DNA from: a virus
Strand: one strand, 5' to 3'
IMG/VR virus record: IMGVR_UViG_3300047673_000158
Location: 1-64,000 of that record
Length of the DNA stretch: 64,000 nt
A model generated the notes under the pieces. The model searched no databases. It was not told the origin of the DNA and worked only from the letters and a program-made list of their open reading frames with translations. This document shows, piece by piece, positions 1 through 64,000 of this stretch (its first letter is position 1; every line of letters begins with the position of its first letter). Position numbers and translations under genes: made by a program.

Positions 1-35
1 GATGATTGCGGCAATATTAAGGGGTGGCCCATTAC

Positions 36-1487
36 ATGAGCACAGACTTTCTCCACGGCGTAGAAGTCCTGGAAATCAACGACGGTTCGCGGACCATTAG
101 CATTGCGTCCAGTTCGGTTATTGGCATCATCGGCACCGCGCCGAATGCCGACCCGGCCGCATTCCCGCTTAACACGCCCGTGCTGGTGGCTGGCTCGCGT
201 GTGGAAGCGGCCAAGCTGGTGGCGCTGACGACTTCGGCGGATAACGGCACGCTGCCGGATGCAATCGACAGCATTTTCGACCAGTCCAAGGCTGTTTTGA
301 TCGTGGTTCGCGTGGATGCCGACGTGGACCCGGCCGCGCAGCTTGCCAAGCTGATTGGCGGCGTTGACGCGAACGGCAATTACCTTGGCGTCCAGGCGTT
401 TGTGGGCGCCGAACACGTGACGGGCTACAAGCCGCGCATTCTGCTGGCGCCGGGCTTCACGCACACTCGCGTGTCCAACGGCGTTTCCACGCTGGCAATC
501 AACAACGCAGGCGCTGGCTACACGGACGGCACTTACGCGCTGGTGGCTACGGGTGGCGGTGGCGGCACGGGTGTGGCGGCCACGGCAACGGTGGCAGGCG
601 GCAAGGTTACGGCCGTTGAAATCACGAAAAACGGTTCAGGCTATACGGCCGTGCCGACGTTCGCACTTCCTGCTGGCGCGGGTGCTGGCACGACCCAGGC
701 CACCTTCACGGCGACCACGGGCACGGTGGCAAATGCGGTGGTTGCGGAAATGCTTGGCATTGCCGAATCGCTGCGCGCCGTGATTATCGCGGACGCACCC
801 AGCACCAACGACGTGGACGCCATCGCATACGCGGGCGATTTCGACAGCCGCCGCGTGTACCTGGTTGAACCGAAGGTAACGAAGACCGACAGCAGCGGCA
901 ACAACGTTACCGCCTTCACCAGCGCCCACACGGCTGGCCTGATTGCGAAGTCGGACAACGAACGCGGCTTCTGGTGGTCCCCGTCGAATCAGGCCATTAA
1001 CGGCGTGACGGGCACCGCTCGCGTGATCGACTTCACCATGGGCGACACGACATGCCGCGCCAATCTGCTGAACGCGAAAAACGTCAACGTCGTGATTCGC
1101 CAGAACGGCTATCGGCTGTGGGGCAATCGCACGCTGTCGAGCGATGCCAAATGGACGTTCCTGTGCGTTGTTCGCACTGCGGACATTATCGCGGACAGCC
1201 TGATGGCGGCGCACCTGTGGGCAGTGGACCAGGGCATTACCAAAAACTACGTCAATGACGTGGTGGAAGGCGTAAATGCGTTCCTGCGCAACCTGGTGGC
1301 CCGTGGCGCGATCCTGGGCGGCCAGTGCTGGGCAGACCCGGACCTCAACACGCCCGATCAAATCGCGGCTGGCGCTATTGCGTTCGACTTCGATTTTACA
1401 GCCGTGTACCCGTCCGAGCGTGTCACGTTCCGCAGCCACCTGGTGAATGACTATATCGCCAGCATTTTTTCGACTAGCGCGAGCTAA
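36..1487 (+). CDS. Contractile tail sheath protein (P2 FI-like)
   Basis: N-terminal FLHGVEVLE, GFWWSPSN and YRLWGNRT motifs; upstream of tube; ATG at 36 preferred over GTG at 24. Confidence 0.95.
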   Translation: MSTDFLHGVEVLEINDGSRTISIASSSVIGIIGTAPNADPAAFPLNTPVLVAGSRVEAAKLVALTTSADNGTLPDAIDSIFDQSKAVLIVVRVDADVDPAAQLAKLIGGVDANGNYLGVQAFVGAEHVTGYKPRILLAPGFTHTRVSNGVSTLAINNAGAGYTDGTYALVATGGGGGTGVAATATVAGGKVTAVEITKNGSGYTAVPTFALPAGAGAGTTQATFTATTGTVANAVVAEMLGIAESLRAVIIADAPSTNDVDAIAYAGDFDSRRVYLVEPKVTKTDSSGNNVTAFTSAHTAGLIAKSDNERGFWWSPSNQAINGVTGTARVIDFTMGDTTCRANLLNAKNVNVVIRQNGYRLWGNRTLSSDAKWTFLCVVRTADIIADSLMAAHLWAVDQGITKNYVNDVVEGVNAFLRNLVARGAILGGQCWADPDLNTPDQIAAGAIAFDFDFTAVYPSERVTFRSHLVNDYIASIFSTSAS

Positions 1488-1492
1488 AGCCC

Positions 1493-1999
1493 ATGCCGAT
1501 CCAGAATATCCGCAAGTATTTCAACGTCTTCTATAACGGCCTGGGCAAGGCTGGCAAGTGCGAGGAATTCAACCCGCCGAAGCTGGCCGCCAAGCTGGAA
1601 GACTTCCTGGGCGGCGGCATGTTCGCGCCCGCCGAAATCACGATGGGGCTGGAAAAGCTCGAATCGGATTTCACGCTGAAGTCTTACGACAAAGACGTAA
1701 TCGGCACTTTTGGCGTGACCGAAGGCACGGACATTACCGTGTCCCTGCGCGAAGTGCTGGAAGACGACGACGGCACGCAGACTGGCGTGGTCCACACCCT
1801 GCGCGGCAAGGTGAAGGAAATCGACCAGGGTTCCGTGCAGACTGGCACGGCCGCCAAGCTGAAGACCACGCTTACGCTGAAGTATTACAAGCTGGAACAC
1901 GGCGGCACCACAGTGCTGGAAATCGACGTGGTGAACATGGTTTTTAAGCGCAACGGCGTGGACGCACTGGCTAACGTGCGCAGCCTGCTGGGCATCTAA
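1493..1999 (+). CDS. Major tail tube protein (P2 FII-like)
   Basis: 168 aa, PKL...GGM motif and EIDVVNM C-terminus; follows sheath. Confidence 0.93.
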   Translation: MPIQNIRKYFNVFYNGLGKAGKCEEFNPPKLAAKLEDFLGGGMFAPAEITMGLEKLESDFTLKSYDKDVIGTFGVTEGTDITVSLREVLEDDDGTQTGVVHTLRGKVKEIDQGSVQTGTAAKLKTTLTLKYYKLEHGGTTVLEIDVVNMVFKRNGVDALANVRSLLGI

Positions 2000-2062
2000 A
2001 GCGACAAAGGGCTGGTGCAACGCCAGCCCTGAAAGCGACTTTCATAAAAAAAGGAATCATCC

Positions 2063-2362
2063 ATGGCTACCAAAACCGACCCGAAGAAAAAGCCCGAAGA
2101 CTTCGTGGAGTATGGCGAAGGCTTCGCGGACATTGAATTGTCGCGCCCGCTTGACGTGGCAGGCGTTCCGGTGAAGAAACTCCGCATGCGCGAGCCGACC
2201 GTCCGTGACCAGCTTGTGTATGACAAGCTGAAGGGAAGCGACATTGAGCGCGAAATAACCATTTTCGCCAATCTGTGCGAAATGGATGAAAAGCAGATGC
2301 AAACCCTTTCCGTGCGCGACTACCGGCGCGTGTCGGCGGCCTACTCGGGTTTTCTGGACTAG
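2063..2362 (+). CDS. Tail assembly chaperone (P2 gpE-like)
   Basis: LRMREPTVRD motif; between tube and tape measure. Confidence 0.88.
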   Translation: MATKTDPKKKPEDFVEYGEGFADIELSRPLDVAGVPVKKLRMREPTVRDQLVYDKLKGSDIEREITIFANLCEMDEKQMQTLSVRDYRRVSAAYSGFLD

Positions 2363-2505
2363 CGCCCGCGCTTATCCGACGTGGTGTGCTTTCCCTGGCC
2401 AGCCATACCGGCTGGGGTGAATCGGAAATATTAGGCATGGCCGCTTCGCGGTTCCTGTGGTGGATCGACGGTCTAAACGAACTGACAGCGAGCGATGGCG
2501 AATAA
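2347..2505 (+). CDS. gpE'-like extension reached by -1 ribosomal frameshift at G GGT TTT (2347-2353)
   Basis: In-phase XXXYYYZ slippery site just before the gpE stop; -1 frame reads LAPALIRRGVLSLASHTGWGESEILGMAASRFLWW, open and conserved in both copies. Confidence 0.82.
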   Translation, partial: GFSGLAPALIRRGVLSLASHTGWGESEILGMAASRFLWWIDGLNELTASDGE

Positions 2506-4537
2506 GCGGCTAAATGCCACAATCGTAATTGGCGGCACGATTTCCGGCGCGCTTAAGGGCGCGCTGGGTGCAGCCCAAAACGGGCTGAAGCAAATCACCA
2601 GCGAAATGGGGCGCGTGACCAAGCGCCAGGTTTTGCTGGGAAAGTCTATCCAGACGTTTTCCCGCATGGGCAAAGACGTTTCGGCACTGCGAAACGAGTA
2701 TGCGAAAACCGTTTCGACGCTTGACAACCTGCGTCGCGCGCAGGAACGGCTAAACAAATCCCAGGCGAGCTACACCAGCGCAAAGGAAACCCGTTCGAAG
2801 TTGAACGGCGCCGCCGTTAAATCGGGCGCGGCCGGGCTGGCCATTGGTGGCGTGCTGTCTACGGGAATCCACGCCGCTGTTAGCCGCGAAAACGAAGTAA
2901 ACATCATCAAGAATTCTGGCATTTCTGCGGAAGACCAGAAGGCGCTGATTTCGGCCGCCAGCGGTTCGCGCCAGTTCGGCGTTTCAGTAACGGATGCTTT
3001 CAAGACCGCGCGAGAATTGCAGGCGTCTTTGGGCAGCGTGCACCACGCGGTGGAGGCGCTGCCGCTTGCACTTAAAGCGCGTTCCGGGCTGCAACTCTAC
3101 AACCGAGAGCATGCGGGGCACGAAGTCAGCGAAGACGCAATTTACGCGCTGACGAAGATTGCAGACGAGCGCGGCGGGGCGTCTAGCGCAGAAGAAATGC
3201 GCAAGCAAATGAATGCCGCGTTCAAGGGCATTACGGCATCGCAGGGCAAGGTTTCCGCAGAAGACTGGCTGACTGCGCAGCGTGGCGCGAAGGCCGCAGG
3301 TATCGGCGCGAAAAATGAAGCGTTTTTCGGTGATTCATTCATGGTTCAGGCGCTGAGTGCGGCGGGCTATGGTAAGTCACTAAGCACGCTGAATAACGCC
3401 TGGATCGGCGGGCACCAGGACGCGCACAAGTTCACCAACATGCTGAAAGATGGCCTGCTGGACCCTAAAAAGGTGAAGCTAAAAAATGGCTTGGTGACAG
3501 GTTATACGTCTGATGCTCTGTACGGTAGCAAACTGCTGATTCAGGATCAACAGGCATGGGTGGAAAAATACCTGCTTCCGCTTGCCAAGAAAAAAGGCGT
3601 GAACCTGAAGGATTCCGCCGCAGTCCAGAAATTCACCGCTGATTACACGTCGAACACGAACGCTGGCAATGTGCTGTTCCAGCGCATGTTTAACCATGAA
3701 GCCATTGGCCGCGACCGTGGATGGTATGGAACAGCGCACGACGCCGAGCAATCGGACCAGGAAAACCAGAAATCGACGGCGGGCAAGATGGACAACGCCC
3801 GCGCCCGGCTGGATGACGCGCAGACCCGCGTGGGCGACGTGCTTATCCCGACTTTCGCCAGCGCCATGGAACGCCTGGCCACGGGGCTGGAATCCGTCAA
3901 CAAATTCGCGGACGCAAACCCGAAGCTGATGGAAGGCGTAGTGCTGGGCCTGGGTGGCCTGGCGGTGGGCCTGACAGTGGCAGCGCCCATTCTGGCCACG
4001 GTGGGCGGCGCCCTGACGCTTATTGCAGGAATCAAGCTGGCGCGTGCGGTTGCTTCGCTGCGCGATCTGAAGACGGCCGCAGAAGGCGTGGGACCGGCAA
4101 CGGGCGGCGCAGCGAAGGGCATATGGGGATTTCTCGGAAAGCTGGGGCTGGTGGCGGGGCTGGTGGAAACCGGGCTGGCCGTGGCGAAGGCTGCCGGGCT
4201 GCCTGACGTGGACAAGGAAAAGGGCTCGGACGACGTTAAAAACGGCCGCTGGTGGGCCGCGTCGGCGCACCTGAACCCGGTTGATTTCGGCGCGGCCGTA
4301 TGGCGTCACATGACGGGGAAAGACCAGGACGCAGGCCAGGCCGCCGCGCCGACCATCCCGCCGATTGCGAGCGGCCGAAGCGGTGGTGGGCAGACCATCG
4401 ACCAACGCCAGTATCACGTGGAATTCCACCAGCAGCCTGGCCAATCCGGCAAAGACGCAGCCCGCGAGGTGGTAACGCAGCTTGGCGCACCGCACGCGGC
4501 GGCGCTGGGTTCCGGGCTTTACGATTCGGGAATGTAA
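2495..4537 (+). CDS. Tail tape measure protein
   Basis: 680 aa, Ala/Gly-rich, helical with hydrophobic segments; position after chaperone. Confidence 0.9.
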   Translation: MANKRLNATIVIGGTISGALKGALGAAQNGLKQITSEMGRVTKRQVLLGKSIQTFSRMGKDVSALRNEYAKTVSTLDNLRRAQERLNKSQASYTSAKETRSKLNGAAVKSGAAGLAIGGVLSTGIHAAVSRENEVNIIKNSGISAEDQKALISAASGSRQFGVSVTDAFKTARELQASLGSVHHAVEALPLALKARSGLQLYNREHAGHEVSEDAIYALTKIADERGGASSAEEMRKQMNAAFKGITASQGKVSAEDWLTAQRGAKAAGIGAKNEAFFGDSFMVQALSAAGYGKSLSTLNNAWIGGHQDAHKFTNMLKDGLLDPKKVKLKNGLVTGYTSDALYGSKLLIQDQQAWVEKYLLPLAKKKGVNLKDSAAVQKFTADYTSNTNAGNVLFQRMFNHEAIGRDRGWYGTAHDAEQSDQENQKSTAGKMDNARARLDDAQTRVGDVLIPTFASAMERLATGLESVNKFADANPKLMEGVVLGLGGLAVGLTVAAPILATVGGALTLIAGIKLARAVASLRDLKTAAEGVGPATGGAAKGIWGFLGKLGLVAGLVETGLAVAKAAGLPDVDKEKGSDDVKNGRWWAASAHLNPVDFGAAVWRHMTGKDQDAGQAAAPTIPPIASGRSGGGQTIDQRQYHVEFHQQPGQSGKDAAREVVTQLGAPHAAALGSGLYDSGM

Positions 4538-4540
4538 GAC

Positions 4541-5482
4541 ATGGCAGCAGACAGCGGAAACCTGCCCACAATGATGGTGCTGGGTGATTACATTTTCTCG
4601 CTCAATACCCTGGTTTTCCAGGAATGGGCGCGAACGACAGAATGGAAGTGGCCAGCGCAGGAACGCATGGGCCAGCTTGCCGCGAAGCAATTCACGGGGC
4701 GGGGCGAAGACGCGCTGGAACTGCCGGGCGTGATCTATCCCGATTTCGCGGGCGACATTCAGAGCCTGGATGAACTGCGCGCCATGGCTAACGACGGGCT
4801 GCCATACGATCTGACGGACAGCCTAGGCTATTACCAGGGCCGCTGGGTTATCAACCGGCTGGACGAAAAGCAGACGCACCACAAGACGGACGGCACGCCG
4901 CGCAAGGTGGAATTTACTCTGCGCCTGTCCATCTTTGACGACGGCACGACGGCCGACGACGGCAGCAGTGTGCTGGACAAGGCCAGCGGGCTGGTGACGG
5001 CAACGGCCACGGCAACCGGCACCACCAGCGCCCTATCCGGGTTCGCGAGCATGGCAAAGACCGTGCAGACCACGGCCGCCACGGCGCTGGGCAGCCTGAA
5101 GGCGGCAGCCGCGCAGGTGCAGACTGTCGTGGGGCCTGTGCTGGCCGAAGCAAACAGCGCTGTGGGCGCGCTGAACCGTTCCATTTCCGTGGTGAATGAT
5201 CTGCGATCCACGGCCGCCAACGTGGCCGCGCAGGTGCAATCCATCGGCAATATCGGCGCGGTACTGAGCGGGTCAAAAACGCTGCTGGACAAAATCGAGG
5301 CGCTAGGCACCAGCGCTTCGTCGGCAACCCGCGTTATCGGGAATATCGGCCTTGTGGCGGGTTCCGTGCCGTCCAGTGTGTCCATGGCCCTGTCGAGCGC
5401 GAGCAACGCCACCACGTCCGTTTCCAGCCTGCTGGATAGCACAAAAACAGCCGCCAGTTCCCTGCTGGCCAAATTCTCATGA
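4541..5482 (+). CDS. P2 gpU-like tail protein with long Ala/Ser/Thr-rich C-terminal extension
   Basis: MMVLGDYIF...QFTGRGED...LPGVIYP...G.PRKVEFTLRL gpU pattern. Confidence 0.85.
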   Translation: MAADSGNLPTMMVLGDYIFSLNTLVFQEWARTTEWKWPAQERMGQLAAKQFTGRGEDALELPGVIYPDFAGDIQSLDELRAMANDGLPYDLTDSLGYYQGRWVINRLDEKQTHHKTDGTPRKVEFTLRLSIFDDGTTADDGSSVLDKASGLVTATATATGTTSALSGFASMAKTVQTTAATALGSLKAAAAQVQTVVGPVLAEANSAVGALNRSISVVNDLRSTAANVAAQVQSIGNIGAVLSGSKTLLDKIEALGTSASSATRVIGNIGLVAGSVPSSVSMALSSASNATTSVSSLLDSTKTAASSLLAKFS

Positions 5483-5700
5483 CAGCACAATACCTTTCCC
5501 GCGAAGGCGACACGCTGGACTATATCGCCTGGGCGCAATACGGGACCGTCACACCGTCGATTCTTAACGCGGTGCTGGCAGCTAACTATGGGCTGGCCGA
5601 CCTGGGGCCGGTGCTGCCGGTGGGAACCGTCGTGGCGCTGCCTGAAATCGACGTGGCAACGGACGTGGCGACCACGGGCGAGGTTTCGCTATGGACGTGA
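5479..5700 (+). CDS. Tail protein X (P2 gpX, LysM-like)
   Basis: GDTLDYIAW...VLAANYGLADLGPVLPVGTVVALP...SLW. Confidence 0.92.
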   Translation: MTAQYLSREGDTLDYIAWAQYGTVTPSILNAVLAANYGLADLGPVLPVGTVVALPEIDVATDVATTGEVSLWT

Positions 5701-6749
5701 GGATTACGCCGTCGTTCTCACTGAAGGCGAACGACAACGACATAACGGCCACCATCGTGGACCGTTTCGTGTCGCTTTCACTGACGGACGAAACCGGCGA
5801 CAACGCGGACAAGCTGGAAATCGTGCTGGCCGACCATGACGACGCGGCGCGCATCAAAAAGCCGCCCACGGGTGCGGAAATCGCGCTGTCGCTGGGCTAT
5901 GACGGCGTGATGACGGCGAAAGGCATTTTCGTGTGTGATAGCGTGCGGCGCACGGGCTGGCCGCGCGAGCTAACAATTGTGGCGCACGCTGCGCCGTGGG
6001 ACGAAACGCCGAAAGGCAAAATAGACTTTCAATCCCACAAGTCGCGGGCGTGGAAGGTGGGAACGACCATCGGCGCCATGGTCCAGAAGATGGCGAAAGA
6101 GCATGGCATGACTGCGCTGGTTTCGCCATCGCTGGCCAGCGTGGCGCTGCCGCACATTAACCAGTCCGAAGAATCGGATATAAACCTGCTGCTGCGCATC
6201 GCGAAGAAATACGACGCCATAGCGAAGCCTGCCGGTGGAAAGCTGATTTTCACCAAGCGCGGCGACGCCACGACGGTAAGCGGCACGGCGCTGCCTAAAA
6301 TTCCGGTGGCGGCCAGCGATTGCGGCGCATTCCAGTGGGAAGAATCCACGCGCGAGTCGGCAGGCACCGTGGTGGCCTATTACCACTCGAATCGCAGCGC
6401 GAAGCGGCACGAAGTAACGGCGGGCACGGGCGAGCCGGTAAAGCGGCTGAAACAGTATTTCCCCACGCCCGCCATGGCCCTGGCTGCCGCAAAGGCGGAA
6501 CTAGCGAAGCGTGCGCGCGGCGCGTTCCGGTTCAACCTGAACATTCCAGGCGAACCGCGATTGACGGCAGAATGCCTGCTGGACGTTACCGGGTTCGGTG
6601 ACGAAACAGACGGCGAATGGCTGGTGAAGCGCGCGATTCACAACATGAGCAAAGACGCTTATCGCTGCGTGGTTGACTGCGAAAAGCCGAACAGCGACGC
6701 CGAAGTGGAAGCAGTCATGAATGGCACGGAATCGGACGCGGCAGACTAG
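5691..6749 (+). CDS. Baseplate hub protein (P2 gpD-like)
   Basis: SLSLTDETGDNADKLEIVL, QSEESDINLLLR motifs; follows gpX. Confidence 0.92.
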   Translation: MDVRITPSFSLKANDNDITATIVDRFVSLSLTDETGDNADKLEIVLADHDDAARIKKPPTGAEIALSLGYDGVMTAKGIFVCDSVRRTGWPRELTIVAHAAPWDETPKGKIDFQSHKSRAWKVGTTIGAMVQKMAKEHGMTALVSPSLASVALPHINQSEESDINLLLRIAKKYDAIAKPAGGKLIFTKRGDATTVSGTALPKIPVAASDCGAFQWEESTRESAGTVVAYYHSNRSAKRHEVTAGTGEPVKRLKQYFPTPAMALAAAKAELAKRARGAFRFNLNIPGEPRLTAECLLDVTGFGDETDGEWLVKRAIHNMSKDAYRCVVDCEKPNSDAEVEAVMNGTESDAAD

Positions 6750-6879
6750 CCGAAGCCGTATTATCCAGATGAACGAAACGCCGACCGTTCGCCACCGCTG
6801 CCGCCGCCCCGCGCGTCCCTGGATGCCAGGGCAGCGGGGTTTATCCAGATGAACGCAGGCCGCCCGCCTGCGCTTCGTT

Positions 6880-7521
6880 TTAGTCTTCCTCGCCTTCCAC
6901 GTCCATGGCCCCATGAAGCGGGCAGGGCGGGCGGCCGACTTCCAGCCACTTGCGCGTGATTCGAACCGTGTAGCCGCATTCGGCGCACATGGCTTTGAGA
7001 AGCCGGGCGGATTGCTTTTTGGGGCCGGTGGAAATTTCCGCTTCGCCTTCGCCATCCAGGCCAGAACCTTCGTCGCCTTCCCCGCGCTGCTGGCCCCGCG
7101 CATTGGTCCAGCGCAGGCTGGCGTGCGGGATTTTGCCCAGCTTGTCAATGAACGGCTGCGCCCACTCTTTGAACGCATCGCCCGGCGTGGTGGCTGTGAG
7201 CGGCCGATTCATGCCCAGCGCCAGCACGACGCGGGCAAACGCGCCCTGGTGGCCGCATTCGAACCCCACGGCCGCGTGGGCCAGTTCATGCGCCAGGTGG
7301 CACGAAATCATCATTGAATCCGCTTCGTCCGGGCGAATGTGAATCTGGAAACGCTTGTCTGCGCTATTGCTCGAATGCCAGCACTCCGCTGCCGCCTTGC
7401 CGTCTTTGCCTGCGGACGGGAAGCCCACGGACACATAGAACGGCGGCAGCGGGTGGCCCAATTCTTCGAAGCGCGGGGCCATGAGGTTTGCCATTTCGTT
7501 AAGCCAGGTTTCGCGGTTCAT
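6880..7521 (-). CDS. SprT-like zinc metalloprotease with C-terminal Zn finger
   Basis: HELAH...GH zincin motif; CAEC...CPLH; start matches copy 2 ORF. Confidence 0.75.
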   Translation of the reverse strand: MNRETWLNEMANLMAPRFEELGHPLPPFYVSVGFPSAGKDGKAAAECWHSSNSADKRFQIHIRPDEADSMMISCHLAHELAHAAVGFECGHQGAFARVVLALGMNRPLTATTPGDAFKEWAQPFIDKLGKIPHASLRWTNARGQQRGEGDEGSGLDGEGEAEISTGPKKQSARLLKAMCAECGYTVRITRKWLEVGRPPCPLHGAMDVEGEED

Positions 7522-7602
7522 GCTGAAAGTCCCTTTCATGTTGTTTTTCGTTTAAACGCGAAGCACTGTAACAGGCTTTTACGTTTAAACGCAAAAGAAC
7601 GT

Positions 7603-7633
7603 AAAAAAGCCCGTGGTGAAGAAACCACGGGCC
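7603..7633 (-). terminator. Intrinsic terminator after ssb
   Basis: GCCCGTGGT/ACCACGGGC stem followed by T6 on the minus strand. Confidence 0.75.
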
Positions 7634-7660
7634 TATCGTTTTCAGCTATTAAGCGATCGC

Positions 7661-8128
7661 TTAAAATGGTATGTCGTCGTCCATTTCATCGAATCCGCCG
7701 CCGCCTGCTGGCTTGCCTGCTGCGGCCGGGCGTTCCTGTCGCGCTGGGCGTTCGCTGCGCTGGCCACCATCGCCCGGCGATCCGCCGCCATCGCGGGGGC
7801 TGCCCAGCATTTTCATGGTATCGGCCACAATTTCCGTGCTGTAACGGTCGGTGCCGTCTTGCGCTTGCCACTTGCGCGTTTGAATCTTGCCTTCGATATA
7901 AATCTGGCTGCCCTTCACCAGGTATTTGCTGACGATTTCCGCCAGCTTGCCGAAGAATGCGACGCGGTGCCATTCGGTACGTTCCTGTTTGGCGCCGTCT
8001 TTGTCTGTCCACGTTTCCGTGGTGGCCATCCTGATATTGGCCACAGCGTCCCCGCTGGGCATATACCGTACTTCAGGGTCCGCGCCCAGGTTTCCGATTA
8101 GCAAAACTTTGTTCAAATATGCGGGCAT
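7661..8128 (-). CDS. ssb: Single-stranded DNA-binding protein
   Basis: [25 protein letters not shown]-terminal DDDIPF. Confidence 0.98.
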
Positions 8129-8164
8129 GAAAGTTACTTTCCGAAAGTGTGTGTGGTGCTGCTG

Positions 8165-8443
8165 TTAAGCGAAACTGGACGGCTGGGCGACTGCGCGAGT
8201 AAGGAACATGAAGCCCGTTTGAAGGTGGCGCTTGCCTTCTTCTTCCCAGCCCATGGCATCCACGGCGACGCCTTGCAATTCTTCGTCACCGCGCGCCGCA
8301 TTGTACTGTTTTGCGGTGCGGGCTTGGACCGCTTCCACCAGCTTGCGCGTTTCTTCCCCGTGCGCCTTGATACGGCTCATCAAGTCGATTGTCTCCTGGT
8401 CCAGGTCTTTGTAGCCCGAAATCAGTTTGTGTTGGTCTTTCAT
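8165..8443 (-). CDS. acb2: Acb2-family anti-CBASS cyclic-nucleotide sponge homologue
   Basis: QHKLISGYKDLDQETIDLMSRIK...QTGFMFLTRAVAQPSSF matches the recalled Acb2 pattern, with Y11 and K26 at the same positions. Confidence 0.85.
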   Translation of the reverse strand: MKDQHKLISGYKDLDQETIDLMSRIKAHGEETRKLVEAVQARTAKQYNAARGDEELQGVAVDAMGWEEEGKRHLQTGFMFLTRAVAQPSSFA

Positions 8444-8503
8444 TTTGGTGGTCCTTTTCTTGCTGGGGATCGCGGAACTAAATATGCGCTCCGCGTACTT
8501 CGA

Positions 8504-8731
8504 TTATCTGCGATACCGTTCGTATTCCATAGCGCAGTTTGGCCCGCAAAACAGGCGCTTTTCTGCGTTTTGGGCGAACGGTTCCGCGCACCGTGGGTTT
8601 TTACAGCAGCCTTCTGCAACCGGGCGCGGCGTGGCCAGCGCGCGTGCCCGTTGAGCCTGGATGGATTGCGCCAGGTCAATCTCGATTCTGTGCTGGGCCT
8701 GGTCCAGCACGTCCGAAAACTGTTCAGCCAT
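8504..8731 (-). CDS. TraR/DksA-like C4 zinc-finger protein
   Basis: SDVLDQAQ (DxxDxA) N-terminal helix plus C-x4-C...FC-x3-C; true start is the internal ATG at 8731. Confidence 0.7.
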   Translation of the reverse strand: MAEQFSDVLDQAQHRIEIDLAQSIQAQRARALATPRPVAEGCCKNPRCAEPFAQNAEKRLFCGPNCAMEYERYRR

Positions 8732-9227
8732 TTGCTTGGTTCTCTGCGCGTTCCATGGCGATGACGGCGCCAGCCAGGTAATTAATTGCGCCGAGCAGTT
8801 CGCGCACGCCAGCGCCGTGCGGCAGGCGCTGCGATTCTTCGGATTTCTTGAACGCCTGGCCCAGCAGCGAGCCGACGCCGAAGCGCCGCGCCATGTCCTG
8901 CATAACCTGCGCGTCGAACGGTTCGCCGTCTTGCGCGTGGCGTTCGGCGCCCTTGCCGTGGGCCGCCTGCTGGAAAGCGCGAGCCAGCACGCGGGCAAGG
9001 CTCTGATAGCCCGGCGCGTCCAGCAGCACGCCGGATTCTGCGTGCGACTTCTGCGGCACCACTTCCAGCGCGCCGAAATGGAAATGGTCGTGTGCGCCGG
9101 GCTGCTTGCTGGCAAGCTGCACCACCACCATGCTGCCGTCAAACCGCACCACGCGGCCGTCGCAGCCCGCCATGGGCACGTGCACCGTGTCGCCCACGGA
9201 TACGGAAAGGGTATTGGTGGCTGTCAT
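8724..9227 (-). CDS. Conserved phage protein (GKGxERHA...ELLGAINY helical domain)
   Basis: Coupled to neighbours, conserved in copy 2; function uncertain. Confidence 0.7.
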   Translation of the reverse strand: MTATNTLSVSVGDTVHVPMAGCDGRVVRFDGSMVVVQLASKQPGAHDHFHFGALEVVPQKSHAESGVLLDAPGYQSLARVLARAFQQAAHGKGAERHAQDGEPFDAQVMQDMARRFGVGSLLGQAFKKSEESQRLPHGAGVRELLGAINYLAGAVIAMERAENQANG

Positions 9228-10201
9228 TATTCCGCCCCTTCCAGCGCCGCATTCACGCCCGCCAGTTCAGCGCCGCCCGCTTGGGCTTCGGTGCGTTGCT
9301 TGTCGAATGCTGCGGCTTGGTCTTTCAGGTCTTCCGGGCAGCCCTTGGTGCTGATGCGCTTTTTGATCGCGGCCGGTACGGCTGCCCACGCCTTCACCAG
9401 TTCGGCGGTGCCCTTCGCCGCTTCCAGGCGCAGCGCGTCCAGCGTGCGTTGCTTTTCTTCGTCCACCTTGGTGCCGCCGTCCACCCATTCACGGATGCGC
9501 TGGCCGTGTTCATAGCCCAGGAAGCCCGTATGCCAGCCGACCGTTCCCACGATTTCTTCCAGGTCCGGGTGGCTTTTCAGCACTTCGCGCTGTTTGCCGC
9601 CGTCGTACATCATGATCGACACGGTAAGTTCGAACGGGAAATTCTTTTCGCAAATCGGCTGGATGCCCTGCGGTTCGTATTCCGTCTTGCCGTTGACCCT
9701 CACCATTTTGGTTTTTTCGCGGGCACGCATACACGCGATAATGTGCATCGGCGACGACAGCAGCGCATTGACAAAGCGTTTGTGTTCCGCCTTAGCGTCG
9801 TTCCACTTGGCGATTTTCAGCGACGAGCCGGGCGGGTTCGCGATTTCTTCACAGCCGCCCGTGCCTTCCCATTCGTGGGATACGCTGTCGGTAATGAGCA
9901 CTTCGAAGCCTGCGTGGGCCGCCGCTTCAATCACGTCAATGTAGCGTTGCGGGCTGAACGGTGCGTACAGGTCGTGAATCATGAATTTTTTCACGTTACC
10001 TTCTGCGTCCCGCAGGACGTTAGCAAACAGACGGCCGCGCCGGTTTTCCGTGCAGACGAAACCAATTTTCGACGTGTCGCCCTTAACGATACCGTGGGCG
10101 ATTTCCAGCGCCGTGCGGGTCTTGCCGCCGCCGCTGACGCCAGCCAGGCCAATAACGAGCCGGGCGCCTTCGCGCTCCGCAACTTCAAATTTGATAGTCA
10201 C
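9227..10201 (-). CDS. AAA_24/Sak4-like ATPase (putative ssDNA-annealing recombinase)
   Basis: Walker A GVSGGGKT, Walker B VLITDS.SHEW; lies between exonuclease and ssb. Confidence 0.82.
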   Translation of the reverse strand: MTIKFEVAEREGARLVIGLAGVSGGGKTRTALEIAHGIVKGDTSKIGFVCTENRRGRLFANVLRDAEGNVKKFMIHDLYAPFSPQRYIDVIEAAAHAGFEVLITDSVSHEWEGTGGCEEIANPPGSSLKIAKWNDAKAEHKRFVNALLSSPMHIIACMRAREKTKMVRVNGKTEYEPQGIQPICEKNFPFELTVSIMMYDGGKQREVLKSHPDLEEIVGTVGWHTGFLGYEHGQRIREWVDGGTKVDEEKQRTLDALRLEAAKGTAELVKAWAAVPAAIKKRISTKGCPEDLKDQAAAFDKQRTEAQAGGAELAGVNAALEGAE

Positions 10202-10216
10202 TTTCTTATGTTCCTT

Positions 10217-11341
10217 TTAGGCCGCCAAGCGCTGCACGCCCTGGCTGACATACCAAGCTGGCAATGCCAGGCTTTCCACTTTCTCGCTATACGCCGGAAA
10301 CTTCCCAGACTGAAGGCATTCCGCGTATCGGTTCAGGTTTGCCCGATACTGCATACGCCCTAACTCCACGTCTTCCGCTCGCAACACATACACGCCGACC
10401 GCATACGGCGCCTTTTTTTCCACCGCGATAAACACAAACGCACGCGGCTTGCGCCTCACTGCTGCCAGGCCATCGCGGTAAAACGGGTCCTGGACGTGAT
10501 ACCGATAGTTCGCGCACGACTTCGCGAATTCCTGCGGGCTTGCGTCTTCCGTCGTCTTCAGGTCAACCACGTAATCATCGTCAGTCAGGTAATCCGGCCG
10601 ACAGCGACACAGCACACCCGTTACCTTGTCAATCCAGTACACGGATTGTTCAGGACGCCCAGGTTTTTGCAGCAAGGCTGCTGCCTTCGGATGCGCCATA
10701 ACGGCTTCGCGCATCTTGTGCAGCACGTCCCATTCTTCCGTTTGCAGGATCGAGCGGTGGCCGTTGTTGCGCTCCCATTCCGCCTTCAAATCCCGCCACA
10801 ACGTCACCTGCTTACCGTTCGACCGCAGCAGCGTTGCAAGCTGTTCTGTCGAGCCAGAAACCGCCAGCAGCCCTTCGCGCGATTCGTTCAGCACACCAAT
10901 AAGCTGCTTCAGTTCCGCGCCGCTCATTGCTTCGCAGGCTTCACGCGTCCACACCATCGTGTCCACGTCCGTTTGCGCTGCAATGATGCGTTCAATCTGT
11001 TCTGCCTTCGCGCCCGTGGTTGCCAGTTTTGGCAGCCGCTTTGCGTTCAGGCTTTCCACCATCGACACCAGCACTTCCTTATCGTCAATGGCTTCGGGGT
11101 AATCGCTGCGCCGCATGCCCAGCGTGTATTCCGTCGCAAACACCTTTGGTTCCAGCACCAGCGCATGGAACGCGGTTCCGATGGCCTGCGCCGCTGTCGG
11201 CACCCTGTCTTCGCGAGGCGCATCCAGTGCCGCTTTCAGATGCGCCGGGCTTCGTTCAATCAGGTCCAGAAGCGACTTTGAAACCCCTGGGCCGCCGTGG
11301 TAATCCGCGTTCGAAATATCCGGGTATATGCCTGGCTTCAT
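10217..11341 (-). CDS. RecE/exonuclease VIII-like PD-(D/E)XK nuclease (DUF3799-like)
   Basis: PGIYPDISNADYH, GTAFHALVLEP, RCRPD...VDLKT, YHVQ..FY; start at MKPGIY. Confidence 0.9.
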   Translation of the reverse strand: MKPGIYPDISNADYHGGPGVSKSLLDLIERSPAHLKAALDAPREDRVPTAAQAIGTAFHALVLEPKVFATEYTLGMRRSDYPEAIDDKEVLVSMVESLNAKRLPKLATTGAKAEQIERIIAAQTDVDTMVWTREACEAMSGAELKQLIGVLNESREGLLAVSGSTEQLATLLRSNGKQVTLWRDLKAEWERNNGHRSILQTEEWDVLHKMREAVMAHPKAAALLQKPGRPEQSVYWIDKVTGVLCRCRPDYLTDDDYVVDLKTTEDASPQEFAKSCANYRYHVQDPFYRDGLAAVRRKPRAFVFIAVEKKAPYAVGVYVLRAEDVELGRMQYRANLNRYAECLQSGKFPAYSEKVESLALPAWYVSQGVQRLAA

Positions 11342-11414
11342 GCGTTGAAATCCTGTGCTTCCTATCGAACATACACAAGCGCTAGAGCGTGTTATGTGCC
11401 TGTTCAATAAGGGT

Positions 11415-11456
11415 ATTTTTGATCTTACGTTTCCAAATGTCAACACATAGGGAAAC
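11415..11456 (-). promoter_or_regulatory. Leftward sigma70-type promoter overlapped by a GTT-N7-GGAAAC operator-like site
   Basis: Minus strand TTGACA-17bp-AAAAAT; 16-mer GTTGACATTTGGAAAC at 11429-11444. Confidence 0.6.
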
Positions 11457-11567
11457 ATTATTTAGGCTGTCGTTTGCTGCCAACAGGCCATTTTTACCTA
11501 TGCGGTAAAGTTTGCCGATATTACCCGGATTCGGTCATAATTACCGAATCGTGGCGTGGATACGACA

Positions 11568-13013
11568 ATGGCCGTAGTTCTCAGGGAATACCAATCCGAA
11601 CTGATCGCGCAGGCGCGGCAAGCCCTGCGCAGGACTAAACGCGTCCTGATTCAATCGGCCACGGGATCGGGCAAAACGGCGCTGGCCACACACATGGCTA
11701 TCGAGTCGGTGGGGCGCGGCCGGAAAGTGAATTTCATCTGCCATCGCGCCGAACTGGTGGACGGCACCAGCAAGACATTCCACAAGTTTGGATTGCCCCA
11801 CGGCTTCATTGCGGCCGGGCGGCCTATGACCGTTCAGACCATGGCGAACGTGTGCAGCATTGACACGCTGAAAGCCCGGCTGGAACAGGTTAAGGCGCCC
11901 GACGTGGCCATATGGGACGAGTGCCACCACATGGGCGCAGCGGGCTGGCAACTTGTCATGAAGGCTTGGCCTGACACGTACCACATAGGGCTGTCCGCGA
12001 CACCGTGGCGGCTGGATGGCACGGGGCTGGGTGATTTCTTCGATGAAATGGTCATGGGTCCGTCCGTGGCCTGGCTGATCGAGGAAGGGCACCTGTCGGA
12101 ATATCGGGTGTATGCGCCGCACGTGCCCGACATGAAGGGCGCGCGTAAGTCTATGGGCGACTTCGCCAAGGCCGACGCAGCCGAACGCATGGACAAGCCC
12201 AAACTAACCGGCGACACAATCGAGCATTGGAAGCGGCTTGCAGCCGGAATGCGAACGGTGGTTTTCGCCACCACGATTGCGCACAGCGAACACGTGGCCG
12301 AACAGTTCAACGCGGCAGGCGTGCCCGCTGCGCACCTGGATGGAAACACGCCCAAAGCGCTGCGCCGACAAATCATCCAGGACTATGCGGCCGGGGAAAT
12401 CCTGGTGCTGTGCAATGTGGACCTGTTCGGGGAAGGATTCGACCTGGCCAGCATCGCGCAATGTGACGTGACGATTGATTGCGTAATCATGCTGCGGCCG
12501 ACACACAGCCTTTCTTTGTTCCTGCAAATGGTGGGCCGCGCGCTGCGCCCGTACCTTGGCAAAGTCGCTGTGATCCTGGACCAGGCGGGCAACACGCTGC
12601 GCCACGGCTTCCCCGATGACGAACGCGAATGGCAACTGGAAGGCCGCGACAAAAAGAAAGGCAGCAAAAAACCGGAAGGGCCGCCGCCACCAATCACCTG
12701 CGACAAGTGTTTTCAGCAAATCCGCCGACCGCTGCCGCCGAAGTGCCCGACGTGCCAGAAAATCCTGCTGGGCGAAGCGAAGCTGCCGGAATCCGACGAC
12801 GGCGAACTGGTGGAAATCACAGAAGCGGAGAAGAAACGACGGCGCGCGATCCTGCGGCAGGAGGAAGCCGAAGCGAAGGATTTAGGCGCGCTGATCGCGC
12901 TAGGGGCAAGGCGAGGCTACAAAAACGCAACCGGCTGGGCGCATAAGAAATTCCAGAATAGCCCTTGGCGAAAGCAGCTTTCTGAAAAACAACAGACTGC
13001 GGTGGGCGTGTAA
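11568..13013 (+). CDS. Superfamily 2 DEAD/DEAH-type helicase with C-terminal Zn ribbon
   Basis: LREYQ, ATGSGKT, DECHH, SATP, QMVGRALR; CDKC...CPTC. Confidence 0.95.
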   Translation: MAVVLREYQSELIAQARQALRRTKRVLIQSATGSGKTALATHMAIESVGRGRKVNFICHRAELVDGTSKTFHKFGLPHGFIAAGRPMTVQTMANVCSIDTLKARLEQVKAPDVAIWDECHHMGAAGWQLVMKAWPDTYHIGLSATPWRLDGTGLGDFFDEMVMGPSVAWLIEEGHLSEYRVYAPHVPDMKGARKSMGDFAKADAAERMDKPKLTGDTIEHWKRLAAGMRTVVFATTIAHSEHVAEQFNAAGVPAAHLDGNTPKALRRQIIQDYAAGEILVLCNVDLFGEGFDLASIAQCDVTIDCVIMLRPTHSLSLFLQMVGRALRPYLGKVAVILDQAGNTLRHGFPDDEREWQLEGRDKKKGSKKPEGPPPPITCDKCFQQIRRPLPPKCPTCQKILLGEAKLPESDDGELVEITEAEKKRRRAILRQEEAEAKDLGALIALGARRGYKNATGWAHKKFQNSPWRKQLSEKQQTAVGV

Positions 13014-13020
13014 AAACTGG

Positions 13021-13049
13021 TTGTGTTTTCTTTTGGAAACATCCATAAT
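13021..13049 (+). promoter_or_regulatory. sigma70-type early promoter with operator-like palindrome
   Basis: TTGTGT-17bp-CATAAT containing GTTTTCTTTTGGAAAC; identical in copy 2 (56366). Confidence 0.7.
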
Positions 13050-13079
13050 TGCTGCAAGTCTTGATGTTACGGGGTTTGT

Positions 13080-13208
13080 ATGTGGGCGGTTTGGGTGATT
13101 AGCGGGCTTTTTGCTGTCCTGTTTATCTATTTGCTATGGGACAGTCTTCGGGGTGCGGCGATGTTTCCGCCGCGTGAAAACGTAAACAAGGGAGTTTGTG
13201 GATCATGA
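13080..13208 (+). CDS. Small membrane protein (42 aa)
   Basis: MWAVWVISGLFAVLFIYLLW...; ORF conserved in copy 2 (56425-56553); ATGA overlap with next ORF. Confidence 0.6.
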   Translation: MWAVWVISGLFAVLFIYLLWDSLRGAAMFPPRENVNKGVCGS

Positions 13209-13303
13209 AGAAAATCGCTTTCGAAGTCGCAGGGGGTGTGGTGCTGGGCCTGGTGCTGATGATTGGCCCGATCCTGGACGGTCTTCGTAACATCGCGGCC
13301 TGA
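13205..13303 (+). CDS. Small membrane protein (32 aa)
   Basis: MKKIAFEVAGGVVLGLVLMIGPILDGLRNIAA; GGGAG upstream; conserved in copy 2 (56550-56648). Confidence 0.6.
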   Translation: MKKIAFEVAGGVVLGLVLMIGPILDGLRNIAA

Positions 13304-13307
13304 CAGA

Positions 13308-13616
13308 ATGGCCCGCGTTCATACCCGGTGCAGGCATTGCGAAACGCGCCGAGTGCTAAAGCGGCACCCGGACGAATATCGCGTGGTGCCGCAGTGCAGG
13401 GTGTGTGGCCGTCGTAATTTTCGCGTGGATGCGTGGATGAACAAGCGCAACACGCGGGCCATGGCTTGCATGTGTAGCGGGTATGCGTGGGCTGGAATGA
13501 TGACTGGTGCAATGCACCGCAAGGGTTCGAAGCAATGCTGGTACAGGGCCGATGGATCGCGCCGTGAATATGGCGATTCAGATTACTTTGTACCGGATTT
13601 TTTGAAGGCCGCCTGA
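13308..13616 (+). CDS. Cys-rich zinc-binding hypothetical protein
   Basis: CRHC, CRVC, CMC...HRKGS..C; conserved in copy 2. Confidence 0.7.
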   Translation: MARVHTRCRHCETRRVLKRHPDEYRVVPQCRVCGRRNFRVDAWMNKRNTRAMACMCSGYAWAGMMTGAMHRKGSKQCWYRADGSRREYGDSDYFVPDFLKAA

Positions 13617-13642
13617 CGGCCGACTACTAGGAGAACTGACAA

Positions 13643-14623
13643 ATGGCAGAGAAGCAAAAATCGTATCGTGACCTGATCGCAGAAGGCACGGCATCCCGCG
13701 CGAACGCCATCAAAGTACGCATTCAGGACATTTACGAACAGCCGGGCTTTAACCTGCGCGACCCTGACGCCGTGGACGAAAACGGCGAAACGTTCGAGGA
13801 AGGAATTAACCGCTTCGCGGAATACATCGCGGCCGGTGGCACGTTCCCGCCGATTGAAATTCGCATTCGAAGCGAAGGTGGCGTGTGGGTGGTGGACGGA
13901 CACCGCCGACGCCTTGCTGTGCTGCGCGCCATGGAATTGGGCGCACCGCTGGCCGATAAAAACGGCGACGTGTGGATTCACACTATCGCGTTCGAAGGCA
14001 ATGACGTAGACCGCCTTACGCGCATCATGACGTCCAACGAGTCGCGCAAGTTGACCGACCTGGAACGCGCGAACGGTTACAAGCGGCTGGCTGCATTCGG
14101 TTTGTCGTCCAGCGACATTGCCGCGCGAGTGGGCCGCAGCCGCCCGCACGTCGAACAGCTTTTGATCCTGGCGAACGCTAACCACGACGTGCAGGAAATG
14201 GTTAAGGCCGGGAAGGTATCGGCCACGGCTGCCATTGACCTGGTGCGGAAGGAAGGCGAAAACGCAGGCGCCGTGCTGGGTGAAAAGGTGGCGGCAGCCG
14301 GTGGCGGGCGCGTGAAGAAAGGCGACCTGAAACCGGCCGGGCTGCCGCGCAAGGTGGTGGACGAAGTAACCGACGCGCTGGGCTGGTTCAGGAAACACGG
14401 GCTGAATGCGGAACAGCGCAAGGTGGTGGCCCGCGCAGAGAAAGACAACGCCCACGCCGACGCGGTGGTGGAAGTGACGGCGGGCGCGCTGGCCGAACTG
14501 ATGAAAGCGGCCGGGCTGGTGGAAGAAACCCGCAAGCAGCAGGCGGCGAAGGCGGCCGAAAAGGCAGCGAAGGCCAGCCAGGGCGAACTGCCCGAAGACG
14601 GCGCAGAACAGGACGCGGCGTAA
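13643..14623 (+). CDS. ParB-like protein (ParB N-terminal domain plus HTH)
   Basis: GFNLR, VVDGHRR, LTDLERA, IAARVGRSRPHVEQLL; AGGAG RBS. Confidence 0.88.
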   Translation: MAEKQKSYRDLIAEGTASRANAIKVRIQDIYEQPGFNLRDPDAVDENGETFEEGINRFAEYIAAGGTFPPIEIRIRSEGGVWVVDGHRRRLAVLRAMELGAPLADKNGDVWIHTIAFEGNDVDRLTRIMTSNESRKLTDLERANGYKRLAAFGLSSSDIAARVGRSRPHVEQLLILANANHDVQEMVKAGKVSATAAIDLVRKEGENAGAVLGEKVAAAGGGRVKKGDLKPAGLPRKVVDEVTDALGWFRKHGLNAEQRKVVARAEKDNAHADAVVEVTAGALAELMKAAGLVEETRKQQAAKAAEKAAKASQGELPEDGAEQDAA

Positions 14624-15336
14624 TGGTCCGGGGCTACATCATTTCTTTGTGTGACATGACGGGCCACATGGTGCAGCCCTGGGTGGATGCGGGTTATCAC
14701 GCCGTACTGGTGGACCCGCAACACCCGAAGGGCGTCCACACCAGCGAGCCGAACGCGAAGGGCGGCACCGTGACGCGCATCGGCGCAACCATCGTGGAGT
14801 GCGCCGACGTGCTGGGCTCTTTCTTCCGGCTGTTTCCGGCCGCGCCCGTGGTCTTCGTGGCGGGATTCCCGCCCTGCACGGACGTGGCGGTATCGGGCGC
14901 CCGGTGGTTCAGCCACAAGGCGAAGTCCGATAAGCACTTTCAGGCAAAGGCCGCGCTGGTGGCAGAACAGTGCCGCATGGTGGGCCTGCTGTCAGGTGCG
15001 CCGTGGTTTTTCGAAAATCCCGTGTCTGTCTTCAGCGCGATTTTCGGCAAGCCTACGCATACGTTCAACCCTTACGACTACACGGGTTACGAACCGGCCG
15101 ACAACTACACGAAGAAAACCTGCCTGTGGACGGGCGGCGGGTTTGTGATGCCAGCCCCGTGCCGCGATCTGTCGCTGGGTGCGCCGGACAACCGGATTCA
15201 CACGGCACCGCCCAGCGCCGACCGCGCCAATTTCCGCAGCGCCACGCCCATGGGTTTTGCGCGGGCTGTGTTTGATGCGAACGCGCCGCACTTGCGCGCA
15301 ATTCGAACCCCTGCATTTTTTGCTGAGGCGGCATGA
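14623..15336 (+). CDS. Short phage DNA (cytosine-5) methyltransferase
   Basis: FPPCT catalytic motif, ENPV motif, YTKKTCLW, RSATPMGFA. Confidence 0.8.
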   Translation: MVRGYIISLCDMTGHMVQPWVDAGYHAVLVDPQHPKGVHTSEPNAKGGTVTRIGATIVECADVLGSFFRLFPAAPVVFVAGFPPCTDVAVSGARWFSHKAKSDKHFQAKAALVAEQCRMVGLLSGAPWFFENPVSVFSAIFGKPTHTFNPYDYTGYEPADNYTKKTCLWTGGGFVMPAPCRDLSLGAPDNRIHTAPPSADRANFRSATPMGFARAVFDANAPHLRAIRTPAFFAEAA

Positions 15337-15713
15337 AAGAAACCGGAATCCAGAACCAAATCCGAAACGCGCTGGCGGGGCACTGCATGCTGTTCCGCGC
15401 GAACGTCGGCACGGCGTGGACGGGGAACGACATTAAGCGGCTGCCTGACGGGTCCATTTTGATCCGCGATCCGCGCCCGTTCAGCACGGGGCTGCCGCCC
15501 GGCTTTTCGGACCTGTTCGGGCTGGTGACGGTTGAAATCACGCCGGAAATGGTGGGGCAGAAGTTTGCGCAGTTCCTGGCGGGCGAAGTGAAGACGGCGA
15601 CGGGCCGCAAGCGCAAGGCGCAGGGTCCGTTCCTGGATGCAATCAAACAAGCTGGTGGCCGCGCCGACGTATGGCGAAGCGCCGCCGACGCACTGCGGAC
15701 CATCGGCAAATGA
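15333..15713 (+). CDS. VRR-NUC family endonuclease
   Basis: E..IQ..I, FRANVG, GFSDL, EVK...GR...Q. Confidence 0.88.
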   Translation: MKETGIQNQIRNALAGHCMLFRANVGTAWTGNDIKRLPDGSILIRDPRPFSTGLPPGFSDLFGLVTVEITPEMVGQKFAQFLAGEVKTATGRKRKAQGPFLDAIKQAGGRADVWRSAADALRTIGK

Positions 15714-15928
15714 AAGCGAAGCGCGCACCGTATCGAGCCACGGACTACGAACAGACTGTAACCGTCGTGGAAAGCGGCGACGTGGAACGGGACGCGCTGC
15801 GCGTTACGGGGCTGCCGAAGTTGTGGCAGCGCAAGCACGAAATCTGGCGCGTGGGGCATTTGCACGGGCTGGAACATGAAACGGCCGTTAGAAGGCGGGT
15901 AATGGAACTGTGGGACGCGGGGGATTGA
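15710..15928 (+). CDS. Hypothetical protein
   Basis: ATGA-coupled; conserved in copy 2. Confidence 0.65.
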   Translation: MKAKRAPYRATDYEQTVTVVESGDVERDALRVTGLPKLWQRKHEIWRVGHLHGLEHETAVRRRVMELWDAGD

Positions 15929-16066
15929 ATGCGAGAGCTTATAAAAGACCGCCAAGCATTTGCGCGGATTGGGCGCCTGTACGGAATCAAACGCCGCTGG
16001 TTTGGGCTGGAACCGGCGCCGTGGTATCGGGCGCGGCTGATTGGGGCGGTGGAATGCAAGTGGTAA
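15929..16066 (+). CDS. Small basic hypothetical protein (45 aa)
   Basis: IGRLYGIKRRWFGLEP.PWYRARLI conserved with synonymous changes at 59676-59819. Confidence 0.65.
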   Translation: MRELIKDRQAFARIGRLYGIKRRWFGLEPAPWYRARLIGAVECKW

Positions 16067-16431
16067 TGACGGTGCGCGAAATGGTAATGGCCGCCCTGGA
16101 TGCTGAAGCGCTGGACGCAAGCGACGCAATCGGGCTAACCGCAATTGAGTTGGCGGCAGCCGTTGGCGTCACAAAAAACACTGCGAAACGCCACCTGAAC
16201 GCGGCGCATGGCGCGGGGATTGTTCATGTGTCAGGCTGGCAGCGATCAAAGAGCGGGCCGCCTGCTGCAATGTACCGGGCTGGCGAAGGCAAAGACAAGC
16301 CGAAGCCTAAGCCGTACACAGTGAATCAGCGCGCGGTGCGCTATATCAGGCGCCACAAGGCTGTTATCAAGCTGCGCAAGGCAAGGGCAGCCGGGACGCT
16401 TAACCCTTACATGCAACTGGTGGCAAATTGA
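16066..16431 (+). CDS. Winged-HTH DNA-binding protein
   Basis: LTAIELAAAVGVTKNTAKRHL...HVSGW...YRAGEG.D; TAATG coupling. Confidence 0.72.
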   Translation: MTVREMVMAALDAEALDASDAIGLTAIELAAAVGVTKNTAKRHLNAAHGAGIVHVSGWQRSKSGPPAAMYRAGEGKDKPKPKPYTVNQRAVRYIRRHKAVIKLRKARAAGTLNPYMQLVAN

Positions 16432-16676
16432 AGAAAGTCGCTTTCGTGCTTTATCCGGGTTTCGTCACTTCGCAGAACGACGGACAGCGCCACTATATTA
16501 CCGCCGATGAACTGGCCAGGCTTTACGGGCTTCAGCCAGGCACGTGGGTGGTGTATCAGCCGCCGCGAGCATTCGACCGGGCGGCAAGCTGGCGAAGAAA
16601 CCCGTATGAAGGATTGAAAGCGATTTTCCCGCGCAACGATGGCCAGCATCCGATTTTCGAAAAGGGGCAACCATGA
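16428..16676 (+). CDS. Hypothetical protein
   Basis: PGFVTSQNDGQRHYITA conserved in copy 2. Confidence 0.7.
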   Translation: MKKVAFVLYPGFVTSQNDGQRHYITADELARLYGLQPGTWVVYQPPRAFDRAASWRRNPYEGLKAIFPRNDGQHPIFEKGQP

Positions 16677-17002
16677 ACGCCGCACAGTTTTCGCGGGCAC
16701 GTGACCGCATTGGACGGGAAGCGAAGGCCCGTAAGGGGTACGAAACAAAGGCCATGCGCCGACTTATCCGCGAAGCCCGTGCAGTGATCGTGATTTCTGG
16801 CCGAACCATCATCGGCTGGCGCATGCCTGACGGCGCTATAGTCTGCTACAAGCGCCGGTATGGAACGATTGGTGCCGCGCAAATGGACATGCTAGGCATT
16901 CAGGCGGAATACGGTAAGCGCGGGGTTCCGCGCCGGGCTTACCAGTGTGATTTTTGCGGTGGCTTTCACTTGACCAGTAAGATTTCGATTAAAGAGGAAT
17001 AA
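16673..17002 (+). CDS. Hypothetical protein with C-terminal YxCxxCGGFHLTS zinc finger
   Basis: Coupled ORF, nearly identical in copy 2. Confidence 0.72.
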   Translation: MNAAQFSRARDRIGREAKARKGYETKAMRRLIREARAVIVISGRTIIGWRMPDGAIVCYKRRYGTIGAAQMDMLGIQAEYGKRGVPRRAYQCDFCGGFHLTSKISIKEE

Positions 17003-17004
17003 CC

Positions 17005-17493
17005 ATGTTGTGCCCGAAATGCAGAAACGCAACCAAAGTGGTGGACACGCGGGGAACGATGCGCCGCCGACAGTGCATGAACATTGCCTGTGGGGACCGC
17101 TTCGTTACTGACGAAGTGTTGAGCGATAGGCCGATGCCCCGCACGACGGCCGAAGCAAACAAGCTGGCCGTGCTTTCAGAGTTTGACGACAGCACCACGG
17201 TGCGAGCGCTGCGCAAACAGGTGGCCGAACTGGAAGCCGCGCTGAAGGCCACCACGGCAGCGCCCGCGCCCGCCGAAAAGCCGAAGGCAGCACCAGCACC
17301 AGCGCCCGCGCTGACTGTTCCGCCGCAGAAGAAAGCGACTCACAAGGCGACGGCAGCCGACGCGCGCCCGGCCGCATTCTTCAGCCGCGAATCGCTGGTG
17401 GCCGACGTGCCGCCGACCGTAGAAGCCAAGCCAGTGGCCGCACCTTCCTGGGTGCCCCGCCTGCCGCCTGCCGCGTTCGGACGGATGCGGTAA
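17005..17493 (+). CDS. Zinc-ribbon protein (Ogr/Delta- or NrdR-N-like) with coiled coil and Pro/Ala linker
   Basis: CPKC..TKVVDTR...RRRQC...CGDRFVT.E; GAGG RBS. Confidence 0.72.
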   Translation: MLCPKCRNATKVVDTRGTMRRRQCMNIACGDRFVTDEVLSDRPMPRTTAEANKLAVLSEFDDSTTVRALRKQVAELEAALKATTAAPAPAEKPKAAPAPAPALTVPPQKKATHKATAADARPAAFFSRESLVADVPPTVEAKPVAAPSWVPRLPPAAFGRMR

Positions 17494-17508
17494 AAAAGGA
17501 ACAAAGTT

Positions 17509-17539
17509 ATTTACCTATGGAAACGTCCAAGGCTATAAT
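17509..17539 (+). promoter_or_regulatory. Promoter with operator-like site upstream of tandem-HTH and primase genes
   Basis: ATTTACCTATGGAAAC (17509-17524) and TATAAT (17534-17539); conserved in copy 2. Confidence 0.65.
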
Positions 17540-17575
17540 GCGCTGGACGTTTTTACTATTTGCGCGGCGCGAGAA

Positions 17576-17968
17576 ATGACCACTACAAAAACAGCGAAAA
17601 CCCAGGCCGAACGGCTGGCCTACCTGATGCGTCGGCACCACCTGGACAGCGCCGACGTGTCTGCGCTGCTGGGGCGATCTGAAAAGACCGTGCGCCAGTG
17701 GGCGGCAGGCAAGGCCATGATTTCCGACGAACTGCTGGACAAGCTGCGCGCCAAGCTGGCGACGCGCCCGCGCGAGCTTGACCCGCGCACCGCCCGGCTG
17801 TTCGAAATCATGGAGAAAAACAAACTGAGTCTGCGCGACGTGGGCAGACTGGTGGGCCGATCTGAACAGACGGTGCGAATCTGGCGCTGCGAAGCAAAAA
17901 TTATCCCGCTGCATACGCTCGCGTTCCTGGAAACGCAGGTTGATAGCGCCGCAGGGGTGGCCGCGTAA
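17576..17968 (+). CDS. Tandem XRE/Cro-like HTH transcriptional regulator
   Basis: Two repeats: DVSALLGRSEKTVRQW and DVGRLVGRSEQTVRIW. Confidence 0.82.
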   Translation: MTTTKTAKTQAERLAYLMRRHHLDSADVSALLGRSEKTVRQWAAGKAMISDELLDKLRAKLATRPRELDPRTARLFEIMEKNKLSLRDVGRLVGRSEQTVRIWRCEAKIIPLHTLAFLETQVDSAAGVAA

Positions 17969-20370
17969 TGTCAATTGATTTCCGCGTTGTAAATGCTGCG
18001 CTGGACCCGTTTCGGGTCGTGCCTGAATGGCTGCCCGAAGGCAAAAAGGTGGGCGACAACTGGATGGCGCGCAATGGTTCCCTAGCGGTGAACCTGACTA
18101 CGGGCAAGTGGGCGCTATTCTCCAGCGATGAAAAGTCAGACCGTGGCGGCGACCTGGTGGGCCTGTACGCGTGGATTTTCCACAACAAAAACCAGGTGGA
18201 AGCGGCGCGCGAACTGATGCGAACGCACGGCATCGTGGACAACGCGCAAACGCGCGAGCAAGCCGCGAAAATCACGCCGCTGCAACAGCCGACCTATACG
18301 CCGGTAATGCCCGTTCCTGACGACGTGCCGCAGGAACCGAATCAAAGCTGGGCGAAGGGCTTCAAGCACCCGGAATTCGGCAAGCCTTCGCACGTGTGGG
18401 CGTACCGCGACAGTGAAGGCCGCCTGCTTATGTACGTGGCCCGCTACACGGACGGCGACGGCACCAAGCAGGTTATGCCGTGGTCGTGGGGCACGCACCC
18501 GACGAAAGGCCATGTGGGCTGGCAGATGCGTGGGCTTACGGGCGGCATGAAACGGCCGCTGTACGGGCTGGACAAGCTGGCGAAGTATCCAGGCCACGAC
18601 GTGCTGGTGGTGGAAGGCGAGAAGACCGCCGACGCCGCGCAGGAACTGCTGGGCGAAGCGTGCGTGGTCGTTTCCTGGATGGGTGGCATGGGCGCCGCCG
18701 ACAAAGCCGACGTGCGCCGCCTTGCGCAGCGCAAAGTGTATTTGTGGCCCGACTTCGACGCGCACCATGAAAAGCTGACGAACGAAGAAAATGCTGCCGA
18801 AGTAGACCCGCGCAGCAAACCAATCCTGCCGCTGCACAAGCAAGGCGGGGCGCTGGCCATGATGGCGATTGCCAGCAAGCTGAAGGGGCTAACGGCCGAT
18901 GCGAATATCCGCATGGTGGGCTATCAGCCAGGCGAGAAGGTGCACGGCTGGGATTTGGCCGACGCGCTGGACGAAGGCTGGACCGGCGAAGACGTTCTGA
19001 AAATGCTTGCCGAGCGTTCCCGCGATCCGCGCGAGGTAATGACGGCCGAAACGATTAAACCGGCTGCGCCCGCTGAACCCGTGGCGGCTGCACCTGAACC
19101 TGCGGCTGCCGCACCCGCTGCACCAGCGCCGAAATATACGCCGCTGGAATACCCGGTGAATGAATTCGATTTTCCAGACCGTGGCGACAAAGGGCCGCTG
19201 GACACGCTGGAAAATCTGGCGTACCTGATGCGCCAGTATGGGATCGAGTCGCGCTACAACGTGATTTCCAAAGACGTGGAAATCAGCATACCTAACACTC
19301 GTTTTAGCCAGGACAACCACATGGAAGCATGCTTGGCAACTATCGGAAGTCTTTGTGCCCGCAACCGCATGCCGCGCGCCAACGTGCCGGGCTATATCAC
19401 CACGCTGGCCGATGGCAACAAAGTAAACCCGGCTGCTGACTGGATTGATTCGAAGCCATGGGACGGCATACCGCGCATTGAGGCGCTGGCCGACACGCTG
19501 GACGCAGCAGACCCGGAACTGGCCCGCGTGCTGGTGAAACGCTGGATGATTGGCGCCGTGGCGTGTGCGTTCGAAAACCACGGATTTGCCATGCAAGGCG
19601 TGCTGGTGTTGCAGGGCGCGCAAGGCGCAGGTAAGACGACGTGGATTATGGGGCTGGCCGACAATAACCGCGATCTGGCCGCCGAATCCGTGATTTTGAA
19701 CCCGGCCGACAAAGACAGCGTGAAGCAGTTCGCATCTTACTGGCTGGTAGAGTTGGGCGAACTGGAAGCGACTTTCAGTAAGTCAGACATTACCGCGCTG
19801 CGCGGCTTCCTCACCAAAAAGGTTGACGAACTGCGCCTGCCGTATGCGAAGGCCACAAGCAAATTTCCACGACGCACGGCGGCTGCCGCGTCCGTGAATG
19901 ATCGGGCGTATCTGCGCGACGAAACGGGGAACCGGCGATACTGGACGATTGAGTGCGGCGCAGGCTTGAACGGTATGCACGGGATCGACATACAGCAGGC
20001 ATGGGCCGAAGCGAAGGTGCTTTACCTGGCTGGCGAGCGGCACCCGTTGACCAAAGATGAAATGGAGCGCCTGTCTGAGTCGAACATGACCTACACAGAA
20101 CGCAATCCGCTGTCCGACTTGATTATGGACCGCTTCGATTGGGAAAGCCTGTCCGTGGTCAAAATGTCGGCAACTGACGTTTGCATTGCGGTGGGTTACG
20201 ACAAGCCGACCACCAAACAGGTGAAGGACGCGGGCACGATCCTGCGCAAGGCGACCGGCAAAGAGCCTTCCCGTTCGAACGGCCGCGTTGTGTTCGCTGT
20301 ACCACCTTTGAAGCGAAACAGTTACAAACAGGAACAAAATTTCGAAGACGACAACAGCCGCCCTTTCTAA
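17968..20370 (+). CDS. Primase-helicase (Toprim plus VapE-like P-loop domain)
   Basis: RPLYGL, VVEGEKTADA, WPD.D, GWDLAD; Walker A GAQGAGKT; ELGEL; DETGNRRYW. Confidence 0.92.
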   Translation: MSIDFRVVNAALDPFRVVPEWLPEGKKVGDNWMARNGSLAVNLTTGKWALFSSDEKSDRGGDLVGLYAWIFHNKNQVEAARELMRTHGIVDNAQTREQAAKITPLQQPTYTPVMPVPDDVPQEPNQSWAKGFKHPEFGKPSHVWAYRDSEGRLLMYVARYTDGDGTKQVMPWSWGTHPTKGHVGWQMRGLTGGMKRPLYGLDKLAKYPGHDVLVVEGEKTADAAQELLGEACVVVSWMGGMGAADKADVRRLAQRKVYLWPDFDAHHEKLTNEENAAEVDPRSKPILPLHKQGGALAMMAIASKLKGLTADANIRMVGYQPGEKVHGWDLADALDEGWTGEDVLKMLAERSRDPREVMTAETIKPAAPAEPVAAAPEPAAAAPAAPAPKYTPLEYPVNEFDFPDRGDKGPLDTLENLAYLMRQYGIESRYNVISKDVEISIPNTRFSQDNHMEACLATIGSLCARNRMPRANVPGYITTLADGNKVNPAADWIDSKPWDGIPRIEALADTLDAADPELARVLVKRWMIGAVACAFENHGFAMQGVLVLQGAQGAGKTTWIMGLADNNRDLAAESVILNPADKDSVKQFASYWLVELGELEATFSKSDITALRGFLTKKVDELRLPYAKATSKFPRRTAAAASVNDRAYLRDETGNRRYWTIECGAGLNGMHGIDIQQAWAEAKVLYLAGERHPLTKDEMERLSESNMTYTERNPLSDLIMDRFDWESLSVVKMSATDVCIAVGYDKPTTKQVKDAGTILRKATGKEPSRSNGRVVFAVPPLKRNSYKQEQNFEDDNSRPF

Positions 20371-20452
20371 AATTTGCTAAACTGCGCCCACATGCCCGAT
20401 GATTCGGGCTTTGTCAACGGCGGGGATTACAAAATTGTGAAAGGGGAAGGCC

Positions 20453-20656
20453 ATGGGATCATTGCTCAACGAACAGGAAGCGCGTGAATTACTGGACGGA
20501 TTCGGCAAGGCTAACAGCCTGGAGGAAGCCGAACTGCGCGGAATGCAGCGCATGTTGTCGCTTGTGTGCAACAGCGGAAAACGAGACTTCCCCACGCTGG
20601 TGGGGCGCATGCGCCGTGTGATCGAGGCAGCGCGCGAGGAAACGACGGCGCACTAA
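20453..20656 (+). CDS. Hypothetical protein
   Basis: ATG with purine-rich RBS; followed by terminator. Confidence 0.6.
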   Translation: MGSLLNEQEARELLDGFGKANSLEEAELRGMQRMLSLVCNSGKRDFPTLVGRMRRVIEAAREETTAH

Positions 20657-20678
20657 TGACGACAGCACGTAAGCGATT

Positions 20679-20702
20679 AAGCCACCTTCGGGTGGCTTTT
20701 TT
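20679..20702 (+). terminator. Intrinsic terminator
   Basis: AAGCCACC-TTCG-GGTGGCTT followed by T tract. Confidence 0.88.
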
Positions 20703-20720
20703 ATTTGTGCGGCAAAATGC

Positions 20721-20749
20721 TTGCGTTTCCCTAGGGAAACATGGAAAAT
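20721..20749 (+). promoter_or_regulatory. sigma70-type early promoter with perfect 16-bp palindrome
   Basis: TTGCGT-17bp-GAAAAT containing GTTTCCCTAGGGAAAC (20725-20740). Confidence 0.7.
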
Positions 20750-20781
20750 CGCTTTCATTGACAACGAAGGCGGGGTGCGAG

Positions 20782-21027
20782 ATGAACGAAGCGAAGGCAA
20801 TCGAATATGCAACCGTGCATTCTGTCACGGTTTCGACGGATAGAAAGAGCGGAAAGGGGGCGCGGGCGTTTGCGTGGTTTCGTGCTGGTGGTTTCGTCGT
20901 TCGATCGATTGCGGGGCAGCAATGGCGCGTGATCGGCGATGATGGCGCGACGTTCACTGGTAGGCGCGGGCAGTGCATAGAATTCTGCGTGAATGCGACG
21001 GTTATGCGCCGCTCCGATGTCGTTTAA
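20782..21027 (+). CDS. Hypothetical protein
   Basis: ATG after GGGGT RBS downstream of promoter. Confidence 0.6.
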   Translation: MNEAKAIEYATVHSVTVSTDRKSGKGARAFAWFRAGGFVVRSIAGQQWRVIGDDGATFTGRRGQCIEFCVNATVMRRSDVV

Positions 21028-21071
21028 CAACCAGCCCGCCAAGCGCGGGCTTTTCCATGGAGAAACAAAGG

Positions 21072-21404
21072 ATGGCGAATCAAACCCTGGCGGAAATGAT
21101 CGCGGCGCGTGACGAGCTAACGCGCCAGATTGACGAGTTGCAGGCGGCAACCAGGGCCGAAGCGGTGCGGACGGTGGCGGCGCTGATCGCTGAACACGAC
21201 ATGACGGCGCACGAAGTGGGGCTGGTGAGAACGCGGCACATCAAGCCTGGCCGCAAAGGTGCGCCGACGTTCAAGCAGAAGGCGAAGCGACCGCCTAACC
21301 CGCCGAAGTATCGGGACCCGAAGACGGGCGCGACGTGGACGGGGAACGGCAAGGCACCTGCCTGGCTGAACGGGCAGGATCGGGACGAGTTTCTAATCTA
21401 TTGA
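21072..21404 (+). CDS. H-NS family histone-like protein
   Basis: N-terminal coiled coil plus PKYRDPKTGATWTGNGKAPAWL DNA-binding domain. Confidence 0.92.
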   Translation: MANQTLAEMIAARDELTRQIDELQAATRAEAVRTVAALIAEHDMTAHEVGLVRTRHIKPGRKGAPTFKQKAKRPPNPPKYRDPKTGATWTGNGKAPAWLNGQDRDEFLIY

Positions 21405-21471
21405 GGGGCGGCGCCCGCGAAAGGTGAGGAAATGCGGGATACAATGGGCCGCCAACAACACGGGGTGGTAC

Positions 21472-21612
21472 ATGGTCCTGTTCCTTCTGTTTTTAATATT
21501 CGCGCTGCTGTTTTTTGTGGCGGCGCTTTGGTACTTCCTTCTGGCGCTGTCGCTGTTCCGTGCAGTGAGTACATTGCAGCGGGCGAAACCACGGCGCGAA
21601 CACGCACACTAG
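21472..21612 (+). CDS. Small single-pass membrane protein (46 aa)
   Basis: MVLFLLFLIFALLFFVAALWYFLLALSLF followed by basic tail; GGGGT RBS. Confidence 0.55.
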   Translation: MVLFLLFLIFALLFFVAALWYFLLALSLFRAVSTLQRAKPRREHAH

Positions 21613-21633
21613 ACCCGCGCGATAGTCACTTTC

Positions 21634-21657
21634 AAGCCACCTTCGGGTGGCTTTTTT
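21634..21657 (+). terminator. Intrinsic terminator
   Basis: AAGCCACC-TTCG-GGTGGCTT followed by T tract. Confidence 0.88.
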
Positions 21658-21690
21658 GTTGCGTTTTTTCGTTTAAACGCAAAACGGTGC

Positions 21691-21719
21691 TTGTGTTTGC
21701 TTATGGAAACATTTATGAT
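21691..21719 (+). promoter_or_regulatory. sigma70-type early promoter with operator-like site
   Basis: TTGTGT-17bp-TATGAT containing GTTTGCTTATGGAAAC. Confidence 0.72.
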
Positions 21720-21754
21720 TCTTCCATCGACAACGAAACACGAAGTGGAACGAA

Positions 21755-21952
21755 ATGAACGCAATCTACAAGCACATTCGCGCAGCATACAAGGCAGGTC
21801 AAATGTCTAACATTGCTATCGAGCGCGCCGAAGATGGAAACGGTTGTTTCGTTCGCGCGAATGGCAAATTTCTGCAATGGTTTGCGTCCGTGAATCTTGC
21901 TGAACAGGAAATAGCAAAGCAGCAATCCAAGTGCGCTAAGTTCATTGCATAA
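21755..21952 (+). CDS. Hypothetical protein
   Basis: First ORF after promoter; GGA RBS. Confidence 0.62.
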   Translation: MNAIYKHIRAAYKAGQMSNIAIERAEDGNGCFVRANGKFLQWFASVNLAEQEIAKQQSKCAKFIA

Positions 21953-22000
21953 CCAGCTAACCGCGCCCGCTTCGGCGGGCATCAATGAGGGGATGCGGAA

Positions 22001-22180
22001 ATGGAAAAGCAAATTGCAATCAAACACGCGCCGCGCAATTGGTCTTCGCTGAAGCGCTTCGCATGGTCGGACCAGCGCCCTTTTGTGGTGTACGTGGACG
22101 GCCAGATAGCGAAGGATAAGAAAGGCAACGAACGCCGGTTTTCGACGGCCGAAGGCGCCAGAAAAGCGTTTTCAAAATAA
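22001..22180 (+). CDS. Hypothetical protein (59 aa)
   Basis: MEKQIAIKHAPRNW...RRFSTAEGARKAFSK; GAGGGG RBS; flanked by hairpins. Confidence 0.62.
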   Translation: MEKQIAIKHAPRNWSSLKRFAWSDQRPFVVYVDGQIAKDKKGNERRFSTAEGARKAFSK

Positions 22181-22253
22181 ACACCAAGCCCGCCGCGCGC
22201 GGGCTTTTCCACTGAAACGGTGGCCGGTGCCGCCGTCGTTCGGAATCCTGAAA

Positions 22254-22448
22254 ATGACTATCAAAAATCGGGCGAAGGTGGCGGAACGGGCAAAGGCTTA
22301 CGATGCAGCCACGGTGCCGACGACGGTGCTAATTTATGCCCTGGCTGACGCAGTGGCGCAGAGTGTCGCAGATGCTACCGGGGCGCCGGTTGATTTCGTG
22401 ATTCATGGTGTGGTTAAAATTTCCAGGCAGCCGCAGAAGGCGGCATAG
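22254..22448 (+). CDS. Hypothetical protein
   Basis: Co-oriented ORF in early cluster. Confidence 0.55.
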   Translation: MTIKNRAKVAERAKAYDAATVPTTVLIYALADAVAQSVADATGAPVDFVIHGVVKISRQPQKAA

Positions 22449-22458
22449 GGGGGGTTGT

Positions 22459-22989
22459 GTGAAGGGTCAAATTGAACTGGTGTTGCGCTGGGCTTGCCCG
22501 TGCGAAAACAACGAAGAATTGCAGGTGGTTTCCCGCCTGCCAGCATGGGCGAATTGCGCAATGGGCGAGGCTACGTTCCGCGAAGCCTGGGCGCAGTTCG
22601 CTGGTGAGATTAAGGCGCATTCGCCTGCCGCGCCATCGGTCGAGCAGGACGAGCGCGGGGCGTTCGAGCGAGCATTGATTAGCTATGCCATGGACGAGGC
22701 AGAGAGCACCGACGCGGAGGTAATCAGGCAATCACGGGCGCGAGTAATGGCCTTGTTCGACGCCGCCCGCGCCGCATCAACTTCCGCCAATGTGGCGCAG
22801 GGAGAGAAGCGCGATGCGAAAAGCGACCGCTATTTCTTGGTCGTTGAAAATGGCTCTTATCTGATAGTTGATCGCGAAAGAAGTGAGATGCGGGGAGACG
22901 AGCCTGACTACTTTGTATTGGCGTGGACACCGAATAAAGACGATGCCAAGTTTGTGTGTGATGTCATGAACGAGTCAAGGGAGTTTTAA
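22459..22989 (+). CDS. Mosaic hypothetical protein
   Basis: GTG after G-rich RBS; contains APSVEQDERGAFE and AARAASTSANVAQG linker segments. Confidence 0.65.
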   Translation: MKGQIELVLRWACPCENNEELQVVSRLPAWANCAMGEATFREAWAQFAGEIKAHSPAAPSVEQDERGAFERALISYAMDEAESTDAEVIRQSRARVMALFDAARAASTSANVAQGEKRDAKSDRYFLVVENGSYLIVDRERSEMRGDEPDYFVLAWTPNKDDAKFVCDVMNESREF

Positions 22990-23484
22990 ATGAAACTGAC
23001 ATCTGACGCTAAAGGCACTGACGCGGCGCGCCGTTATTTGGCCGAGCTTTTGAGAAACGGAAACGGCTCAAATCAATACGCGGATTACATTCGTCATGAA
23101 CTGGCGGGCGACTTCGCGTGGGAATTGGTGAACCGCCTTCTTTACCCCAATGTGGCGCAGGGTGCGGAGGCGGTGTATCAGCAGCAGTATCGCGGCGAAG
23201 GCGTGTGGCGAGACATGCCGAAAGATAAGTGGGACGAGAAACAAGCCGGAATCCTCGCGAGTGACCAACGATTCCGCATCGTCTACACCGCCCCGCCAGC
23301 ACAGACAGCGCTCACGGCAACATGCGGACAACTTATCGCCGCTTGCACCGCATACAACGAAGAAATGCGAAAGCGAAACACAGCCAACGTTGGTATGGCG
23401 GCGCCTGATGCGATGCGCAAAGCCATCGACGCCGCCATGACCGCCGCTCAATCAGCAAGCGGGGAAACGAAATGCGGCCAATAA
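22990..23484 (+). CDS. Mosaic hypothetical protein
   Basis: GGGAG RBS; NVAQGAEAVYQ...R.VYTAPP segment. Confidence 0.68.
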   Translation: MKLTSDAKGTDAARRYLAELLRNGNGSNQYADYIRHELAGDFAWELVNRLLYPNVAQGAEAVYQQQYRGEGVWRDMPKDKWDEKQAGILASDQRFRIVYTAPPAQTALTATCGQLIAACTAYNEEMRKRNTANVGMAAPDAMRKAIDAAMTAAQSASGETKCGQ

Positions 23485-23690
23485 CAAACGCCGACCTATG
23501 GGACATTCTGACCCAGGCGGAAAGCCGGGTGCGCGAGTATGCCGGAACTGAATTCGACCACGTGGCGAAGCATGCGCAGGAAACCGTGGATTTGGTCATG
23601 GCGCGGCTGGAACGTAAAGGACTTACGCGGGTGGATTTGGAAGGGCTGGCGGGTATCGAGCGCATGGCTGTGGCGTGTGCGGGTGTTTAA
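23472..23690 (+). CDS. Hypothetical protein
   Basis: Overlapping co-oriented ORF with RBS. Confidence 0.58.
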   Translation: MRPITNADLWDILTQAESRVREYAGTEFDHVAKHAQETVDLVMARLERKGLTRVDLEGLAGIERMAVACAGV

Positions 23691-23737
23691 TCAACCAGGC
23701 GGCCACGGGGTGGCCGTCGATTTGCGAGGGTGGCGAA

Positions 23738-24235
23738 ATGACGAAAGCGGTAATCATAGTGGGCAGCCCGGCCGACAGCGCGACGCAGTGCGCCAGTGCG
23801 CTTGCGCAGCACTTCGGGAAAACCGACATTGAGCATGCGGACCTGCCTGCCGACTTCTACACAGGCGGCGCATTCCCGGATAACGCGCTGGTGTTGACGA
23901 CGGATGACGACTTGGCCGTGCATCACAAGACAATCCACGGCGCGACGGTGTACACGTTTAAGGAAGCGGCGCTGGCGGCCGGGCTTAACAACGGCATGCG
24001 CGAGCCGGTGGACGGCGTGCTGGACGGATACGCGGCCGTTCGCGTGAATAGCTCGCTGCCTCACGTGGCCGTGCTTGATTCTGTGGGCAAGGGGATTTTT
24101 ACGCTGCCTGTCGATTACACCGCCCAGCAGGTGAATACAGCGATACGCATTTATGAACAGGCGTGGAAGTGCGGCCATGCATTCGGCGCGGACTTCGTTC
24201 GGCATTCAATCCGCAATGCGTTGGGTATCGTATAG
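23738..24235 (+). CDS. Hypothetical protein (degenerate kinase-like N-terminus)
   Basis: GAGGG RBS; AVIIVGSPADSATQCASALAQHFG resembles a decayed P-loop. Confidence 0.62.
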   Translation: MTKAVIIVGSPADSATQCASALAQHFGKTDIEHADLPADFYTGGAFPDNALVLTTDDDLAVHHKTIHGATVYTFKEAALAAGLNNGMREPVDGVLDGYAAVRVNSSLPHVAVLDSVGKGIFTLPVDYTAQQVNTAIRIYEQAWKCGHAFGADFVRHSIRNALGIV

Positions 24236-24262
24236 CCGCTTTCTTCGTACCCTCTACTACAC

Positions 24263-24286
24263 AAGCCACCCTAGGGTGGCTTTTTT
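24263..24286 (+). terminator. Intrinsic terminator
   Basis: AAGCCACC-CTAG-GGTGGCTT followed by T tract. Confidence 0.85.
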
Positions 24287-24469
24287 GTTTCCAAAAAACA
24301 ACGCGTGTACGTAGTGAATGAAGGTAAGTAATGACACCACCCACATTCACTTTCATTCGCACTTGCTTACTTTGATGTACTTGTGGATAATGTAAATCAC
24401 CGCGTTACCTATTAGTAACCTGTTCTGATTCACTGTTTGACTGCATATCATCCACTACACCCTAAGACC

Positions 24470-25051
24470 ATGAAAACCATTATCGAACTGATCCACGAAG
24501 CGAACCGGATAGCGCATAACGAAGCCATTGGCGAAATCACCGTGGACGGCATTCTAGTGGCGCTGGCGACGCTGGAAGCGGCCAGCGGGAAGCGTACGCG
24601 CCGCACGCCTGACGAGTTCAACCCGGCCGACCACGACGCGGTGGCTAACCTGGTTGCCAATCTCGCAGAAGACGTGGTGAGCGCTTCCATGGTCTATCGC
24701 GAGTTATACGGCCGCACGGGCACCACGGCCGAACTGCGCACCGTGTCGGACGCGCTGCGGGCCTGTGAGTGGGTGCCGTACAAGTCCAATGGGCGCACCA
24801 AGTGGCGGCGCAAGACCATCGCGGAAGACGGCCTGCTGGGGCTGGAAAACGGCCAGGAAATCTATGACCGCGTGCTGGCGTGGGGCGAGAGTGTGCCGCG
24901 TTTCCGTGACACCGCATCCACCATTTTCCGCCGTGTCATGGGGCGCGATCCGGTGGGGCATGAGGCGCGCGCGGCTGGCGCTGCCCTGCGTGACCTGGGC
25001 GCACTGTCGCGACGCTCGAATGGCAGCCTGATTTACGAGAAACGCGGGTAA
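24470..25051 (+). CDS. Hypothetical protein with two internal winged-helix-like repeats
   Basis: Two repeats ending ALR...SNG, similar to the primase C-terminus. Confidence 0.7.
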   Translation: MKTIIELIHEANRIAHNEAIGEITVDGILVALATLEAASGKRTRRTPDEFNPADHDAVANLVANLAEDVVSASMVYRELYGRTGTTAELRTVSDALRACEWVPYKSNGRTKWRRKTIAEDGLLGLENGQEIYDRVLAWGESVPRFRDTASTIFRRVMGRDPVGHEARAAGAALRDLGALSRRSNGSLIYEKRG

Positions 25052-25300
25052 CGCTACCCTGGAACCCTGCGCACTTACCTGCCATCTACCCTGTCACGAA
25101 GCCTTGCCCGGCAAGGCTTTAAGCCATTTAGGGTGCTTTAGTTAACCAGATTTACCAAATAACTAGGATGAAAGGGTATAGAGGTAATAAGTAGATATAA
25201 GCATTGTCTCTATACCATAGCAAATCAAAACGTATAGAAATCACCGCCCTACCTACCCTGTAGCTTTTCCGGTAATAAATACCGATTTCCGCTCGCATTC
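25052..25300. other. AT-rich non-coding region, candidate replication origin
   Basis: CTACCCT/TACCT repeats, inverted repeat at 25099-25119, AT-rich core. Confidence 0.4.
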
Positions 25301-25343
25301 TGTTAACATAACCCCGCAGTGGCAATTTTTACCGAACGGGGCT

Positions 25344-25733
25344 ATGGACACTAAACCACTACCGGCAAGCGTGCAGGAAATCGCGGACGTGATCGGACGC
25401 GAACAGGCGTTACACCTTGTGGCGAGTCTGCCGCGACGGAGTGACAACCGACCAGGCAAAGCGTGCAAGCGGCCAATGCTCTATGTGCCGCAGCGAATCA
25501 CGATGGACCACAAGCTGGTGGCCATATTGGGATTTGAAGACGCGGCAAAGATGGTTAATGCGTTCGGCGGTGAAAACCTGTATCCGGCGACGTGTTCCGA
25601 AAACAAGGGCGGCCGACCGAAGAAAAACACCGCCGTGGAAAGCAAGCCTGAGCAACCCGAAAATGTGGCCACTGTCCACAGCGGGGTTTTCCACATGCTA
25701 TTTCCTTTCCACGGGAGTCCTGCCCGTGTTTGA
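25344..25733 (+). CDS. Mor-like transcriptional activator (candidate late activator)
   Basis: LPASVQEIADVIG...LYVP...H.LVAILG...A.KMVNAFGGE.L; precedes lysis and late genes. Confidence 0.7.
   Translation: MDTKPLPASVQEIADVIGREQALHLVASLPRRSDNRPGKACKRPMLYVPQRITMDHKLVAILGFEDAAKMVNAFGGENLYPATCSENKGGRPKKNTAVESKPEQPENVATVHSGVFHMLFPFHGSPARV
25626..25664 (+). promoter_or_regulatory. Putative late promoter for lysis cassette
   Basis: AACACCGCCGTGG-20bp-GAAAAT. Confidence 0.62.
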
Positions 25734-26046
25734 TCTAATCAGGCGGTTCCCTGGCGCTGAATGGGCGATAGCCGCCTTATTCGGCGCATTGGTAGCCATG
25801 CCATTCCATGACGAACTGAAGACGCGTAAAGGCTTCGTGGTCTTCGTTCTCACTGGTGTGTGCTGCGGCTACTTTCTGACTGGCGCTGTCATGCGCTATT
25901 TCCACATCAATCCTGAATCAGCCGGTGGCGTTGGTTTTCTGCTGGGCGCATTTGGCGGCAGCATGATTTCCGCCGTGATCCGCTCGATTAAGGAAGCCGA
26001 CCTGTGGGCGCTGGTGAAAGCCCGTTTCGGCGGGGGCGCGCAATGA
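25726..26046 (+). CDS. Putative holin (3 TM)
   Basis: GTG start after GGGAG; three hydrophobic segments; upstream of endolysin. Confidence 0.7.
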   Translation: MFDLIRRFPGAEWAIAALFGALVAMPFHDELKTRKGFVVFVLTGVCCGYFLTGAVMRYFHINPESAGGVGFLLGAFGGSMISAVIRSIKEADLWALVKARFGGGAQ

Positions 26047-26303
26047 ATGAAACCATAACCGTGGCGGCTGCAATCGTGCTGGCTCTGTGGGCGTGCTGGT
26101 GTGGTTTTTCGCGCAGCGTCAACGACGGCATTGTGGGCAAGGCGATTTACTTCTGGATCGCCGTTTCCTCATTGGCAATCGTGCTGGGCGTTGCGGAATT
26201 GCGGACATATCAAACGCTGATAGTCGCTTTCGCAATGCTGGGCGTTCGGCATTACTGGCTGCGATACGTCAAAAAACAGCTATTCAAAAAGGCGGCAGCG
26301 TAA
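26043..26303 (+). CDS. Membrane protein, putative holin/antiholin
   Basis: Hydrophobic segments, basic C-terminus, coupled to endolysin. Confidence 0.65.
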   Translation: MNETITVAAAIVLALWACWCGFSRSVNDGIVGKAIYFWIAVSSLAIVLGVAELRTYQTLIVAFAMLGVRHYWLRYVKKQLFKKAAA

Positions 26304-26788
26304 TGGCTCGCATAACAGCACAGCAAGCGGGCGGGGCGAACCGCGTTGCGTTTCTGGACATGATCGCGCATTCGGAAATCGGCGCGGCGCTGCTGGCGGA
26401 GTCGGACGACGGCTATAACGTGCTGGTGGGATCGACGCCAGCAAAGCCGCTGATTTTCCCGTCGTATGCAACGCATCCGAACGTGTTGAATCGGGCGCTG
26501 AATTCGACGGCGGCCGGGCGCTATCAATTGCTGTTCCGCTGGTTCAAGGCGTATGCGGCATTGCTGAAGCTAACGGATTTCAGCCCGCTGTCGCAAGACA
26601 TGATTGCATTGCAGCAGATTCGCGAGCGGGGCGCATTTCCGCTGATCGACGCGGGCCAGTTCGAAACGGCCGTCGAGCGCTGTTCGAACATTTGGGCATC
26701 GCTGCCCGGCAATTCGTATGGCCAGCATATGAACGATATCAAGGCGCTGAAAGTCGCTTTCGTTAATGCGGGCGGGGTGGCGGCATGA
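26303..26788 (+). CDS. Endolysin, lambda R-like lytic transglycosylase
   Basis: AFLDMIAHSE, STAAGRYQ, DFSPLSQD, IWASLPG..YGQ. Confidence 0.95.
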   Translation: MARITAQQAGGANRVAFLDMIAHSEIGAALLAESDDGYNVLVGSTPAKPLIFPSYATHPNVLNRALNSTAAGRYQLLFRWFKAYAALLKLTDFSPLSQDMIALQQIRERGAFPLIDAGQFETAVERCSNIWASLPGNSYGQHMNDIKALKVAFVNAGGVAA

Positions 26789-27093
26789 AAGACTTTCTGA
26801 TTTTAATCGCGCTGTGCGGTGCGGTGATATTCGGAATTACTTCGTGTGAGCAATCGAAGTGGTATCAGGACAGCGAGAAATCGAGGCGCGAACAGGAAAG
26901 GCTTGATGCAACACCGCACGTGATCCGTGAAGCGGACGGCTGCAAAGTGTACGCGTTCAAGTCGGGCGACAACTGGCATTACTTCACAAGATGCGCTGAC
27001 GGCACAGTAACGACAGAGCGCAACTATTCAGAACGGCACGGAAAGACGACCGTCCATAAATCCGAAACCATCGTTACGTCGGGGAACAGATGA
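26785..27093 (+). CDS. Putative lipoprotein within lysis cassette
   Basis: Signal peptide ending ITSC; DGCKVYAF...HYFTRC beta domain. Confidence 0.68.
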   Translation: MKDFLILIALCGAVIFGITSCEQSKWYQDSEKSRREQERLDATPHVIREADGCKVYAFKSGDNWHYFTRCADGTVTTERNYSERHGKTTVHKSETIVTSGNR

Positions 27094-27215
27094 AGCAGGA
27101 CGCAATTCTGGCGATGCTGTGTGGCGCAGTTTTCGTGGCCGGGTTGCTTACTGGCTATTTCGCAAAAGAGCCGGTGGCGAAGCCGGTTCATATCGTGAGG
27201 GTGATTCAGGCATGA
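27090..27215 (+). CDS. Small membrane protein (41 aa)
   Basis: MKQDAILAMLCGAVFVAGLLTGYF...; ATGA overlaps at both ends. Confidence 0.55.
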   Translation: MKQDAILAMLCGAVFVAGLLTGYFAKEPVAKPVHIVRVIQA

Positions 27216-27430
27216 AGCGAGCATTGATTGGCGCGGCAATCGGCAGCGTGTTGGCGCGCAAGAGTGGCACGGTTGTGTCCATGGGCGGCGAACCCGTTGG
27301 CCTAGCGCGAGCGGATTTCAAAGATCGCATTGCAGCCATGCAAATGCGCGGAACGATTCGGACGTGCGTTAAGAATGCGCGGCGTGAATACAACCGCATG
27401 GCGGGCAGCGACAAACTGCCGAAGCCGTGA
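27212..27430 (+). CDS. Hypothetical protein
   Basis: ATGA-coupled; GAGGG RBS. Confidence 0.5.
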   Translation: MKRALIGAAIGSVLARKSGTVVSMGGEPVGLARADFKDRIAAMQMRGTIRTCVKNARREYNRMAGSDKLPKP

Positions 27431-27506
27431 TAGTCGCTTTCGCAATTGCAGTTCCGGTGGCGCTGGGGTTTGGCGCCTTCGTGTATCGGTTGACGGGGGA
27501 AATCAC

Positions 27507-27974
27507 ATGGCAGGACTGAGCATTTACGCAAAGCTGGTGGCAGCGGCAATCGTGGCGCTGCTGATAGTCGCTTTCGGCTGGCATGAATACAAGGCCGGTG
27601 AAACGGCAGGCATGGCAGCGGTGCAGCAGAAGTGGGACCGGCAAACGGCTGCTGTGAGCCAGGCAACCACGGTGGCAGTGACGGCAGCGGCGAGCGATGC
27701 GCTGGCGAATTACAAGGCGGCTGGTGCGAGTGCGCAGCAGGCCGACGAACACAAGGCGCAGCAGGCTGCTGTGCGGGCCGATTTCAAATCACAGGTGCAG
27801 GACTATGCGAATCATCATGATGGGGCAAACGCCGGGCAAGACGCGACCGGGAATGCTGGCTGCGCTGCTGGGCTTGGCGCTGACGGGCTGCGCATCTGGA
27901 ACAGCGCCAATGCAGCCGCTAACGGTGGTGGTGCCGTCAAGCCATCCGACAGTGCGGCAAGCGTTGCTCAATGA
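27507..27974 (+). CDS. Inner-membrane spanin (Rz-like)
   Basis: N-terminal TM, Ala/Gln helical body, C-terminal C..GLGADGLRIWN. Confidence 0.8.
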   Translation: MAGLSIYAKLVAAAIVALLIVAFGWHEYKAGETAGMAAVQQKWDRQTAAVSQATTVAVTAAASDALANYKAAGASAQQADEHKAQQAAVRADFKSQVQDYANHHDGANAGQDATGNAGCAAGLGADGLRIWNSANAAANGGGAVKPSDSAASVAQ

Positions 27975-28128
27975 TTGCGCGAGCGTTGCGCCTGCTGCTA
28001 GTGGTCGCCTGGTTGACCTGCTATCCAATCACGTGGACGTGGCGCTGGCATTGGCGGATTGTCGGAGAAGTAAGGCTGATCTGGCCGAAGCGCTCAAAGC
28101 GCAAAAAGGTATTGACATTGTGCCGTGA
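27805..28128 (+). CDS. Outer-membrane spanin lipoprotein (Rz1-like), overlapping
   Basis: LLGLALTGC lipobox in +1 frame overlapping the 3' end of Rz; exact start uncertain. Confidence 0.75.
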   Translation: MRIIMMGQTPGKTRPGMLAALLGLALTGCASGTAPMQPLTVVVPSSHPTVRQALLNDCASVAPAASGRLVDLLSNHVDVALALADCRRSKADLAEALKAQKGIDIVP

Positions 28129-28208
28129 CGTGCCGCTGGCCGTTCGCTATTCGCGAATGGCGAATACACGAACCACGTGAAGCGGCGGCCGTCAAGCGAT
28201 ATGTGTAG

Positions 28209-28282
28209 TTATCCATAGGCAGGGCAGGTTATCCACAGCAGAAGCGCACCATGGTGGTGCATTGTGGATAACCTGTGGATAA
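28209..28282. promoter_or_regulatory. Cluster of four DnaA-box matches around an NtrC-like palindrome
   Basis: TTATCCATA 28209, TTATCCACA 28229, TGTGGATAA 28263 and 28274; CGCACCATGGTGGTGCA 28245-28261. Confidence 0.65.
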
Positions 28283-28284
28283 GT

Positions 28285-28332
28285 GGGTCCTTCCGGGCGG
28301 CACTGGCATGCGGGGGCCAAGCACGCGCGGGG
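28285..28332 (+). other. Lambda-like cos site (cosQ plus cosN)
   Basis: GGGTCCT (identical to lambda cosQ) at 28285-28291; candidate 12-nt end GGGCCAAGCACG at 28314-28325 followed by CGCGGG; just upstream of terS. Confidence 0.65.
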
Positions 28333-28436
28333 TTGAAATTCTCCGAGCGTTTTTCAAACTCAAACTATCACTATCTGGCATTTGTCAAGTGTTTGAGCGT
28401 TAACGATAAAAGCATTTTTTCGAGATAGTAAACGCC

Positions 28437-28949
28437 ATGGCTGAATCGGCACGGGGAACCGTCGTAAATCGCGCAGGGCTGGCCGAAATCTTCGGCGTGG
28501 CGCTAACCACTATCGACACCTGGGTGAAGGCCGGCTGCCCCGTTATGCAACGCGGCGGCCGAGGTGTTGAATGGCGCTTCGACACCGCCGCCGTGGCCCG
28601 CTGGCGCACCGACGACGCCGCCCAGCGCGCGAAGGGCGACGTTCCAGACGATGCCGACAAGCTGGAACTGCGCAAGCTGGCCGCCGAAACGATGGTGGCC
28701 GAATTAAAGCTGGCCACCGCGCGCGGCGAAGTTGCGCCCGTGGCAGAGTTTGAGAAGGCCACCGCACGGTTAATGGCGACGATACGGGCTAACGTGCTGA
28801 ACGTCGCGCCGCGCGCCGTCCTGCGCCTTCTAGCAGAAACGGACGAAACAACGTTTAAACGGGTTTTGCGCGAGGAATTGGCGCTGGCGCTTGAGCAATC
28901 GGCAGAAGCTCCGCTGGAACTGGACGAAGACGGGGAATCGGACGAATGA
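28437..28949 (+). CDS. Terminase small subunit (Nu1-like)
   Basis: VNRAGLAEIFGV...TIDTW...GCP...FDTAAV..W winged HTH. Confidence 0.92.
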   Translation: MAESARGTVVNRAGLAEIFGVALTTIDTWVKAGCPVMQRGGRGVEWRFDTAAVARWRTDDAAQRAKGDVPDDADKLELRKLAAETMVAELKLATARGEVAPVAEFEKATARLMATIRANVLNVAPRAVLRLLAETDETTFKRVLREELALALEQSAEAPLELDEDGESDE

Positions 28950-29527
28950 AACGCGGGGAAGCGAAATCGTTAGGGCTAACTCATTATTCGACGGGCAAGC
29001 CATGTAAGGCAGGGCATATTTCAGCGCGGCGGGTTCAAGACGGCGTTTGCTCAATGTGCGCCGTGGAAAATTCAAGGGCTTGGCGCGGAAAGTACCCTGA
29101 AAGAAAAAAGGCAGTATCGCGTGCCGAATACGATAAAAACCGAGAAAAATACTCGGCGCGGCAGCGCCAAGCAAGGGGTGTAATGAAAGAAAATATCGCG
29201 CTAAGGCAGCGCGATTATTACCTTTCAAACAAGGGAAATTTTTACTCTGCTGTGTGGAGACGGCGTGCGGCGAAACTTCGCGCAATACCAGCGTGGTATG
29301 GCGAGTTAGATAGTCTCGTGATGATCGAAGCGGCTGATTTATGCGCTATTCGACAGCAAACAACGGGAGTTAGTTGGCATGTTGACCACATGGTGCCGCT
29401 TCAGGCCAGAAACGCATGTGGGCTGCACTGCGCAGAAAACGTGCAAGTAATCCCGGCGAAAATGAACATCGCAAAGCGCAACCATATGCGATTGACGCAG
29501 CCGCTTGAATGGCTGAAGCACATTTGA
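28946..29527 (+). CDS. HNH endonuclease (putative homing endonuclease)
   Basis: YSTGKPCKAGH N-terminus; WHVDHMVPL...CGLH..ENVQVI...N..K.N; visibly lower GC. Confidence 0.88.
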   Translation: MKRGEAKSLGLTHYSTGKPCKAGHISARRVQDGVCSMCAVENSRAWRGKYPERKKAVSRAEYDKNREKYSARQRQARGVMKENIALRQRDYYLSNKGNFYSAVWRRRAAKLRAIPAWYGELDSLVMIEAADLCAIRQQTTGVSWHVDHMVPLQARNACGLHCAENVQVIPAKMNIAKRNHMRLTQPLEWLKHI

Positions 29528-29540
29528 GAAAGCCACTTTC

Positions 29541-31574
29541 ATGAACCACCCATTCAGCAACCTGGATGCCGTAGTTGCAGCAGCCAGCCGCGCCGCGCAA
29601 AACCTAATTCCGCCCGCCGAAATGAAGCCCAGCGAGTGGGCGGAAAAGAATATCCGAATCCCAATCGGAAACGCAGTTCCGGGTCCAATCAATTTCGACA
29701 ATGCGCCATACCAAAGGGGCATGATTGATTGCGTAGTTGAGCCTGGCATTAAGCGCGTTACTTTTCAGACCGGCGCGCAATTAGGCAAGACCACTACACA
29801 ACAATGCATTACGGGCTACTTCATCGACCACGACCCGCGTTCGCAGATTTTCGTCATGCCAACGCAGAACGACGTGCAGACATTCCAGCAAACGAAATTG
29901 GTTCCAATGTTGGAAGCCAATCCGCGCATTACGCGAAAGCTGGCAAAGGCGCGCGGACGCGAAGGCGTCAACAATTCGAGAATGATTAGTTTTGTTGGCG
30001 GGTTCCTGATGTTTTCATGGGCAGGCAGCCCGCGCACCCTTCGCGGACGATCTGCGCCGATTACCCAAGCCGATGAAATCGACGGCATGGAAATGATTGA
30101 AGGCGAAGGCGATCCGCTGGAACTGCTGGACCAGCGCGCGGCCACTTTCGGCGACCTGGCGATTAACACGGCATCAAGCACGCCGACAATCAAGGGAATT
30201 TCGAGAATTGAAAAGCGCTTTCTGGCGGGCGATCAACGGCGTTATTTTGTTCCGTGCCCGGATTGCGACGAGCCGCAATATTTGAAGTGGACGCAGGTTT
30301 TTTGGGACGGCCGCGACGCGCCAGAAGCCGAACAACACCCGCACACCGCGCGCTATGTGTGTGAGCATTGCGGCAGCATGTGGAACGACGGCCAGCGCGT
30401 GGCGGCGATTCGAAACGCAGAGAAAAACGGTGGCGGCTGGAAGGCGGCGAATCCGTTCAAGGGCCACGCGTCATTTCATGCGCCGGAAATGCTTTCGACG
30501 TTCCGCAAGCTGGGCGACATTGTCCAGTCGTATTTGAATAAGCTGGCCGCTGGCGATTTGCAATCTTTCGTCAACGTTTCTTTGGGCGAATGTTTCGAGG
30601 AAACCGCCGAACAGGCCGACCCGGATTCACTCTGCGCGCGCCGGGAAGTGTACGCGGCGCAGGTGCCAATGCACGGCCTTTATCTGACGTGCGGCGTGGA
30701 CATGCAAACCGACCGGCTGGAAGTCGAAATAGTGGCCTGGGGGCTGTTCGAACAGTCATGGTCTGTCGCTTACCGCGTGCTGTACGGCGATCCGCTATCG
30801 GGCGACGTGTGGAACGACCTGGACGACCTGCTGGCCGAAGAATTCCAGCATGAAAGCGGCGCGCTGCTATCCATCCAGGCAACCACCGTGGACACGGGCG
30901 GCACGACGGGTTACACCCAGGCCGCCTATGAATACATTCGCGCCCGCCGCGCCCGAAAGATATTCGCTATCAAGGGCATTCCGGGCTGGGGTCGCGCCAT
31001 TGTCGAGAAGCCGCAGCGCAAGCAATCCGGCAAACACAGCCGGAAAGTCGATTTGTACCAGGTGGGCGTGGACGAAGCGAAGCTGGTTGTTATGCGCCGA
31101 CTTGCAATGAAGCGCGAAGGGCCGGGTTATTGCCACTTTCCGGCCGACGAAGACCACGGCGAAGACTATTTCAAGCAATTAACGGCTGAAAAGCTGAAAA
31201 CCCGCTTCGTGCGGGGCTTCCCGGTGCGCGAGTGGCACAAGGGCGACAAGGTGCGAAACGAGGCTTTGGACTGCCGCGTGTACGCCATGGCAGCCCTAAA
31301 AATCATGAATCCATCATTGCGCCAGCTTGCAAAACGGCTGATTTTGAACCCGGAAACGCAGACATGGGCGCCCGTGGCCGACAATCCGGCCGAAATCGCG
31401 CCGATTCAGCCCGAAAAGCCACGCCCACTGCCCAAACCGACGCCGAAGCCCGTTAAGGCGGCAGAAAACCCCGCCGTGGCTAAGGAACAAGCGCCCAGCG
31501 AAACTAGGCCCATTAAACGGGCGAAATCGCTAACCGCAGGCAGGCGCCGTGGGGGATTCGCCACCAACTGGTGA
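29541..31574 (+). CDS. Terminase large subunit (lambda gpA family)
   Basis: APYQ, GAQLGKT, ADEID, SSTPT, CPDC/CEHC, GVDMQ, DTGG, RNEALDCRVY. Confidence 0.96.
   Translation: MNHPFSNLDAVVAAASRAAQNLIPPAEMKPSEWAEKNIRIPIGNAVPGPINFDNAPYQRGMIDCVVEPGIKRVTFQTGAQLGKTTTQQCITGYFIDHDPRSQIFVMPTQNDVQTFQQTKLVPMLEANPRITRKLAKARGREGVNNSRMISFVGGFLMFSWAGSPRTLRGRSAPITQADEIDGMEMIEGEGDPLELLDQRAATFGDLAINTASSTPTIKGISRIEKRFLAGDQRRYFVPCPDCDEPQYLKWTQVFWDGRDAPEAEQHPHTARYVCEHCGSMWNDGQRVAAIRNAEKNGGGWKAANPFKGHASFHAPEMLSTFRKLGDIVQSYLNKLAAGDLQSFVNVSLGECFEETAEQADPDSLCARREVYAAQVPMHGLYLTCGVDMQTDRLEVEIVAWGLFEQSWSVAYRVLYGDPLSGDVWNDLDDLLAEEFQHESGALLSIQATTVDTGGTTGYTQAAYEYIRARRARKIFAIKGIPGWGRAIVEKPQRKQSGKHSRKVDLYQVGVDEAKLVVMRRLAMKREGPGYCHFPADEDHGEDYFKQLTAEKLKTRFVRGFPVREWHKGDKVRNEALDCRVYAMAALKIMNPSLRQLAKRLILNPETQTWAPVADNPAEIAPIQPEKPRPLPKPTPKPVKAAENPAVAKEQAPSETRPIKRAKSLTAGRRRGGFATNW
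31467..31505 (+). promoter_or_regulatory. Putative late promoter inside terL 3' end
   Basis: AACCCCGCCGTGG-20bp-GAAACT. Confidence 0.62.
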
Positions 31575-31578
31575 CGTA

Positions 31579-32109
31579 ATGCAGGGGCAATTTCCGAACA
31601 GCATCCGTGCTGGCGTGACGTTTTCGCGCACCGTGTGCCTGAAACAGTACCAAGCGCCCCTGTGGGCGCTTTCTGTGCTGCTGCGCGGACCAAAGGCTAT
31701 TGATTTTTCCAGCGCGCCTTCGGGCAGTGACCACCTTCTGACGGTGGACGCCGCGACCACGGCGACGTGGCCCGCCGGGGATTACGTTTTTTCCATGCGC
31801 GCCGTGTCGAGCGGCACCGTAATGGAAGTCGAATCCGGGCTGGTGACGGTTCAGCCCGACATTGCCGCGATGGCTGACGGCACCGACACCCGCGTGCACG
31901 CCCAGCGTGTCCTGGATGCCGTCGAAGCGGTGCTGGAGAAGCGCGCAACGCAGGATCAAATGCGCTACGCCATCAATAACCGCGAGTTGTGGCGCACGCC
32001 CATTGCCGACCTGATGGCCCTGCGGAATTTCTACAAAAGCGAACTGCGCCGCATGAAGGCCGCCCAGCGTGGCCGCCTGTTTGGCGACCAGGTAAAGGTG
32101 ATTCTCTAA
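31579..32109 (+). CDS. Head-tail joining protein (gpW-like C-terminal domain)
   Basis: LDAVEAVL...YAINNREL...ADLMALR; between terL and portal. Confidence 0.75.
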   Translation: MQGQFPNSIRAGVTFSRTVCLKQYQAPLWALSVLLRGPKAIDFSSAPSGSDHLLTVDAATTATWPAGDYVFSMRAVSSGTVMEVESGLVTVQPDIAAMADGTDTRVHAQRVLDAVEAVLEKRATQDQMRYAINNRELWRTPIADLMALRNFYKSELRRMKAAQRGRLFGDQVKVIL

Positions 32110-33689
32110 TGGGAATGTTCGATTTCATTCGCTCGCGTGGGCTGATGCCCGCCCGCGCCGTCGAAATGCCGTCCACCACGCCACCTTCGCGCCCGGCGCG
32201 CGCCCTTCGCGCTGCTGGCCGCGCGATCCGTTCCGCGATGCAGTTCAATGCTGCGGGCTTTGACCGTTTAAACGCAACATGGACCGGCACGGCGCTGCCC
32301 GCTGACTGGATCATTACGAGGAACTATCGCCCACTTGTCGCGCGTTCGCGCGAACAGGCGATGAACAACGACTATGCGCGGGCGTTCCTGCGCATGTGTA
32401 GCCAGAACATCGTGGGGCCGAAAGGCATAACCATGAAAGCCGCTTTCCAGAAAGCGGACGGCAGCCACGACGCTGACACCAGCCGGGCGCTGAAGGCCGC
32501 ATGGGAACAGTGGGGCCACAAAAGCACGGCTGACGTGGCGGGCAAAAAGTCGTGGCGCGCTATCCAGCGCTTGCTGGTTAAAAGCGCGGTGCAGGACGGT
32601 GAATTTTTCCTGCGCATCGTGACGGGCAAAGACGCCGGAAAGTGGGGTTTCGCGGTGCAGGTGATCGACCCGCTGCGGGTGCCTGTCGATTACAACGTGG
32701 ACCGCTACAACCAAAGCAACTTCATTCGCCACGGCATCGAATTTACCCGCTTCGGCCGCCCGGTGGCCTACCACCTTTCGACGGTGGACGACGGCGAAGC
32801 CGAATATGAGTATGCGGGCGTCGGTTACACGACCGTACCGGCCGACCAGATGGTGCACGGCTTCCTGGAAGACATGGTGGGCCAGAAGCGCGGACTGCCC
32901 TGGATGGCCACGGCGCTGTTTCGTATGCGGAATATGGGCGCATTCGAAGACGCGGCAATCATCAACGCCCGTGTCGGCGCGTCAAAAATGGGCTTCGTCC
33001 AGTGGAAGGAAGGGCAGGCGCCTGAATTTGAAGACGGCGACGACCCGACGAGCCTGGAATTCGACGCTGAACCGGGCTCATTCAACGTGCTGCCAGAAGG
33101 CGCGGAAATGAAGGAATGGCTGCCGCAATACCCCAGCGGCGAGTTCCTTCCCGTGTTCAAAACTCTGCTGCGCGGCGCAAGCGCTGGCTTTGGTGTTTCG
33201 TATAACAACCTGGCCAGCGACCTGGAAGGCGTCAATTTTTCGAGTATCCGCCAGGGCACGCTGGACGAACGCGAACACTGGAAAGAGTTGCAGGAATGGC
33301 TTATTGAAGACGCCATTCAGCCGGTGCAGGAAGCGTGGCTGCGCTATTCGCTGCTGAAAGGGCGAATCAAGGTTAAAGGAAAGCCGCTTTCACCTGCGCT
33401 TCTGGACGAACTGCAAGGCGCGATTAGCTGGCAGCCGCGCCGCTGGCAGTGGATCGACCCAACGGCCGACGTAGCCGCCGCCGTGGAGTCGAAAAACAAC
33501 CTGCTAACCAGCGCCGGGCGAATCATCCGTGAATGGGGCGGCGACCCTGACGAAATCTTTGCAGACATTGCCGCAGACATTAAGGCGATGGAAGCCGCTG
33601 GCATTGACGAGAAATACATTCTGGCATCCATGGGCCAGGCGCTTGCGCCGCCGCCCGTGGCGTCAGAAGGCAGCCACCCGAACAGCTAA
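32109..33689 (+). CDS. Portal protein, lambda family
   Basis: ARSRE...NNDYA, QDGEFF, GIEF...GRPVAYH, QKRGLP, VNFSSIR, WIDP. Confidence 0.95.
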   Translation: MGMFDFIRSRGLMPARAVEMPSTTPPSRPARALRAAGRAIRSAMQFNAAGFDRLNATWTGTALPADWIITRNYRPLVARSREQAMNNDYARAFLRMCSQNIVGPKGITMKAAFQKADGSHDADTSRALKAAWEQWGHKSTADVAGKKSWRAIQRLLVKSAVQDGEFFLRIVTGKDAGKWGFAVQVIDPLRVPVDYNVDRYNQSNFIRHGIEFTRFGRPVAYHLSTVDDGEAEYEYAGVGYTTVPADQMVHGFLEDMVGQKRGLPWMATALFRMRNMGAFEDAAIINARVGASKMGFVQWKEGQAPEFEDGDDPTSLEFDAEPGSFNVLPEGAEMKEWLPQYPSGEFLPVFKTLLRGASAGFGVSYNNLASDLEGVNFSSIRQGTLDEREHWKELQEWLIEDAIQPVQEAWLRYSLLKGRIKVKGKPLSPALLDELQGAISWQPRRWQWIDPTADVAAAVESKNNLLTSAGRIIREWGGDPDEIFADIAADIKAMEAAGIDEKYILASMGQALAPPPVASEGSHPNS

Positions 33690-33695
33690 GACACC

Positions 33696-35624
33696 ATGAC
33701 GACACCGACGACAAAAGAGCCGATTTCCCTGCGCGAAATTAACAGCCGTGGCGTGCACCTGCGCACGGCCGAAGTGGGCGCGATTGACGTAGAGGCGCGC
33801 ACCGTCGAACTGGCGTTCAGTTCGGAAATCGAAGTGCCGCGCTGGTGGGGCGTTGAGATTCTTTCGCACGCCGAAGGGGCCGCCGACCTGTCGCGCCTGA
33901 ATAACGGCGGTGCACTTCTGATGGACCACGACCGCACCGACCAGGTGGGCGTGATCGAGTCCGCGCGAATCGACGGCGACAAGCGCGGCCGGGCTGTCGT
34001 TCGTTTCGGGCGCGGCGTGCGAGCCAGCGAAGTGTTCCAGGACGTTATCGACAAAATCCGCACGCACGTTTCCGTGGGTTACACCATTGACGCGTACATG
34101 CTGACCGAGGAACGCGAAGGCGAGCCCGTGTACACCGTCACATCCTGGATGCCGATGGAAATTTCTTTCGTGAGCATTCCGGCCGACGATTCCGTGGGCG
34201 TAGGGCGTTCGGCAGAAAACCCCGCCGTGGAAACACCCGTGGCAGCGCCGCAAAATCCAAACGTGCCCGAAAAGGGCAATGAAATCCAGAACGCAAACAT
34301 TACAGGAATCCGAAGCATGCCGGAACCGACACAGGAAACGCAAACCATCGACGCCGACGCACAGCGCCGCGCCGGTGCTGATGCCGAGCGCGCCCGCGTT
34401 CGGGACATTATCGCGGCTGGCACCCAATACGGTGCCGACGAACTGGCACGTGAATTCGTGTCGAACGGCAAAGGCATGGACGAGTTCCGCGCCGCGCTTC
34501 TGACGCACGTCGAACAGCGCCAATCGCGCCCGCTTGCCGAGCAAACGCTGGACGCCAGCGTGGGCCTGTCGGCAGAAGACGCGCGTAAGTTTTCGTTCAT
34601 GAAGGCAATCCGCGCACTGGCGAATCCGACCGACCGCAAGGCGCAGAAGGAAGCCGGTTTCGAAATCGAAGCTGGCCGCGCTGCCGCCGAAAAGCTGGGC
34701 AAGGAAGCGCAGGGCATCATGGTGCCGCCTGAAGTGCTGGGCCGCTCACTGATCGAGTCGCGCAATTTCAACGCAGGCCAGAACGGACAGACCGGCGCAG
34801 GCAGCACGGGCGGCGCATCCATCGCCACCGAACTGATGGCGAGCGCGTTTATCGACTTGCTGCGCAACGCAACCACCATCATGCAATTGGGCCGACCGAT
34901 TGGCGGCCTGGTCGGCAACGTGGACATTCCGCGCAAAACTGCCCGCTCGCAAGGCTACTGGATCGGTGAAGGCGACGACGCGCCAGAAGGCGAAATGGAC
35001 CTGGGCCAAATCGCACTGTCTCCCAAGACGGTTGCGGCCTATTCGGACATTACCCGCCGCTTGATGATGCAATCGAGCCTGGACGTTGAAGCGCTGGTGC
35101 GCGCCGATCTGGCCGAAGCGCTGGGCCTGGCGATCGACTACGCCGGTTACTACGGTTCGGGCACGGCACACCAGCCGAAGGGCATTTCGAACTACACGGG
35201 CATTTCCGCCGTTCCGTTCGCTGCGGCCAATCCGTCGTATTCGGAAATCGTTTCGATGGAAACCGCGATTGCGTCGAAAAACGCGGCCGTGGCAAACATG
35301 GCTTACGTCGTCAACGCGACCACCAAGGGCGGCGCAAAGACCACGCAGAAATTCCCTGGCACGCCGACCGGCGCCACCCTGTGGGAACAGGGCGACACCA
35401 TGAACGGCTACCAGACGCGCGTGACGAACCAGCTTGCTGGCGATGACGTGTTTTTCGGCAACTTTGCCGACCTGATTATTGCCATGTGGGGCGGCCTTGA
35501 CCTGACGGTGGACACCATGTCCCTGTCGAAGTCGGGCGGAACCCGCATCGTGGTTTTCCAGGATGTCGATTTCGCACTGCGTCGCGTCGAATCGTTCGCT
35601 GTCGGTCGCCATACCGGCGCGTAA
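33696..35624 (+). CDS. Fused HK97-type prohead protease and major capsid protein
   Basis: LLMDH, VSVGY, EISFVSIPAD protease motifs; linker; HK97-fold capsid motifs (WIGEG, LSPKTVAA, FFGNF). Confidence 0.93.
   Translation: MTTPTTKEPISLREINSRGVHLRTAEVGAIDVEARTVELAFSSEIEVPRWWGVEILSHAEGAADLSRLNNGGALLMDHDRTDQVGVIESARIDGDKRGRAVVRFGRGVRASEVFQDVIDKIRTHVSVGYTIDAYMLTEEREGEPVYTVTSWMPMEISFVSIPADDSVGVGRSAENPAVETPVAAPQNPNVPEKGNEIQNANITGIRSMPEPTQETQTIDADAQRRAGADAERARVRDIIAAGTQYGADELAREFVSNGKGMDEFRAALLTHVEQRQSRPLAEQTLDASVGLSAEDARKFSFMKAIRALANPTDRKAQKEAGFEIEAGRAAAEKLGKEAQGIMVPPEVLGRSLIESRNFNAGQNGQTGAGSTGGASIATELMASAFIDLLRNATTIMQLGRPIGGLVGNVDIPRKTARSQGYWIGEGDDAPEGEMDLGQIALSPKTVAAYSDITRRLMMQSSLDVEALVRADLAEALGLAIDYAGYYGSGTAHQPKGISNYTGISAVPFAAANPSYSEIVSMETAIASKNAAVANMAYVVNATTKGGAKTTQKFPGTPTGATLWEQGDTMNGYQTRVTNQLAGDDVFFGNFADLIIAMWGGLDLTVDTMSLSKSGGTRIVVFQDVDFALRRVESFAVGRHTGA
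34218..34256 (+). promoter_or_regulatory. Putative internal late promoter between protease and capsid domains
   Basis: AACCCCGCCGTGG-20bp-CAAAAT; in-frame ATG at 34317 with AGGA at 34304. Confidence 0.65.
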
Positions 35625-35669
35625 CAGTTAAGGCAGTAAGCGGCATAGGCTGCCGCTACTGAGACACGG

Positions 35670-35696
35670 AACGGGCAGCGAAGCGCTGCCCGTTTT
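35670..35696 (+). terminator. Intrinsic terminator after capsid gene
   Basis: AACGGGCAGCG/CGCTGCCCGTT stem followed by TT. Confidence 0.75.
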
Positions 35697-35713
35697 CACA
35701 TCAAAATGGAGAA

Positions 35714-35908
35714 TTGAAAGTGGCTTTCGAACGCGGGGAAGTGCTGGAAGTGCTGAAGCCGTTTTTTGTGGACGGCGAAATGGTTATGCCGGGTGATCGG
35801 GTGGAATTGCTGCGCGCCGACGCCATGCACCTGAAATCACGCGGCATGGTGGTGGCAGAAGGCACCCAGCGGGCCGCCAAGTCGCCCGCCAAGGGCAAGG
35901 CAGCCTGA
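35714..35908 (+). CDS. Small head-associated hypothetical protein
   Basis: TTG start after GGAG; typical post-capsid small beta protein. Confidence 0.65.
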   Translation: MKVAFERGEVLEVLKPFFVDGEMVMPGDRVELLRADAMHLKSRGMVVAEGTQRAAKSPAKGKAA

Positions 35909-36225
35909 TGCCAGCGCATCCCGCCTGGGACGTTCTGGACGACTTTCTGGACCCGGACGACTTCGCCAGCCAGGCAACAATCACGCTGGGCGACGGCAGC
36001 GTGGTAATTGCCATGGGCGTGCTGGATGAACCGGGGCAGACCATTGGCGTGGGCACGGCCGAAATGGACACCACGCGGCCGATTTTCACGTGCAAGTTTG
36101 TGGACGTGGCAGCCGTTCGGCGCGGCAATTTTGTGGCTATCGAGGGAAAGCCTTACGAAGTCCACAAAAGCCCGCACGCCCTGGGTGACGGCATGGCCCT
36201 GCTGTACCTGGAGCCGTCGTTATGA
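35908..36225 (+). CDS. Head-tail joining/closure protein (FII-like)
   Basis: FLDPDDF...DGMALLYL; position. Confidence 0.75.
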   Translation: MPAHPAWDVLDDFLDPDDFASQATITLGDGSVVIAMGVLDEPGQTIGVGTAEMDTTRPIFTCKFVDVAAVRRGNFVAIEGKPYEVHKSPHALGDGMALLYLEPSL

Positions 36226-36800
36226 ACGGCACGCAGTGGATAGGAATAAGTGAAATCGGCTTTGATCGTATCGAAGCCTTCTTGTCGGCAACGCCTAAGC
36301 AGGTGGACCAGGCCATTGCATCAACGTGCGTAAAAATGGCGCGGTGGCTAACCACAAAGTCTGTCCGCGAACTGGCGAGGCATCTGAATTTGCCGCAGAA
36401 GGAGGTACGCCGCCGCCTGCGCACGTTCCGCATGCATGCGGTGGACAAGCGCCGCTATATACGCGTGTGGTACGGGCTGGACCCTATCGGTGCGATCCAC
36501 CTTGGTGCAAAGGATCAAAGGGCGCCTGGCGGCGGGGTGGCAGCCTACGGCGGGCGTTTTTTTAAGGGCGCCTTTATCGCCAAGGGCCGGGCAGGCAACG
36601 GCAACGCGTCGGAGTCAAACCGGCAAGTGTTCGAACGCGTGGGACGCGCCCGGCTGAAAATCAAAAAAGTTACGGTGGCGCTATCCGACCCGGCGCAAAC
36701 CTACATTGAAGACCACCTGCTAGGCGGCCACGCCTTCACAGACCAGTTTTACAAAACATTCGAACATGAACTGACATGGCGACAGCAACGCTCCCAATAG
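36222..36800 (+). CDS. Minor tail/neck protein (lambda gpZ-like)
   Basis: Basic; FFKGAFIA...VFERVGRARL motif; position. Confidence 0.72.
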   Translation: MNGTQWIGISEIGFDRIEAFLSATPKQVDQAIASTCVKMARWLTTKSVRELARHLNLPQKEVRRRLRTFRMHAVDKRRYIRVWYGLDPIGAIHLGAKDQRAPGGGVAAYGGRFFKGAFIAKGRAGNGNASESNRQVFERVGRARLKIKKVTVALSDPAQTYIEDHLLGGHAFTDQFYKTFEHELTWRQQRSQ

Positions 36801-37342
36801 TCCAGATTTCTGGCGTTAAAGCCGCCATCGTGGCTGCGATCCAGGCGACATTCCCCGATTTTAAAGCGGTGGTATTTGACCGCGAGGAAACCGACCGCGA
36901 GGCGCTGGAAGCCGACGAACTGCCGGGCATCCTGCTGGACATTACCGAATTCGAAGAGGAACCCGATTGCGACCGCTCAAACGGGCTTGTCCCGATGCGT
37001 GGCCGCTTCGAAGCGCGCGTGGTGGTCGGATTCAAGACGACGCAGGCGAAGACCGCAGCGCAGGCCGCAGCCATGACCCTGGCCGCATGGCTGCGCCTGA
37101 AACGGTTCAATTCAGATTCGTGCTGGACTGAAGCGGCGCACGTGATTGGCGCATATCGCGACGAGTTCCACCCGATGGCCGACCGCTATGTGGTGTGGCG
37201 TGTCGAGTGGGCGCAGGTAATCCAGTTCGGCACGGACATTTACGCAGAAGGCGACCTGCCGACGCCGAACCCGTCTTACAGCTTTGCGCCGGATATTGGC
37301 ACGGGCCACGAAGCTGATTACACGCCGCTGGTGCCGCAATGA
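36776..37342 (+). CDS. Putative tail terminator/completion protein
   Basis: DEF.P..DRYVVWRVEW.Q motif; position before spike. Confidence 0.65.
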   Translation: MATATLPIVQISGVKAAIVAAIQATFPDFKAVVFDREETDREALEADELPGILLDITEFEEEPDCDRSNGLVPMRGRFEARVVVGFKTTQAKTAAQAAAMTLAAWLRLKRFNSDSCWTEAAHVIGAYRDEFHPMADRYVVWRVEWAQVIQFGTDIYAEGDLPTPNPSYSFAPDIGTGHEADYTPLVPQ

Positions 37343-38010
37343 GCGCCCAGGACATTGGCGAACTGCAACGGCAGATTTCGCAGCTAATCCGCATTGGCAC
37401 GGTGGTATCCGTTACCGGCGACATGGCCACGGTGGAAATTGGCGGGGTGGAGTCGGACCCGATGCAGTGGGCGGTGCAGCGCGCCGGGCCAGATGCCGAA
37501 TGGTGGGCGCCGGAACCGGGCGAACAGGTGGTGATCCTGACGCCTTACGGCGACGTGGCGCAGGCCATCATTCTGTTTTCGCTGTATCAGGACCTGTACG
37601 CGGCGCCCGCGAACGATCCGAACGTGCATCGGGTTTCGTACAAAGACGGAACCGTGATCCAGCACGACCGCAGCGCGAAGGCTTACAGCGTCAACGTGCC
37701 TGCTGGCGGCAGCATTTCGCTGACCGTGGGCAGCACGTCGCTGGTTCTGGTGGACGGCAAGGCGACGCTTACCGCGCAGCAGTTCGAACACGTAGGCGAA
37801 CAGGCGACATTCGACGGCGCGGCCACCATCAAAAAGCTGCTGTCGTGGCTGTCCGGGGTATCCGGTGCGGCTGGCGCGAGCGGCGGAACGAACGCGATTA
37901 ACGGCGGCGTAAATGTCGTCAATGGCGACGTGGTGGTGGATGGCATCGGAGTTAAGTCTCACCACCACAACGAACACGACGGCCCGCCGACAAGCGACGC
38001 GCAAGCCTAA
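37339..38010 (+). CDS. Baseplate spike (P2 gpV-like)
   Basis: LIRIGTV, WWAPEPGEQV, terminal HHH metal-binding motif. Confidence 0.92.
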   Translation: MSAQDIGELQRQISQLIRIGTVVSVTGDMATVEIGGVESDPMQWAVQRAGPDAEWWAPEPGEQVVILTPYGDVAQAIILFSLYQDLYAAPANDPNVHRVSYKDGTVIQHDRSAKAYSVNVPAGGSISLTVGSTSLVLVDGKATLTAQQFEHVGEQATFDGAATIKKLLSWLSGVSGAAGASGGTNAINGGVNVVNGDVVVDGIGVKSHHHNEHDGPPTSDAQA

Positions 38011-38048
38011 ACCCCGCCGTGGAACGGGACACTGGCCACGGCCAGAAT
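38010..38048 (+). promoter_or_regulatory. Putative late promoter for baseplate W/J/I/fibre genes
   Basis: AACCCCGCCGTGG-20bp-CAGAAT in intergenic gap. Confidence 0.68.
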
Positions 38049-38055
38049 CCCGTTC

Positions 38056-38394
38056 ATGAACGGAACCGACGCGACCACTGGAAAGCCGCTTTCAGGCGTT
38101 GAACACCTGCGGCAATCCATAACCGACATTCTCACGACGCCAATAGGCAGCCGTGTGATGCGTCGCGACTACGGCAGCAAGCTGTTCAGCCTGGTTGATG
38201 CCCCAATGAATCTTTACACCGTGTCGCGCGTCTATGCCGCCACGGCGGCCGCGATTCGCAAGTGGGAGCCGCGCTTTAAGGTTACTCGCGTAAGCCTTTC
38301 CAGCGCCGAACCGGGCGCAATCGCGCTGGACATTTCCGGCAATTACCTGCCTGACGGGCAGCCCGTAAAAATCGACGGCATAAAGGTTTCGTAA
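38056..38394 (+). CDS. Baseplate wedge protein (P2 gpW/gp25-like)
   Basis: HLRQSITDILTTPIGSRVMRRDYGS, WEPR. Confidence 0.95.
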   Translation: MNGTDATTGKPLSGVEHLRQSITDILTTPIGSRVMRRDYGSKLFSLVDAPMNLYTVSRVYAATAAAIRKWEPRFKVTRVSLSSAEPGAIALDISGNYLPDGQPVKIDGIKVS

Positions 38395-39317
38395 TGTCCA
38401 ACGCCTACACAGCGGTGGACCTGTCCACACTCGCCCCGCCGCAGGTTATCGAAGCACTGGATTTCGATACGATTTTCGCGGACATGCTGGCCGATCTGAT
38501 CGCGCGCAGCGCTAACGACCCATACCCGTTTACCGCGCTTGTCGAGTCGGACCCGGCTTACAAGGCATTGCAGGTTTGCGCCTATCGCGAAGTGCTGCTA
38601 CGCCAGCGCATCAACGAAGCCGCCCAAGCGCTAATGCTCGCGTATGCGCAGAAAAGCGACCTGGACCAAATCGGCGCCGGGCTGGACGTGCCGCGCCTTG
38701 TCATTACGCCCGCCGACGATACTACGGTGCCGCCCACGGCTGCCGTAATGGAAAGCGACGCCGCATATAAAGCCCGCATCCAGCAGTCTTTCGAAGGCTT
38801 CAGCAGCGCCGGGCCGGTGGGCGCCTATCAGTTTTACGCGCTGTCGGCGGATGGCCAGGTGCGCGACGTAAGCGTTACGTCGCCAACGCCTGGGACCGTG
38901 CTGGTAACGATCCTGTCCGCGAATGGCGACGGCGGCGCAGACAGCGACCCGGACGGCACGCTACTGGCGGCCGTCACTGCCGCACTGACGGCGGAAAACG
39001 TGCGCCCGCTGTGCGACACGGTACAGGTGCAGTTCGCGCAAATCCTGCCCTACACGGTGAACGCCACGCTTGAGATTTACGCGAGCGTGGACCAGGCGGC
39101 CGTGCTTGCCATGGCAAACGCAACGATTGCGGAATACACGCTGGCCTGCTGGAAATGCGGCGCCGCGCCGACGTTGGCGGGCGTGTATGCGGCGCTGTTT
39201 GTTACGGGCGTTCAGAACGTGATTCTTCACGCGCCGGGCATCCAGGCCGACATGGTGGCCACGAAGACGCAGGCGGCGTTTTGTACGGGAATCACCATTA
39301 ACGGGGTGGTGGCGTGA
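38394..39317 (+). CDS. Baseplate protein J (P2 gpJ-like)
   Basis: DLSTLAPP.VIEALDF, LVESDP, SSAGPVGAY, VRPLCD. Confidence 0.95.
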   Translation: MSNAYTAVDLSTLAPPQVIEALDFDTIFADMLADLIARSANDPYPFTALVESDPAYKALQVCAYREVLLRQRINEAAQALMLAYAQKSDLDQIGAGLDVPRLVITPADDTTVPPTAAVMESDAAYKARIQQSFEGFSSAGPVGAYQFYALSADGQVRDVSVTSPTPGTVLVTILSANGDGGADSDPDGTLLAAVTAALTAENVRPLCDTVQVQFAQILPYTVNATLEIYASVDQAAVLAMANATIAEYTLACWKCGAAPTLAGVYAALFVTGVQNVILHAPGIQADMVATKTQAAFCTGITINGVVA

Positions 39318-39901
39318 CGGACGCGGTGCAGGAAGACAGCCTGCTGCCCGTCAACGCGACACAGGCAGAGCGGAACCTGGCGCTGGCCGCTTCGCGCGTA
39401 AGCGCCGTTCCGGTGCCCATGCGTTCGCTTTATAACCCGGCAACGTGCCCGGCCGTTGCGCTGCCATGGCTCGCGTGGGCGTGGTCGGTTAGCGAGTGGG
39501 ATAGCAACTGGCCCGAAGCCACGAAACGCGCCGTGATCGCGGCCAGTGTGGCAGTCCACAAAATCAAAGGCACGCCAGCATCCATAAAGGCAGCGCTAGC
39601 CGCTGCTGGCTATCCGGGCGCTGAAGTAATCGAGGGCGCAGGTAGCTGGTATCTGGACGGCTCGCGAATGCTCAATGGCGCCGACTTCCTGGGCGACAGC
39701 GACGGCACGAAGTGGGCCTGGTATCGCGTGCGGCTTGCCCAGCCGATTGCAAACAGTCAGGTGGCGCAGGTGAAACGGATTCTGGCTAACACCGCGCCAG
39801 CGCGCTGCTACCTGGAAGCGCTGGATTTCACCGCCGCCGCATTCATTCTGGACGGCAGCGTAAAGCTGGACGGGACATATAACCTTGGAACAGTGATTTA
39901 A
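39314..39901 (+). CDS. Tail protein I (P2 gpI-like)
   Basis: LLPVNAT, CP...LPWLAWAWSV..W, HKIKGT. Confidence 0.93.
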   Translation: MTDAVQEDSLLPVNATQAERNLALAASRVSAVPVPMRSLYNPATCPAVALPWLAWAWSVSEWDSNWPEATKRAVIAASVAVHKIKGTPASIKAALAAAGYPGAEVIEGAGSWYLDGSRMLNGADFLGDSDGTKWAWYRVRLAQPIANSQVAQVKRILANTAPARCYLEALDFTAAAFILDGSVKLDGTYNLGTVI

Positions 39902-41826
39902 TGGCCAATCTTACAGAAAACGACGCATACGATTCTGGCGTATATCAGTGGGAAACCACCGATTCGGCGCTGGGTGGCCCGCTGGGGGTAATGAACAAGC
40001 CCCTGCTGTCGCTGGTGAACCGTTCGCGTTACCTGCTGAACCGGCTTCTGGACGGAGCGCTGGGCTTCATGGCCGACACGGGCGCGAAAAACGCCATTGC
40101 CACAACGCTGGCCCAGCCAATGCCGGGCCTGGTTGACGGGGTGAAAGTCACTTTCAGGACGAAAGTAACGAACGACGGCGCGGTAACGCTTGCGCTGACG
40201 AACGCGACAGGTGGCCCGACGCTGGCCACGCTTCCCGTGTACGGCAGCGACCAGGCGGCGCTTATCGGCGGCGAACTGCCAGCCGGTTCCGTCGTGAATG
40301 TGCGGCTGAATACGGCGCTGAATGCGGCCAACGGCGGCGCCTGGGTTATCGAGTCGATTTCTGGCGGCTATGCCAACATTCCGACCGCGCCCACGGGCGA
40401 CATGACGAAGAAAGCCGCGAACATGGCGGCCATCTTTGCCGCGACGGACGGCTATCAGGTGGTGGACGTTTCGGGCAGCACGGACACGACGCTAACCCAG
40501 GCGCAGTATGGCGTGGCCATGCTGAAGCTAACCGGCGTGCTGGGCGCTTCGAAAAACCTGATTCTTCCGGCGCAGTCGGGCCAGTGGATTATCGACAACG
40601 AAGCCACGGGCAATTTCAACGTGACGGCGAAGGCTGCGGGCAGCAGCGGCAGCACGGTTATCCTGCCTGCCGGTTCGCCTGTGATCGTGTGCAGCGACGG
40701 CACCAACGTTAAGTTTGCGAGCGCTGGCGGCCAGTCCTACATGAAGGCTTACCCGTTCTCCGGGCTGGCCACGAACACGCTGACGATTACGGGCGGCTAT
40801 ACGCCCGGCGCAATCATTGTCGAGCGGAACGGCGCGCTTCAGGAACCCGGCACGGCCGCGAATCCTGACTACACGGCAACGGACGGCGCAACGATTGTAT
40901 TTAACACGGCGCTGACTTCTGACGAGTACGTGACCGTGTACACGTTCGCCACGTTCAGCGTGGCCAACGCGGTGCAGAAATCCGGCGACACCATGGGCGG
41001 GCCGCTGGCGTTGTATGCGGGATCGACGGTAAGCACGCCTGCTGCGCTGGACAATAGCGCGGCCGTGGCCAATACCGCAGCAATGAATCGCGTGGGCGGC
41101 GTAGTTGGTTCGGTTCGGAATGGCCGCATGGTGGTTGGCGCTGTCAGTTCAACGGCAACCTATACCGCAGACGAAGTGGTGCTGGAAACCGCGCTGGGTG
41201 GTGCGCCGTTCCGCGCGTCGGCAGTCAACCAGGCAATCAACCTGGCAACGACGGGCGCAGGCGGCATTTCCGGTTCGCTGACGGCTTCTGGATTCGCGGC
41301 CACGTATCTGATTTACGGGCCTGTCACTGGCCTGTCGAACATTACGATTGACGCCACCAGCACGGTTGCGCCTGAAGTGTGCCCGGCCGGGAACATTCCG
41401 AGCGGCTACACGGCCAGCGCGCTGGTGAGCGTGTGGCCGCTGAACGCGAGCAAGCAATTTATTGTCGGCTCGCTGATTGATAGGACGGTTAATTTTGCGC
41501 AGACCACTGGCTATTCGGGTTCTGGCGCAATTTCCATTGTCGCTGCGCCAATCGCGTGCGTGCCGAAAAACGCCAAGTTCGGCAGTGGGTCGCTGTCCAT
41601 TACGGTTACAAACAGCGGAATTTCGACGTTCAATGCATTTACGCAAACGGCCGTTGGCGCTTCCACGGCGGTGGTTTCGATAAACACGCCGAATGCGGGC
41701 GGCGGCGGAATGACAATCAATTTTTCGCGTCTTCCGTTCCTCACGCAGCAAACGTGGTATGTGGCGACGACACAAGGCGCGACCATTTCGAACGTTACCC
41801 TTTCACTTGTCGGCTACGAATTCTAA
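39901..41826 (+). CDS. Tail fibre protein
   Basis: MANLTE...YQWETTD...GG...N N-terminus; Gly/Thr/Ala-rich modules; KSGDTMGG motif. Confidence 0.85.
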   Translation: MANLTENDAYDSGVYQWETTDSALGGPLGVMNKPLLSLVNRSRYLLNRLLDGALGFMADTGAKNAIATTLAQPMPGLVDGVKVTFRTKVTNDGAVTLALTNATGGPTLATLPVYGSDQAALIGGELPAGSVVNVRLNTALNAANGGAWVIESISGGYANIPTAPTGDMTKKAANMAAIFAATDGYQVVDVSGSTDTTLTQAQYGVAMLKLTGVLGASKNLILPAQSGQWIIDNEATGNFNVTAKAAGSSGSTVILPAGSPVIVCSDGTNVKFASAGGQSYMKAYPFSGLATNTLTITGGYTPGAIIVERNGALQEPGTAANPDYTATDGATIVFNTALTSDEYVTVYTFATFSVANAVQKSGDTMGGPLALYAGSTVSTPAALDNSAAVANTAAMNRVGGVVGSVRNGRMVVGAVSSTATYTADEVVLETALGGAPFRASAVNQAINLATTGAGGISGSLTASGFAATYLIYGPVTGLSNITIDATSTVAPEVCPAGNIPSGYTASALVSVWPLNASKQFIVGSLIDRTVNFAQTTGYSGSGAISIVAAPIACVPKNAKFGSGSLSITVTNSGISTFNAFTQTAVGASTAVVSINTPNAGGGGMTINFSRLPFLTQQTWYVATTQGATISNVTLSLVGYEF

Positions 41827-41841
41827 AGGCGAACACACATC

Positions 41842-42366
41842 ATGAGTCTTGCGGCCAATCTGGCGAAACTTGGAAAGCTGCTGCTGGCGCAAGCCAGCGG
41901 CGTTATCAACGGCCCGACGCCGAACGCGGGCGACAACAGCCAGGCAGTGATTAACAGCGCCTGGTTCAAGGCCGAACAGGCGACGGAAACGGCGCAGGGT
42001 ACGGCGAAGGTGGCCACGCAGGCAATCACGAACGCAGGCACGGACGACGCCACGATTGTGACGCCGAAAAAGCTGCGGGCGGGGTTTGCTATCAGCCTGG
42101 GCACCAATGGTTACATTACATTCCCCACTTGGCTGGGTGGCCTGATTATTCAGTGGGGGACAATTTCCGCGTCTACTGGTTGGGCGTGGACATATCCGAT
42201 TGCGTTTCCGACGCAGTGCGCGGGCGCATATGCGACGAACGGGGACACTGGAGCAACGTTTGTGGCGTTATATAGCGCTACAAAAACATCCGTATTCGGC
42301 AATCGCTGGAATACTTCGGGGCAGGGCGCGAGCGGGTCAACCACAATTTTAGTTATCGGGTACTGA
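41842..42366 (+). CDS. Second short tail fibre/tip protein (gp53-like domain)
   Basis: ATETAQGTAKVATQA...AGTDDATIVTPKKL; NGYITFP...GLIIQWG...YPIAFP...IGY. Confidence 0.82.
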   Translation: MSLAANLAKLGKLLLAQASGVINGPTPNAGDNSQAVINSAWFKAEQATETAQGTAKVATQAITNAGTDDATIVTPKKLRAGFAISLGTNGYITFPTWLGGLIIQWGTISASTGWAWTYPIAFPTQCAGAYATNGDTGATFVALYSATKTSVFGNRWNTSGQGASGSTTILVIGY

Positions 42367-42370
42367 GAAC

Positions 42371-42946
42371 ATGGGCCAAAAACGCGCGGCATATGACGAC
42401 GCCGGAACAATCACGGCGTTCTATGACGATTCAATCAGCCCCGCGCCGCAAGGCGTGGCCACTATTCCGCTAACGACCGACCAGTGGCAAGCGTGCCTGT
42501 CGAGCCAGGGCGGCTATATCGTGCAGAATGGCGCGCTGGTGAATGCGCCGACAGCCACGGCGGCCGAATTGCTGGCAGCCGCGAAAGCCGCCAAGGTGGC
42601 CGAACTGACGGCGGTATGCAGGGCGGCAATTCTCGCTGGCTTCATGTCCAGCGCGCTGGGCACGCCGTACAGTTATCCGGCGAAAGACACGGACCAGCAG
42701 AACCTTAACGCGTCCGTGGTGGCGTCGCTGCTGCCGGGCCTGGCTGACGATTGGGCGACGCCATTCTGGTGCGCCGACGCGCAGGGCGTGTGGGCATTCC
42801 GCATGCACACCGTGGCGCAAATCCAGCAGGTTGGCAAAGACGGCAAGGCCGCGATTGTGGCCGCCATGGTGAAAAACCAGGCGCTGGCCGACCAGGTGGC
42901 AGCCGCCACCACCGTGGCCGACGTTGAAGCCATCGCCTGGGCCTGA
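42371..42946 (+). CDS. Tail fibre assembly/DUF4376-like protein
   Basis: GFMSSALGTPYSYP...DQQNL...HTVAQIQQVG...VEAIAW. Confidence 0.75.
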   Translation: MGQKRAAYDDAGTITAFYDDSISPAPQGVATIPLTTDQWQACLSSQGGYIVQNGALVNAPTATAAELLAAAKAAKVAELTAVCRAAILAGFMSSALGTPYSYPAKDTDQQNLNASVVASLLPGLADDWATPFWCADAQGVWAFRMHTVAQIQQVGKDGKAAIVAAMVKNQALADQVAAATTVADVEAIAWA

Positions 42947-42948
42947 CC

Positions 42949-43248
42949 ATGAAAGCGCGTGCAAAACTGGTTTTGCTGTGGGCCATGTGCGCCGCGTTTT
43001 CCGGCGTGCTGCTGCTGGCCATGCTAGTGCAGGCGCTTTTCGGTTCCGAAGCGCGAGCGCTGAATATGGCAATCGCCTATGACGAGTGCGCCAACGCGCT
43101 TTTCGGGGACGACCCGAAGGTGACGATTTCGGAACGCACGGGCAATGCGCTGATCGCGGGCAAGCGCTGGGCGAAGTTGGCGGCGCCGTGCATTGATTTC
43201 ATTTTCGGGCCTGGCCACTGCCTGGCGCGCGCCACCACACCACACTGA
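42949..43248 (+). CDS. Conserved phage membrane-associated hypothetical protein
   Basis: N-terminal TM; D...NALFG.DP..TIS.R.G...WA...ID.IF..GHC. Confidence 0.7.
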   Translation: MKARAKLVLLWAMCAAFSGVLLLAMLVQALFGSEARALNMAIAYDECANALFGDDPKVTISERTGNALIAGKRWAKLAAPCIDFIFGPGHCLARATTPH

Positions 43249-43273
43249 AAGCGACTTTCAAGCGGCAGCCATT

Positions 43274-43298
43274 GGCCACCTTCGGGTGGTCTTTTTTT
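43274..43298 (+). terminator. Intrinsic terminator
   Basis: GGCCACC-TTCG-GGTGGTC followed by T7. Confidence 0.85.
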
Positions 43299-43304
43299 GC
43301 CCAA

Positions 43305-43343
43305 AACCCCGCCGTGGAACGGTTAGCCGCCCAGCGCGATGAT
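43305..43343 (+). promoter_or_regulatory. Putative late promoter for sheath/tube operon
   Basis: AACCCCGCCGTGG-20bp-GATGAT between terminator and sheath gene. Confidence 0.7.
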
Positions 43344-43372
43344 TGCGGCAATATTAAGGGGTGGCCCATTAC

Positions 43373-44824
43373 ATGAGCACAGACTTTCTCCACGGCGTAG
43401 AAGTCCTGGAAATCAACGACGGTTCGCGGACCATTAGCATTGCGTCCAGTTCGGTTATTGGCATTATCGGCACCGCGCCGAATGCCGACCCGGCCGCATT
43501 CCCGCTTAACACGCCCGTGCTGGTGGCTGGCTCGCGTGTGGAGGCGGCCAAGCTGGTGGCGCTGACGACTTCGGCGGATAACGGCACGCTGCCGGATGCA
43601 ATCGACAGCATTTTCGACCAGTCCAAGGCGGTTTTGATCGTGGTCCGCGTGGATGCCGACGAAGACCCGGCCGCGCAGCTTGCCAATCTGATTGGCGGCG
43701 TTGACGCGAACGGCAATTACCTTGGCGTCCAGGCTTTCGTGGGCGCCGAACACGTGACGGGCTACAAGCCGCGCATTCTGCTGGCGCCGGGCTTCACGCA
43801 CCAGCGCGTGGCCAACGGCGTTTCCACGCTGGCAATCAACAACGCGGGCGCTGGCTACACAGACGGCACTTACGCACTGACGGCCACGGGCGGCGGTGGC
43901 GGCACGGGCGCAGCGGCCACGGCAACGGTGGCAGGCGGCAAGGTTACGGCTGTTGCCATCGCGAAAAACGGCGGCGGATATACGGCCGTACCGACGTTCG
44001 CACTTCCCGCTGGCGCAGGCGCTGGCACGACCCAGGCCACCTTCACGGCGACCACGGGCACGGTGGCAAACGCGGTGGTGGCGGAAATGCTTGGCATTGC
44101 CGAATCGCTGCGCGCCGTGATTATCGCGGACGCGCCCAGCACGAACGACGTGGACGCCATCGCATACGCGGGCGATTTCGACAGCCGCCGCGTGTACCTG
44201 GTTGAACCCCAGGTGACGAAGACCGACAGCAGCGGCAACAACGTAACCGCCTTCACCAGCGCGCACACGGCTGGCCTGATTGCGAAGTCGGACAACGAAC
44301 GCGGCTTCTGGTGGTCCCCGTCGAACCAGGCCATTAACGGCGTGACGGGCACCGCTCGCGTGATCGACTTCACCATGGGCGACACGACCTGTCGCGCCAA
44401 TCTGCTGAACGCGAAAAACGTCAACGTCGTGATTCGCCAGAACGGTTATCGGCTGTGGGGCAATCGAACGCTGTCGAGCGATGCCAAATGGAAGTTCCTC
44501 TGCGTGGTCCGCACGTCGGACATTATCGCGGACAGCCTGATGGCGGCGCACCTGTGGGCGGTTGACCAGGGCATTACAAAAAACTACGTCAGCGACGTGG
44601 TGGAAGGCGTGAACGCGTTCCTGCGCAACCTGACGGCGCGCGGCGCGATCCTGGGCGGCCAGTGCTGGGCAGACCCGGACCTGAACACGCCGGATCAAAT
44701 CGCGGCCGGTGCAATCGCGTTCGATTTCGATTTCACGCCGGTTTATCCGTCCGAGCGCGTGACGTTCCGCGAACACCTGGTGAATGACTATATCGCCAGC
44801 ATTTTTTCGACTAGCGCGAGCTAA
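43373..44824 (+). CDS. Tail sheath protein (copy 2)
   Basis: Near-identical to 36-1487. Confidence 0.95.
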   Translation: MSTDFLHGVEVLEINDGSRTISIASSSVIGIIGTAPNADPAAFPLNTPVLVAGSRVEAAKLVALTTSADNGTLPDAIDSIFDQSKAVLIVVRVDADEDPAAQLANLIGGVDANGNYLGVQAFVGAEHVTGYKPRILLAPGFTHQRVANGVSTLAINNAGAGYTDGTYALTATGGGGGTGAAATATVAGGKVTAVAIAKNGGGYTAVPTFALPAGAGAGTTQATFTATTGTVANAVVAEMLGIAESLRAVIIADAPSTNDVDAIAYAGDFDSRRVYLVEPQVTKTDSSGNNVTAFTSAHTAGLIAKSDNERGFWWSPSNQAINGVTGTARVIDFTMGDTTCRANLLNAKNVNVVIRQNGYRLWGNRTLSSDAKWKFLCVVRTSDIIADSLMAAHLWAVDQGITKNYVSDVVEGVNAFLRNLTARGAILGGQCWADPDLNTPDQIAAGAIAFDFDFTPVYPSERVTFREHLVNDYIASIFSTSAS

Positions 44825-44829
44825 AGCCC

Positions 44830-45336
44830 ATGCCGATCCAGAATATCCGCAAGTATTTCAACGTCTTTTATAACGGGCTTGGAAAGGCTGGCAAGTGCGA
44901 GGAATTCAACCCGCCGAAGCTGGCCGCCAAGCTGGAAGACTTCCTGGGCGGCGGCATGTTCGCGCCCGCCGAAATCACGATGGGGCTAGAAAAGCTCGAA
45001 TCGGATTTCACGCTGAAGTCCTACGATAAAGACGTTATCGCAACTTTTGGCGTGACCGAAGGAACGGACATTACCGTGTCCCTTCGCGAAGTGCTGGAAG
45101 ACGACGACGGCACGCAAACCGGCGTGGTCCACACCCTGCGCGGCAAGGTGAAGGAAATCGACCAGGGTTCCGTGCAGACCGGCACGGCCGCCAAGCTGAA
45201 AACCACGCTTACCCTGAAGTATTACAAGCTGGAACACGGCGGCACCACGGTGCTGGAAATCGACGTTGTGAACATGGTTTTCAAGCGCAACGGCGTGGAC
45301 GCACTGGCCAACGTGCGCAGCCTGCTGGGCATCTAA
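44830..45336 (+). CDS. Tail tube protein (copy 2)
   Basis: Near-identical to 1493-1999. Confidence 0.93.
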   Translation: MPIQNIRKYFNVFYNGLGKAGKCEEFNPPKLAAKLEDFLGGGMFAPAEITMGLEKLESDFTLKSYDKDVIATFGVTEGTDITVSLREVLEDDDGTQTGVVHTLRGKVKEIDQGSVQTGTAAKLKTTLTLKYYKLEHGGTTVLEIDVVNMVFKRNGVDALANVRSLLGI

Positions 45337-45400
45337 AGACAGCGCAGGGCTGGTGCAACGCCAGCCCTGAAAGCGACTTTCATAAAAACAGGAATCATCC

Positions 45401-45706
45401 ATGGCAACCCGCAAGCAAACCGAAGAAAAGAAAACGCCCGAAGACTTCGTGGAATATATCGAAGGCTTCGCAGATATTACGCTGTCGCGCCCGCTGGACG
45501 TTGCAGGCGTTCCGGTGAAAAAACTCCGCATGCGCGAGCCGACCGTCCGAGACCAGCTTGTGTATGACAAGCTGAAGGGAAGCGACATTGAGCGCGAAGT
45601 AACCATTTTCGCCAATCTGTGCGAAATGGACGAAAAGCAGATGCAAAGCCTTTCCGTTCGCGACTACCGGCGCGTGTCGGCGGCCTATTCGGGTTTTCTG
45701 GACTAG
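45401..45706 (+). CDS. Tail assembly chaperone gpE-like (copy 2); GGGTTTT slippery site at 45691-45697, E' frame ends at 45849
   Basis: Homologue of 2063-2362. Confidence 0.88.
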   Translation: MATRKQTEEKKTPEDFVEYIEGFADITLSRPLDVAGVPVKKLRMREPTVRDQLVYDKLKGSDIEREVTIFANLCEMDEKQMQSLSVRDYRRVSAAYSGFLD

Positions 45707-45838
45707 CGCCCGCGCTTATCCGACGCGGTGCGCTTTCCCTGGCAAGCCACACTGGCTGGGGTGAATCGGAAATATTAGGCATGGCCGCTTCGCGGTTCCT
45801 GTGGTGGATCGACGGTCTAAACGAACTGACAGCGAGCG

Positions 45839-47884
45839 ATGGCGAATAAGCGGCTAAATGCCACAATCGTTATTGGTGGCACGATTTCCGGCGCGCTTAA
45901 GGGCGCGCTGGGCGTGGCCCAAAACGGGCTGAAGCAAATCAGCAGCGAAATGGGGCGCGTGACCAAGCGCCAGGTTTTGCTGGGGAAGTCTATCCAGACG
46001 TTTTCCCGCATGGGTAAAGACGTTTCTGCATTGCGCAACGAGTATGCGAAAACCGTTTCGACGCTTGACAACCTGCGCCGTGCGCAGGATCGGCTAAATA
46101 AATCCCAGGCGAGCTACACCAGCGCAAAGGAAACCCGTTCGAAATTGAACGGCGCGGCCGTGCGAATGGGCGCCACTGGCCTGGCGATTGGCGGCGTTCT
46201 GTCCAGGGGCGTGCACGCTGCAATCGAGCGTGAAAACGTCGTGGCCGTGATCCGCAATTCTGGCGTATCGAAGGAAGACGGCGACGCCATGATTAGCGCC
46301 GCGCAGCATTCAAAGCAGTTTGGCGTGTCAGTCACGAAGGCGACGGACACGGTTAGCGAACTGCGCACTGCGCTGGGCGACGCACACCACGCCATCGAAG
46401 CGCTGCCAACGGCGCTAAAAGCGATTTCTGGGCTTCAGCTTTACGACCGCCTGCACCACACTGATATGGCATCGGGCGATTCTGCCTATCAGATGGCGAA
46501 GGTAGCCGACGAGCGCGGCGGGGCAACCGACCCGGCCGCCATGCGCGAAAAATACAATTGGGCGTTTAAGGCGCTGACTGGCTCAAACGGCAAAGTGACT
46601 GTGAGCGATCTGCTTACGTCCGTGCGTTCCGGTAAGGGCGCCGTGCAGGCAATGAGCGATGAAGCGTTTTTCGGTGATACGTTTTTGCAGCAAAGCATGG
46701 GCGCCGACCGTTACGGCACGTCCAGCAGTTCGCTGGTAAATGCGTGGATCGGCGGGCACCAAACGCACGGCGCGTTTGACCACATGATGCAATTGGGCCT
46801 GCTGAACAAAAAGGGCGTGAAGTTCGACAAGACCGGCAAGGTTAAGACGATCTCGCCTGACGCGCTGGTGGACGCCCAAACGTTCCTGAAAGACCCGCAA
46901 ACCTGGGTGGATAAACACCTGGTGCCGCTGGCGAAGAAAAAGGGCGTTGACGTGAACGACCCGGCGCAGGTTATGGCGTTTGTAAACGCCATCGCGTCGA
47001 ACACGAACGCGGCAAACATGCTGCTAAGTCGCATCCGGTTCAGTTCGAACATTTGGAAGGATCGGCGCAACGTCTTGCAGGCGAACGACACCGAAGGTTC
47101 AGACAAGGCCAATCAGCAGTCCACGGCAGGGAAGATGGACAACGCCCGTGCGCGCCTGGATGATGCGCAGACCCGTGTGGGCGAGGTGCTGATACCCGCT
47201 TTCGCCAACGCCATGGAACGGCTGGCCACGGGGCTGGAATCCGTTAACAAGTTCGCGGACGCAAACCCGAAGCTGATGGAAGGCGTAGTGCTGGGCCTGG
47301 GCGGGCTGGCTGTGGGCCTGACATTGGCAGCGCCCATTCTGGCCACGGCGGGCGGCGCCCTGACGATTATCGCGGGTATCAAGCTGGCGGGCGCGGTGGC
47401 ATCGCTGCGCGATCTGAAGACGGCCGCCGAAGGTGTGGGACCCGCGACGGGCGGCGCAGCGAAGGGAATCTGGGGATTTCTCGGAAAGCTGGGGCTGGTG
47501 GCGGGGCTGGTGGAAACCGGGCTTACCGTGGCGAAGGCGGCCGGGCTGCCTGACGTGGACAAGGAAAAGGGCGCGGACGACGTTAAAAACGGCCGCTGGT
47601 GGGCCGCATCGGCGCACCTTAACCCGGTTGATTTCGGCGCGGCAGTATGGCGCCACATGACCGGGAAAGACCAGGACGCAGGCCCGGCCGCCGCGCCGAC
47701 CATTCCGCCGATTGCGGGCGGCCGAAGCGGCGGCGGTGCGCAGACTATCGATCAGCGCCAGTATCACGTCGCCTTCCACCAGCAGCCGGGCCAGTCCGGT
47801 AAGGACGCGGTAAACGAGCTAATGACCCGCCTGGGGGCGCCAGCTAACAAGCTGGGTTCCGGGCTTTACGATTCGGGGCTGTAA
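45839..47884 (+). CDS. Tape measure protein (copy 2, different central segment)
   Basis: Termini near-identical to copy 1, centre highly diverged. Confidence 0.9.
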   Translation: MANKRLNATIVIGGTISGALKGALGVAQNGLKQISSEMGRVTKRQVLLGKSIQTFSRMGKDVSALRNEYAKTVSTLDNLRRAQDRLNKSQASYTSAKETRSKLNGAAVRMGATGLAIGGVLSRGVHAAIERENVVAVIRNSGVSKEDGDAMISAAQHSKQFGVSVTKATDTVSELRTALGDAHHAIEALPTALKAISGLQLYDRLHHTDMASGDSAYQMAKVADERGGATDPAAMREKYNWAFKALTGSNGKVTVSDLLTSVRSGKGAVQAMSDEAFFGDTFLQQSMGADRYGTSSSSLVNAWIGGHQTHGAFDHMMQLGLLNKKGVKFDKTGKVKTISPDALVDAQTFLKDPQTWVDKHLVPLAKKKGVDVNDPAQVMAFVNAIASNTNAANMLLSRIRFSSNIWKDRRNVLQANDTEGSDKANQQSTAGKMDNARARLDDAQTRVGEVLIPAFANAMERLATGLESVNKFADANPKLMEGVVLGLGGLAVGLTLAAPILATAGGALTIIAGIKLAGAVASLRDLKTAAEGVGPATGGAAKGIWGFLGKLGLVAGLVETGLTVAKAAGLPDVDKEKGADDVKNGRWWAASAHLNPVDFGAAVWRHMTGKDQDAGPAAAPTIPPIAGGRSGGGAQTIDQRQYHVAFHQQPGQSGKDAVNELMTRLGAPANKLGSGLYDSGL

Positions 47885-47887
47885 GGC

Positions 47888-48829
47888 ATGGCGAACGACA
47901 GCGGAAACCTGCCCACAATGATGGTGCTGGGCGATTACATTTTCTCGCTAAACACCCTGGTTTTTCAGGAATGGGCGCGAACGACAGAATGGAAGTGGCC
48001 CGCGCAGGAACGCATGGGCCAGCTTGCCGCCAAGCAATTCACGGGGCGAGGCGAAGACGCGCTGGAACTGCCGGGCGTGATCTATCCCGATTTCGCGGGC
48101 GACATTCAGAGCCTGGATGAACTGCGCGCCATGGCTAACGACGGGCTGCCCTACGATCTGACGGACAGCCTGGGGTTCTATCAGGGCCGATGGGTTATCA
48201 ACCGGCTGGACGAAAAGCAGACGCACCACAAGACGGACGGCACGCCGCGCAAAGTGGAATTCACGCTGCGCCTGTCGATCTTTGACGACGGTACGACGGC
48301 CGACGACGGCAGCAGCGTGCTGGACAAGGCCAGCGGGCTGGTGACGGCCGCCACCACGGCAACCGGCACCACCAGCGCCCTGTCCGGGTTCGCGAGCATG
48401 GCAAAGACCGTGCAGACCACGGCCGCCACGGCGCTGGGCAGCCTGAAGGCGGCCGCCGCGCAGGTGCAGACTGTCGTGGGGCCGGTGCTGGCCGAAGCAA
48501 ACAGCGCTATCGGCGCGCTGAACCGTTCCATTTCCGTGGTGAATGATCTGCGATCCACGGCCGCCAATGTGGCCGCGCAGGTGCAATCCATCGGCAATAT
48601 CGGCGCCGTGTTGAGCGGGTCAAAAACGCTGCTGGACAAAATCGAGGCACTGGGCACGGGCGCTTCGTCGGCAACCCGCGTTATCGGGAATATCAGCCTT
48701 GTGGCGGGTTCCGTGCCGTCCAGTGTGTCCATGGCCCTGTCGAGCGCGAGTAACGCCACCACGTCCGTTTCCAGCCTGCTGGATAGCACAAAGACCGCTG
48801 CAAATTCCCTGCTGGCCAAATTCTCATGA
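47888..48829 (+). CDS. gpU-like tail protein (copy 2)
   Basis: Homologue of 4541-5482. Confidence 0.85.
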   Translation: MANDSGNLPTMMVLGDYIFSLNTLVFQEWARTTEWKWPAQERMGQLAAKQFTGRGEDALELPGVIYPDFAGDIQSLDELRAMANDGLPYDLTDSLGFYQGRWVINRLDEKQTHHKTDGTPRKVEFTLRLSIFDDGTTADDGSSVLDKASGLVTAATTATGTTSALSGFASMAKTVQTTAATALGSLKAAAAQVQTVVGPVLAEANSAIGALNRSISVVNDLRSTAANVAAQVQSIGNIGAVLSGSKTLLDKIEALGTGASSATRVIGNISLVAGSVPSSVSMALSSASNATTSVSSLLDSTKTAANSLLAKFS

Positions 48830-49047
48830 CAGCACAATATCTTTCCCGCGAAGGCGACACGCTGGACTATATCGCCTGGGCGCAATACGGGACCGTCACA
48901 CCGTCGGTTCTTAACGCGGTGCTGGCGGCTAACTATGGGCTGGCCGACCTGGGGCCGGTGCTGCCGGTGGGCACCGTCGTGGCGCTGCCTGCAATCGACG
49001 TGGCAACGGACGTGGCGACCACGGGCGAGGTTTCGCTATGGACGTGA
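48826..49047 (+). CDS. Tail protein X (copy 2)
   Basis: Homologue of 5479-5700. Confidence 0.92.
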   Translation: MTAQYLSREGDTLDYIAWAQYGTVTPSVLNAVLAANYGLADLGPVLPVGTVVALPAIDVATDVATTGEVSLWT

Positions 49048-50096
49048 ACGTTACGCCGTCGTTTTCGCTGAAGGCGAACGACAACGACATAACGGCCATC
49101 ATCGTGGATCGGTTTGTATCGCTTTCGCTGACGGACGAAACCGGCGACAACGCGGACAAGCTGGAAATTGTGCTGGCCGACCACGTGGACGATGCGCGCA
49201 TTAAAAAGCCGCCCACGGGCGCGGAAATCGCACTATCGCTGGGCTATGACGGCGTGATGACGGCGAAAGGTATTTTCGTATGTGACAGCGTGCGCCGCAC
49301 GGGCTGGCCGCGCCAGCTTACGATTGTGGCGCACGCTGCGCCGTGGGACGAAACACCGAAAGGCAAAATAGACTTTCAGTCCCACAAGTCGCGAGCGTGG
49401 AAGGTGGGAACGACCATCGGCGCAATGGTCCAGAAGATGGCGAAAGAGCATGGCATGACCGCGCTGGTTTCGCCATCGCTGGCCAGCGTGGCGCTGCCGC
49501 ACATTAACCAGTCCGAAGAATCGGATATAAACCTGCTGCTGCGCATCGCGAAGAAATACGACGCCATTGCAAAGCCAGCCGGTGGAAAGCTGATTTTCAC
49601 CAAGCGAGGCGACGCCACGACGGTAAGCGGCGCGGCGCTGCCAAAAATTCCGGTGGCGGCCAGCGATTGCGGCGCATTCCAGTGGGAAGAATCCACGCGC
49701 GAGTCGGCGGGCACCGTGGTGGCCTATTACCACTCGAAGCGCAGCGCGAAGCGGCACGAAGTAACGGCGGGAACAGGCGAGCCGGTGAAGCGGCTGAAGC
49801 AGTATTTCCCCACGCCAGCCATGGCCCTGGCTGCCGCAAAAGCGGAACTGGCGAAGCGGGCGCGCGGCGCGTTCCGGTTCAACGTGAATATTCCAGGCGA
49901 GCCGCGATTGACGGCCGAATGCCTGCTGGACGTTACCGGGTTTGGTGACGAGTCAGACGGCGAATGGCTGGTGAAGCGCGCAATTCACAATATGAGTAAA
50001 GACGCGTACCGCTGCGTGGTTGACTGCGAAAGACCGAACAGCGACGCCGACGTGGAAGCAGTCATGAATGGCACGGAATCGGACGCGGCAGACTAG
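49038..50096 (+). CDS. gpD-like baseplate hub (copy 2)
   Basis: Homologue of 5691-6749. Confidence 0.92.
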   Translation: MDVNVTPSFSLKANDNDITAIIVDRFVSLSLTDETGDNADKLEIVLADHVDDARIKKPPTGAEIALSLGYDGVMTAKGIFVCDSVRRTGWPRQLTIVAHAAPWDETPKGKIDFQSHKSRAWKVGTTIGAMVQKMAKEHGMTALVSPSLASVALPHINQSEESDINLLLRIAKKYDAIAKPAGGKLIFTKRGDATTVSGAALPKIPVAASDCGAFQWEESTRESAGTVVAYYHSKRSAKRHEVTAGTGEPVKRLKQYFPTPAMALAAAKAELAKRARGAFRFNVNIPGEPRLTAECLLDVTGFGDESDGEWLVKRAIHNMSKDAYRCVVDCERPNSDADVEAVMNGTESDAAD

Positions 50097-50226
50097 CGAG
50101 AGCCGTATTATCCAGATGGACGAAACGCCGACCGTTCGCCACCGATGCCGCCGCCCCGCGCGCCCCTGGATGCCAGGGCGGCGGGGTTTATCCAGATGAA
50201 CGCAGGCCGCCCGCCTGCGCTTCGCT

Positions 50227-50868
50227 TTAGTCTTCCTCGCCTTCCACGTCCATGGCTCCATGAAGCGGGCAGGGCGGGCGGCCGACTTCCAACCACTTGC
50301 GCGTGATTCGCACCGTGTAGCCGCATTCGGCGCACATGGCTTTGAGAAGCCGGGCGGATTGCTTTTTGGGGCCGGTGGACGATTCGCCGTCGCTTTCTTC
50401 ACCCAGGCTAGGACCGTCTTCGCCTTCGCCACGTTGTTGCCCGCGTGCGTTGGTCCACCGCAGGCTGGCGTGGGGAATCTTGCCCAGCTTGTCAATGAAC
50501 GGCTGCGCCCACTCTTTGAATTCTTCGCCTACGACCGTGGACGTAAGCGGGCGTTTCAGGCCCAGCGCCATGACGACACGGGCAAACGCGCCTTGGTGCC
50601 CGCATTCGAACCCCACGGCAGCGTGCGCCAGTTCATGCGCCAGGTGGCCGGAAATCATCATTGAATCTGCTTCGTCAGGGCGGATATGGATTTGAAAGCG
50701 CTTATCCGCGCTGGCGCTGGAATGCCAGCACTCCGCTGCTGCGCGTCCGTCTTTGCCTGCGGCCGGGAAGCCCACGGACACATAGAACGGCGGCAGCGGG
50801 TGGCCCAATTCTTCGAAGCGCGGGGCCATGAGGTTTGCCATTTCGTTAAGCCAGGTTTCGCGGTTCAT
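50227..50868 (-). CDS. SprT-like metalloprotease (copy 2)
   Basis: HELAH motif; homologue of 6880-7521. Confidence 0.75.
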   Translation of the reverse strand: MNRETWLNEMANLMAPRFEELGHPLPPFYVSVGFPAAGKDGRAAAECWHSSASADKRFQIHIRPDEADSMMISGHLAHELAHAAVGFECGHQGAFARVVMALGLKRPLTSTVVGEEFKEWAQPFIDKLGKIPHASLRWTNARGQQRGEGEDGPSLGEESDGESSTGPKKQSARLLKAMCAECGYTVRITRKWLEVGRPPCPLHGAMDVEGEED

Positions 50869-50913
50869 GCTGAAAGTCCCTTTCGTTTCGTTATTCGTTT
50901 AAACGCAAAACGG

Positions 50914-50942
50914 ATTCTAGTCGTTTACTTTTGGAAACGCAA
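50914..50942 (-). promoter_or_regulatory. Early promoter with operator-like palindrome upstream of SprT-like gene (copy 2)
   Basis: Minus strand TTGCGT-17bp-TAGAAT containing GTTTCCAAAAGTAAAC (50923-50938). Confidence 0.65.
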
Positions 50943-51017
50943 GCGGGCGTAAAAAAGCCCGTGGCGAACAATCCACGGGCTTATTACTTCAGGCTATGGA
51001 ATCAGCCTTACTTATGG

Positions 51018-51488
51018 CTAAAACGGTATATCGTCGTCCATTTCATCGAAGCCGCCGCCGTTCGTTGGCTTGCCTGCTGCGGCCGGGCGTTCCTGCCGTT
51101 CGCGCGCCGGGCGTTCGCTGCGCTGGCCACCATCGCCTGACGATCCGCCGCCTTCGCGCGGGCTGCCTAGCATTTTCATGGTATCGGCCACAATTTCCGT
51201 GCTGTAACGGGTTTCGCCGTCTTTCTCCCAGGTTCGCGTTTGAATGCGACCCTGGATAAACACCTGGCTGCCTTTCTTCAGGAATTCGCTAACGATTTCC
51301 GCCAGCTTGCCGAAGAATGCCACGCGGTGCCATTCGGTGCGTTCCTGTTTGGCGCCGTCTTTGTCTTTCCACGTTTCCGTGGTTGCAATGCGGATATTTG
51401 CTACAGCGTCACCGCTGGGCAAGTACCGCACTTCAGGGTCCGCGCCCAGGTTGCCAATGAGTTGAACTTGATTCAAATATGCGGGCAT
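51018..51488 (-). CDS. ssb: Single-stranded DNA-binding protein (copy 2)
   Basis: OB-fold motifs and DDDIPF tail. Confidence 0.98.
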
Positions 51489-51533
51489 GAAAGTGACTTT
51501 CCGAAAGTTAAATTGTATTACGAAAGACGCATG

Positions 51534-51794
51534 TTACGCGAACGTGGACGGCTGCGCCACGGCGCGAGTAAGCATCATGAAGCCGATTTGCAAATGGCGC
51601 TTCCCTTCTTCTTCCCAGCCCATGGCTTCGATTACCACGGCCTGTTTTTCTTCGTCGCCACGCGCGGCCGTGTACTGCTTCGCGGTGCGCTTTTGTACGG
51701 CTTCCACCAGCCGTTTTGTTTCTTCCCCGTGCGCTTCGATGCGTGCCAGAAGTTCTTCCGTTTCCGGGCTGGTGTTTTGCGTCATTTGGTCCAT
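51534..51794 (-). CDS. Acb2-like protein, variant N-terminus (copy 2)
   Basis: C-terminal GFMMLTRAVAQPSTF retained; GY motif absent and K26 equivalent is E. Confidence 0.75.
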   Translation of the reverse strand: MDQMTQNTSPETEELLARIEAHGEETKRLVEAVQKRTAKQYTAARGDEEKQAVVIEAMGWEEEGKRHLQIGFMMLTRAVAQPSTFA

Positions 51795-51854
51795 TGTGGT
51801 TCCTTTCTTGCTATGTCAACGCGGAACGTTTAATACATTCCGCATGAATGATTA

Positions 51855-52076
51855 TCAGCGATACCTTTCAAATTCTCTAGCGCAAACAGGGCCACAAAAC
51901 AGCCTTAATTCGTCGCCTTCGAACGGTTCGGCACACCGTGGATTTTTGCAGCAGCCTTCTGCGGCCACACGCGGCGCTGCTTCCGCGCGTGCCCGTTGAG
52001 CCTGGATGGATTGCGCCAGGTCAATCTCGATTCTGTGCTGGGCCTGGTCCAGCACGTCCGAAAACAATTCAGCCAT
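51855..52076 (-). CDS. TraR/DksA-like zinc finger (copy 2)
   Basis: Homologue of 8504-8731. Confidence 0.7.
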   Translation of the reverse strand: MAELFSDVLDQAQHRIEIDLAQSIQAQRARAEAAPRVAAEGCCKNPRCAEPFEGDELRLFCGPVCAREFERYR

Positions 52077-52572
52077 TTGCCTGGTTCTCTGCGCGTTCCA
52101 TGGCGATGACGGCGCCAGCCAGGTAATTGATTGCGCCCAGCAGTTCCCGCACGCCAGCGCCGTGCGGCAGGCGCTGCGATTCTTCGGATTTTTTGAACGC
52201 CTGGCCCAGCAGCGCGCCGACACCGAAACGCCGCGCCATGTCCTGCATAACTTGCGCGTCGAACGGTTCGCCGTCTTGCGCGTGGCGTTCCGCACCCTTG
52301 CCGTGGGCTGCCTGCTGGAAAGCGCGAGCCAGTACGCGGGCTAAGCTTTGATAGCCCGGCGCGTCCAGCAGCACGCCGGATTCAGCGCGCGGCTTCTGTG
52401 GAATCACTTCCAAGGCGCCGAAATGGAAATGGTCGTGGGCGCCGGGGATTTTGCTGGCAAGCTGCACCACCACCATGCTGCCGTCGAACCGAACCACGCG
52501 GCCGTCGCAGCCTGCCATGGGCACGTGTACCGTGTCGCCCACGGATACGGAAAGTGTATTGGTGGCTGTCAT
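52069..52572 (-). CDS. Conserved phage protein (copy 2)
   Basis: Homologue of 8724-9227. Confidence 0.7.
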   Translation of the reverse strand: MTATNTLSVSVGDTVHVPMAGCDGRVVRFDGSMVVVQLASKIPGAHDHFHFGALEVIPQKPRAESGVLLDAPGYQSLARVLARAFQQAAHGKGAERHAQDGEPFDAQVMQDMARRFGVGALLGQAFKKSEESQRLPHGAGVRELLGAINYLAGAVIAMERAENQANG

Positions 52573-53546
52573 TATTCGGCACCTTCCAAAGCCGCATTCA
52601 CGCCTGCCAGTTCAGTGCCGCCCGCCTGCGCTTCGGTGCGTTGCTTGTCGAACGCAGCGGCCTGTTCCTTCAGGTCTTCCGGGCAGCCCTTGGTGCTGAT
52701 GCGCTTTTTGATCGCGGCCGGTACGGCTGCCCACGCCTTCACCAGTTCCGCCGTGCCCTTTGCCGCTTCCATGCGCAGCGCGTCCAGCGTGCGCTGCTTT
52801 TCTTCGTCCACCTTGGTGCCGCCGTCCACCCATTCACGGATGCGCAGGCCGTGTTCATAGCCCAGGAAGCCTTCGTGCCAGCCGACCGTCCCCACGATTT
52901 CTTCCAGGTCCGGGTGGCTTTTCAGCACTTCGCGCTGTTTGCCGCCGTCGTACATCATGATCGACACGGTAAGTTCGAACGGGAAATTCTTTTCGCAAAT
53001 CGGCTGGATGCCCTGCGGTTCGTATTCCGTCTTTCCGTTGACCCGGACCATTTTCGTTTTTTCGCGGGCACGCATGCACGCGATAACGTGCATCGGCGAC
53101 GACAGCAGCGCATTCACGAAACGCTTATGCTCTGCCTTTGCGTCGTTCCATTTTGGAACCTTCAACACTGAGCCGGGCGGGTTCGCGATTTCTTCACAGC
53201 CGCCAGTGCCTTCCCATTCGTGCGACGTGCTATCAATAATCAGCACTTCGAAACCAGCCTTTGCCGCGCCTTCAATCACGTCAATGTAGCGTTGCGGGCT
53301 GAACGGCGCGTACAGGTCGTGAATCATGAATTTCTTCACGTTGCCTTCTGCGTCCTGCAGGACGCGGGCGAACAGACGGCCGCGCCGGTTTTCCGTGCAG
53401 ACAAAGCCGATTTTCGACGTGTCGCCCTTCACCATGCCGTGGGCGATTTCCAGCGCCGTGCGGGTCTTTCCGCCGCCGCTTACCCCAGCCAGGCCAATCA
53501 CCAGCCGGGCGCCTTCGCGTTCCGCAACTTCAAATTTGATAGTCAC
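52572..53546 (-). CDS. AAA_24/Sak4-like ATPase (copy 2)
   Basis: Homologue of 9227-10201. Confidence 0.82.
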   Translation of the reverse strand: MTIKFEVAEREGARLVIGLAGVSGGGKTRTALEIAHGMVKGDTSKIGFVCTENRRGRLFARVLQDAEGNVKKFMIHDLYAPFSPQRYIDVIEGAAKAGFEVLIIDSTSHEWEGTGGCEEIANPPGSVLKVPKWNDAKAEHKRFVNALLSSPMHVIACMRAREKTKMVRVNGKTEYEPQGIQPICEKNFPFELTVSIMMYDGGKQREVLKSHPDLEEIVGTVGWHEGFLGYEHGLRIREWVDGGTKVDEEKQRTLDALRMEAAKGTAELVKAWAAVPAAIKKRISTKGCPEDLKEQAAAFDKQRTEAQAGGTELAGVNAALEGAE

Positions 53547-53561
53547 TTTCTTATGTTCCCT

Positions 53562-54686
53562 TTATGCGCCAAGACGCTGCACGCCCTGGCTGACATACCA
53601 AGCTGGCAATGCCAGGCTTTCCACTTTCTCGCTATACGCCGGAAACTTCCCGCTTTGCAGGCATTCCGCGTATCGGTTCAGATTTGCCCGATACTGCATC
53701 CGGCCTAGCTCTACGTCTTCCGCTCGCAACACATACACGCCGACCGCATACGGCGCCTTTTTTTCCACCGCGATAAACACAAACGCACGCGGCTTGCGCT
53801 TCACTGCCGCCAGGCCATCCCTGTAAAACGGGTCCTGGACGTGATACCGATAGTTAGCGCAAGACTTCGCGAATTCATGCGGGCTTGCGTCTTCTGTGGT
53901 CTTCAGGTCCACCACAAAGTCGTCGTCAGTCAGGTAATCCGGCCGACAGCGACACAGCACGCCTGTTACCTTGTCAATCCAGTACACGGATTGTTCAGGA
54001 CGCCCAGGTTTTTGCAGCAAGGCTGCTGCCTTCGGATGCGCCATAACGGCTTCGCGCATCTTGTGCAGCACGTCCCATTCTTCCGTTTGCAGGATCGAGC
54101 GGTGGCCGTTGTTGCGCTCCCATTCCGCCTTCAAATCCCGCCACAACGTCACCGGCTTACCGTTTGACCGCAGCAGTGTTGCAAGCTGTTCCGTCGATCC
54201 TGAAACGGGCAGCAGCCCTTCACGCGATTCGTTCAGCACACCAATAAGCTGCTTAAGTTCCGCGCCGCTCATTGCTTCGCAGGCTTCACGCGTCCACACC
54301 ATCGTGTCCACGTCAGTTTGCGCTGCAATGATGCGTTCAATCTGTTCTGCCTTCGCGCCCGTGGTTGCCAGTTTTGGCAGCCGCCTTGCGTTCAGGCTTT
54401 CCACCATCGACACCAGCACTTCCTTATCGTCAATGGCTTCCGGGTAATCGCTGCGCCGCATGCCCAGCGTGTATTCCGTCGCAAACACCTTGGGTTCCAA
54501 CACCAGCGCATGGAACGCGGTTCCGATGGCCTGCGCCGCCGTTGGCACCCTGTCTTCACGCGGCGCGTCCAGTGCTGCTTTCAGATGCGCCGGGCTTCGT
54601 TCGATCAGGTCCAGAAGCGACTTTGAAACCCCTGGGCCGCCGTGGTAATCCGCGTTCGAAATATCCGGGTAAATGCCTGGCTTCAT
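53562..54686 (-). CDS. RecE-like exonuclease (copy 2)
   Basis: Homologue of 10217-11341. Confidence 0.9.
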   Translation of the reverse strand: MKPGIYPDISNADYHGGPGVSKSLLDLIERSPAHLKAALDAPREDRVPTAAQAIGTAFHALVLEPKVFATEYTLGMRRSDYPEAIDDKEVLVSMVESLNARRLPKLATTGAKAEQIERIIAAQTDVDTMVWTREACEAMSGAELKQLIGVLNESREGLLPVSGSTEQLATLLRSNGKPVTLWRDLKAEWERNNGHRSILQTEEWDVLHKMREAVMAHPKAAALLQKPGRPEQSVYWIDKVTGVLCRCRPDYLTDDDFVVDLKTTEDASPHEFAKSCANYRYHVQDPFYRDGLAAVKRKPRAFVFIAVEKKAPYAVGVYVLRAEDVELGRMQYRANLNRYAECLQSGKFPAYSEKVESLALPAWYVSQGVQRLGA

Positions 54687-54912
54687 GCGTTGAAATCCTG
54701 TGCTTCCTATCGAACATACACAAGCGCTAGAGCGTGTTATGTGCCTGTTCAATAAGGATATTTTTAATCTTACGTTTCCAAATGTCAACACATAGGGAAA
54801 CATTATTTAGGCTGTCGTTTACTACCAACAGGCCATTTTTACCTATGCGGTAAAGTTTGCCGATATTACCCGGATTCGGTCATAATTACCGAATCGTGGC
54901 GTGGATACGACA

Positions 54913-56358
54913 ATGGCCGTAGTTCTCCGGGAATACCAATCCGAACTGATTGCGCAGGCGCGGCAAGCCCTGCGCAGGACTAAGCGCGTGCTGATTCAAT
55001 CGGCCACGGGATCGGGCAAAACGGCGCTGGCCACGCACATGGCCATTGAGTCGGTGGCGCGCGGCCGGAAAGTGAATTTCATTTGCCATCGCGCCGAACT
55101 GGTGGACGGCACCAGCAAGACATTCCACAAATTTGGATTGCCCCACGGGTTCATTGCGGCCGGGCGGCCTATGACCGTTCAGACCATGGCGAACGTGTGC
55201 AGCATTGACACGCTGAAAGCCCGGCTGGAACAAGTTAAGGCGCCCGACGTGGCCATATGGGACGAGTGCCACCACATGGGCGCAGCGGGCTGGCAGCTTG
55301 TCATGAAGGCGTGGCCCGACACGTACCACATAGGGCTGTCCGCGACGCCGTGGCGGCTGGATGGCACGGGGCTGGGCGATTTCTTCGATGAAATGGTTAT
55401 GGGTCCGTCCGTGGCATGGCTGATCGAGGAAGGGCACCTGTCGGAATATCGGGTGTATGCGCCGCACGTGCCCGACATGAAGGGCGCGCGTAAGTCTATG
55501 GGCGACTTCGCCAAGGCCGACGCAGCGGAACGCATGGACAAGCCCAAACTAACGGGCGACACAATCGAGCATTGGAAACGGCTGGCAGCCGGAATGCGAA
55601 CGGTGGTTTTCGCCACCACGATTGCGCACAGCGAACACGTGGCCGAACAGTTCAACGCGGCAGGCGTGCCCGCTGCGCACCTGGATGGCAACACGCCTAA
55701 AGCGCTGCGCCGACAAATCATTCAGGACTATGCGGCCGGGGAAATCCTGGTGCTGTGCAATGTGGACCTGTTCGGGGAAGGGTTCGACCTGGCCAGCATC
55801 GCGCAATGTGACGTGACGATTGACTGCGTGGTCATGCTGCGGCCGACGCACAGCCTTTCTCTGTTCCTGCAAATGGTGGGCCGCGCGCTGCGCCCGTACC
55901 TTGGCAAAGTCGCTGTGATCCTGGACCAGGCGGGCAACACGCTGCGCCACGGCTTCCCCGACGACGAACGCGAATGGCAACTGGAAGGCCGCGACAAAAA
56001 GAAAGGCGGCAAAAAACAGGAAGGGCCGCCGCCGCCAATCACCTGCGATAAGTGCTTTCAGCAAATCCGCCGACCGCTGCCGCCGAAGTGCCCCACGTGC
56101 CAAAAAATCCTGCTGGGAGAAGCGAAGCTGCCGGAATCCGACGACGGCGAACTGGTGGAAATCACCGAAGCAGAGAAGAAACGACGGCGTGCGATCCTGC
56201 GGCAAGAGGAATCCGAAGCGAAGGATTTGGGCGCGCTGATCGCGCTAGGGGCGCGGCGCGGCTACAAAAACGCGACCGGCTGGGCGCATAAGAAATTCCA
56301 GAATAGCCCTTGGAGAAAGCAGCTTTCTGAAAAACAACAGCCCGTGGTTGATGTGTAA
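54913..56358 (+). CDS. SF2 helicase (copy 2)
   Basis: Homologue of 11568-13013. Confidence 0.95.
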   Translation: MAVVLREYQSELIAQARQALRRTKRVLIQSATGSGKTALATHMAIESVARGRKVNFICHRAELVDGTSKTFHKFGLPHGFIAAGRPMTVQTMANVCSIDTLKARLEQVKAPDVAIWDECHHMGAAGWQLVMKAWPDTYHIGLSATPWRLDGTGLGDFFDEMVMGPSVAWLIEEGHLSEYRVYAPHVPDMKGARKSMGDFAKADAAERMDKPKLTGDTIEHWKRLAAGMRTVVFATTIAHSEHVAEQFNAAGVPAAHLDGNTPKALRRQIIQDYAAGEILVLCNVDLFGEGFDLASIAQCDVTIDCVVMLRPTHSLSLFLQMVGRALRPYLGKVAVILDQAGNTLRHGFPDDEREWQLEGRDKKKGGKKQEGPPPPITCDKCFQQIRRPLPPKCPTCQKILLGEAKLPESDDGELVEITEAEKKRRRAILRQEESEAKDLGALIALGARRGYKNATGWAHKKFQNSPWRKQLSEKQQPVVDV

Positions 56359-56424
56359 AAACTGGTTGTGTTTTCTTTTGGAAACATCCATAATTGCTGC
56401 AAGTCGTGATGTTACGGGGTTTGT

Positions 56425-56553
56425 ATGTGGTGGGTTCTAGTGATTAGCGGGCTTTTTGCTGTCCTGTTTATCTATTTGCTATGGGACAGTCTTCGGGGTG
56501 CGGCGATGTTTCCGCCGCGTGAAAACGTAAATAAGGGAGTTTGTGGATCATGA
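56425..56553 (+). CDS. Small membrane protein (copy 2)
   Basis: Homologue of 13080-13208. Confidence 0.6.
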   Translation: MWWVLVISGLFAVLFIYLLWDSLRGAAMFPPRENVNKGVCGS

Positions 56554-56648
56554 AGAAATTCGCTTTCAACGTCGCAGGTGGTGTGGTGCTGGGCCTGGTG
56601 CTGATGATTGGCCCAATCCTGGACGGTCTTCGTAACATCGCGGCCTGA
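56550..56648 (+). CDS. Small membrane protein (copy 2)
   Basis: Homologue of 13205-13303. Confidence 0.6.
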   Translation: MKKFAFNVAGGVVLGLVLMIGPILDGLRNIAA

Positions 56649-56652
56649 CAGG

Positions 56653-56961
56653 ATGGCCCGCGTTCATACCCGGTGCAGGCATTGCGAAACGCGCCGCGTA
56701 CTGAAGCAGCACCCGGACAAATATCACGTGGTGCCGCAGTGCAGAGTGTGCGGCCGTCGCGATTTCCGCGTGGATGCCTGGATGAACAAGCGCAACACGC
56801 GGGCCATGGCTTGCATGTGTAGCGGGTATGCGTGGGCTGGAATGATGACTGGTGCAATGCACCGCAAGGGTTCGAAGCAATGCTGGTATAGGGCCGATGG
56901 AACGCGCCGGGAGTATGGCGATTCTGATTACTTTGTACCGGATTTTTTGAAGGCCGCCTGA
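56653..56961 (+). CDS. Cys-rich hypothetical protein (copy 2)
   Basis: Homologue of 13308-13616. Confidence 0.7.
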   Translation: MARVHTRCRHCETRRVLKQHPDKYHVVPQCRVCGRRDFRVDAWMNKRNTRAMACMCSGYAWAGMMTGAMHRKGSKQCWYRADGTRREYGDSDYFVPDFLKAA

Positions 56962-56987
56962 CGGCCGATTACTAGGAGAACTTACAA

Positions 56988-57971
56988 ATGGCAGAGAAAC
57001 AGAAATCGTATCGTGACCTGATCGCAGAAGGCACGGCATCCCGCGCGAACGCCATCAAAGTACGCATTGAGGACATTCACGAACAGCCGGGCTTTAACCT
57101 GCGCGACCCTGACGCCGTGGACGAAAACGGCGAAACGTTCGCAGAAGGGATTAACCGATTCGCAGAATACATCGTGGCGGGTGGCACGTTCCCGCCCATT
57201 GAAATCCGCATTCGCGCAGAAGGTGGCGTGTGGGTGGTGGACGGACACCGCCGACGCCTTGCCGTGCTGCGCGCCATGGAAATGGGCGCGCCGCTGGCCG
57301 ATAAAAACGGCGACGTGTGGATTCACACTATCGCGTTTGAAGGCAACGACGTAGACCGCCTTACGCGCATCATGACTTCCAATGAGTCGCGCAAGCTGAC
57401 TGATTTGGAGCGCGCGAACGGTTACAAGCGCATGGCCGCATTCGGGCTGTCGTCCAGCGACATTGCAGCGCGAGTGGGCCGCAGCCGCCCGCACGTCGAA
57501 CAGCTTTTGATCCTGGCGAACGCTAACCACGACGTGCAGGAAATGGTTAAGGCCGGGAAGGTATCGGCCACGGCCGCCATTGACCTGGTGCGAAAGGAAG
57601 GCGAAAACGCGGGCGCCGTGCTGGGCGAAAAGGTTGCAGCAGCCGGTGGCGGGCGCGTGAAGAAAGGCGACCTGAAACCGGCAGGGCTGCCGCGCAAGGT
57701 GGTGGACGAAGTGGTGGACGCGCTGGGCTGGTTCAGGAAACACGGCCTGAATGCCGAGCAGCGCAAGGTGGTGGCCCGCGCAGAGAAAGACGGCAGCGCA
57801 CACGCTGACGTGGAAGTAACCGTGACGGCGGGCGCGCTGGCCGAACTGATGAAAGCGGCCGGGCTGGTGGAAGAAACCCGCAAGCAGCAGGCAGCGAAGG
57901 CGGCGGAAAAGGCAGCGAAGGCCAGCCAGGCAGAACTGCCCGAAGGCGACGACGAGCAGGACGCAGCGTAA
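56988..57971 (+). CDS. ParB-like protein (copy 2)
   Basis: Homologue of 13643-14623. Confidence 0.88.
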   Translation: MAEKQKSYRDLIAEGTASRANAIKVRIEDIHEQPGFNLRDPDAVDENGETFAEGINRFAEYIVAGGTFPPIEIRIRAEGGVWVVDGHRRRLAVLRAMEMGAPLADKNGDVWIHTIAFEGNDVDRLTRIMTSNESRKLTDLERANGYKRMAAFGLSSSDIAARVGRSRPHVEQLLILANANHDVQEMVKAGKVSATAAIDLVRKEGENAGAVLGEKVAAAGGGRVKKGDLKPAGLPRKVVDEVVDALGWFRKHGLNAEQRKVVARAEKDGSAHADVEVTVTAGALAELMKAAGLVEETRKQQAAKAAEKAAKASQAELPEGDDEQDAA

Positions 57972-58684
57972 TGGTCCGGGGCTACATCATTTCTTTGTGT
58001 GACCTGACGGGCCACATGGTGCAGCCCTGGGTGGATGCGGGTTATCACGCCGTACTGGTGGACCCGCAACACCCGAAAGGGGTCCACACCAGCGAGCCGA
58101 ACGCTAAGGGCGGCACCATTACGCGAATCGGCGCAACCATCGTGGAATGCGCCGACGTGCTGGGCGCTTTCTTCCGGCTGTTTCCGGCCGCGCCCGTGGT
58201 ATTCGTGGCGGGCTTCCCGCCCTGCACGGACGTGGCGGTATCGGGCGCCCGGTGGTTCAGCCACAAGGCGAAGGCCGATAAGCACTTTCAGACTAAGGCC
58301 GCGCTGGTGGCAGAACAATGCCGCATGGTGGGCCTGCTGTCCGGTGCGCCGTGGTTTTTCGAAAATCCCGTGTCTGTCTTCAGCGGCATTTTCGGCAAGC
58401 CTTCGCACACGTTCAACCCTTACGACTACACGGGATTTGAACCGGCCGACAACTACACGAAGAAAACCTGCCTGTGGACTGGTGGCGGGTTTGTGATGCC
58501 AGCCCCGTGCCGCGACTTGTCGCTGGGTGCGCCGGATAACCGGATTCACACGGCGCCGCCCAGCGCCGACCGGGCCAATTTCCGCAGCGCCACGCCCATG
58601 GGTTTTGCGCGGGCTGTGTTTGAAGCGAACGCGCCGCACTTGCGCGCAATTCGAACCCCTGCATTTTTTGCGGCGGCAGCATGA
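57971..58684 (+). CDS. DNA cytosine methyltransferase (copy 2)
   Basis: Homologue of 14623-15336. Confidence 0.8.
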   Translation: MVRGYIISLCDLTGHMVQPWVDAGYHAVLVDPQHPKGVHTSEPNAKGGTITRIGATIVECADVLGAFFRLFPAAPVVFVAGFPPCTDVAVSGARWFSHKAKADKHFQTKAALVAEQCRMVGLLSGAPWFFENPVSVFSGIFGKPSHTFNPYDYTGFEPADNYTKKTCLWTGGGFVMPAPCRDLSLGAPDNRIHTAPPSADRANFRSATPMGFARAVFEANAPHLRAIRTPAFFAAAA

Positions 58685-59061
58685 AAGAAACCGGAATCCA
58701 GAACGAAATCCGCAACGCGCTGGCGGGGCACTGCATGCTGTTCCGCGCGAACGTCGGCACGGCGTGGACGGGGAACGATATTAAGCGGCTGCCTGACGGG
58801 TCCATTTTGATCCGCGATCCGCGCCCGTTCAGCACGGGACTGCCGCCCGGCTTTTCGGACCTGTTCGGGCTGGTGACGGTTGAAATCACGCCGGAAATGG
58901 TGGGGCAGAAGTTTGCGCAGTTCCTGGCGGGCGAAGTGAAGACGGCGACGGGCCGCAAGCGCAAGGCGCAGGGTCCGTTCCTGGATGCAATTAAACAAGC
59001 TGGTGGCCGCGCCGACGTATGGCGAAGCGCTGCCGACGCACTGCGGACCATCGGCAAATGA
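58681..59061 (+). CDS. VRR-NUC endonuclease (copy 2)
   Basis: Homologue of 15333-15713. Confidence 0.88.
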   Translation: MKETGIQNEIRNALAGHCMLFRANVGTAWTGNDIKRLPDGSILIRDPRPFSTGLPPGFSDLFGLVTVEITPEMVGQKFAQFLAGEVKTATGRKRKAQGPFLDAIKQAGGRADVWRSAADALRTIGK

Positions 59062-59297
59062 AAGCAAAGCGCGCACCGTATCGAGCCACGGACTACGAAC
59101 CGCCCGTGATTGTGGTGGAAAGCGGCGACGTGGAACGGGACGCGCTGCGCGTTATGGGGCTGCCGAAGCTGTGGCAGCGCCAGCACGAAATCTGGCGCGT
59201 GGGGCACCTGCACGGGCTGGCACACGAAACCGCTGTTAAAAGGCGGGTATCTCAACTCTGGAAGGAAAAGGAAGGGGAATTTAAAAATGCAGCATGA
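59058..59297 (+). CDS. Hypothetical protein (copy 2)
   Basis: Homologue of 15710-15928 with different C-terminus. Confidence 0.65.
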   Translation: MKAKRAPYRATDYEPPVIVVESGDVERDALRVMGLPKLWQRQHEIWRVGHLHGLAHETAVKRRVSQLWKEKEGEFKNAA

Positions 59298-59676
59298 CAA
59301 CCACGCAATCGAAGTATCGGGGCAAATTCTTACTGATCGCTGTTTCGGCGCGTCGTTCGCTTCTGGATGGTGGACGGACCTGAAGACCGGCGAAGACCTG
59401 CGCATGGCCAACAACGTGCCAGAAAAGCTAATGCTGATTGTTTCGGAAGTGTCCGAAGCGATGGAAGGCCACCGCAAAAACCTGATGGACGACAAGCTGC
59501 CGCACCGTCCGATGGTGGAAGTTGAACTGGCAGACGCAGTGATTCGGATTTTTGACCTGGCGGGCGCTAAGGGTTACGACGTGGCGGGCGCGATTGTCGA
59601 AAAGCTGGCGTACAACGCGCAGCGCGCCGACCACAAACCGGAAAACCGGCTGGCAGAAGGCGGCAAGGCGTACTGA
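59287..59676 (+). CDS. MazG-like nucleotide pyrophosphohydrolase (only in copy 2)
   Basis: KLMLIVSEVSEAMEG...EVELADAVIRIFDLAG...IVEKLAYN..R (ExxE...ExxD motif). Confidence 0.85.
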   Translation: MQHDNHAIEVSGQILTDRCFGASFASGWWTDLKTGEDLRMANNVPEKLMLIVSEVSEAMEGHRKNLMDDKLPHRPMVEVELADAVIRIFDLAGAKGYDVAGAIVEKLAYNAQRADHKPENRLAEGGKAY

Positions 59677-59819
59677 TGCTTTCCGCCTTCAAAACGCGCA
59701 GGGCGGCTTCAAATATCGGCCGCCTGTACGGAATCAAGCGCCGATGGTTTGGGCTTGAGCCTGAACCGTGGTATAGGGCGCGGCTTATCAGGGTGCTGGA
59801 ATGCAATCGCCACCACTGA
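59676..59819 (+). CDS. Small basic hypothetical protein (copy 2)
   Basis: Homologue of 15929-16066. Confidence 0.62.
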   Translation: MLSAFKTRRAASNIGRLYGIKRRWFGLEPEPWYRARLIRVLECNRHH

Positions 59820-60169
59820 CAACCCGCGCAATGGTAATGGCTGCCCTGGCTGGCGAAGACATGACGGTGGCGCAGGCTGCCGAAGTGCTGGCGATGCACC
59901 GTAACACGGTTGAATATCACCTGCGCCGTGCGCATAAGGAAGGCCGCGCCCATGTGTGCGGGTGGCACCGAAACATTGGCGTGCAGGGCGATTGGGGCGC
60001 TATTTACCGGGCTGGCGAAGGCGAAGACGTTCCGCCGCCTAGCGCGCCTATGAAAGTTCGGGTGAAGGTGTACAGCCGACGCTACTACAAGGCAAACCGG
60101 GCGCTGATACGCGCCCGGAGCGCGGCAAAACGGGGAAAACTGGGCCACTACGTGCAACTGCTGACATGA
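59801..60169 (+). CDS. Winged-HTH protein, diverged allele (copy 2)
   Basis: MTVAQAAEVLAMHRNTVEYHL...HVCGW...YRAGEGED. Confidence 0.72.
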   Translation: MQSPPLTTRAMVMAALAGEDMTVAQAAEVLAMHRNTVEYHLRRAHKEGRAHVCGWHRNIGVQGDWGAIYRAGEGEDVPPPSAPMKVRVKVYSRRYYKANRALIRARSAAKRGKLGHYVQLLT

Positions 60170-60417
60170 AAAAGAAAATCGCTTTCGTGATTCATCCGGG
60201 CTTCGTCACTTCGCAGAACGACGGACAGCGCCACTACATTACGGCCGAACAGCTTGTGCGCCTGTACCGGCTTCATCCAGGCACGTGGGTGGTGTATCAG
60301 CCGCCGCGAGCATTCGACCGGGCGGCAAGCTGGCGACGAAACCCGTATGAAGGCTTGAAAGCGATTTTCCCGCGCAACGATGGCAAGTATCCGATTTTTG
60401 ACGGGGCCGAATCATGA
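60166..60417 (+). CDS. Hypothetical protein (copy 2)
   Basis: Homologue of 16428-16676. Confidence 0.7.
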   Translation: MKKKIAFVIHPGFVTSQNDGQRHYITAEQLVRLYRLHPGTWVVYQPPRAFDRAASWRRNPYEGLKAIFPRNDGKYPIFDGAES

Positions 60418-60743
60418 ACGCTGCACAGTTTTCGCGGGCACGTGACCGAATTGGACGGGAAGCAAAAGCCCGTAAGGGGTACGAAGCAAAAGCAATGCGC
60501 CGACTTATCCGCGAAGCCCGCGCAGTGATCGTGATTTCTGGCCGAACCATCATCGGCTGGCGCATGCCTGACGGCGCAATAGTCTGCTACAAGCGCAGGT
60601 ATGGAACGATTGGTGCCGCGCAAATGGACATGCTAGGCATTCAGGCGGAATACGGTAAGCGCGGGGTTCCGCGCCGGGCTTACCAGTGTGATTTTTGCGG
60701 TGGCTTTCACTTGACCAGTAAGATTTCGATTAAAGAGGATTGA
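60414..60743 (+). CDS. Zinc-finger hypothetical protein (copy 2)
   Basis: Homologue of 16673-17002. Confidence 0.72.
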   Translation: MNAAQFSRARDRIGREAKARKGYEAKAMRRLIREARAVIVISGRTIIGWRMPDGAIVCYKRRYGTIGAAQMDMLGIQAEYGKRGVPRRAYQCDFCGGFHLTSKISIKED

Positions 60744-60745
60744 AT

Positions 60746-61255
60746 ATGTTGTGCCCGAAATGCAAACACGCGACGCAGGTTAAAGACACACGCGGCACGA
60801 TGCGCCGCCGCCAGTGCATGAACATCGCATGCGGGGACCGCTTCGTTACCGACGAAGTGTTAAGCGATAGGCCGATGCCGCGCACGACGGCCGAAGCAAA
60901 CAAGCTGGACACGCTGGAAGAAATCGGCAGGCGCAGCCCGACGATTAAGGCGCTTCGCAAACAGGTGGCCGCACTGGAAGCGGCACTGAAGGCAGCGACC
61001 GCAGCGCCCGTGGCCGTCGAACCGGCACCTGTCGAACCCGTGGCCGCAAAACCTGAACCCGTGACAGAACCCGCGCCGGTTCTGCGCGTTCCGCCGCCGA
61101 AGAAAACGCCCGTGACAATCAATGGACGCCCGGCCGCATTCTTCAGCCGGGAATCGCTGGTGGCCGACGTGCCGCCGACCGCAGAAGCCCCGCCCGTGGG
61201 CGCACCTTCCTGGGTGCCCCGCCTGCCGCCTGCCGCGTTCGGACGGATGCGGTAA
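60746..61255 (+). CDS. Zinc-ribbon protein (copy 2)
   Basis: Homologue of 17005-17493 with different linker. Confidence 0.72.
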   Translation: MLCPKCKHATQVKDTRGTMRRRQCMNIACGDRFVTDEVLSDRPMPRTTAEANKLDTLEEIGRRSPTIKALRKQVAALEAALKAATAAPVAVEPAPVEPVAAKPEPVTEPAPVLRVPPPKKTPVTINGRPAAFFSRESLVADVPPTAEAPPVGAPSWVPRLPPAAFGRMR

Positions 61256-61337
61256 AAAAGGAACAAAGTTATTTACCTATGGAAACGTCCAGGGCTATAA
61301 TGCGCTGGACGTTTTTACTATTTGCGCGGCGCGAGAA

Positions 61338-61730
61338 ATGACCACTACAAAAACAGCGAAGACCCAGGCCGACCGGCTTACCTACCTGATGCGGCGGCAC
61401 CACCTGGACAGCGCCGACGTGGCCGCGCTGCTGGGGCGGGGTGAAAAGACCGTGCGCCAGTGGGCAGCCGGTAAGGCCATGATTTCCGACGAACTGCTGG
61501 ACAAGCTGCGCGCCAAGCTGGCGACGCGCCCGCGCGAGCTAGACCCGCGCACCGCTCGCCTGTTCGAAATCATGGAGAAAAACAAACTGAGCTTGCGCGA
61601 TGTTGGCAGGCTGGTGGGCCGATCTGAACAGACGGTGCGAATCTGGCGCTGCGAGGCGAAAATTATCCCGCTGCATACGCTGGCTTTCCTGGAAACGCAG
61701 GTGGACAGCGCCGCAGGGGTGGCCGCGTAA
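61338..61730 (+). CDS. Tandem HTH regulator (copy 2)
   Basis: Homologue of 17576-17968. Confidence 0.82.
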   Translation: MTTTKTAKTQADRLTYLMRRHHLDSADVAALLGRGEKTVRQWAAGKAMISDELLDKLRAKLATRPRELDPRTARLFEIMEKNKLSLRDVGRLVGRSEQTVRIWRCEAKIIPLHTLAFLETQVDSAAGVAA

Positions 61731-64000
61731 TGTCAATAGATTTTCGCGTTGTAAATGCTGCGCTGGACCCGCTCAGGGTCGTGCCTGAATGGCTGCCTGA
61801 TGGCAAAAAGGTGGGCGACAACTGGATGGCGCGCAATGGTTCCCTGGCCGTGAACCTGACGACGGGCAAGTGGGCGCTATTCTCAAGTGATGAAAAATCA
61901 GACCGTGGCGGCGACCTGGTGGGCCTGTACGCCTGGGTTTTTCACAACAAAAACCAGGTGGAAGCGGCGCGCGAACTGATGCGAACGCACGGCATCGTGG
62001 ACAACGCGCAAACGCGCGAGCAAGCCGCGAAAATCACGCCGCTGCAACAGCCGACCTATACGCCGGTAATGCCCGTTCCTGAAGACGTGCCGCAGGAACC
62101 TAACCTGTCGTGGCAGAAGGGCTTTAAGCACCCTAAGCTTGGCATGCCGTCGAAGGTGTGGGCGTACCGCGATTCGGAAGGCCGCCTGCTGATGTACATC
62201 GGCCGGTATACCGACGAAGCCGGGGACAAACAGGTGGTGCCGTGGTCGTGGGGCACGCACCCGACGAACGGGAAAGTGGGCTGGCAAATCCGTGGGCTTA
62301 CGGGCCGCATGAAACGCCCGCTGTACGGGCTGGACAAGCTGGCGCAATACCCTGAACACGACGTGCTGGTGGTGGAAGGCGAAAAGACCACGGACGCAGC
62401 GCAGGCGCTGCTGGGCGACGCCTGCGTGGTCGTTTCCTGGATGGGTGGCATGGGTGCCGCCGACAAAGCCGCCGTGCGCCGCTTGCAAGGCCGCCGCGTG
62501 TTCTTCTGGCCTGACTTCGATATGTTCCGCGAAAAGCTGACGCCGGAAGAAAAGGCCGCCAACGTGGACCCAGAAACTAAGCCCATTCTGCCGCTGCATA
62601 AGCAGGGCGGTGCGCTGGCAATGATGGCGATTGCCGAGAAGCTACGCGGCCACACGCCGGATGCGAATTTGCGCATGGTGGGTTATCAGCCAGGCGAGAA
62701 GCCGCACGGGTGGGATTTGGCCGACGCGCTGGCCGAAGGCTGGACCGGCGAAGACGTGCTGAAAATGCTTGCCGAGCGTTCGCGCGATCCACGCGAGGTA
62801 ATGACGGCGGAAACGATTAAACCGGCCGCGCCCGTCGAACCCGTGTCGGCTGCACCTGCGCCTGCGGCTGCCTCACCCGCCGCGCCCGCTGCACCAGCGC
62901 CGAAATATACGCCGCTGGAATACCCGGTGAATGAATTCGGTTTTCCAGACCGTGGCGATAAAGGGCCGCTGGACACGCTGGAAAATCTGGCGTACCTGAT
63001 GCGCCAGTATGGGATCGAGTCGCGTTACAACGTGATTTCTAAAGACGTGGAAATCAGCATACCTAACACACGGTTTAGCCAGGATAACCACATGGAGGCA
63101 TGTTTGGCCACTATCGGCAGTCTTTGTGCCCGCAACCGCATGCCCCGCGCCAATGTGCCGGGCTATATCACCACGCTGGCCGATGGCAACAAAGTTAACC
63201 CGGCCGCTGACTGGATTGATTCGAAGCCGTGGGACGGCGTGCCGCGCATTGAAGCGCTGGCCGATACGCTGGACGCAGCCGACCCGGAACTGGCCCGCGT
63301 GCTGGTGCGCCGCTGGATGATTGGCGCCGTGGCGTGCGCGTTCGAAGACCACGGCTTTGCCATGCAAGGCGTGCTTGTGTTGCAGGGCGCGCAGGGCGCA
63401 GGTAAGACGACTTGGATTATGGGGCTGGCCGACAATAACCGCGATCTGGCCGCCGAATCCGTGATTTTGAACCCGGCCGACAAAGACAGCGTGAAGCAGT
63501 TCGCATCTTACTGGCTGGTGGAGTTGGGCGAACTGGAAGCGACTTTCAGTAAGTCAGACATTACCGCTCTGCGTGGCTTCCTCACCAAAAAGGTTGACGA
63601 ACTGCGCTTGCCGTATGCAAAGGCCACCAGCAAATTTCCCCGACGCACGGCGGCTGCCGCGTCCGTGAATGATCGGGCGTATCTGCGCGACGAAACGGGG
63701 AACCGGCGCTACTGGACGATTGAGTGCGGCGCGGGCTTGAACGGCATGCACGGGATCGACATGCAGCAGGCATGGGCCGAAGCGAAGACCCTTTACCTGG
63801 CTGGTGAGCGGCACCCGTTGACCAAAGATGAAATGGAACGGCTGTCGGAGTCGAACATGATCTACACGGAACGTAATCCGCTGTCCGACTTGATTATGGA
63901 CCGCTTCGATTGGGAAAGCCTGTCGGTCGTCAAAATGTCCGCTACTGACGTTTGCATTGCCATGGGTTACGACAAGCCGACCAATAAGCAGATTAAAGAC
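61730..64000 (+). CDS. Primase-helicase (copy 2), truncated by window end
   Basis: Homologue of 17968-20370; absent from the ORF track because no stop lies in the window. Confidence 0.9.
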   Translation, partial: MSIDFRVVNAALDPLRVVPEWLPDGKKVGDNWMARNGSLAVNLTTGKWALFSSDEKSDRGGDLVGLYAWVFHNKNQVEAARELMRTHGIVDNAQTREQAAKITPLQQPTYTPVMPVPEDVPQEPNLSWQKGFKHPKLGMPSKVWAYRDSEGRLLMYIGRYTDEAGDKQVVPWSWGTHPTNGKVGWQIRGLTGRMKRPLYGLDKLAQYPEHDVLVVEGEKTTDAAQALLGDACVVVSWMGGMGAADKAAVRRLQGRRVFFWPDFDMFREKLTPEEKAANVDPETKPILPLHKQGGALAMMAIAEKLRGHTPDANLRMVGYQPGEKPHGWDLADALAEGWTGEDVLKMLAERSRDPREVMTAETIKPAAPVEPVSAAPAPAAASPAAPAAPAPKYTPLEYPVNEFGFPDRGDKGPLDTLENLAYLMRQYGIESRYNVISKDVEISIPNTRFSQDNHMEACLATIGSLCARNRMPRANVPGYITTLADGNKVNPAADWIDSKPWDGVPRIEALADTLDAADPELARVLVRRWMIGAVACAFEDHGFAMQGVLVLQGAQGAGKTTWIMGLADNNRDLAAESVILNPADKDSVKQFASYWLVELGELEATFSKSDITALRGFLTKKVDELRLPYAKATSKFPRRTAAAASVNDRAYLRDETGNRRYWTIECGAGLNGMHGIDMQQAWAEAKTLYLAGERHPLTKDEMERLSESNMIYTERNPLSDLIMDRFDWESLSVVKMSATDVCIAMGYDKPTNKQIKD

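What the first reader, a model, noticed from the sequence alone, without database searches (positions are those of the whole stretch)
2031..43259. Genome-wide dispersed 13-bp palindrome GAAAG-N3-CTTTC: candidate parS/operator network
Seen: perfect copies start at 2031, 7525, 8129, 12970, 16433, 26749, 29528, 32435, 33379, 35716, 38081, 40143 and 43247. GATAG-N3-CTTTC variants lie at 10193, 21621, 26219, 27429 and 27563. Other one-mismatch copies lie at 5918, 11723, 13210, 16616, 20744 and 30210. A 10-position pattern is expected well under 0.1 times in 43 kb. Copies fall in different reading frames (KAAF, GKPLS, RKQLS), so protein sequence does not explain them. Many sit on start codons or RBSs (ssb, SprT-like, ATPase, terL, post-capsid ORF) or beside terminators. 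They are kept in copy 2 (45369, 50872, 51489, 53538, 56315), and at 51489 only the spacer changed. Inference: these are binding sites for a phage dimeric protein, with the orphan ParB-like protein (no ParA present) the best candidate. They could act as dispersed centromere-like sites, a genome-coating or protection scaffold, or stoperator-like roadblocks.
Basis: partly seen in the sequence, partly recalled or inferred. Interest (0 to 1): 0.85.

Follow-up and report, generated by a model that had tools for sequence, protein, structure and literature searches.

The report
Phage-wide palindrome sites, orphan ParB candidate
A 43-kb phage writes one 13-15-letter DNA palindrome about every 2.4 kb through its genome, even altering its own proteins to do so, most likely as docking sites for a phage DNA-binding protein; the best but unproven candidate is its partner-less ParB/KorB-type clamp.

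Summary
Observation confirmed. GAAAG-N3-CTTTC occurs 17 times in the window (0.06 expected) and GATAG-N3-CTTTC 6 times (0.05 expected). The full word is tGAAAG-YNR-CTTTCa.

The sites are under selection:
- Arms change about 3-fold less than flanks in two genomes about 13% diverged.
- 9 of 15 sites of a relative with only 55-80% protein identity sit at orthologous places.
- The portal protein was changed (LQAQx to MKAAF) to hold one site.

The word marks phage DNA. One bacterial isolate genome holds 12 copies on a free 42.4-kb phage contig and 5 in the other 7.36 Mb.

A natural module swap points to a reader encoded in the early module. Proviruses with an equally related late module, but a foreign early module plus an integrase, keep 1 perfect site and decayed relics.

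The orphan ParB/KorB-type protein (13643-14623) is the best candidate. Its recognition helix is invariant in all motif-bearing genomes. Jilinvirus relatives have a different ParB-like helix, a different dispersed palindrome (AACAAT-N-ATTGTT), and one copy just upstream of that gene in 5 of 5.

Against this, 7 relatives with a ParB-like gene have no such network, and binding is untested.

This scan has noted orphan ParB plus dispersed palindromes before on other phage DNA (unchecked AI notes). I found no description in the papers I searched.

The parts
2031..2043 (.). perfect site GAAAGCGACTTTC, between the tail tube terminator and the tail-chaperone start (19 nt upstream of the ATG)
   Evidence: Conserved in copy 2 and G001. 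Orthologous site in G004. 1-mismatch relic in G011.
7525..7537 (.). perfect site 3 nt upstream of the SprT-like start (minus strand)
   Evidence: Conserved. Orthologous in G004.
8129..8141 (.). perfect site abutting the SSB start codon (minus strand)
   Evidence: Arms kept while the spacer changed in copy 2 and G001.
10193..10205 (.). half-variant GATAGTCACTTTC at the exonuclease VIII | AAA-ATPase junction, with a GTG start inside the spacer
   Evidence: Conserved. Does not fold as an RNA hairpin.
12970..12982 (.). perfect site inside the helicase gene, 31 nt before its stop
   Evidence: Conserved.
13210..13222 (.). one-mismatch site GAAAATCGCTTTC at codons 2-6 of a 32-aa membrane ORF, 433 nt upstream of the ParB-like start
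   Evidence: The orthologous place is a perfect site in G004.
13643..14623 (+). orphan ParB/KorB/Noc-type protein, 326 aa: candidate reader of the sites
   Evidence: PF17762 HTH_ParB E=1.4e-10. phrog_1033. Boxes II and III align to Spo0J 1VZ0 and ParB 7BNR. Model pLDDT 76.7. Best fold match is KorB 8QA9, E=1.4e-8. Recognition helix invariant in motif-bearing genomes.
16433..16445 (.). perfect site in the arrangement stop, 1 nt, site, GTG start
   Evidence: One mismatch (GAAAA) in copy 2 and G001.
21621..21633 (.). half-variant GATAGTCACTTTC, intergenic, just before a terminator-like hairpin
26219..26231 (.). half-variant GATAGTCGCTTTC (reads L-I-V-A-F) in the lysis region
26749..26761 (.). perfect site near the 3' end of the endolysin gene
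   Evidence: Not kept in copy 2 or G001.
27429..27441 (.). half-variant GATAGTCGCTTTC at a gene junction in the lysis region
27563..27575 (.). half-variant GATAGTCGCTTTC inside a membrane-protein gene (L-I-V-A-F)
29528..29540 (.). perfect site filling the whole gap between the HNH stop (TGA) and the terL ATG
   Evidence: Same arrangement in G004. 2-mismatch relic in G011.
32435..32447 (.). perfect site in the portal gene (codons 109-113, M-K-A-A-F)
   Evidence: 12 of 13 motif-free relatives read (L/M/F)-Q-(A/S)-(Q/K) here. Kept in G004 and also in G011 and G009.
33379..33391 (.). perfect site in the portal gene (about codon 424, G-K-P-L-S)
   Evidence: Orthologous in G004.
35716..35728 (.). 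perfect site over the start of the ORF after the capsid gene
   Evidence: Orthologous in G004. 2-mismatch relic in G011.
38081..38093 (.). perfect site in the N-terminal codons of the baseplate W-like gene (G-K-P-L-S)
   Evidence: Orthologous in G004. 1-mismatch relic in G011.
40143..40155 (.). perfect site inside the tail-fibre gene
   Evidence: Arms kept while the spacer changed in G001.
43247..43259 (.). perfect site overlapping the stop of ORF 42949-43248, upstream of the sheath gene
   Evidence: Conserved in G001. Orthologous in G004.
45369..45381 (.). copy-2 counterpart of 2031
50872..50884 (.). copy-2 counterpart of 7525
51489..51501 (.). copy-2 counterpart of 8129; only the spacer changed
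53538..53550 (.). copy-2 counterpart of 10193 (GATAG variant)
56315..56327 (.). copy-2 counterpart of 12970
56988..57971 (+). copy-2 ParB-like gene (95% identical protein)

Best explanation
The palindromes are cis-acting docking sites on double-stranded phage DNA.

The most probable reader is the partner-less ParB/KorB/Noc-type protein (13643-14623). Each half of a dimer would read one tGAAAGY half-site through its helix-turn-helix. By analogy with KorB, Noc and ParB, it would then close as a nucleotide-dependent clamp and slide away. About 18 strong sites, spaced about 2.4 kb apart, would therefore mark or coat the whole 43-kb genome and only that genome.

What the marking achieves is inferred. 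It is most likely maintenance or organisation of an integrase-less, extrachromosomal phage genome, or genome-wide control of transcription.

Shown here:
- enrichment of the word;
- selection on the sites;
- specificity for phage DNA;
- dependence on the early module;
- the ParB fold of the candidate.

For: 1. Enrichment. 17 copies against 0.06 expected. Synonymous-codon shuffles do not regenerate the in-gene copies.

2. Selection on the arms. Arm substitutions are 6 of 160 (copy 2) and 8 of 180 (G001). Flanks within 20 nt show 70 of 625 and 85 of 707. Arms are intact in 14 of 16 and 16 of 18 sites, against 0.46-0.48 for random windows; P = 7e-4 and 4e-4. Spacers changed while arms were kept at 8129, 33379 and 40143.

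3. Deep conservation. G004 has 55-80% protein identity yet carries 12 perfect plus 3 half-variant sites. 9 of its 15 sites are at places orthologous to sites here.

4. The protein yields to the DNA. At portal codons 109-113, 12 of 13 motif-free relatives read (L/M/F)Q(A/S)(Q/K)x, while the motif lineage reads MKAAF. At about codon 424, GR(P/S)L(K/R)P became GKPLSP.

5. The word is not a host word. Genome G013 has 17 copies in 7.4 Mb: 12 on the 42.4-kb phage contig and 5 in the remaining 7.36 Mb, with a control pattern at 3. That is 416-fold.

6. Module swap. Proviruses G011 and G009 share the late module at 47-79% identity, like G004. None of the early genes 7661-25051 is found in them, there is no ParB-like match, and G011 has an integrase. 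They hold 1 perfect and 1 half-variant site. At four orthologous places they carry relics with 1-2 mismatches.

7. ParB as the candidate.
- It has a ParB/KorB/Noc fold.
- The recognition helix RSRPHVEQ[LM]LILANANHDV is identical in 4 of 4 motif-bearing genomes. RSRPHVEQ occurs in 9 of 9 database homologues of 65% identity or more.
- Other early helix-turn-helix proteins diverge in their reading helices: 16021 is 34-39% identical, and only half of 17576 is found in G004.
- Five Jilinvirus-type phages share another helix, RSPSDV.N.LALA.
- Those five also share another dispersed palindrome, with 8, 5, 2, 6 and 6 perfect ACAATNATTGT.
- One copy lies about 16-76 nt upstream of their ParB-like gene in 5 of 5.
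- Their ParB-less relative Alexa has no such palindrome.

8. Spacing is somewhat more even than random: CV 0.63, P = 0.03 here, and P = 0.05 in G004.
Against: No binding test was possible.

The module swap removes all early genes together, so it points to the early module, not to ParB specifically.

Seven complete relatives encode a ParB-like protein 42-51% identical: Mano, Mica, phiRSP, PPpW-3, Persinger, FoX1 and PY223. All have 0 copies of the word. My scans for 5+5 palindromes with gaps 0-9 showed no other dispersed palindrome in them. A ParB-like gene is therefore not sufficient.

Mica, L068, L123 and L124 share the helix start SRPHV but lack the word.

In this phage no site lies next to the ParB-like gene. 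The nearest are 433 nt upstream (one mismatch) and 661 nt upstream.

Single copies near ParB-like genes looked enriched in 76 viral loci: 18 against 0-4 for 17 control words. This rests on about 10 independent events, the loci have dissimilar helices, and it was not repeated in 25 bacterial loci, where the count was 2 against 0-2.

Pfam's ParBc model (PF02195) did not match at E <= 0.01. The box III glutamate aligned to Spo0J is a serine, so the nucleotide chemistry may differ from ParB's.

6 of 18 sites touch start codons. A pure DNA-docking model explains this only indirectly, through free space and GAAAG doubling as a ribosome-binding site.
Confidence: 0.5

Rival explanations
1. The sites are operators of a different early-module DNA-binding protein, acting as dispersed repressor, roadblock or timing sites. 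Candidates are the lineage-specific 136-aa helix-turn-helix protein 16021-16431, the Zn-ribbon protein 17005-17493, the tandem-HTH protein 17576-17968, and small unknown proteins such as 15710-15928 or 20462-20656.
For: The module swap implicates the whole early module.

Several early genes are found only in motif-bearing genomes: 15710, 16021, 17005, 20462 and 24470. ParB-like genes, by contrast, also occur in 7 motif-free relatives.

Site 16433 abuts the stop of 16021-16431.

Jilinvirus-type phages also have group-specific small proteins besides ParB: hyp43 and hyp44 in 5 of 5, and HTH42 in 4 of 5.
Against: The reading helices of 16021 and 17576 differ between this phage and G004 although the word is the same. 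Protein 16021 is only 34-39% identical in G003 and G004.

None of these proteins has a PHROG family, and none has a Pfam match above its curated cut-off apart from the HTH and Zn-ribbon matches of 17576 and 17005.

No integrase and no homologue of the CI-like HTH of Mano or Mica was found, so a lysogeny repressor is unlikely.
Confidence: 0.25
2. The word acts in RNA. A 5-bp hairpin, or a GAAAG ribosome-binding element paired with a CUUUC anti-element, sits at translation starts and is read by a translational regulator or tunes coupling between genes.
For: 6 of 18 strong sites touch or lie within 5 nt of a start codon, against 0.67 expected.

At terL, SSB and ORF 16446 the site fills the gap before the start. 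That places GAAAG 8 nt upstream, a typical Shine-Dalgarno distance.

These junction sites are kept in G004.
Against: The hairpins are weak. Minimum free energies are -1.7 to -3.9 kcal/mol, with z-scores of -0.7 to -2.6. The conserved GATAG variant at 10193 does not fold at all (0 kcal/mol).

Many conserved sites lie deep inside genes, in the portal (twice), the helicase and the tail fibre.

The Jilinvirus word, ACAAT-N-ATTGT, is not start-associated.

A perfect palindrome is what a dimer on duplex DNA needs. A single-strand reader does not need one.
Confidence: 0.06
3. The word is a self-mark read by something other than a phage repressor or ParB. Possibilities are a host protein recruited to phage DNA, or a phage nuclease or defence-evasion system that spares or targets DNA according to the word.
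For: The word is 416-fold denser on the phage contig than in the rest of the host genome, as a self/non-self mark would be.

Sites are spread fairly evenly.

The phage carries other anti-defence-type genes, such as an Acb2/Tad1-like protein.
Against: A host reader would not explain why sites decay when only the phage early module is exchanged, unless the host also changed.

The methyltransferase-like gene 14623-15336 is absent from motif-bearing G004.

No nuclease with matching distribution was identified.
Confidence: 0.1

Closest known systems
KorB and its OB operators on IncP-1 plasmid RK2 (PMC11790492, passages read; the number of 12 OB sites is recalled)
   Same: A ParB-family protein reads a 13-bp palindrome that is scattered in about a dozen copies over a mobile replicon. 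The OB oligonucleotide in the paper contains TTTAGCGGCTAAA. KorB binds CTP, clamps, and slides from distal sites. The KorB-KorA-DNA complex 8QA9 is the best fold match of the protein here (E=1.4e-8, TM 0.66 on the target). Pfam also gives a weak KorB-domain match.
   Different: KorB has a ParA partner (IncC; recalled) and the clamp-locking KorA. No ParA (PF13614) was found here, and a KorA-like partner was not looked for. The word differs. Here there are 18-26 sites in 43 kb, many of them inside genes, with amino-acid changes made to hold them. The replicon is a tailed phage.
Noc and its Noc-binding sites on the Bacillus subtilis chromosome (fold matches 7NFU, 7OL9; biology recalled)
   Same: A ParB-family protein without a ParA partner, reading a palindrome dispersed in many copies over a whole replicon. 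Fold match E=4.9e-8.
   Different: Noc is chromosomal and acts in cell-division control through membrane binding (recalled). No such role is suggested here, and the word differs.
Stoperators of Cluster A mycobacteriophages (PMC9283540, abstract read)
   Same: Numerous 13-bp repressor sites are distributed across a phage genome, including between and within genes.
   Different: Stoperators are asymmetric, are read by a monomeric immunity repressor, and act in lysogeny. Here the word is a palindrome, no integrase was found, and no homologue of the relatives' CI-like gene turned up.
Dispersed sopC centromere sites of the linear plasmid-prophage N15 (recalled; search listing only)
   Same: A phage that lives as an episome carries several ParB-type (SopB) palindromic sites scattered over its genome.
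   Different: N15 has SopA (ParA), a protelomerase and only a few sites (recalled). No ParA was found here, and there are about 18 or more sites.
AACAAT-N-ATTGTT network of Jilinvirus-type phages
   Same: The same phage family carries a 13-bp palindrome in 2-8 perfect copies plus variants. Some copies sit at analogous places: the tube|chaperone gap, after the capsid gene, and in the helicase, ATPase and primase. These phages encode an orphan ParB-like gene.
   Different: The word is different. The ParB-like type is different (28-35% identical) and sits at another map position. One site lies directly upstream of that gene. Most of these phages carry an integrase gene.

Membership tests
ParB/KorB/Noc-type proteins (for protein 13643-14623) | ParB-type helix-turn-helix DNA-binding domain | tested here: met
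   PF17762 HTH_ParB, E=1.4e-10, 41.6 bits against a cut-off of 22.6. phrog_1033 E=6.5e-67.
ParB/KorB/Noc-type proteins (for protein 13643-14623) | N-terminal ParB/Srx (CTPase) fold with the GxxR arginine patch (box II) and box III | tested here: met
   VDGHRRR aligns to VAGERRY, and SNESRKLTDLE to ENLQREDLSPVE, of Spo0J 1VZ0. Also matches 7BNR and 6SDK. Fold matches to KorB, ParB-CTPgammaS and Noc at E of 1e-8 to 1e-6. Caveats: PF02195 was not matched at E<=0.01, and the first box III glutamate is a serine.
ParB/KorB/Noc-type proteins (for protein 13643-14623) | Binds CTP (or another NTP) and closes as a clamp on DNA | not testable with these tools
   Needs biochemistry.
ParB/KorB/Noc-type proteins (for protein 13643-14623) | Binds a cognate palindrome | not testable with these tools
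   Indirect evidence only: the helix is invariant where the word is present.
ParABS partition system | ParA ATPase partner encoded with ParB | tested here: not met
   PF13614 (AAA_31) gave no match in G000, G001 or G004, while the control genomes matched 14 of 14. Only this one ParA model was tried. No LG[KR]GL-type motif is seen in the N-terminus as printed (the motif definition is from PMC12704722).
KorB-OB type dispersed operator network | Many copies of one short palindrome dispersed over the replicon that encodes the ParB-family reader | tested here: met
   13 perfect plus 5 half-variant sites per 43.3 kb, and the ParB-family gene is present.
KorB-OB type dispersed operator network | Sites control promoters, with a clamp-locking co-repressor (KorA/TrbA) | not tested
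   No search for a KorA-like partner was made. Separate promoter-like words exist and do not coincide with the sites.
Stoperators | Asymmetric site with one orientation relative to transcription, read by an immunity repressor of a temperate phage | tested here: not met
   The word is a palindrome. The half-variants point one way here (5 of 5 on +) but the other way in G004 (3 of 3). No integrase was found.
RNA hairpin / translational operator | Stable conserved stem with compensatory changes, located at translation starts | tested here: not met
   Energies are -1.7 to -3.9 kcal/mol. The 10193 variant is unfolded. Uncompensated GATAG variants are conserved. Sites also lie deep inside genes.

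The most novel reading that the evidence does not exclude
An orphan ParB-type clamp plus a genome-wide set of loading palindromes forms a ParA-independent system. It would let an integrase-less tailed phage persist as a free episome, or otherwise set its DNA apart from the host chromosome.

In evolutionary terms it would take the place of the integration module. The sister proviruses have an integrase, no ParB and decaying sites. A motif-bearing relative sits as a free 42.4-kb contig with terminal repeats in a bacterial isolate assembly.

The same logic may recur with other words in many phage lineages: Jilinvirus here, and other cases noted by this scan.
Probability: 0.25. Interest if true: 0.85.

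Novelty: new variant of a known kind. Interest (0 to 1): 0.72.

Why it matters
Orphan ParB-fold proteins are common in phages and prophages, and their roles are largely open (PMC12704722, passages read).

This case offers a concrete, testable pairing. There is a 15-bp word that is 416 times denser on phage than on host DNA. It has been conserved for a long time and was strong enough to reshape protein sequences. It is tied to the phage's early module.

If the ParB-type protein reads it, a plasmid-style KorB/Noc-like genome-marking system operates in tailed phages. That could explain the lifestyle of this phage group, which the BASEL paper calls enigmatic (PMC11990801, passages read).

A culturable isolate appears to carry a relative, so the experiment is within reach.

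Tried and rejected
- **Coding or codon bias as the cause.** Rejected by the synonymous-codon shuffles and by the amino-acid changes in the portal.

- **Methyltransferase target.** The gene 14623-15336 (phrog_757) is absent from motif-bearing G004 and is found elsewhere only in KA2-1. Not required.

- **HNH endonuclease 28946-29527 as the determinant.** Homologues occur in motif-free phiRSP, L060, L066 and FoX1.

- **Promoter element.** Separate promoter-like words exist. AACCCCGCCGTGG has 4 perfect copies and does not coincide with the sites. The sigma-70 scan was uninformative: 6 found against 5.2 expected.

- **A degenerate version of the word (GAAA-N5-TTTC) in ParB-bearing relatives.** Mano has 6, phiRSP 5 and Mica 4, against about 1 expected. 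Neighbouring spacings N3 and N4 are equally raised, so this is not specific.

- **A palindrome just upstream of the ParB-like gene in Mano, Mica, phiRSP, PPpW-3 and Persinger.** Nothing dispersed was found.

- **One-mismatch palindrome scan.** Too noisy with a mononucleotide null.

- **General link between type-A ParB-like genes and single copies of the word.** The count was 18 against 0-4 in 76 viral loci but 2 against 0-2 in 25 bacterial loci. In 50 metagenome loci, 4 had one copy each, three of them at one conserved place inside the gene. Left as ambiguous.

- **Close relatives of the ParB-like protein.** None in genome contigs with the single protein. None above 51% identity in metagenome contigs.

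- **Literature.** Searches and term look-ups for palindrom, inverted repeat, ParB and operator in PMC5539073 and PMC9151335 found no mention. A look-up for Jilinvirus and ParB in PMC11990801 found no mention of ParB. Supplements were not seen and could hold annotations that bear on this.

- **Not done.** No protein-DNA modelling tool was on hand. Complex prediction, sequencing-run look-ups and Rfam were not used.

Full report
**What the window is.** The window is the first 64 kb of an 83,411-bp virus record. The record holds nearly two head-to-tail copies, with a period of 43,337 bp, of a genome of about 43.3 kb. The copies differ by 6-18% in BLAST segments and by 13% over a MAFFT alignment.

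Gene order and protein matches place it among small P2-tailed cos phages of beta- and gamma-proteobacteria: Mano, Mica, phiRSP, PPpW-3, Persinger, FoX, and Jilinvirus ep3, Arya, KA2-1 and HeidiAbel. My own gene calls give this map:
- tail genes at 36-6749;
- a leftward early operon (SprT-like, SSB, Acb2/Tad1-like, DksA-like, AAA ATPase, exonuclease VIII) at 6880-11341;
- a rightward early operon (helicase, small ORFs, ParB-like 13643-14623, methyltransferase-like, VRR-NUC, several small DNA-binding-type proteins, primase) up to about 20.4 kb;
- a variable region;
- a Mor-like gene, the lysis genes, terS, an HNH gene, terL, portal, capsid, and the baseplate and fibre genes.

**The observation.**
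- GAAAG-N3-CTTTC: 17 in the window against 0.06 in shuffles, and 22 in the record against 0 for the reversed control.
- GATAG-N3-CTTTC: 6 against 0.05.
- With up to one mismatch: 37 against 1.7.

The flanks extend the word to tGAAAG-YNR-CTTTCa.

Keeping all protein sequences, codon usage and intergenic DNA while shuffling synonymous codons drops the 13 perfect copies of copy 1 to 7. Those 7 lie in DNA that was not shuffled. In-gene copies are therefore not a by-product of coding, although they favour the frame xxG-AAA-GNN-NCT-TTC.

**Selection.** I aligned copy 1 with copy 2 and with a separate 43,301-bp record, G001.
- Arms show 6 of 160 and 8 of 180 substitutions.
- The 20-nt flanks show 70 of 625 and 85 of 707.
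- Genome-wide the rate is about 13%.
- 14 of 16 and 16 of 18 sites keep both arms intact, against 46-48% of random windows; P = 7e-4 and 4e-4.
- Three sites changed only in the spacer.

A much more distant relative, G004, is a complete 42,413-bp record with terminal repeats and 55-80% identical proteins. It has 12 perfect and 3 half-variant sites. Nine of its 15 sites lie at places orthologous to sites here:
- the HNH|terL junction, where stop, site and ATG follow directly;
- two places in the portal;
- the start of the ORF after the capsid gene;
- the baseplate W N-terminus;
- the tube|chaperone gap;
- the SprT leader;
- the end of ORF 42949-43248;
- the small ORF ahead of the ParB-like gene.

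At portal codons 109-113, 12 of 13 motif-free relatives read (L/M/F)-Q-(A/S)-(Q/K)-x; PY223 aligns poorly. The motif lineage reads M-K-A-A-F. At about codon 424, G-R-(P/S)-L-(K/R)-P became G-K-P-L-S-P. The DNA word has overridden protein conservation.

**DNA or RNA.** As RNA the word gives only weak hairpins, -1.7 to -3.9 kcal/mol. The conserved GATAG variant at 10193 does not fold. Uncompensated GATAG variants are conserved, and conserved sites lie deep inside genes. A perfect palindrome of two 6-7-bp half-sites is what a dimer on duplex DNA reads.

Six of 18 strong sites touch a start codon, against 0.67 expected, and 12 of 18 are not wholly inside a called gene, against 1.9. I read this as sites settling where they cost least. 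In a genome that is 90% coding, the short gene junctions are free. There the purine arm GAAAG, 8 nt before the start, can also serve as a ribosome-binding element. An RNA role is not excluded, and I give it about 6%.

**Phage-specific, not a host word.** A genome in the species collection, G013, has a 42,413-bp contig with the same site coordinates as G004. titles it Caballeronia fortuita isolate LMG 29320 contig000029. In its 7.4 Mb the word occurs 17 times: 12 on that contig and 5 in the other 7.36 Mb, with the reversed control at 3. That is a 416-fold difference in density.

**A natural experiment.** A portal-anchored scan of the viral collection gave two groups.
- 13 loci have portals 75-99% identical (L138-L149 and L155). 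All are motif-rich, with 2-7 perfect copies each.
- 7 loci have portals 71-72% identical (L150-L154, L156, L157, from proviruses). They hold 0-1 perfect copy in 21.5 kb.

Two of these proviruses were read whole. G011 and G009 share the late module with this phage at 38-79% identity, about as close as G004. None of the early genes from 7661 to 25051 is found in them; G009 keeps a 46% SprT match. No ParB-like match was found in G008-G011. G012 also had none, but it is a 52%-complete fragment and says nothing. G011 carries a tyrosine integrase, while G000, G001 and G004 have none.

Each of these proviruses has 1 perfect site, the portal codon-109 site, and 1 half-variant. At four places orthologous to sites here, G011 holds relics with 1-2 mismatches:
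- GAAACTCACTTTC in the tube|chaperone gap;
- GATAACGCCTTTC abutting the terL ATG;
- GAAAATGGCCTTC at the post-capsid ORF;
- GAAAACCGCTTTC in baseplate W.

Perfect sites in the late genes therefore go with the presence of this early module. That is what a trans-acting reader encoded there predicts. I cannot tell whether the relics are decayed sites or precursors.

**Which early protein.** The 326-aa protein 13643-14623 has the following features:
- a ParB-type helix-turn-helix;
- boxes II and III aligned to Spo0J and ParB;
- a model with pLDDT 76.7;
- best structural matches to KorB in its KorA-DNA complex (8QA9, E=1.4e-8), ParB-CTPgammaS, Noc and ParB-parS.

No ParA (PF13614) is encoded.

Its recognition helix, RSRPHVEQ[LM]LILANANHDV, is the same in all 4 motif-bearing genomes for which I had DNA: own, G001, G003 and G004, with ParB identity down to 67%. 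RSRPHVEQ is present in 9 of 9 database homologues of at least 65% identity. The next homologue, at 57%, reads RSRAHVEQ.

The other early helix-turn-helix proteins are much less constant. Protein 16021 is 34-39% identical with a different reading helix, and only the second half of 17576 is found in G004.

**A second, independent lineage.** Five Jilinvirus-type phages carry their own dispersed palindrome, AACAAT-N-ATTGTT.
- Perfect ACAATNATTGT counts: KA2-1 8, Arya 5, MQ-4 2 (plus 11 with one mismatch), ep3 6, HeidiAbel 6, each against about 0.02-0.03 expected.
- Several copies are at analogous places: the tube|chaperone gap, the capsid gene end, and the helicase, ATPase and primase.
- Their ParB-like protein is a different type, 28-35% identical, at another map position. 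It has its own conserved helix, RSPSDV[AR]N[FM]LALA.
- One copy of the word lies about 16-76 nt upstream of that gene in 5 of 5.
- Their relative Alexa has no ParB-like gene and no such word.

**What speaks against ParB.** Seven complete relatives have a ParB-like protein 42-51% identical to this one: Mano, Mica, phiRSP, PPpW-3, Persinger, FoX1 and PY223.
- All have 0 copies of the word.
- None shows another dispersed 5+5 palindrome in my scans.
- Mica and three viral loci share the helix start SRPHV.

The gene is therefore not sufficient, and the network must have expanded separately in two lineages.

The module swap removes every early gene at once. Several small early proteins without any family are as lineage-specific as the word. 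Jilinvirus-type phages likewise have group-specific small proteins.

A possible general excess of single copies near ParB-like genes, 18 against 0-4 for controls in 76 viral loci, rests on about 10 independent events with unlike helices. It was not seen in 25 bacterial loci.

**Function.** The sites are somewhat more evenly spaced than chance: CV 0.63, P = 0.03, largest gap 5.5 kb here, and P = 0.05 in G004. This fits a coverage-type role.

The motif-bearing genomes lack an integrase and a ParA. One motif-bearing relative is a free contig with terminal repeats in an isolate assembly. The sister lineage integrates.

This suggests, but does not show, that the system serves an extrachromosomal state: maintenance, compaction, or separation from host DNA. 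Genome-wide transcription control as with KorB is equally open. Separate promoter-like words exist.

**Comparison and novelty.**
- The closest known system is KorB with its OB operators on RK2 (PMC11790492, passages read).
- Next come Noc with its binding sites (recalled), stoperators (PMC9283540, abstract read) and the N15 sop sites (recalled).
- A recent survey finds orphan ParB-fold proteins widespread in phages and prophages, with open roles (PMC12704722, passages read).
- Its text holds no occurrence of 'palindrom'.
- The papers on this phage group that I searched do not mention such repeats.
- Earlier notes of this scan report the same pairing of an orphan ParB with a dispersed 13-15-bp palindrome in many other phage genomes. 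One of them has the similar word TAAAGTWACTTTA.
- Those notes are unchecked AI notes and I did not test them.

I class the finding as a new variant of a known kind.

**Verdict.** It is a selected, phage-specific set of protein docking sites dependent on the early module (about 0.85 for that much). The function is unresolved.

Noticed in passing
window 7550-7557, 7583-7590, 21671-21678, 28853-28860, 32266-32273; also L005, L006, L010 and other relatives: A second palindrome, (C)GTTTAAAC(G), is enriched across the whole phage family: own 5, Alexa 8, Mica 7, Arya 7, KA2-1 7, MQ-4 6, Mano 4, Persinger 4, PPpW-3 2, phiRSP 0. One copy lies just upstream of the SprT-like gene in 6 of the 10 genomes listed (this phage, Mano, Mica, Arya, KA2-1, MQ-4). 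Some copies are conserved coding (xFKR). It resembles the KorA operator half-sites printed in PMC11790492.
   Followed up: partly
window 31467, 34218, 38010, 43305 (perfect); 25310, 25626, 25676 (one mismatch): AACCCCGCCGTGG occurs in 4 perfect copies on the + strand in the late region: 12 matches at up to 2 mismatches, against 4.2 expected. Versions of it are seen upstream of the baseplate and sheath genes in provirus G011.
   Followed up: partly
whole record G000; window 1-64000: The record is about 1.9 head-to-tail copies of the genome that differ by 6-18%, with indels in the 20-28 kb region. This could be a chimeric assembly of two strains or a real heteroconcatemer. I did not resolve it.
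   Followed up: no
L006 (KA2-1), W05 (Arya), W04 (MQ-4), W06 (ep3), W07 (HeidiAbel): Jilinvirus-type phages carry their own dispersed 13-bp palindrome AACAAT-N-ATTGTT, with one copy directly upstream of their ParB-like gene. This is testable in culturable E. coli phages.
   Followed up: partly
window 28946-29527 (+): A 193-aa HNH endonuclease ORF lies between terS and terL. Its stop is followed directly by a site and then the terL ATG. My gene caller found only its last 45 codons.
   Followed up: partly
window 8165-8443 (-): An Acb2/Tad1 hairpin-domain protein (PF24729, E=2.3e-10), a likely anti-CBASS/Thoeris sponge, found only in the motif-bearing lineage among the relatives compared.
   Followed up: no
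window 13308-13616 (+): A 102-aa Cys-rich (zinc-finger-like) protein, phrog_17384, sits directly upstream of the ParB-like gene. A similar CxC...GYHFPHR peptide precedes the ParB-like gene in PPpW-3 and Persinger, so it may be a conserved partner.
   Followed up: no
L079, L085, L096, L098, L101, L102, L108 (proviruses): A conserved intergenic element, GTCACCGGCGC(T/A)GAAAGTGACTTTC, lies 1-2.8 kb upstream of a distant ParB-like gene (40-42% identical). It sits at the edge of a variable region and contains one perfect copy of the word.
   Followed up: partly
L009 (phiRSP), about 276 nt upstream of its ParB-like gene: An 18-bp perfect palindrome, GTGATGGCGCGCCATCAC, in single copy. It could be that phage's own ParB site.
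   Followed up: no
window 14623-15336 (+): A methyltransferase-like gene (phrog_757, no Pfam match), translationally coupled to the ParB-like gene. It is shared only with KA2-1 (61%) and is absent from G004.
   Followed up: partly

Follow-up and report, generated by a model that had tools for sequence, protein, structure and literature searches.

An Acb2-family protein of an uncultured Burkholderiaceae-type soil phage with the dinucleotide site kept and the canonical trinucleotide site replaced

What does an Acb2 homolog do when one of its two nucleotide-binding sites is kept and the residues of the other are exchanged? The question is raised by a gene in the stretch of viral DNA analyzed here (the window, 64,000 nucleotides, positions 1 to 64,000 of IMG/VR record IMGVR_UViG_3300047673_000158). 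The gene, referred to as winA, is short, belongs to the early genes of an uncultured soil phage and is a genuine member of the Acb2 family; it is a new member of a known family and carries an already known type of variation. The peptide strings quoted in a preliminary description of the locus lie within the translation of the minus-strand open reading frame at 8165-8443. The features of the gene are the following, with the codons for Y11, K26 and M64 to R72 read by eye from the sequence.

8165..8443, minus strand: winA, acb2 homolog, an open reading frame of 92 aa with an ATG start, assigned by Pfam, PDB match and predicted fold
8452..8456, minus strand: Shine-Dalgarno-like AAGGA, 8 nt 5' of the winA ATG, a consensus match only
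8411..8413, minus strand: Y11 codon TAC, aligned to Acb2 Y11, the dinucleotide base-stacking residue
8366..8368, minus strand: K26 codon AAG, aligned to Acb2 K26, which forms the dinucleotide salt bridge
8228..8254, minus strand: codons M64-R72 (M-G-W-E-E-E-G-K-R), replacing the residues of the Acb2 three-fold (cA3) site

The winA protein matches the Pfam model PF24729 (Acb2_Tad1_hairpin) along the entire length of the model (profile positions 1-58 of 58, E 2.4e-10, 40.9 bits, cut-off 27), and a search of the whole record with this profile again placed winA above the cut-off, at 39.4 bits. It also matches PHROG 717 (E 5e-19), and a phmmer search of PDB aligned its residues 1-91 with p26/Acb2 (8h2j_A, E 2.4e-17; 8ixz_A, E 5.4e-17). 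An alignment profile containing the winA family (A1) retrieved p26 from PDB with an E value of 2.8e-29, and identity to PaMx33 Acb2 is 44.1% by tblastn. Together, the matches to PF24729, PHROG 717 and PDB place the similarity to Acb2 far above chance. The AF2 model, built from 22 sequences, has a mean pLDDT of 86.5, with helices at 16-49 and 54-86 and a pLDDT below 50 for residues 1-11; it is a two-helix hairpin, the protomer fold by which Acb2 is recognized. When this model was compared with PDB by Foldseek, ranks 1-6 were chains of PaMx33 Acb2 (TM 0.73-0.75), and ranks 7, 8 and 10 were chains of T4 Vs.4. The proposal that this gene encodes an Acb2 homolog is thus upheld by profile, by sequence match to solved proteins and by predicted fold, and the HMM and structure-prediction comparison that had been suggested as a check returns Acb2 both by PF24729 and by Foldseek. 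Among cultured phages, 214 records in a collection of 50,697 match winA, none of them with 60% identity or more.

In Acb2, the cyclic dinucleotide is stacked by Y11 and salt-bridged by K26, and alanine mutants of either residue abolish dinucleotide binding (Cao et al., PMC10312549). We mapped these residues with a HMMER alignment and with a MAFFT alignment that included PaMx33 Acb2 translated from KU884561.1. Y11, L14, K26 and P88 of winA align with Y11, L14, K26 and P90 of Acb2, and all four are identical. The positional conservation of Y11 and K26, which had been noticed from the sequence, is exact in both alignments, and the dinucleotide roles assigned there to the two residues agree with the published account (PMC10312549).

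The second site differs. R67 and T74 of Acb2 hydrogen-bond the phosphates of cA3, with R67, A70 and I71 making hydrophobic contacts; the R67A substitution abolishes cA3 binding, T74A weakens it, and the two sites are independent (PMC10312549). The same study notes that R67 and T74 are less conserved and that a kink at E64-P65 enlarges the pocket of PaMx33 Acb2. The Acb2 segment G66-R67-W68-L69-A70-I71-G72-K73-T74 is aligned to M64-G65-W66-E67-E68-E69-G70-K71-R72 of winA, so that all four published cA3 contacts are replaced (R67 by G65, A70 by E68, I71 by E69 and T74 by R72). Both alignments confirm that the Acb2 segment R-W-L-A-I-G-K-T reads G-W-E-E-E-G-K-R here, and the trinucleotide roles that had been assigned to R67 and T74 are those given in PMC10312549. 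There is no proline in winA where PaMx33 has its kink, and DSSP on the winA model finds the second helix, 54-86, unbroken. The combination of R67 and T74 with A70 and I71 lining the three-fold pocket, which characterizes the dual-specificity subgroup, is thus absent from winA. What winA resembles in sequence is the dinucleotide-only subgroup of T4 and CHI14, in that its dinucleotide site is intact and its R67/T74 pair incomplete. The T4 and CHI14 Acb2 proteins each have one of R67 and T74, and they bind 3'3'-cGAMP and not cA3 (PMC10312549). From these homologs and from the published R67A and T74A mutants, we infer that winA does not bind cA3. The earlier suggestion that dinucleotide binding is kept while trinucleotide specificity is lost or changed is therefore supported by homology, as a prediction from the literature.

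We favor the reading that winA is probably a dinucleotide-only CBASS sponge, in which the Y11/K26 pocket sequesters the signal and canonical cA3 binding is absent, as in T4 and CHI14. The protein would come from a contractile-tailed phage of ~43 kb with Burkholderiaceae-like hosts and would be expressed from a leftward early operon of recombination and SSB genes. By analogy with Acb2, its two-helix hairpin would self-assemble into a hexamer with three vertex pockets, each built by two N-termini; these pockets would sequester CBASS dinucleotides of the 3'3'-cGAMP type, and the host effector would stay off. The second pocket on the three-fold axis, which accommodates cA3 or cAAG in the PaMx33 and JBD67 proteins, is noncanonical in winA: glycine stands in place of the phosphate-binding R67 and glutamates in place of the hydrophobic contacts, and a pocket charge of about +3 has become net negative. 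Subunit packing would be the main role of the invariant W-E-E-E..R segment.

How unusual is such a protein? A HMMER scan of 1.84 billion representatives gave 537 matches at E <=1e-3; we examined the best 150 of these 537, leaving out the more distant 387. Among these best 150, 143 keep Y11 and likewise 143 keep K26; R67 occurs in 89, T74 in 66, and the pair R67 and T74 in 64. At least one residue of the R67/T74 pair is therefore missing in 86 of these 150 representatives, so loss of the canonical trinucleotide site is ordinary, and a dinucleotide-only Acb2 is an already known kind. The residues of the second site are coupled in the same best 150 of 537, in counts that ignore kinship and depend on the MAFFT columns. 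T74 accompanies R67 in 64 of 89 R67-bearing proteins and occurs in 2 of the 61 others (Fisher p 6e-19); this co-occurrence indicates that the trinucleotide site is a unit, and this unit is missing from winA. Arginine or lysine at position 74 is found only where R67 is absent (20/61 vs 0/89, p 2e-9) and is linked with glutamate or aspartate at 71 (13/40 vs 7/110, p 1e-4). The exclusion of R/K74 by R67 fits the relocation of an arginine inside one pocket better than the loss of that pocket.

The exact G/E/E/R configuration is present in 2 of the best 150 of 537 representatives and marks a small clade of Burkholderiaceae-type phages. We assembled 30 clade sequences, 24 of them distinct: the two copies in the record, 12 IMG/VR loci drawn from the best 80 of 123 confirmed relatives, and the sequences P0001-P0015 and P0021. 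P0016-P0020, which have the canonical E-P-x-R-W..T motif, served as outgroup only. Hadary et al. (2025 preprint) list 4,204 Acb2 homologs, and the string G-W-E-E-E-G has 0 occurrences in the three supplementary files that include this list. A literature search over titles and abstract openings found no paper on Acb2 of Burkholderia-type phages, which does not make the clade undescribed.

Two properties of this clade bear on the favored reading. The first is the constancy of the acidic segment. None of the 24 distinct members collected shows any change at M64-G65-W66-E67-E68-E69 or at R72, although the codons of E68, G70 and R72 show synonymous differences across the clade and the nearby helix positions 71, 73, 75 and 76 are variable. 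Invariant positions make up 22 of the 66 in the C-terminal part, and all four cA3-equivalent positions are among them (hypergeometric 0.010). This conservation is stronger than a disused pocket requires and counts against a dinucleotide-only protein. Over the C-terminal 66 codons, dN/dS is 0.04-0.43, mostly near 0.2, with dS up to 1.2, so this half of the protein is under purifying selection.

The second property is the inconstancy of the dinucleotide site. Y11 and K26 are both present in only 14 of the 24 distinct clade proteins, with replacements in the other 10. On a tree of the C-terminal 66 residues, the state of these two positions needs 7 changes, at least 4 of which are forced by well-supported branches, and both states are present within two sets of sequences that have identical C-terminal halves. 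P0001 differs from winA by 7 residues, all within the first 26 and including Y11N and K26Q; L009 differs from P0008 by 8 residues, all within the first 18 and including Y11Q. Since Y11 and K26 are lost in relatives with identical C-terminal halves, dinucleotide binding is not what keeps the sequence of the clade constant. Outside the clade, Y11 or K26 is missing in 12 of 148 representatives (from the best 150 of 537), a sample clustered at another identity level than that of the clade. Among alleles of the Y/K type, dN/dS over the N-terminal 26 codons is 0.10-0.43 (10 pairs), and this constraint supports the dinucleotide site of winA being in use. Between Y/K and non-Y/K alleles, constraint is visibly weaker, with values of 0.34-1.18 that are unreliable, dS being saturated over 20-26 codons.

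Both properties could be accommodated by a two-site sponge whose three-fold pocket has been rebuilt for a new ligand, an alternative that we consider doubtful. The phosphate-binding arginine would have moved from position 67 to position 74 (R72) of the neighboring protomer, from where it can reach the phosphate place of that protomer's R67 (PMC10312549); G65 would give room, E68 and E69 would read the ligand, and the three-fold site would be the constant function of the clade. Candidate ligands would be a nucleotide bridged by a metal, a signal carrying positive charge, or a trinucleotide whose bases or linkages differ from those of cA3. The invariance of G65, E68, E69 and R72 despite synonymous codon changes speaks for such a pocket, as do the exclusivity of R/K74 with R67 and its link to E/D71 across diverse representatives (the best 150 of 537), and the toleration of Y11/K26 loss, with at least 4 and probably 7 changes, while the C-terminal half is still under purifying selection. 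However, known sponge pockets are deep and positively charged (according to a review, PMC13712596), and six carboxylates facing a nucleotide would be unfavorable. An E(i)/R(i+3) pair could equally be a plain helix or inter-subunit salt bridge, the covariation counts ignore shared ancestry, and a profile search of PDB finds the configuration absent from solved homologs.

The three-copy model of winA bears on both readings. ESMFold2 with three winA copies gave an ipSAE of 0.74 in all three runs vs 0.00 for the best of three controls, a result that may reflect the solved Acb2 hexamer; of proteins solved as homo-pairs, 20 of 30 attain the ipSAE mark, as does 1 of 23 solved as single chains, a calibration from which our use of winA's own alignment and of three copies differs. 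Contact agreement of 71% or more and a partner pLDDT of 79 or more support self-association at the level of the model, in which the three chains form a symmetric pair plus one loosely bound chain rather than a three-fold ring. The confident interface of this model comprises residues 62-67, 69-71 and 73-74, with E67 against residues 80-84 of the partner. E67 and E69 thus fall within the modeled subunit interface, a point against a rebuilt pocket; E68 and R72 are absent from its confident residues, a point against the dinucleotide-only reading. A packing role for part of the acidic segment is plausible on this model. More doubtful still is the full proposal that the invariant G-W-E-E-E-G-x-R represents a three-fold pocket rebuilt for a signal new to sponges, with the dinucleotide pocket as an optional element that has been repeatedly discarded or remodeled.

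The genomic setting returns us to the dinucleotide-only sponge and to two further alternatives. The IMG/VR record is 83,411 bases long and consists of two collinear genomes of ~43.3 kb, ~90% identical and placed head to tail. This arrangement, as assembled, is either a real tandem or an assembly join. Each copy encodes a contractile tail like that of P2 and a terminase and portal like those of lambda, and has an early operon that runs leftward. The order of the operon (exonuclease VIII-like, AAA_24, 167-aa ORF, 75-aa ORF, acb2, SSB, 219-aa ORF) is the same in all 12 clade loci, which come from the best 80 of 123 IMG/VR relatives. The genome copies and the neighbors of winA are listed below in positions of the record, which are also those of the window as far as it extends.

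1-43337: genome copy 1
43338-83411: genome copy 2
7661..8128, minus strand: SSB gene (PF00436, E 6e-39), adjoining winA downstream; the same neighbor in 12/12 clade loci
8504..8731, minus strand: 75-aa ORF with two Cys pairs (zinc-ribbon-like by eye), adjoining winA upstream; kept in 12/12 clade loci and with no match in PHROGs
8724..11458, minus strand: further upstream operon genes, including the 167-aa ORF of no assigned function, from Pfam and PHROGs
9227-10201, minus strand: AAA_24 ATPase, from Pfam/PHROGs
10217-11458, minus strand: PDDEXK/exonuclease VIII-like protein, from Pfam/PHROGs
51534..51794, minus strand: winB, second acb2 allele, 86 aa, at the same position in genome copy 2

The two alleles of the record repeat the pattern of the clade. 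winB is 73% identical to winA over 81 aa, has the same M-G-W-E-E-E-G-K-R segment and is modeled as the same hairpin (pLDDT 89.7), but its N-terminus is remodeled, with threonine for Y11, threonine for L14 and glutamate for K26. The acb2 gene is the most diverged stretch of the 4.7-kb operon between the two copies of the record: identity is 0.67-0.80 across acb2, whereas the flanks are mostly at 0.9-1.0.

Such changes recall Acb2_43, an Acb2 homolog found to bind 3'cADPR without inhibiting CBASS (Hadary et al., 2025 preprint), a finding that counts against reading winA as a dinucleotide CBASS sponge. In Acb2_43, the ligand was changed through remodeling of the N-terminus, the very region that varies among the alleles of the winA clade. 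winA could by analogy be a sponge for a Thoeris-type or other non-CBASS signal, with its vertex pocket or another pocket tuned accordingly, but we find this improbable. The N-terminal 26 residues are indeed the fast-changing part of the clade proteins, and identity between the record copies falls to 33% (0.33) at the 5' end of acb2 vs 90-100% in the flanks. Against this, none of the four published dinucleotide contacts is changed in winA itself, whose N-terminal motif is the canonical one (143/150 among the best 150 of 537), and the extra N- and C-terminal beta-strands of Acb2_43 do not appear in the winA model, though residues 1-11 are modeled there with a pLDDT below 50. The tested Acb2 proteins in the first part of Table S2 of Hadary et al. 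are far more distant and give no phenotype for a site of the E/R type.

A CBASS sponge presupposes hosts in which CBASS is met, and the hosts of the winA phage are likely Burkholderiaceae. One clade member is annotated from Burkholderia vietnamiensis, and another lies on a contig of 42,413 bases from Caballeronia fortuita LMG 29320, all of it phage sequence. Of 150 host-family genomes sampled, 9 encode a SMODS (CBASS) cyclase; in all 6 cyclase loci inspected, the cyclase is paired with a 2TM effector, and no HORMA or NucC lies within +-1.5 kb of these 6 loci. The occurrence of CBASS cyclases with 2TM effectors in the host family fits a dinucleotide sponge, without proving it. No SMODS cyclase was found in two Caballeronia genomes, the only clade-carrying isolate genome and one other, which counts against the favored reading.

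DNA of winA is also present in rhizosphere metagenomes, on short contigs in four DNA runs (X1-X4); a search for sequencing runs containing it gave no RNA run. X1 contains an 851-base contig that matches 7818-8668 exactly, along with a co-occurring second variant; X2 and X4 contain the winA allele with 9 and 18 differences over 550 bases; and X3 contains a copy that has diverged further, at 57 of 998 bases. Both states of the dinucleotide site co-occur in the same rhizosphere sample. The persistence of the allele is relevant to a last alternative, that winA is a drifting or dispensable remnant without benefit to the phage. The repeated loss of binding residues in relatives and the infrequency of CBASS in the host family (9/150 sampled genomes) would suit this explanation, which we nevertheless judge very improbable: the open reading frame is intact and has a ribosome-binding site, dN/dS is ~0.2 for the C-terminal 66 codons (dS 0.7-1.2) and, among Y/K alleles, 0.10-0.43 for the N-terminal part, the locus is kept in all 12 related phage contigs (from the best 80 of 123 relatives), and three of the four rhizosphere runs contain the winA allele, differing at 0 to 18 positions over 550-851 bases.

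If winA is a dinucleotide-only sponge, as we favor, why should its close relatives give up the dinucleotide site? Panoptes defense kills cells when a sponge removes its decoy nucleotide, and T4 escapers of Panoptes carry loss-of-function mutations in acb2, with the Y8A substitution no longer triggering the defense (PMC12657218). Type II Panoptes uses cA3 and is triggered by heterologously expressed Acb2 (PMC13712596). Panoptes-type guards could therefore select against both Acb2 sites, and guards that punish the sequestration of dinucleotides or cA3 are a possible driver of the loss of the dinucleotide pocket in this clade. In the host family, mCpol was found in 1 of 150 sampled genomes, next to a 2TM effector, a frequency too low, like that of SMODS, to weigh either way on Panoptes pressure, for which support is thin.

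Taken by itself, winA is one more Acb2 homolog, from uncultured Burkholderiaceae-type phages, in a family known to vary at the trinucleotide site. What makes it valuable is the series of natural alleles to which it belongs: these proteins are nearly the same apart from the dinucleotide-binding N-terminus, and their acidic segment stays constant. This series bears on the function of the second Acb2 pocket when it is not a cA3 site, and on whether phages in nature shed sponge activity to evade guards that sense sequestration.

Among known systems, Acb2 of PaMx33/PaP2 (p26; PDB 8H2J, 8H2X and 8IXZ-8IY2) is like winA in length, in its hairpin fold (TM 0.75) and, with ~44% identity, in sequence; the two have in common Y11, L14, K26, W68 and a C-terminal T-R-A-V-A-Q-P..F, and both are encoded by a small early phage gene. 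Unlike PaMx33 Acb2, winA has the changes R67G, A70E, I71E and T74R, an inter-helix loop that is two residues shorter and no E64-P65 kink, and the host lineage is Burkholderiaceae for winA vs Pseudomonas for PaMx33/PaP2. JBD67 Acb2, of the same family, binds 3'3'-cGAMP and cA3 (PMC10312549) and, by its published description rather than by our alignment, has both R67 and T74, of which winA has neither. Tad1 matches the same PF24729 hairpin model as winA and, as described in the review cited above (PMC13712596), forms a hexameric sponge that takes trinucleotides at its center and dinucleotides at its periphery; the end-to-end alignment of winA is with Acb2 and not with Tad1, and no Tad1 structure is among the Foldseek matches of the winA model at E <=0.001. 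T4 Vs.4/Acb2 (PDB 7UQ2) and Acb2 of Serratia phage CHI14 represent the predicted functional class of winA, that of the dinucleotide-only proteins (PMC10312549). Both are distant from it in sequence (for T4 Vs.4, 20% identity by Foldseek with TM 0.73 to 7uq2, and E 0.61 with the A1 profile). The two also differ from winA in how the second site departs from the canonical one: T4 keeps T74 and CHI14 keeps R67, whereas winA has neither and instead places an arginine at position 74 and two glutamates in the pocket.

In the alignment of the Acb2 family, restricted to the best 150 of 537 representatives, R67 is tightly coupled with T74 (PaMx33 Acb2 numbering, three-fold site), and an arginine or lysine at position 74 occurs exclusively where R67 is absent. 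In the same 150 representatives, R/K at position 74 is associated with E/D at position 71. This second configuration of the three-fold site recurs among these representatives; a profile search of the PDB returned no solved structure with such an R/K74-type site.

The record that holds the window homologue consists of two collinear phage genomes, each of approximately 43.3 kb and approximately 90% identical, arranged head to tail:

1-43337, first genome copy
43338-64000, second genome copy, running on to 83411 of the record

Separate contigs carrying one genome each are known (43,301 and 42,413 bases), and a single rhizosphere metagenome run, X1, contains both variants. The head-to-tail pair may reflect a genuine tandem or concatemer, or else two strains present together that were merged during assembly. 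The second copy has its own acb2 allele:

51534-51794, minus strand, second acb2 allele, 86 aa

The dinucleotide-site residues of this allele are changed (Y11 to T, L14 to T and K26 to E), and its M-G-W-E-E-E-G-K-R segment is unchanged. It scores 19.5 bits, under the Pfam cut-off, despite which its predicted fold is the same hairpin. Other allele pairs in the clade differ at the same end of the protein: the C-terminal 66 residues are identical between P0001, a clade member, and the window homologue (8165-8443), as they are between the members L009 and P0008. Each of these pairs has 7-8 differences, all of them in the first 18-26 residues, with Y11 and/or K26 among them. Such N-terminal-only differences could be caused by exchange of an N-terminal module or by strong local selection.

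Three further genes of the window were considered:

8504-8731, minus strand, 75-aa ORF with two Cys pairs, immediately upstream of acb2
13643-14623, plus strand, ParB-HTH protein gene
20973-21404, plus strand, phage ORF with an H-NS C-terminal DNA-binding domain (PF00816, E 1.1e-12)

The 75-aa ORF is kept in all 12 clade loci compared (identity 59-100%) and had no match in PHROGs. The phage has the ParB-HTH gene, and none of the 47 ORFs scanned matched an integrase family at E <= 1e-5. In the assembly of a Caballeronia fortuita isolate, a relative makes up a contig of its own, 42,413 bases long. The phage may be maintained as a plasmid-like episome.

On the host side, an mCpol gene adjoins a 2TM effector in one host-family genome (locus L108, G039:C39:25365-28703). 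PADLOC v2 calls the pair a cyclase plus 2TM, and the locus looks Panoptes-like.
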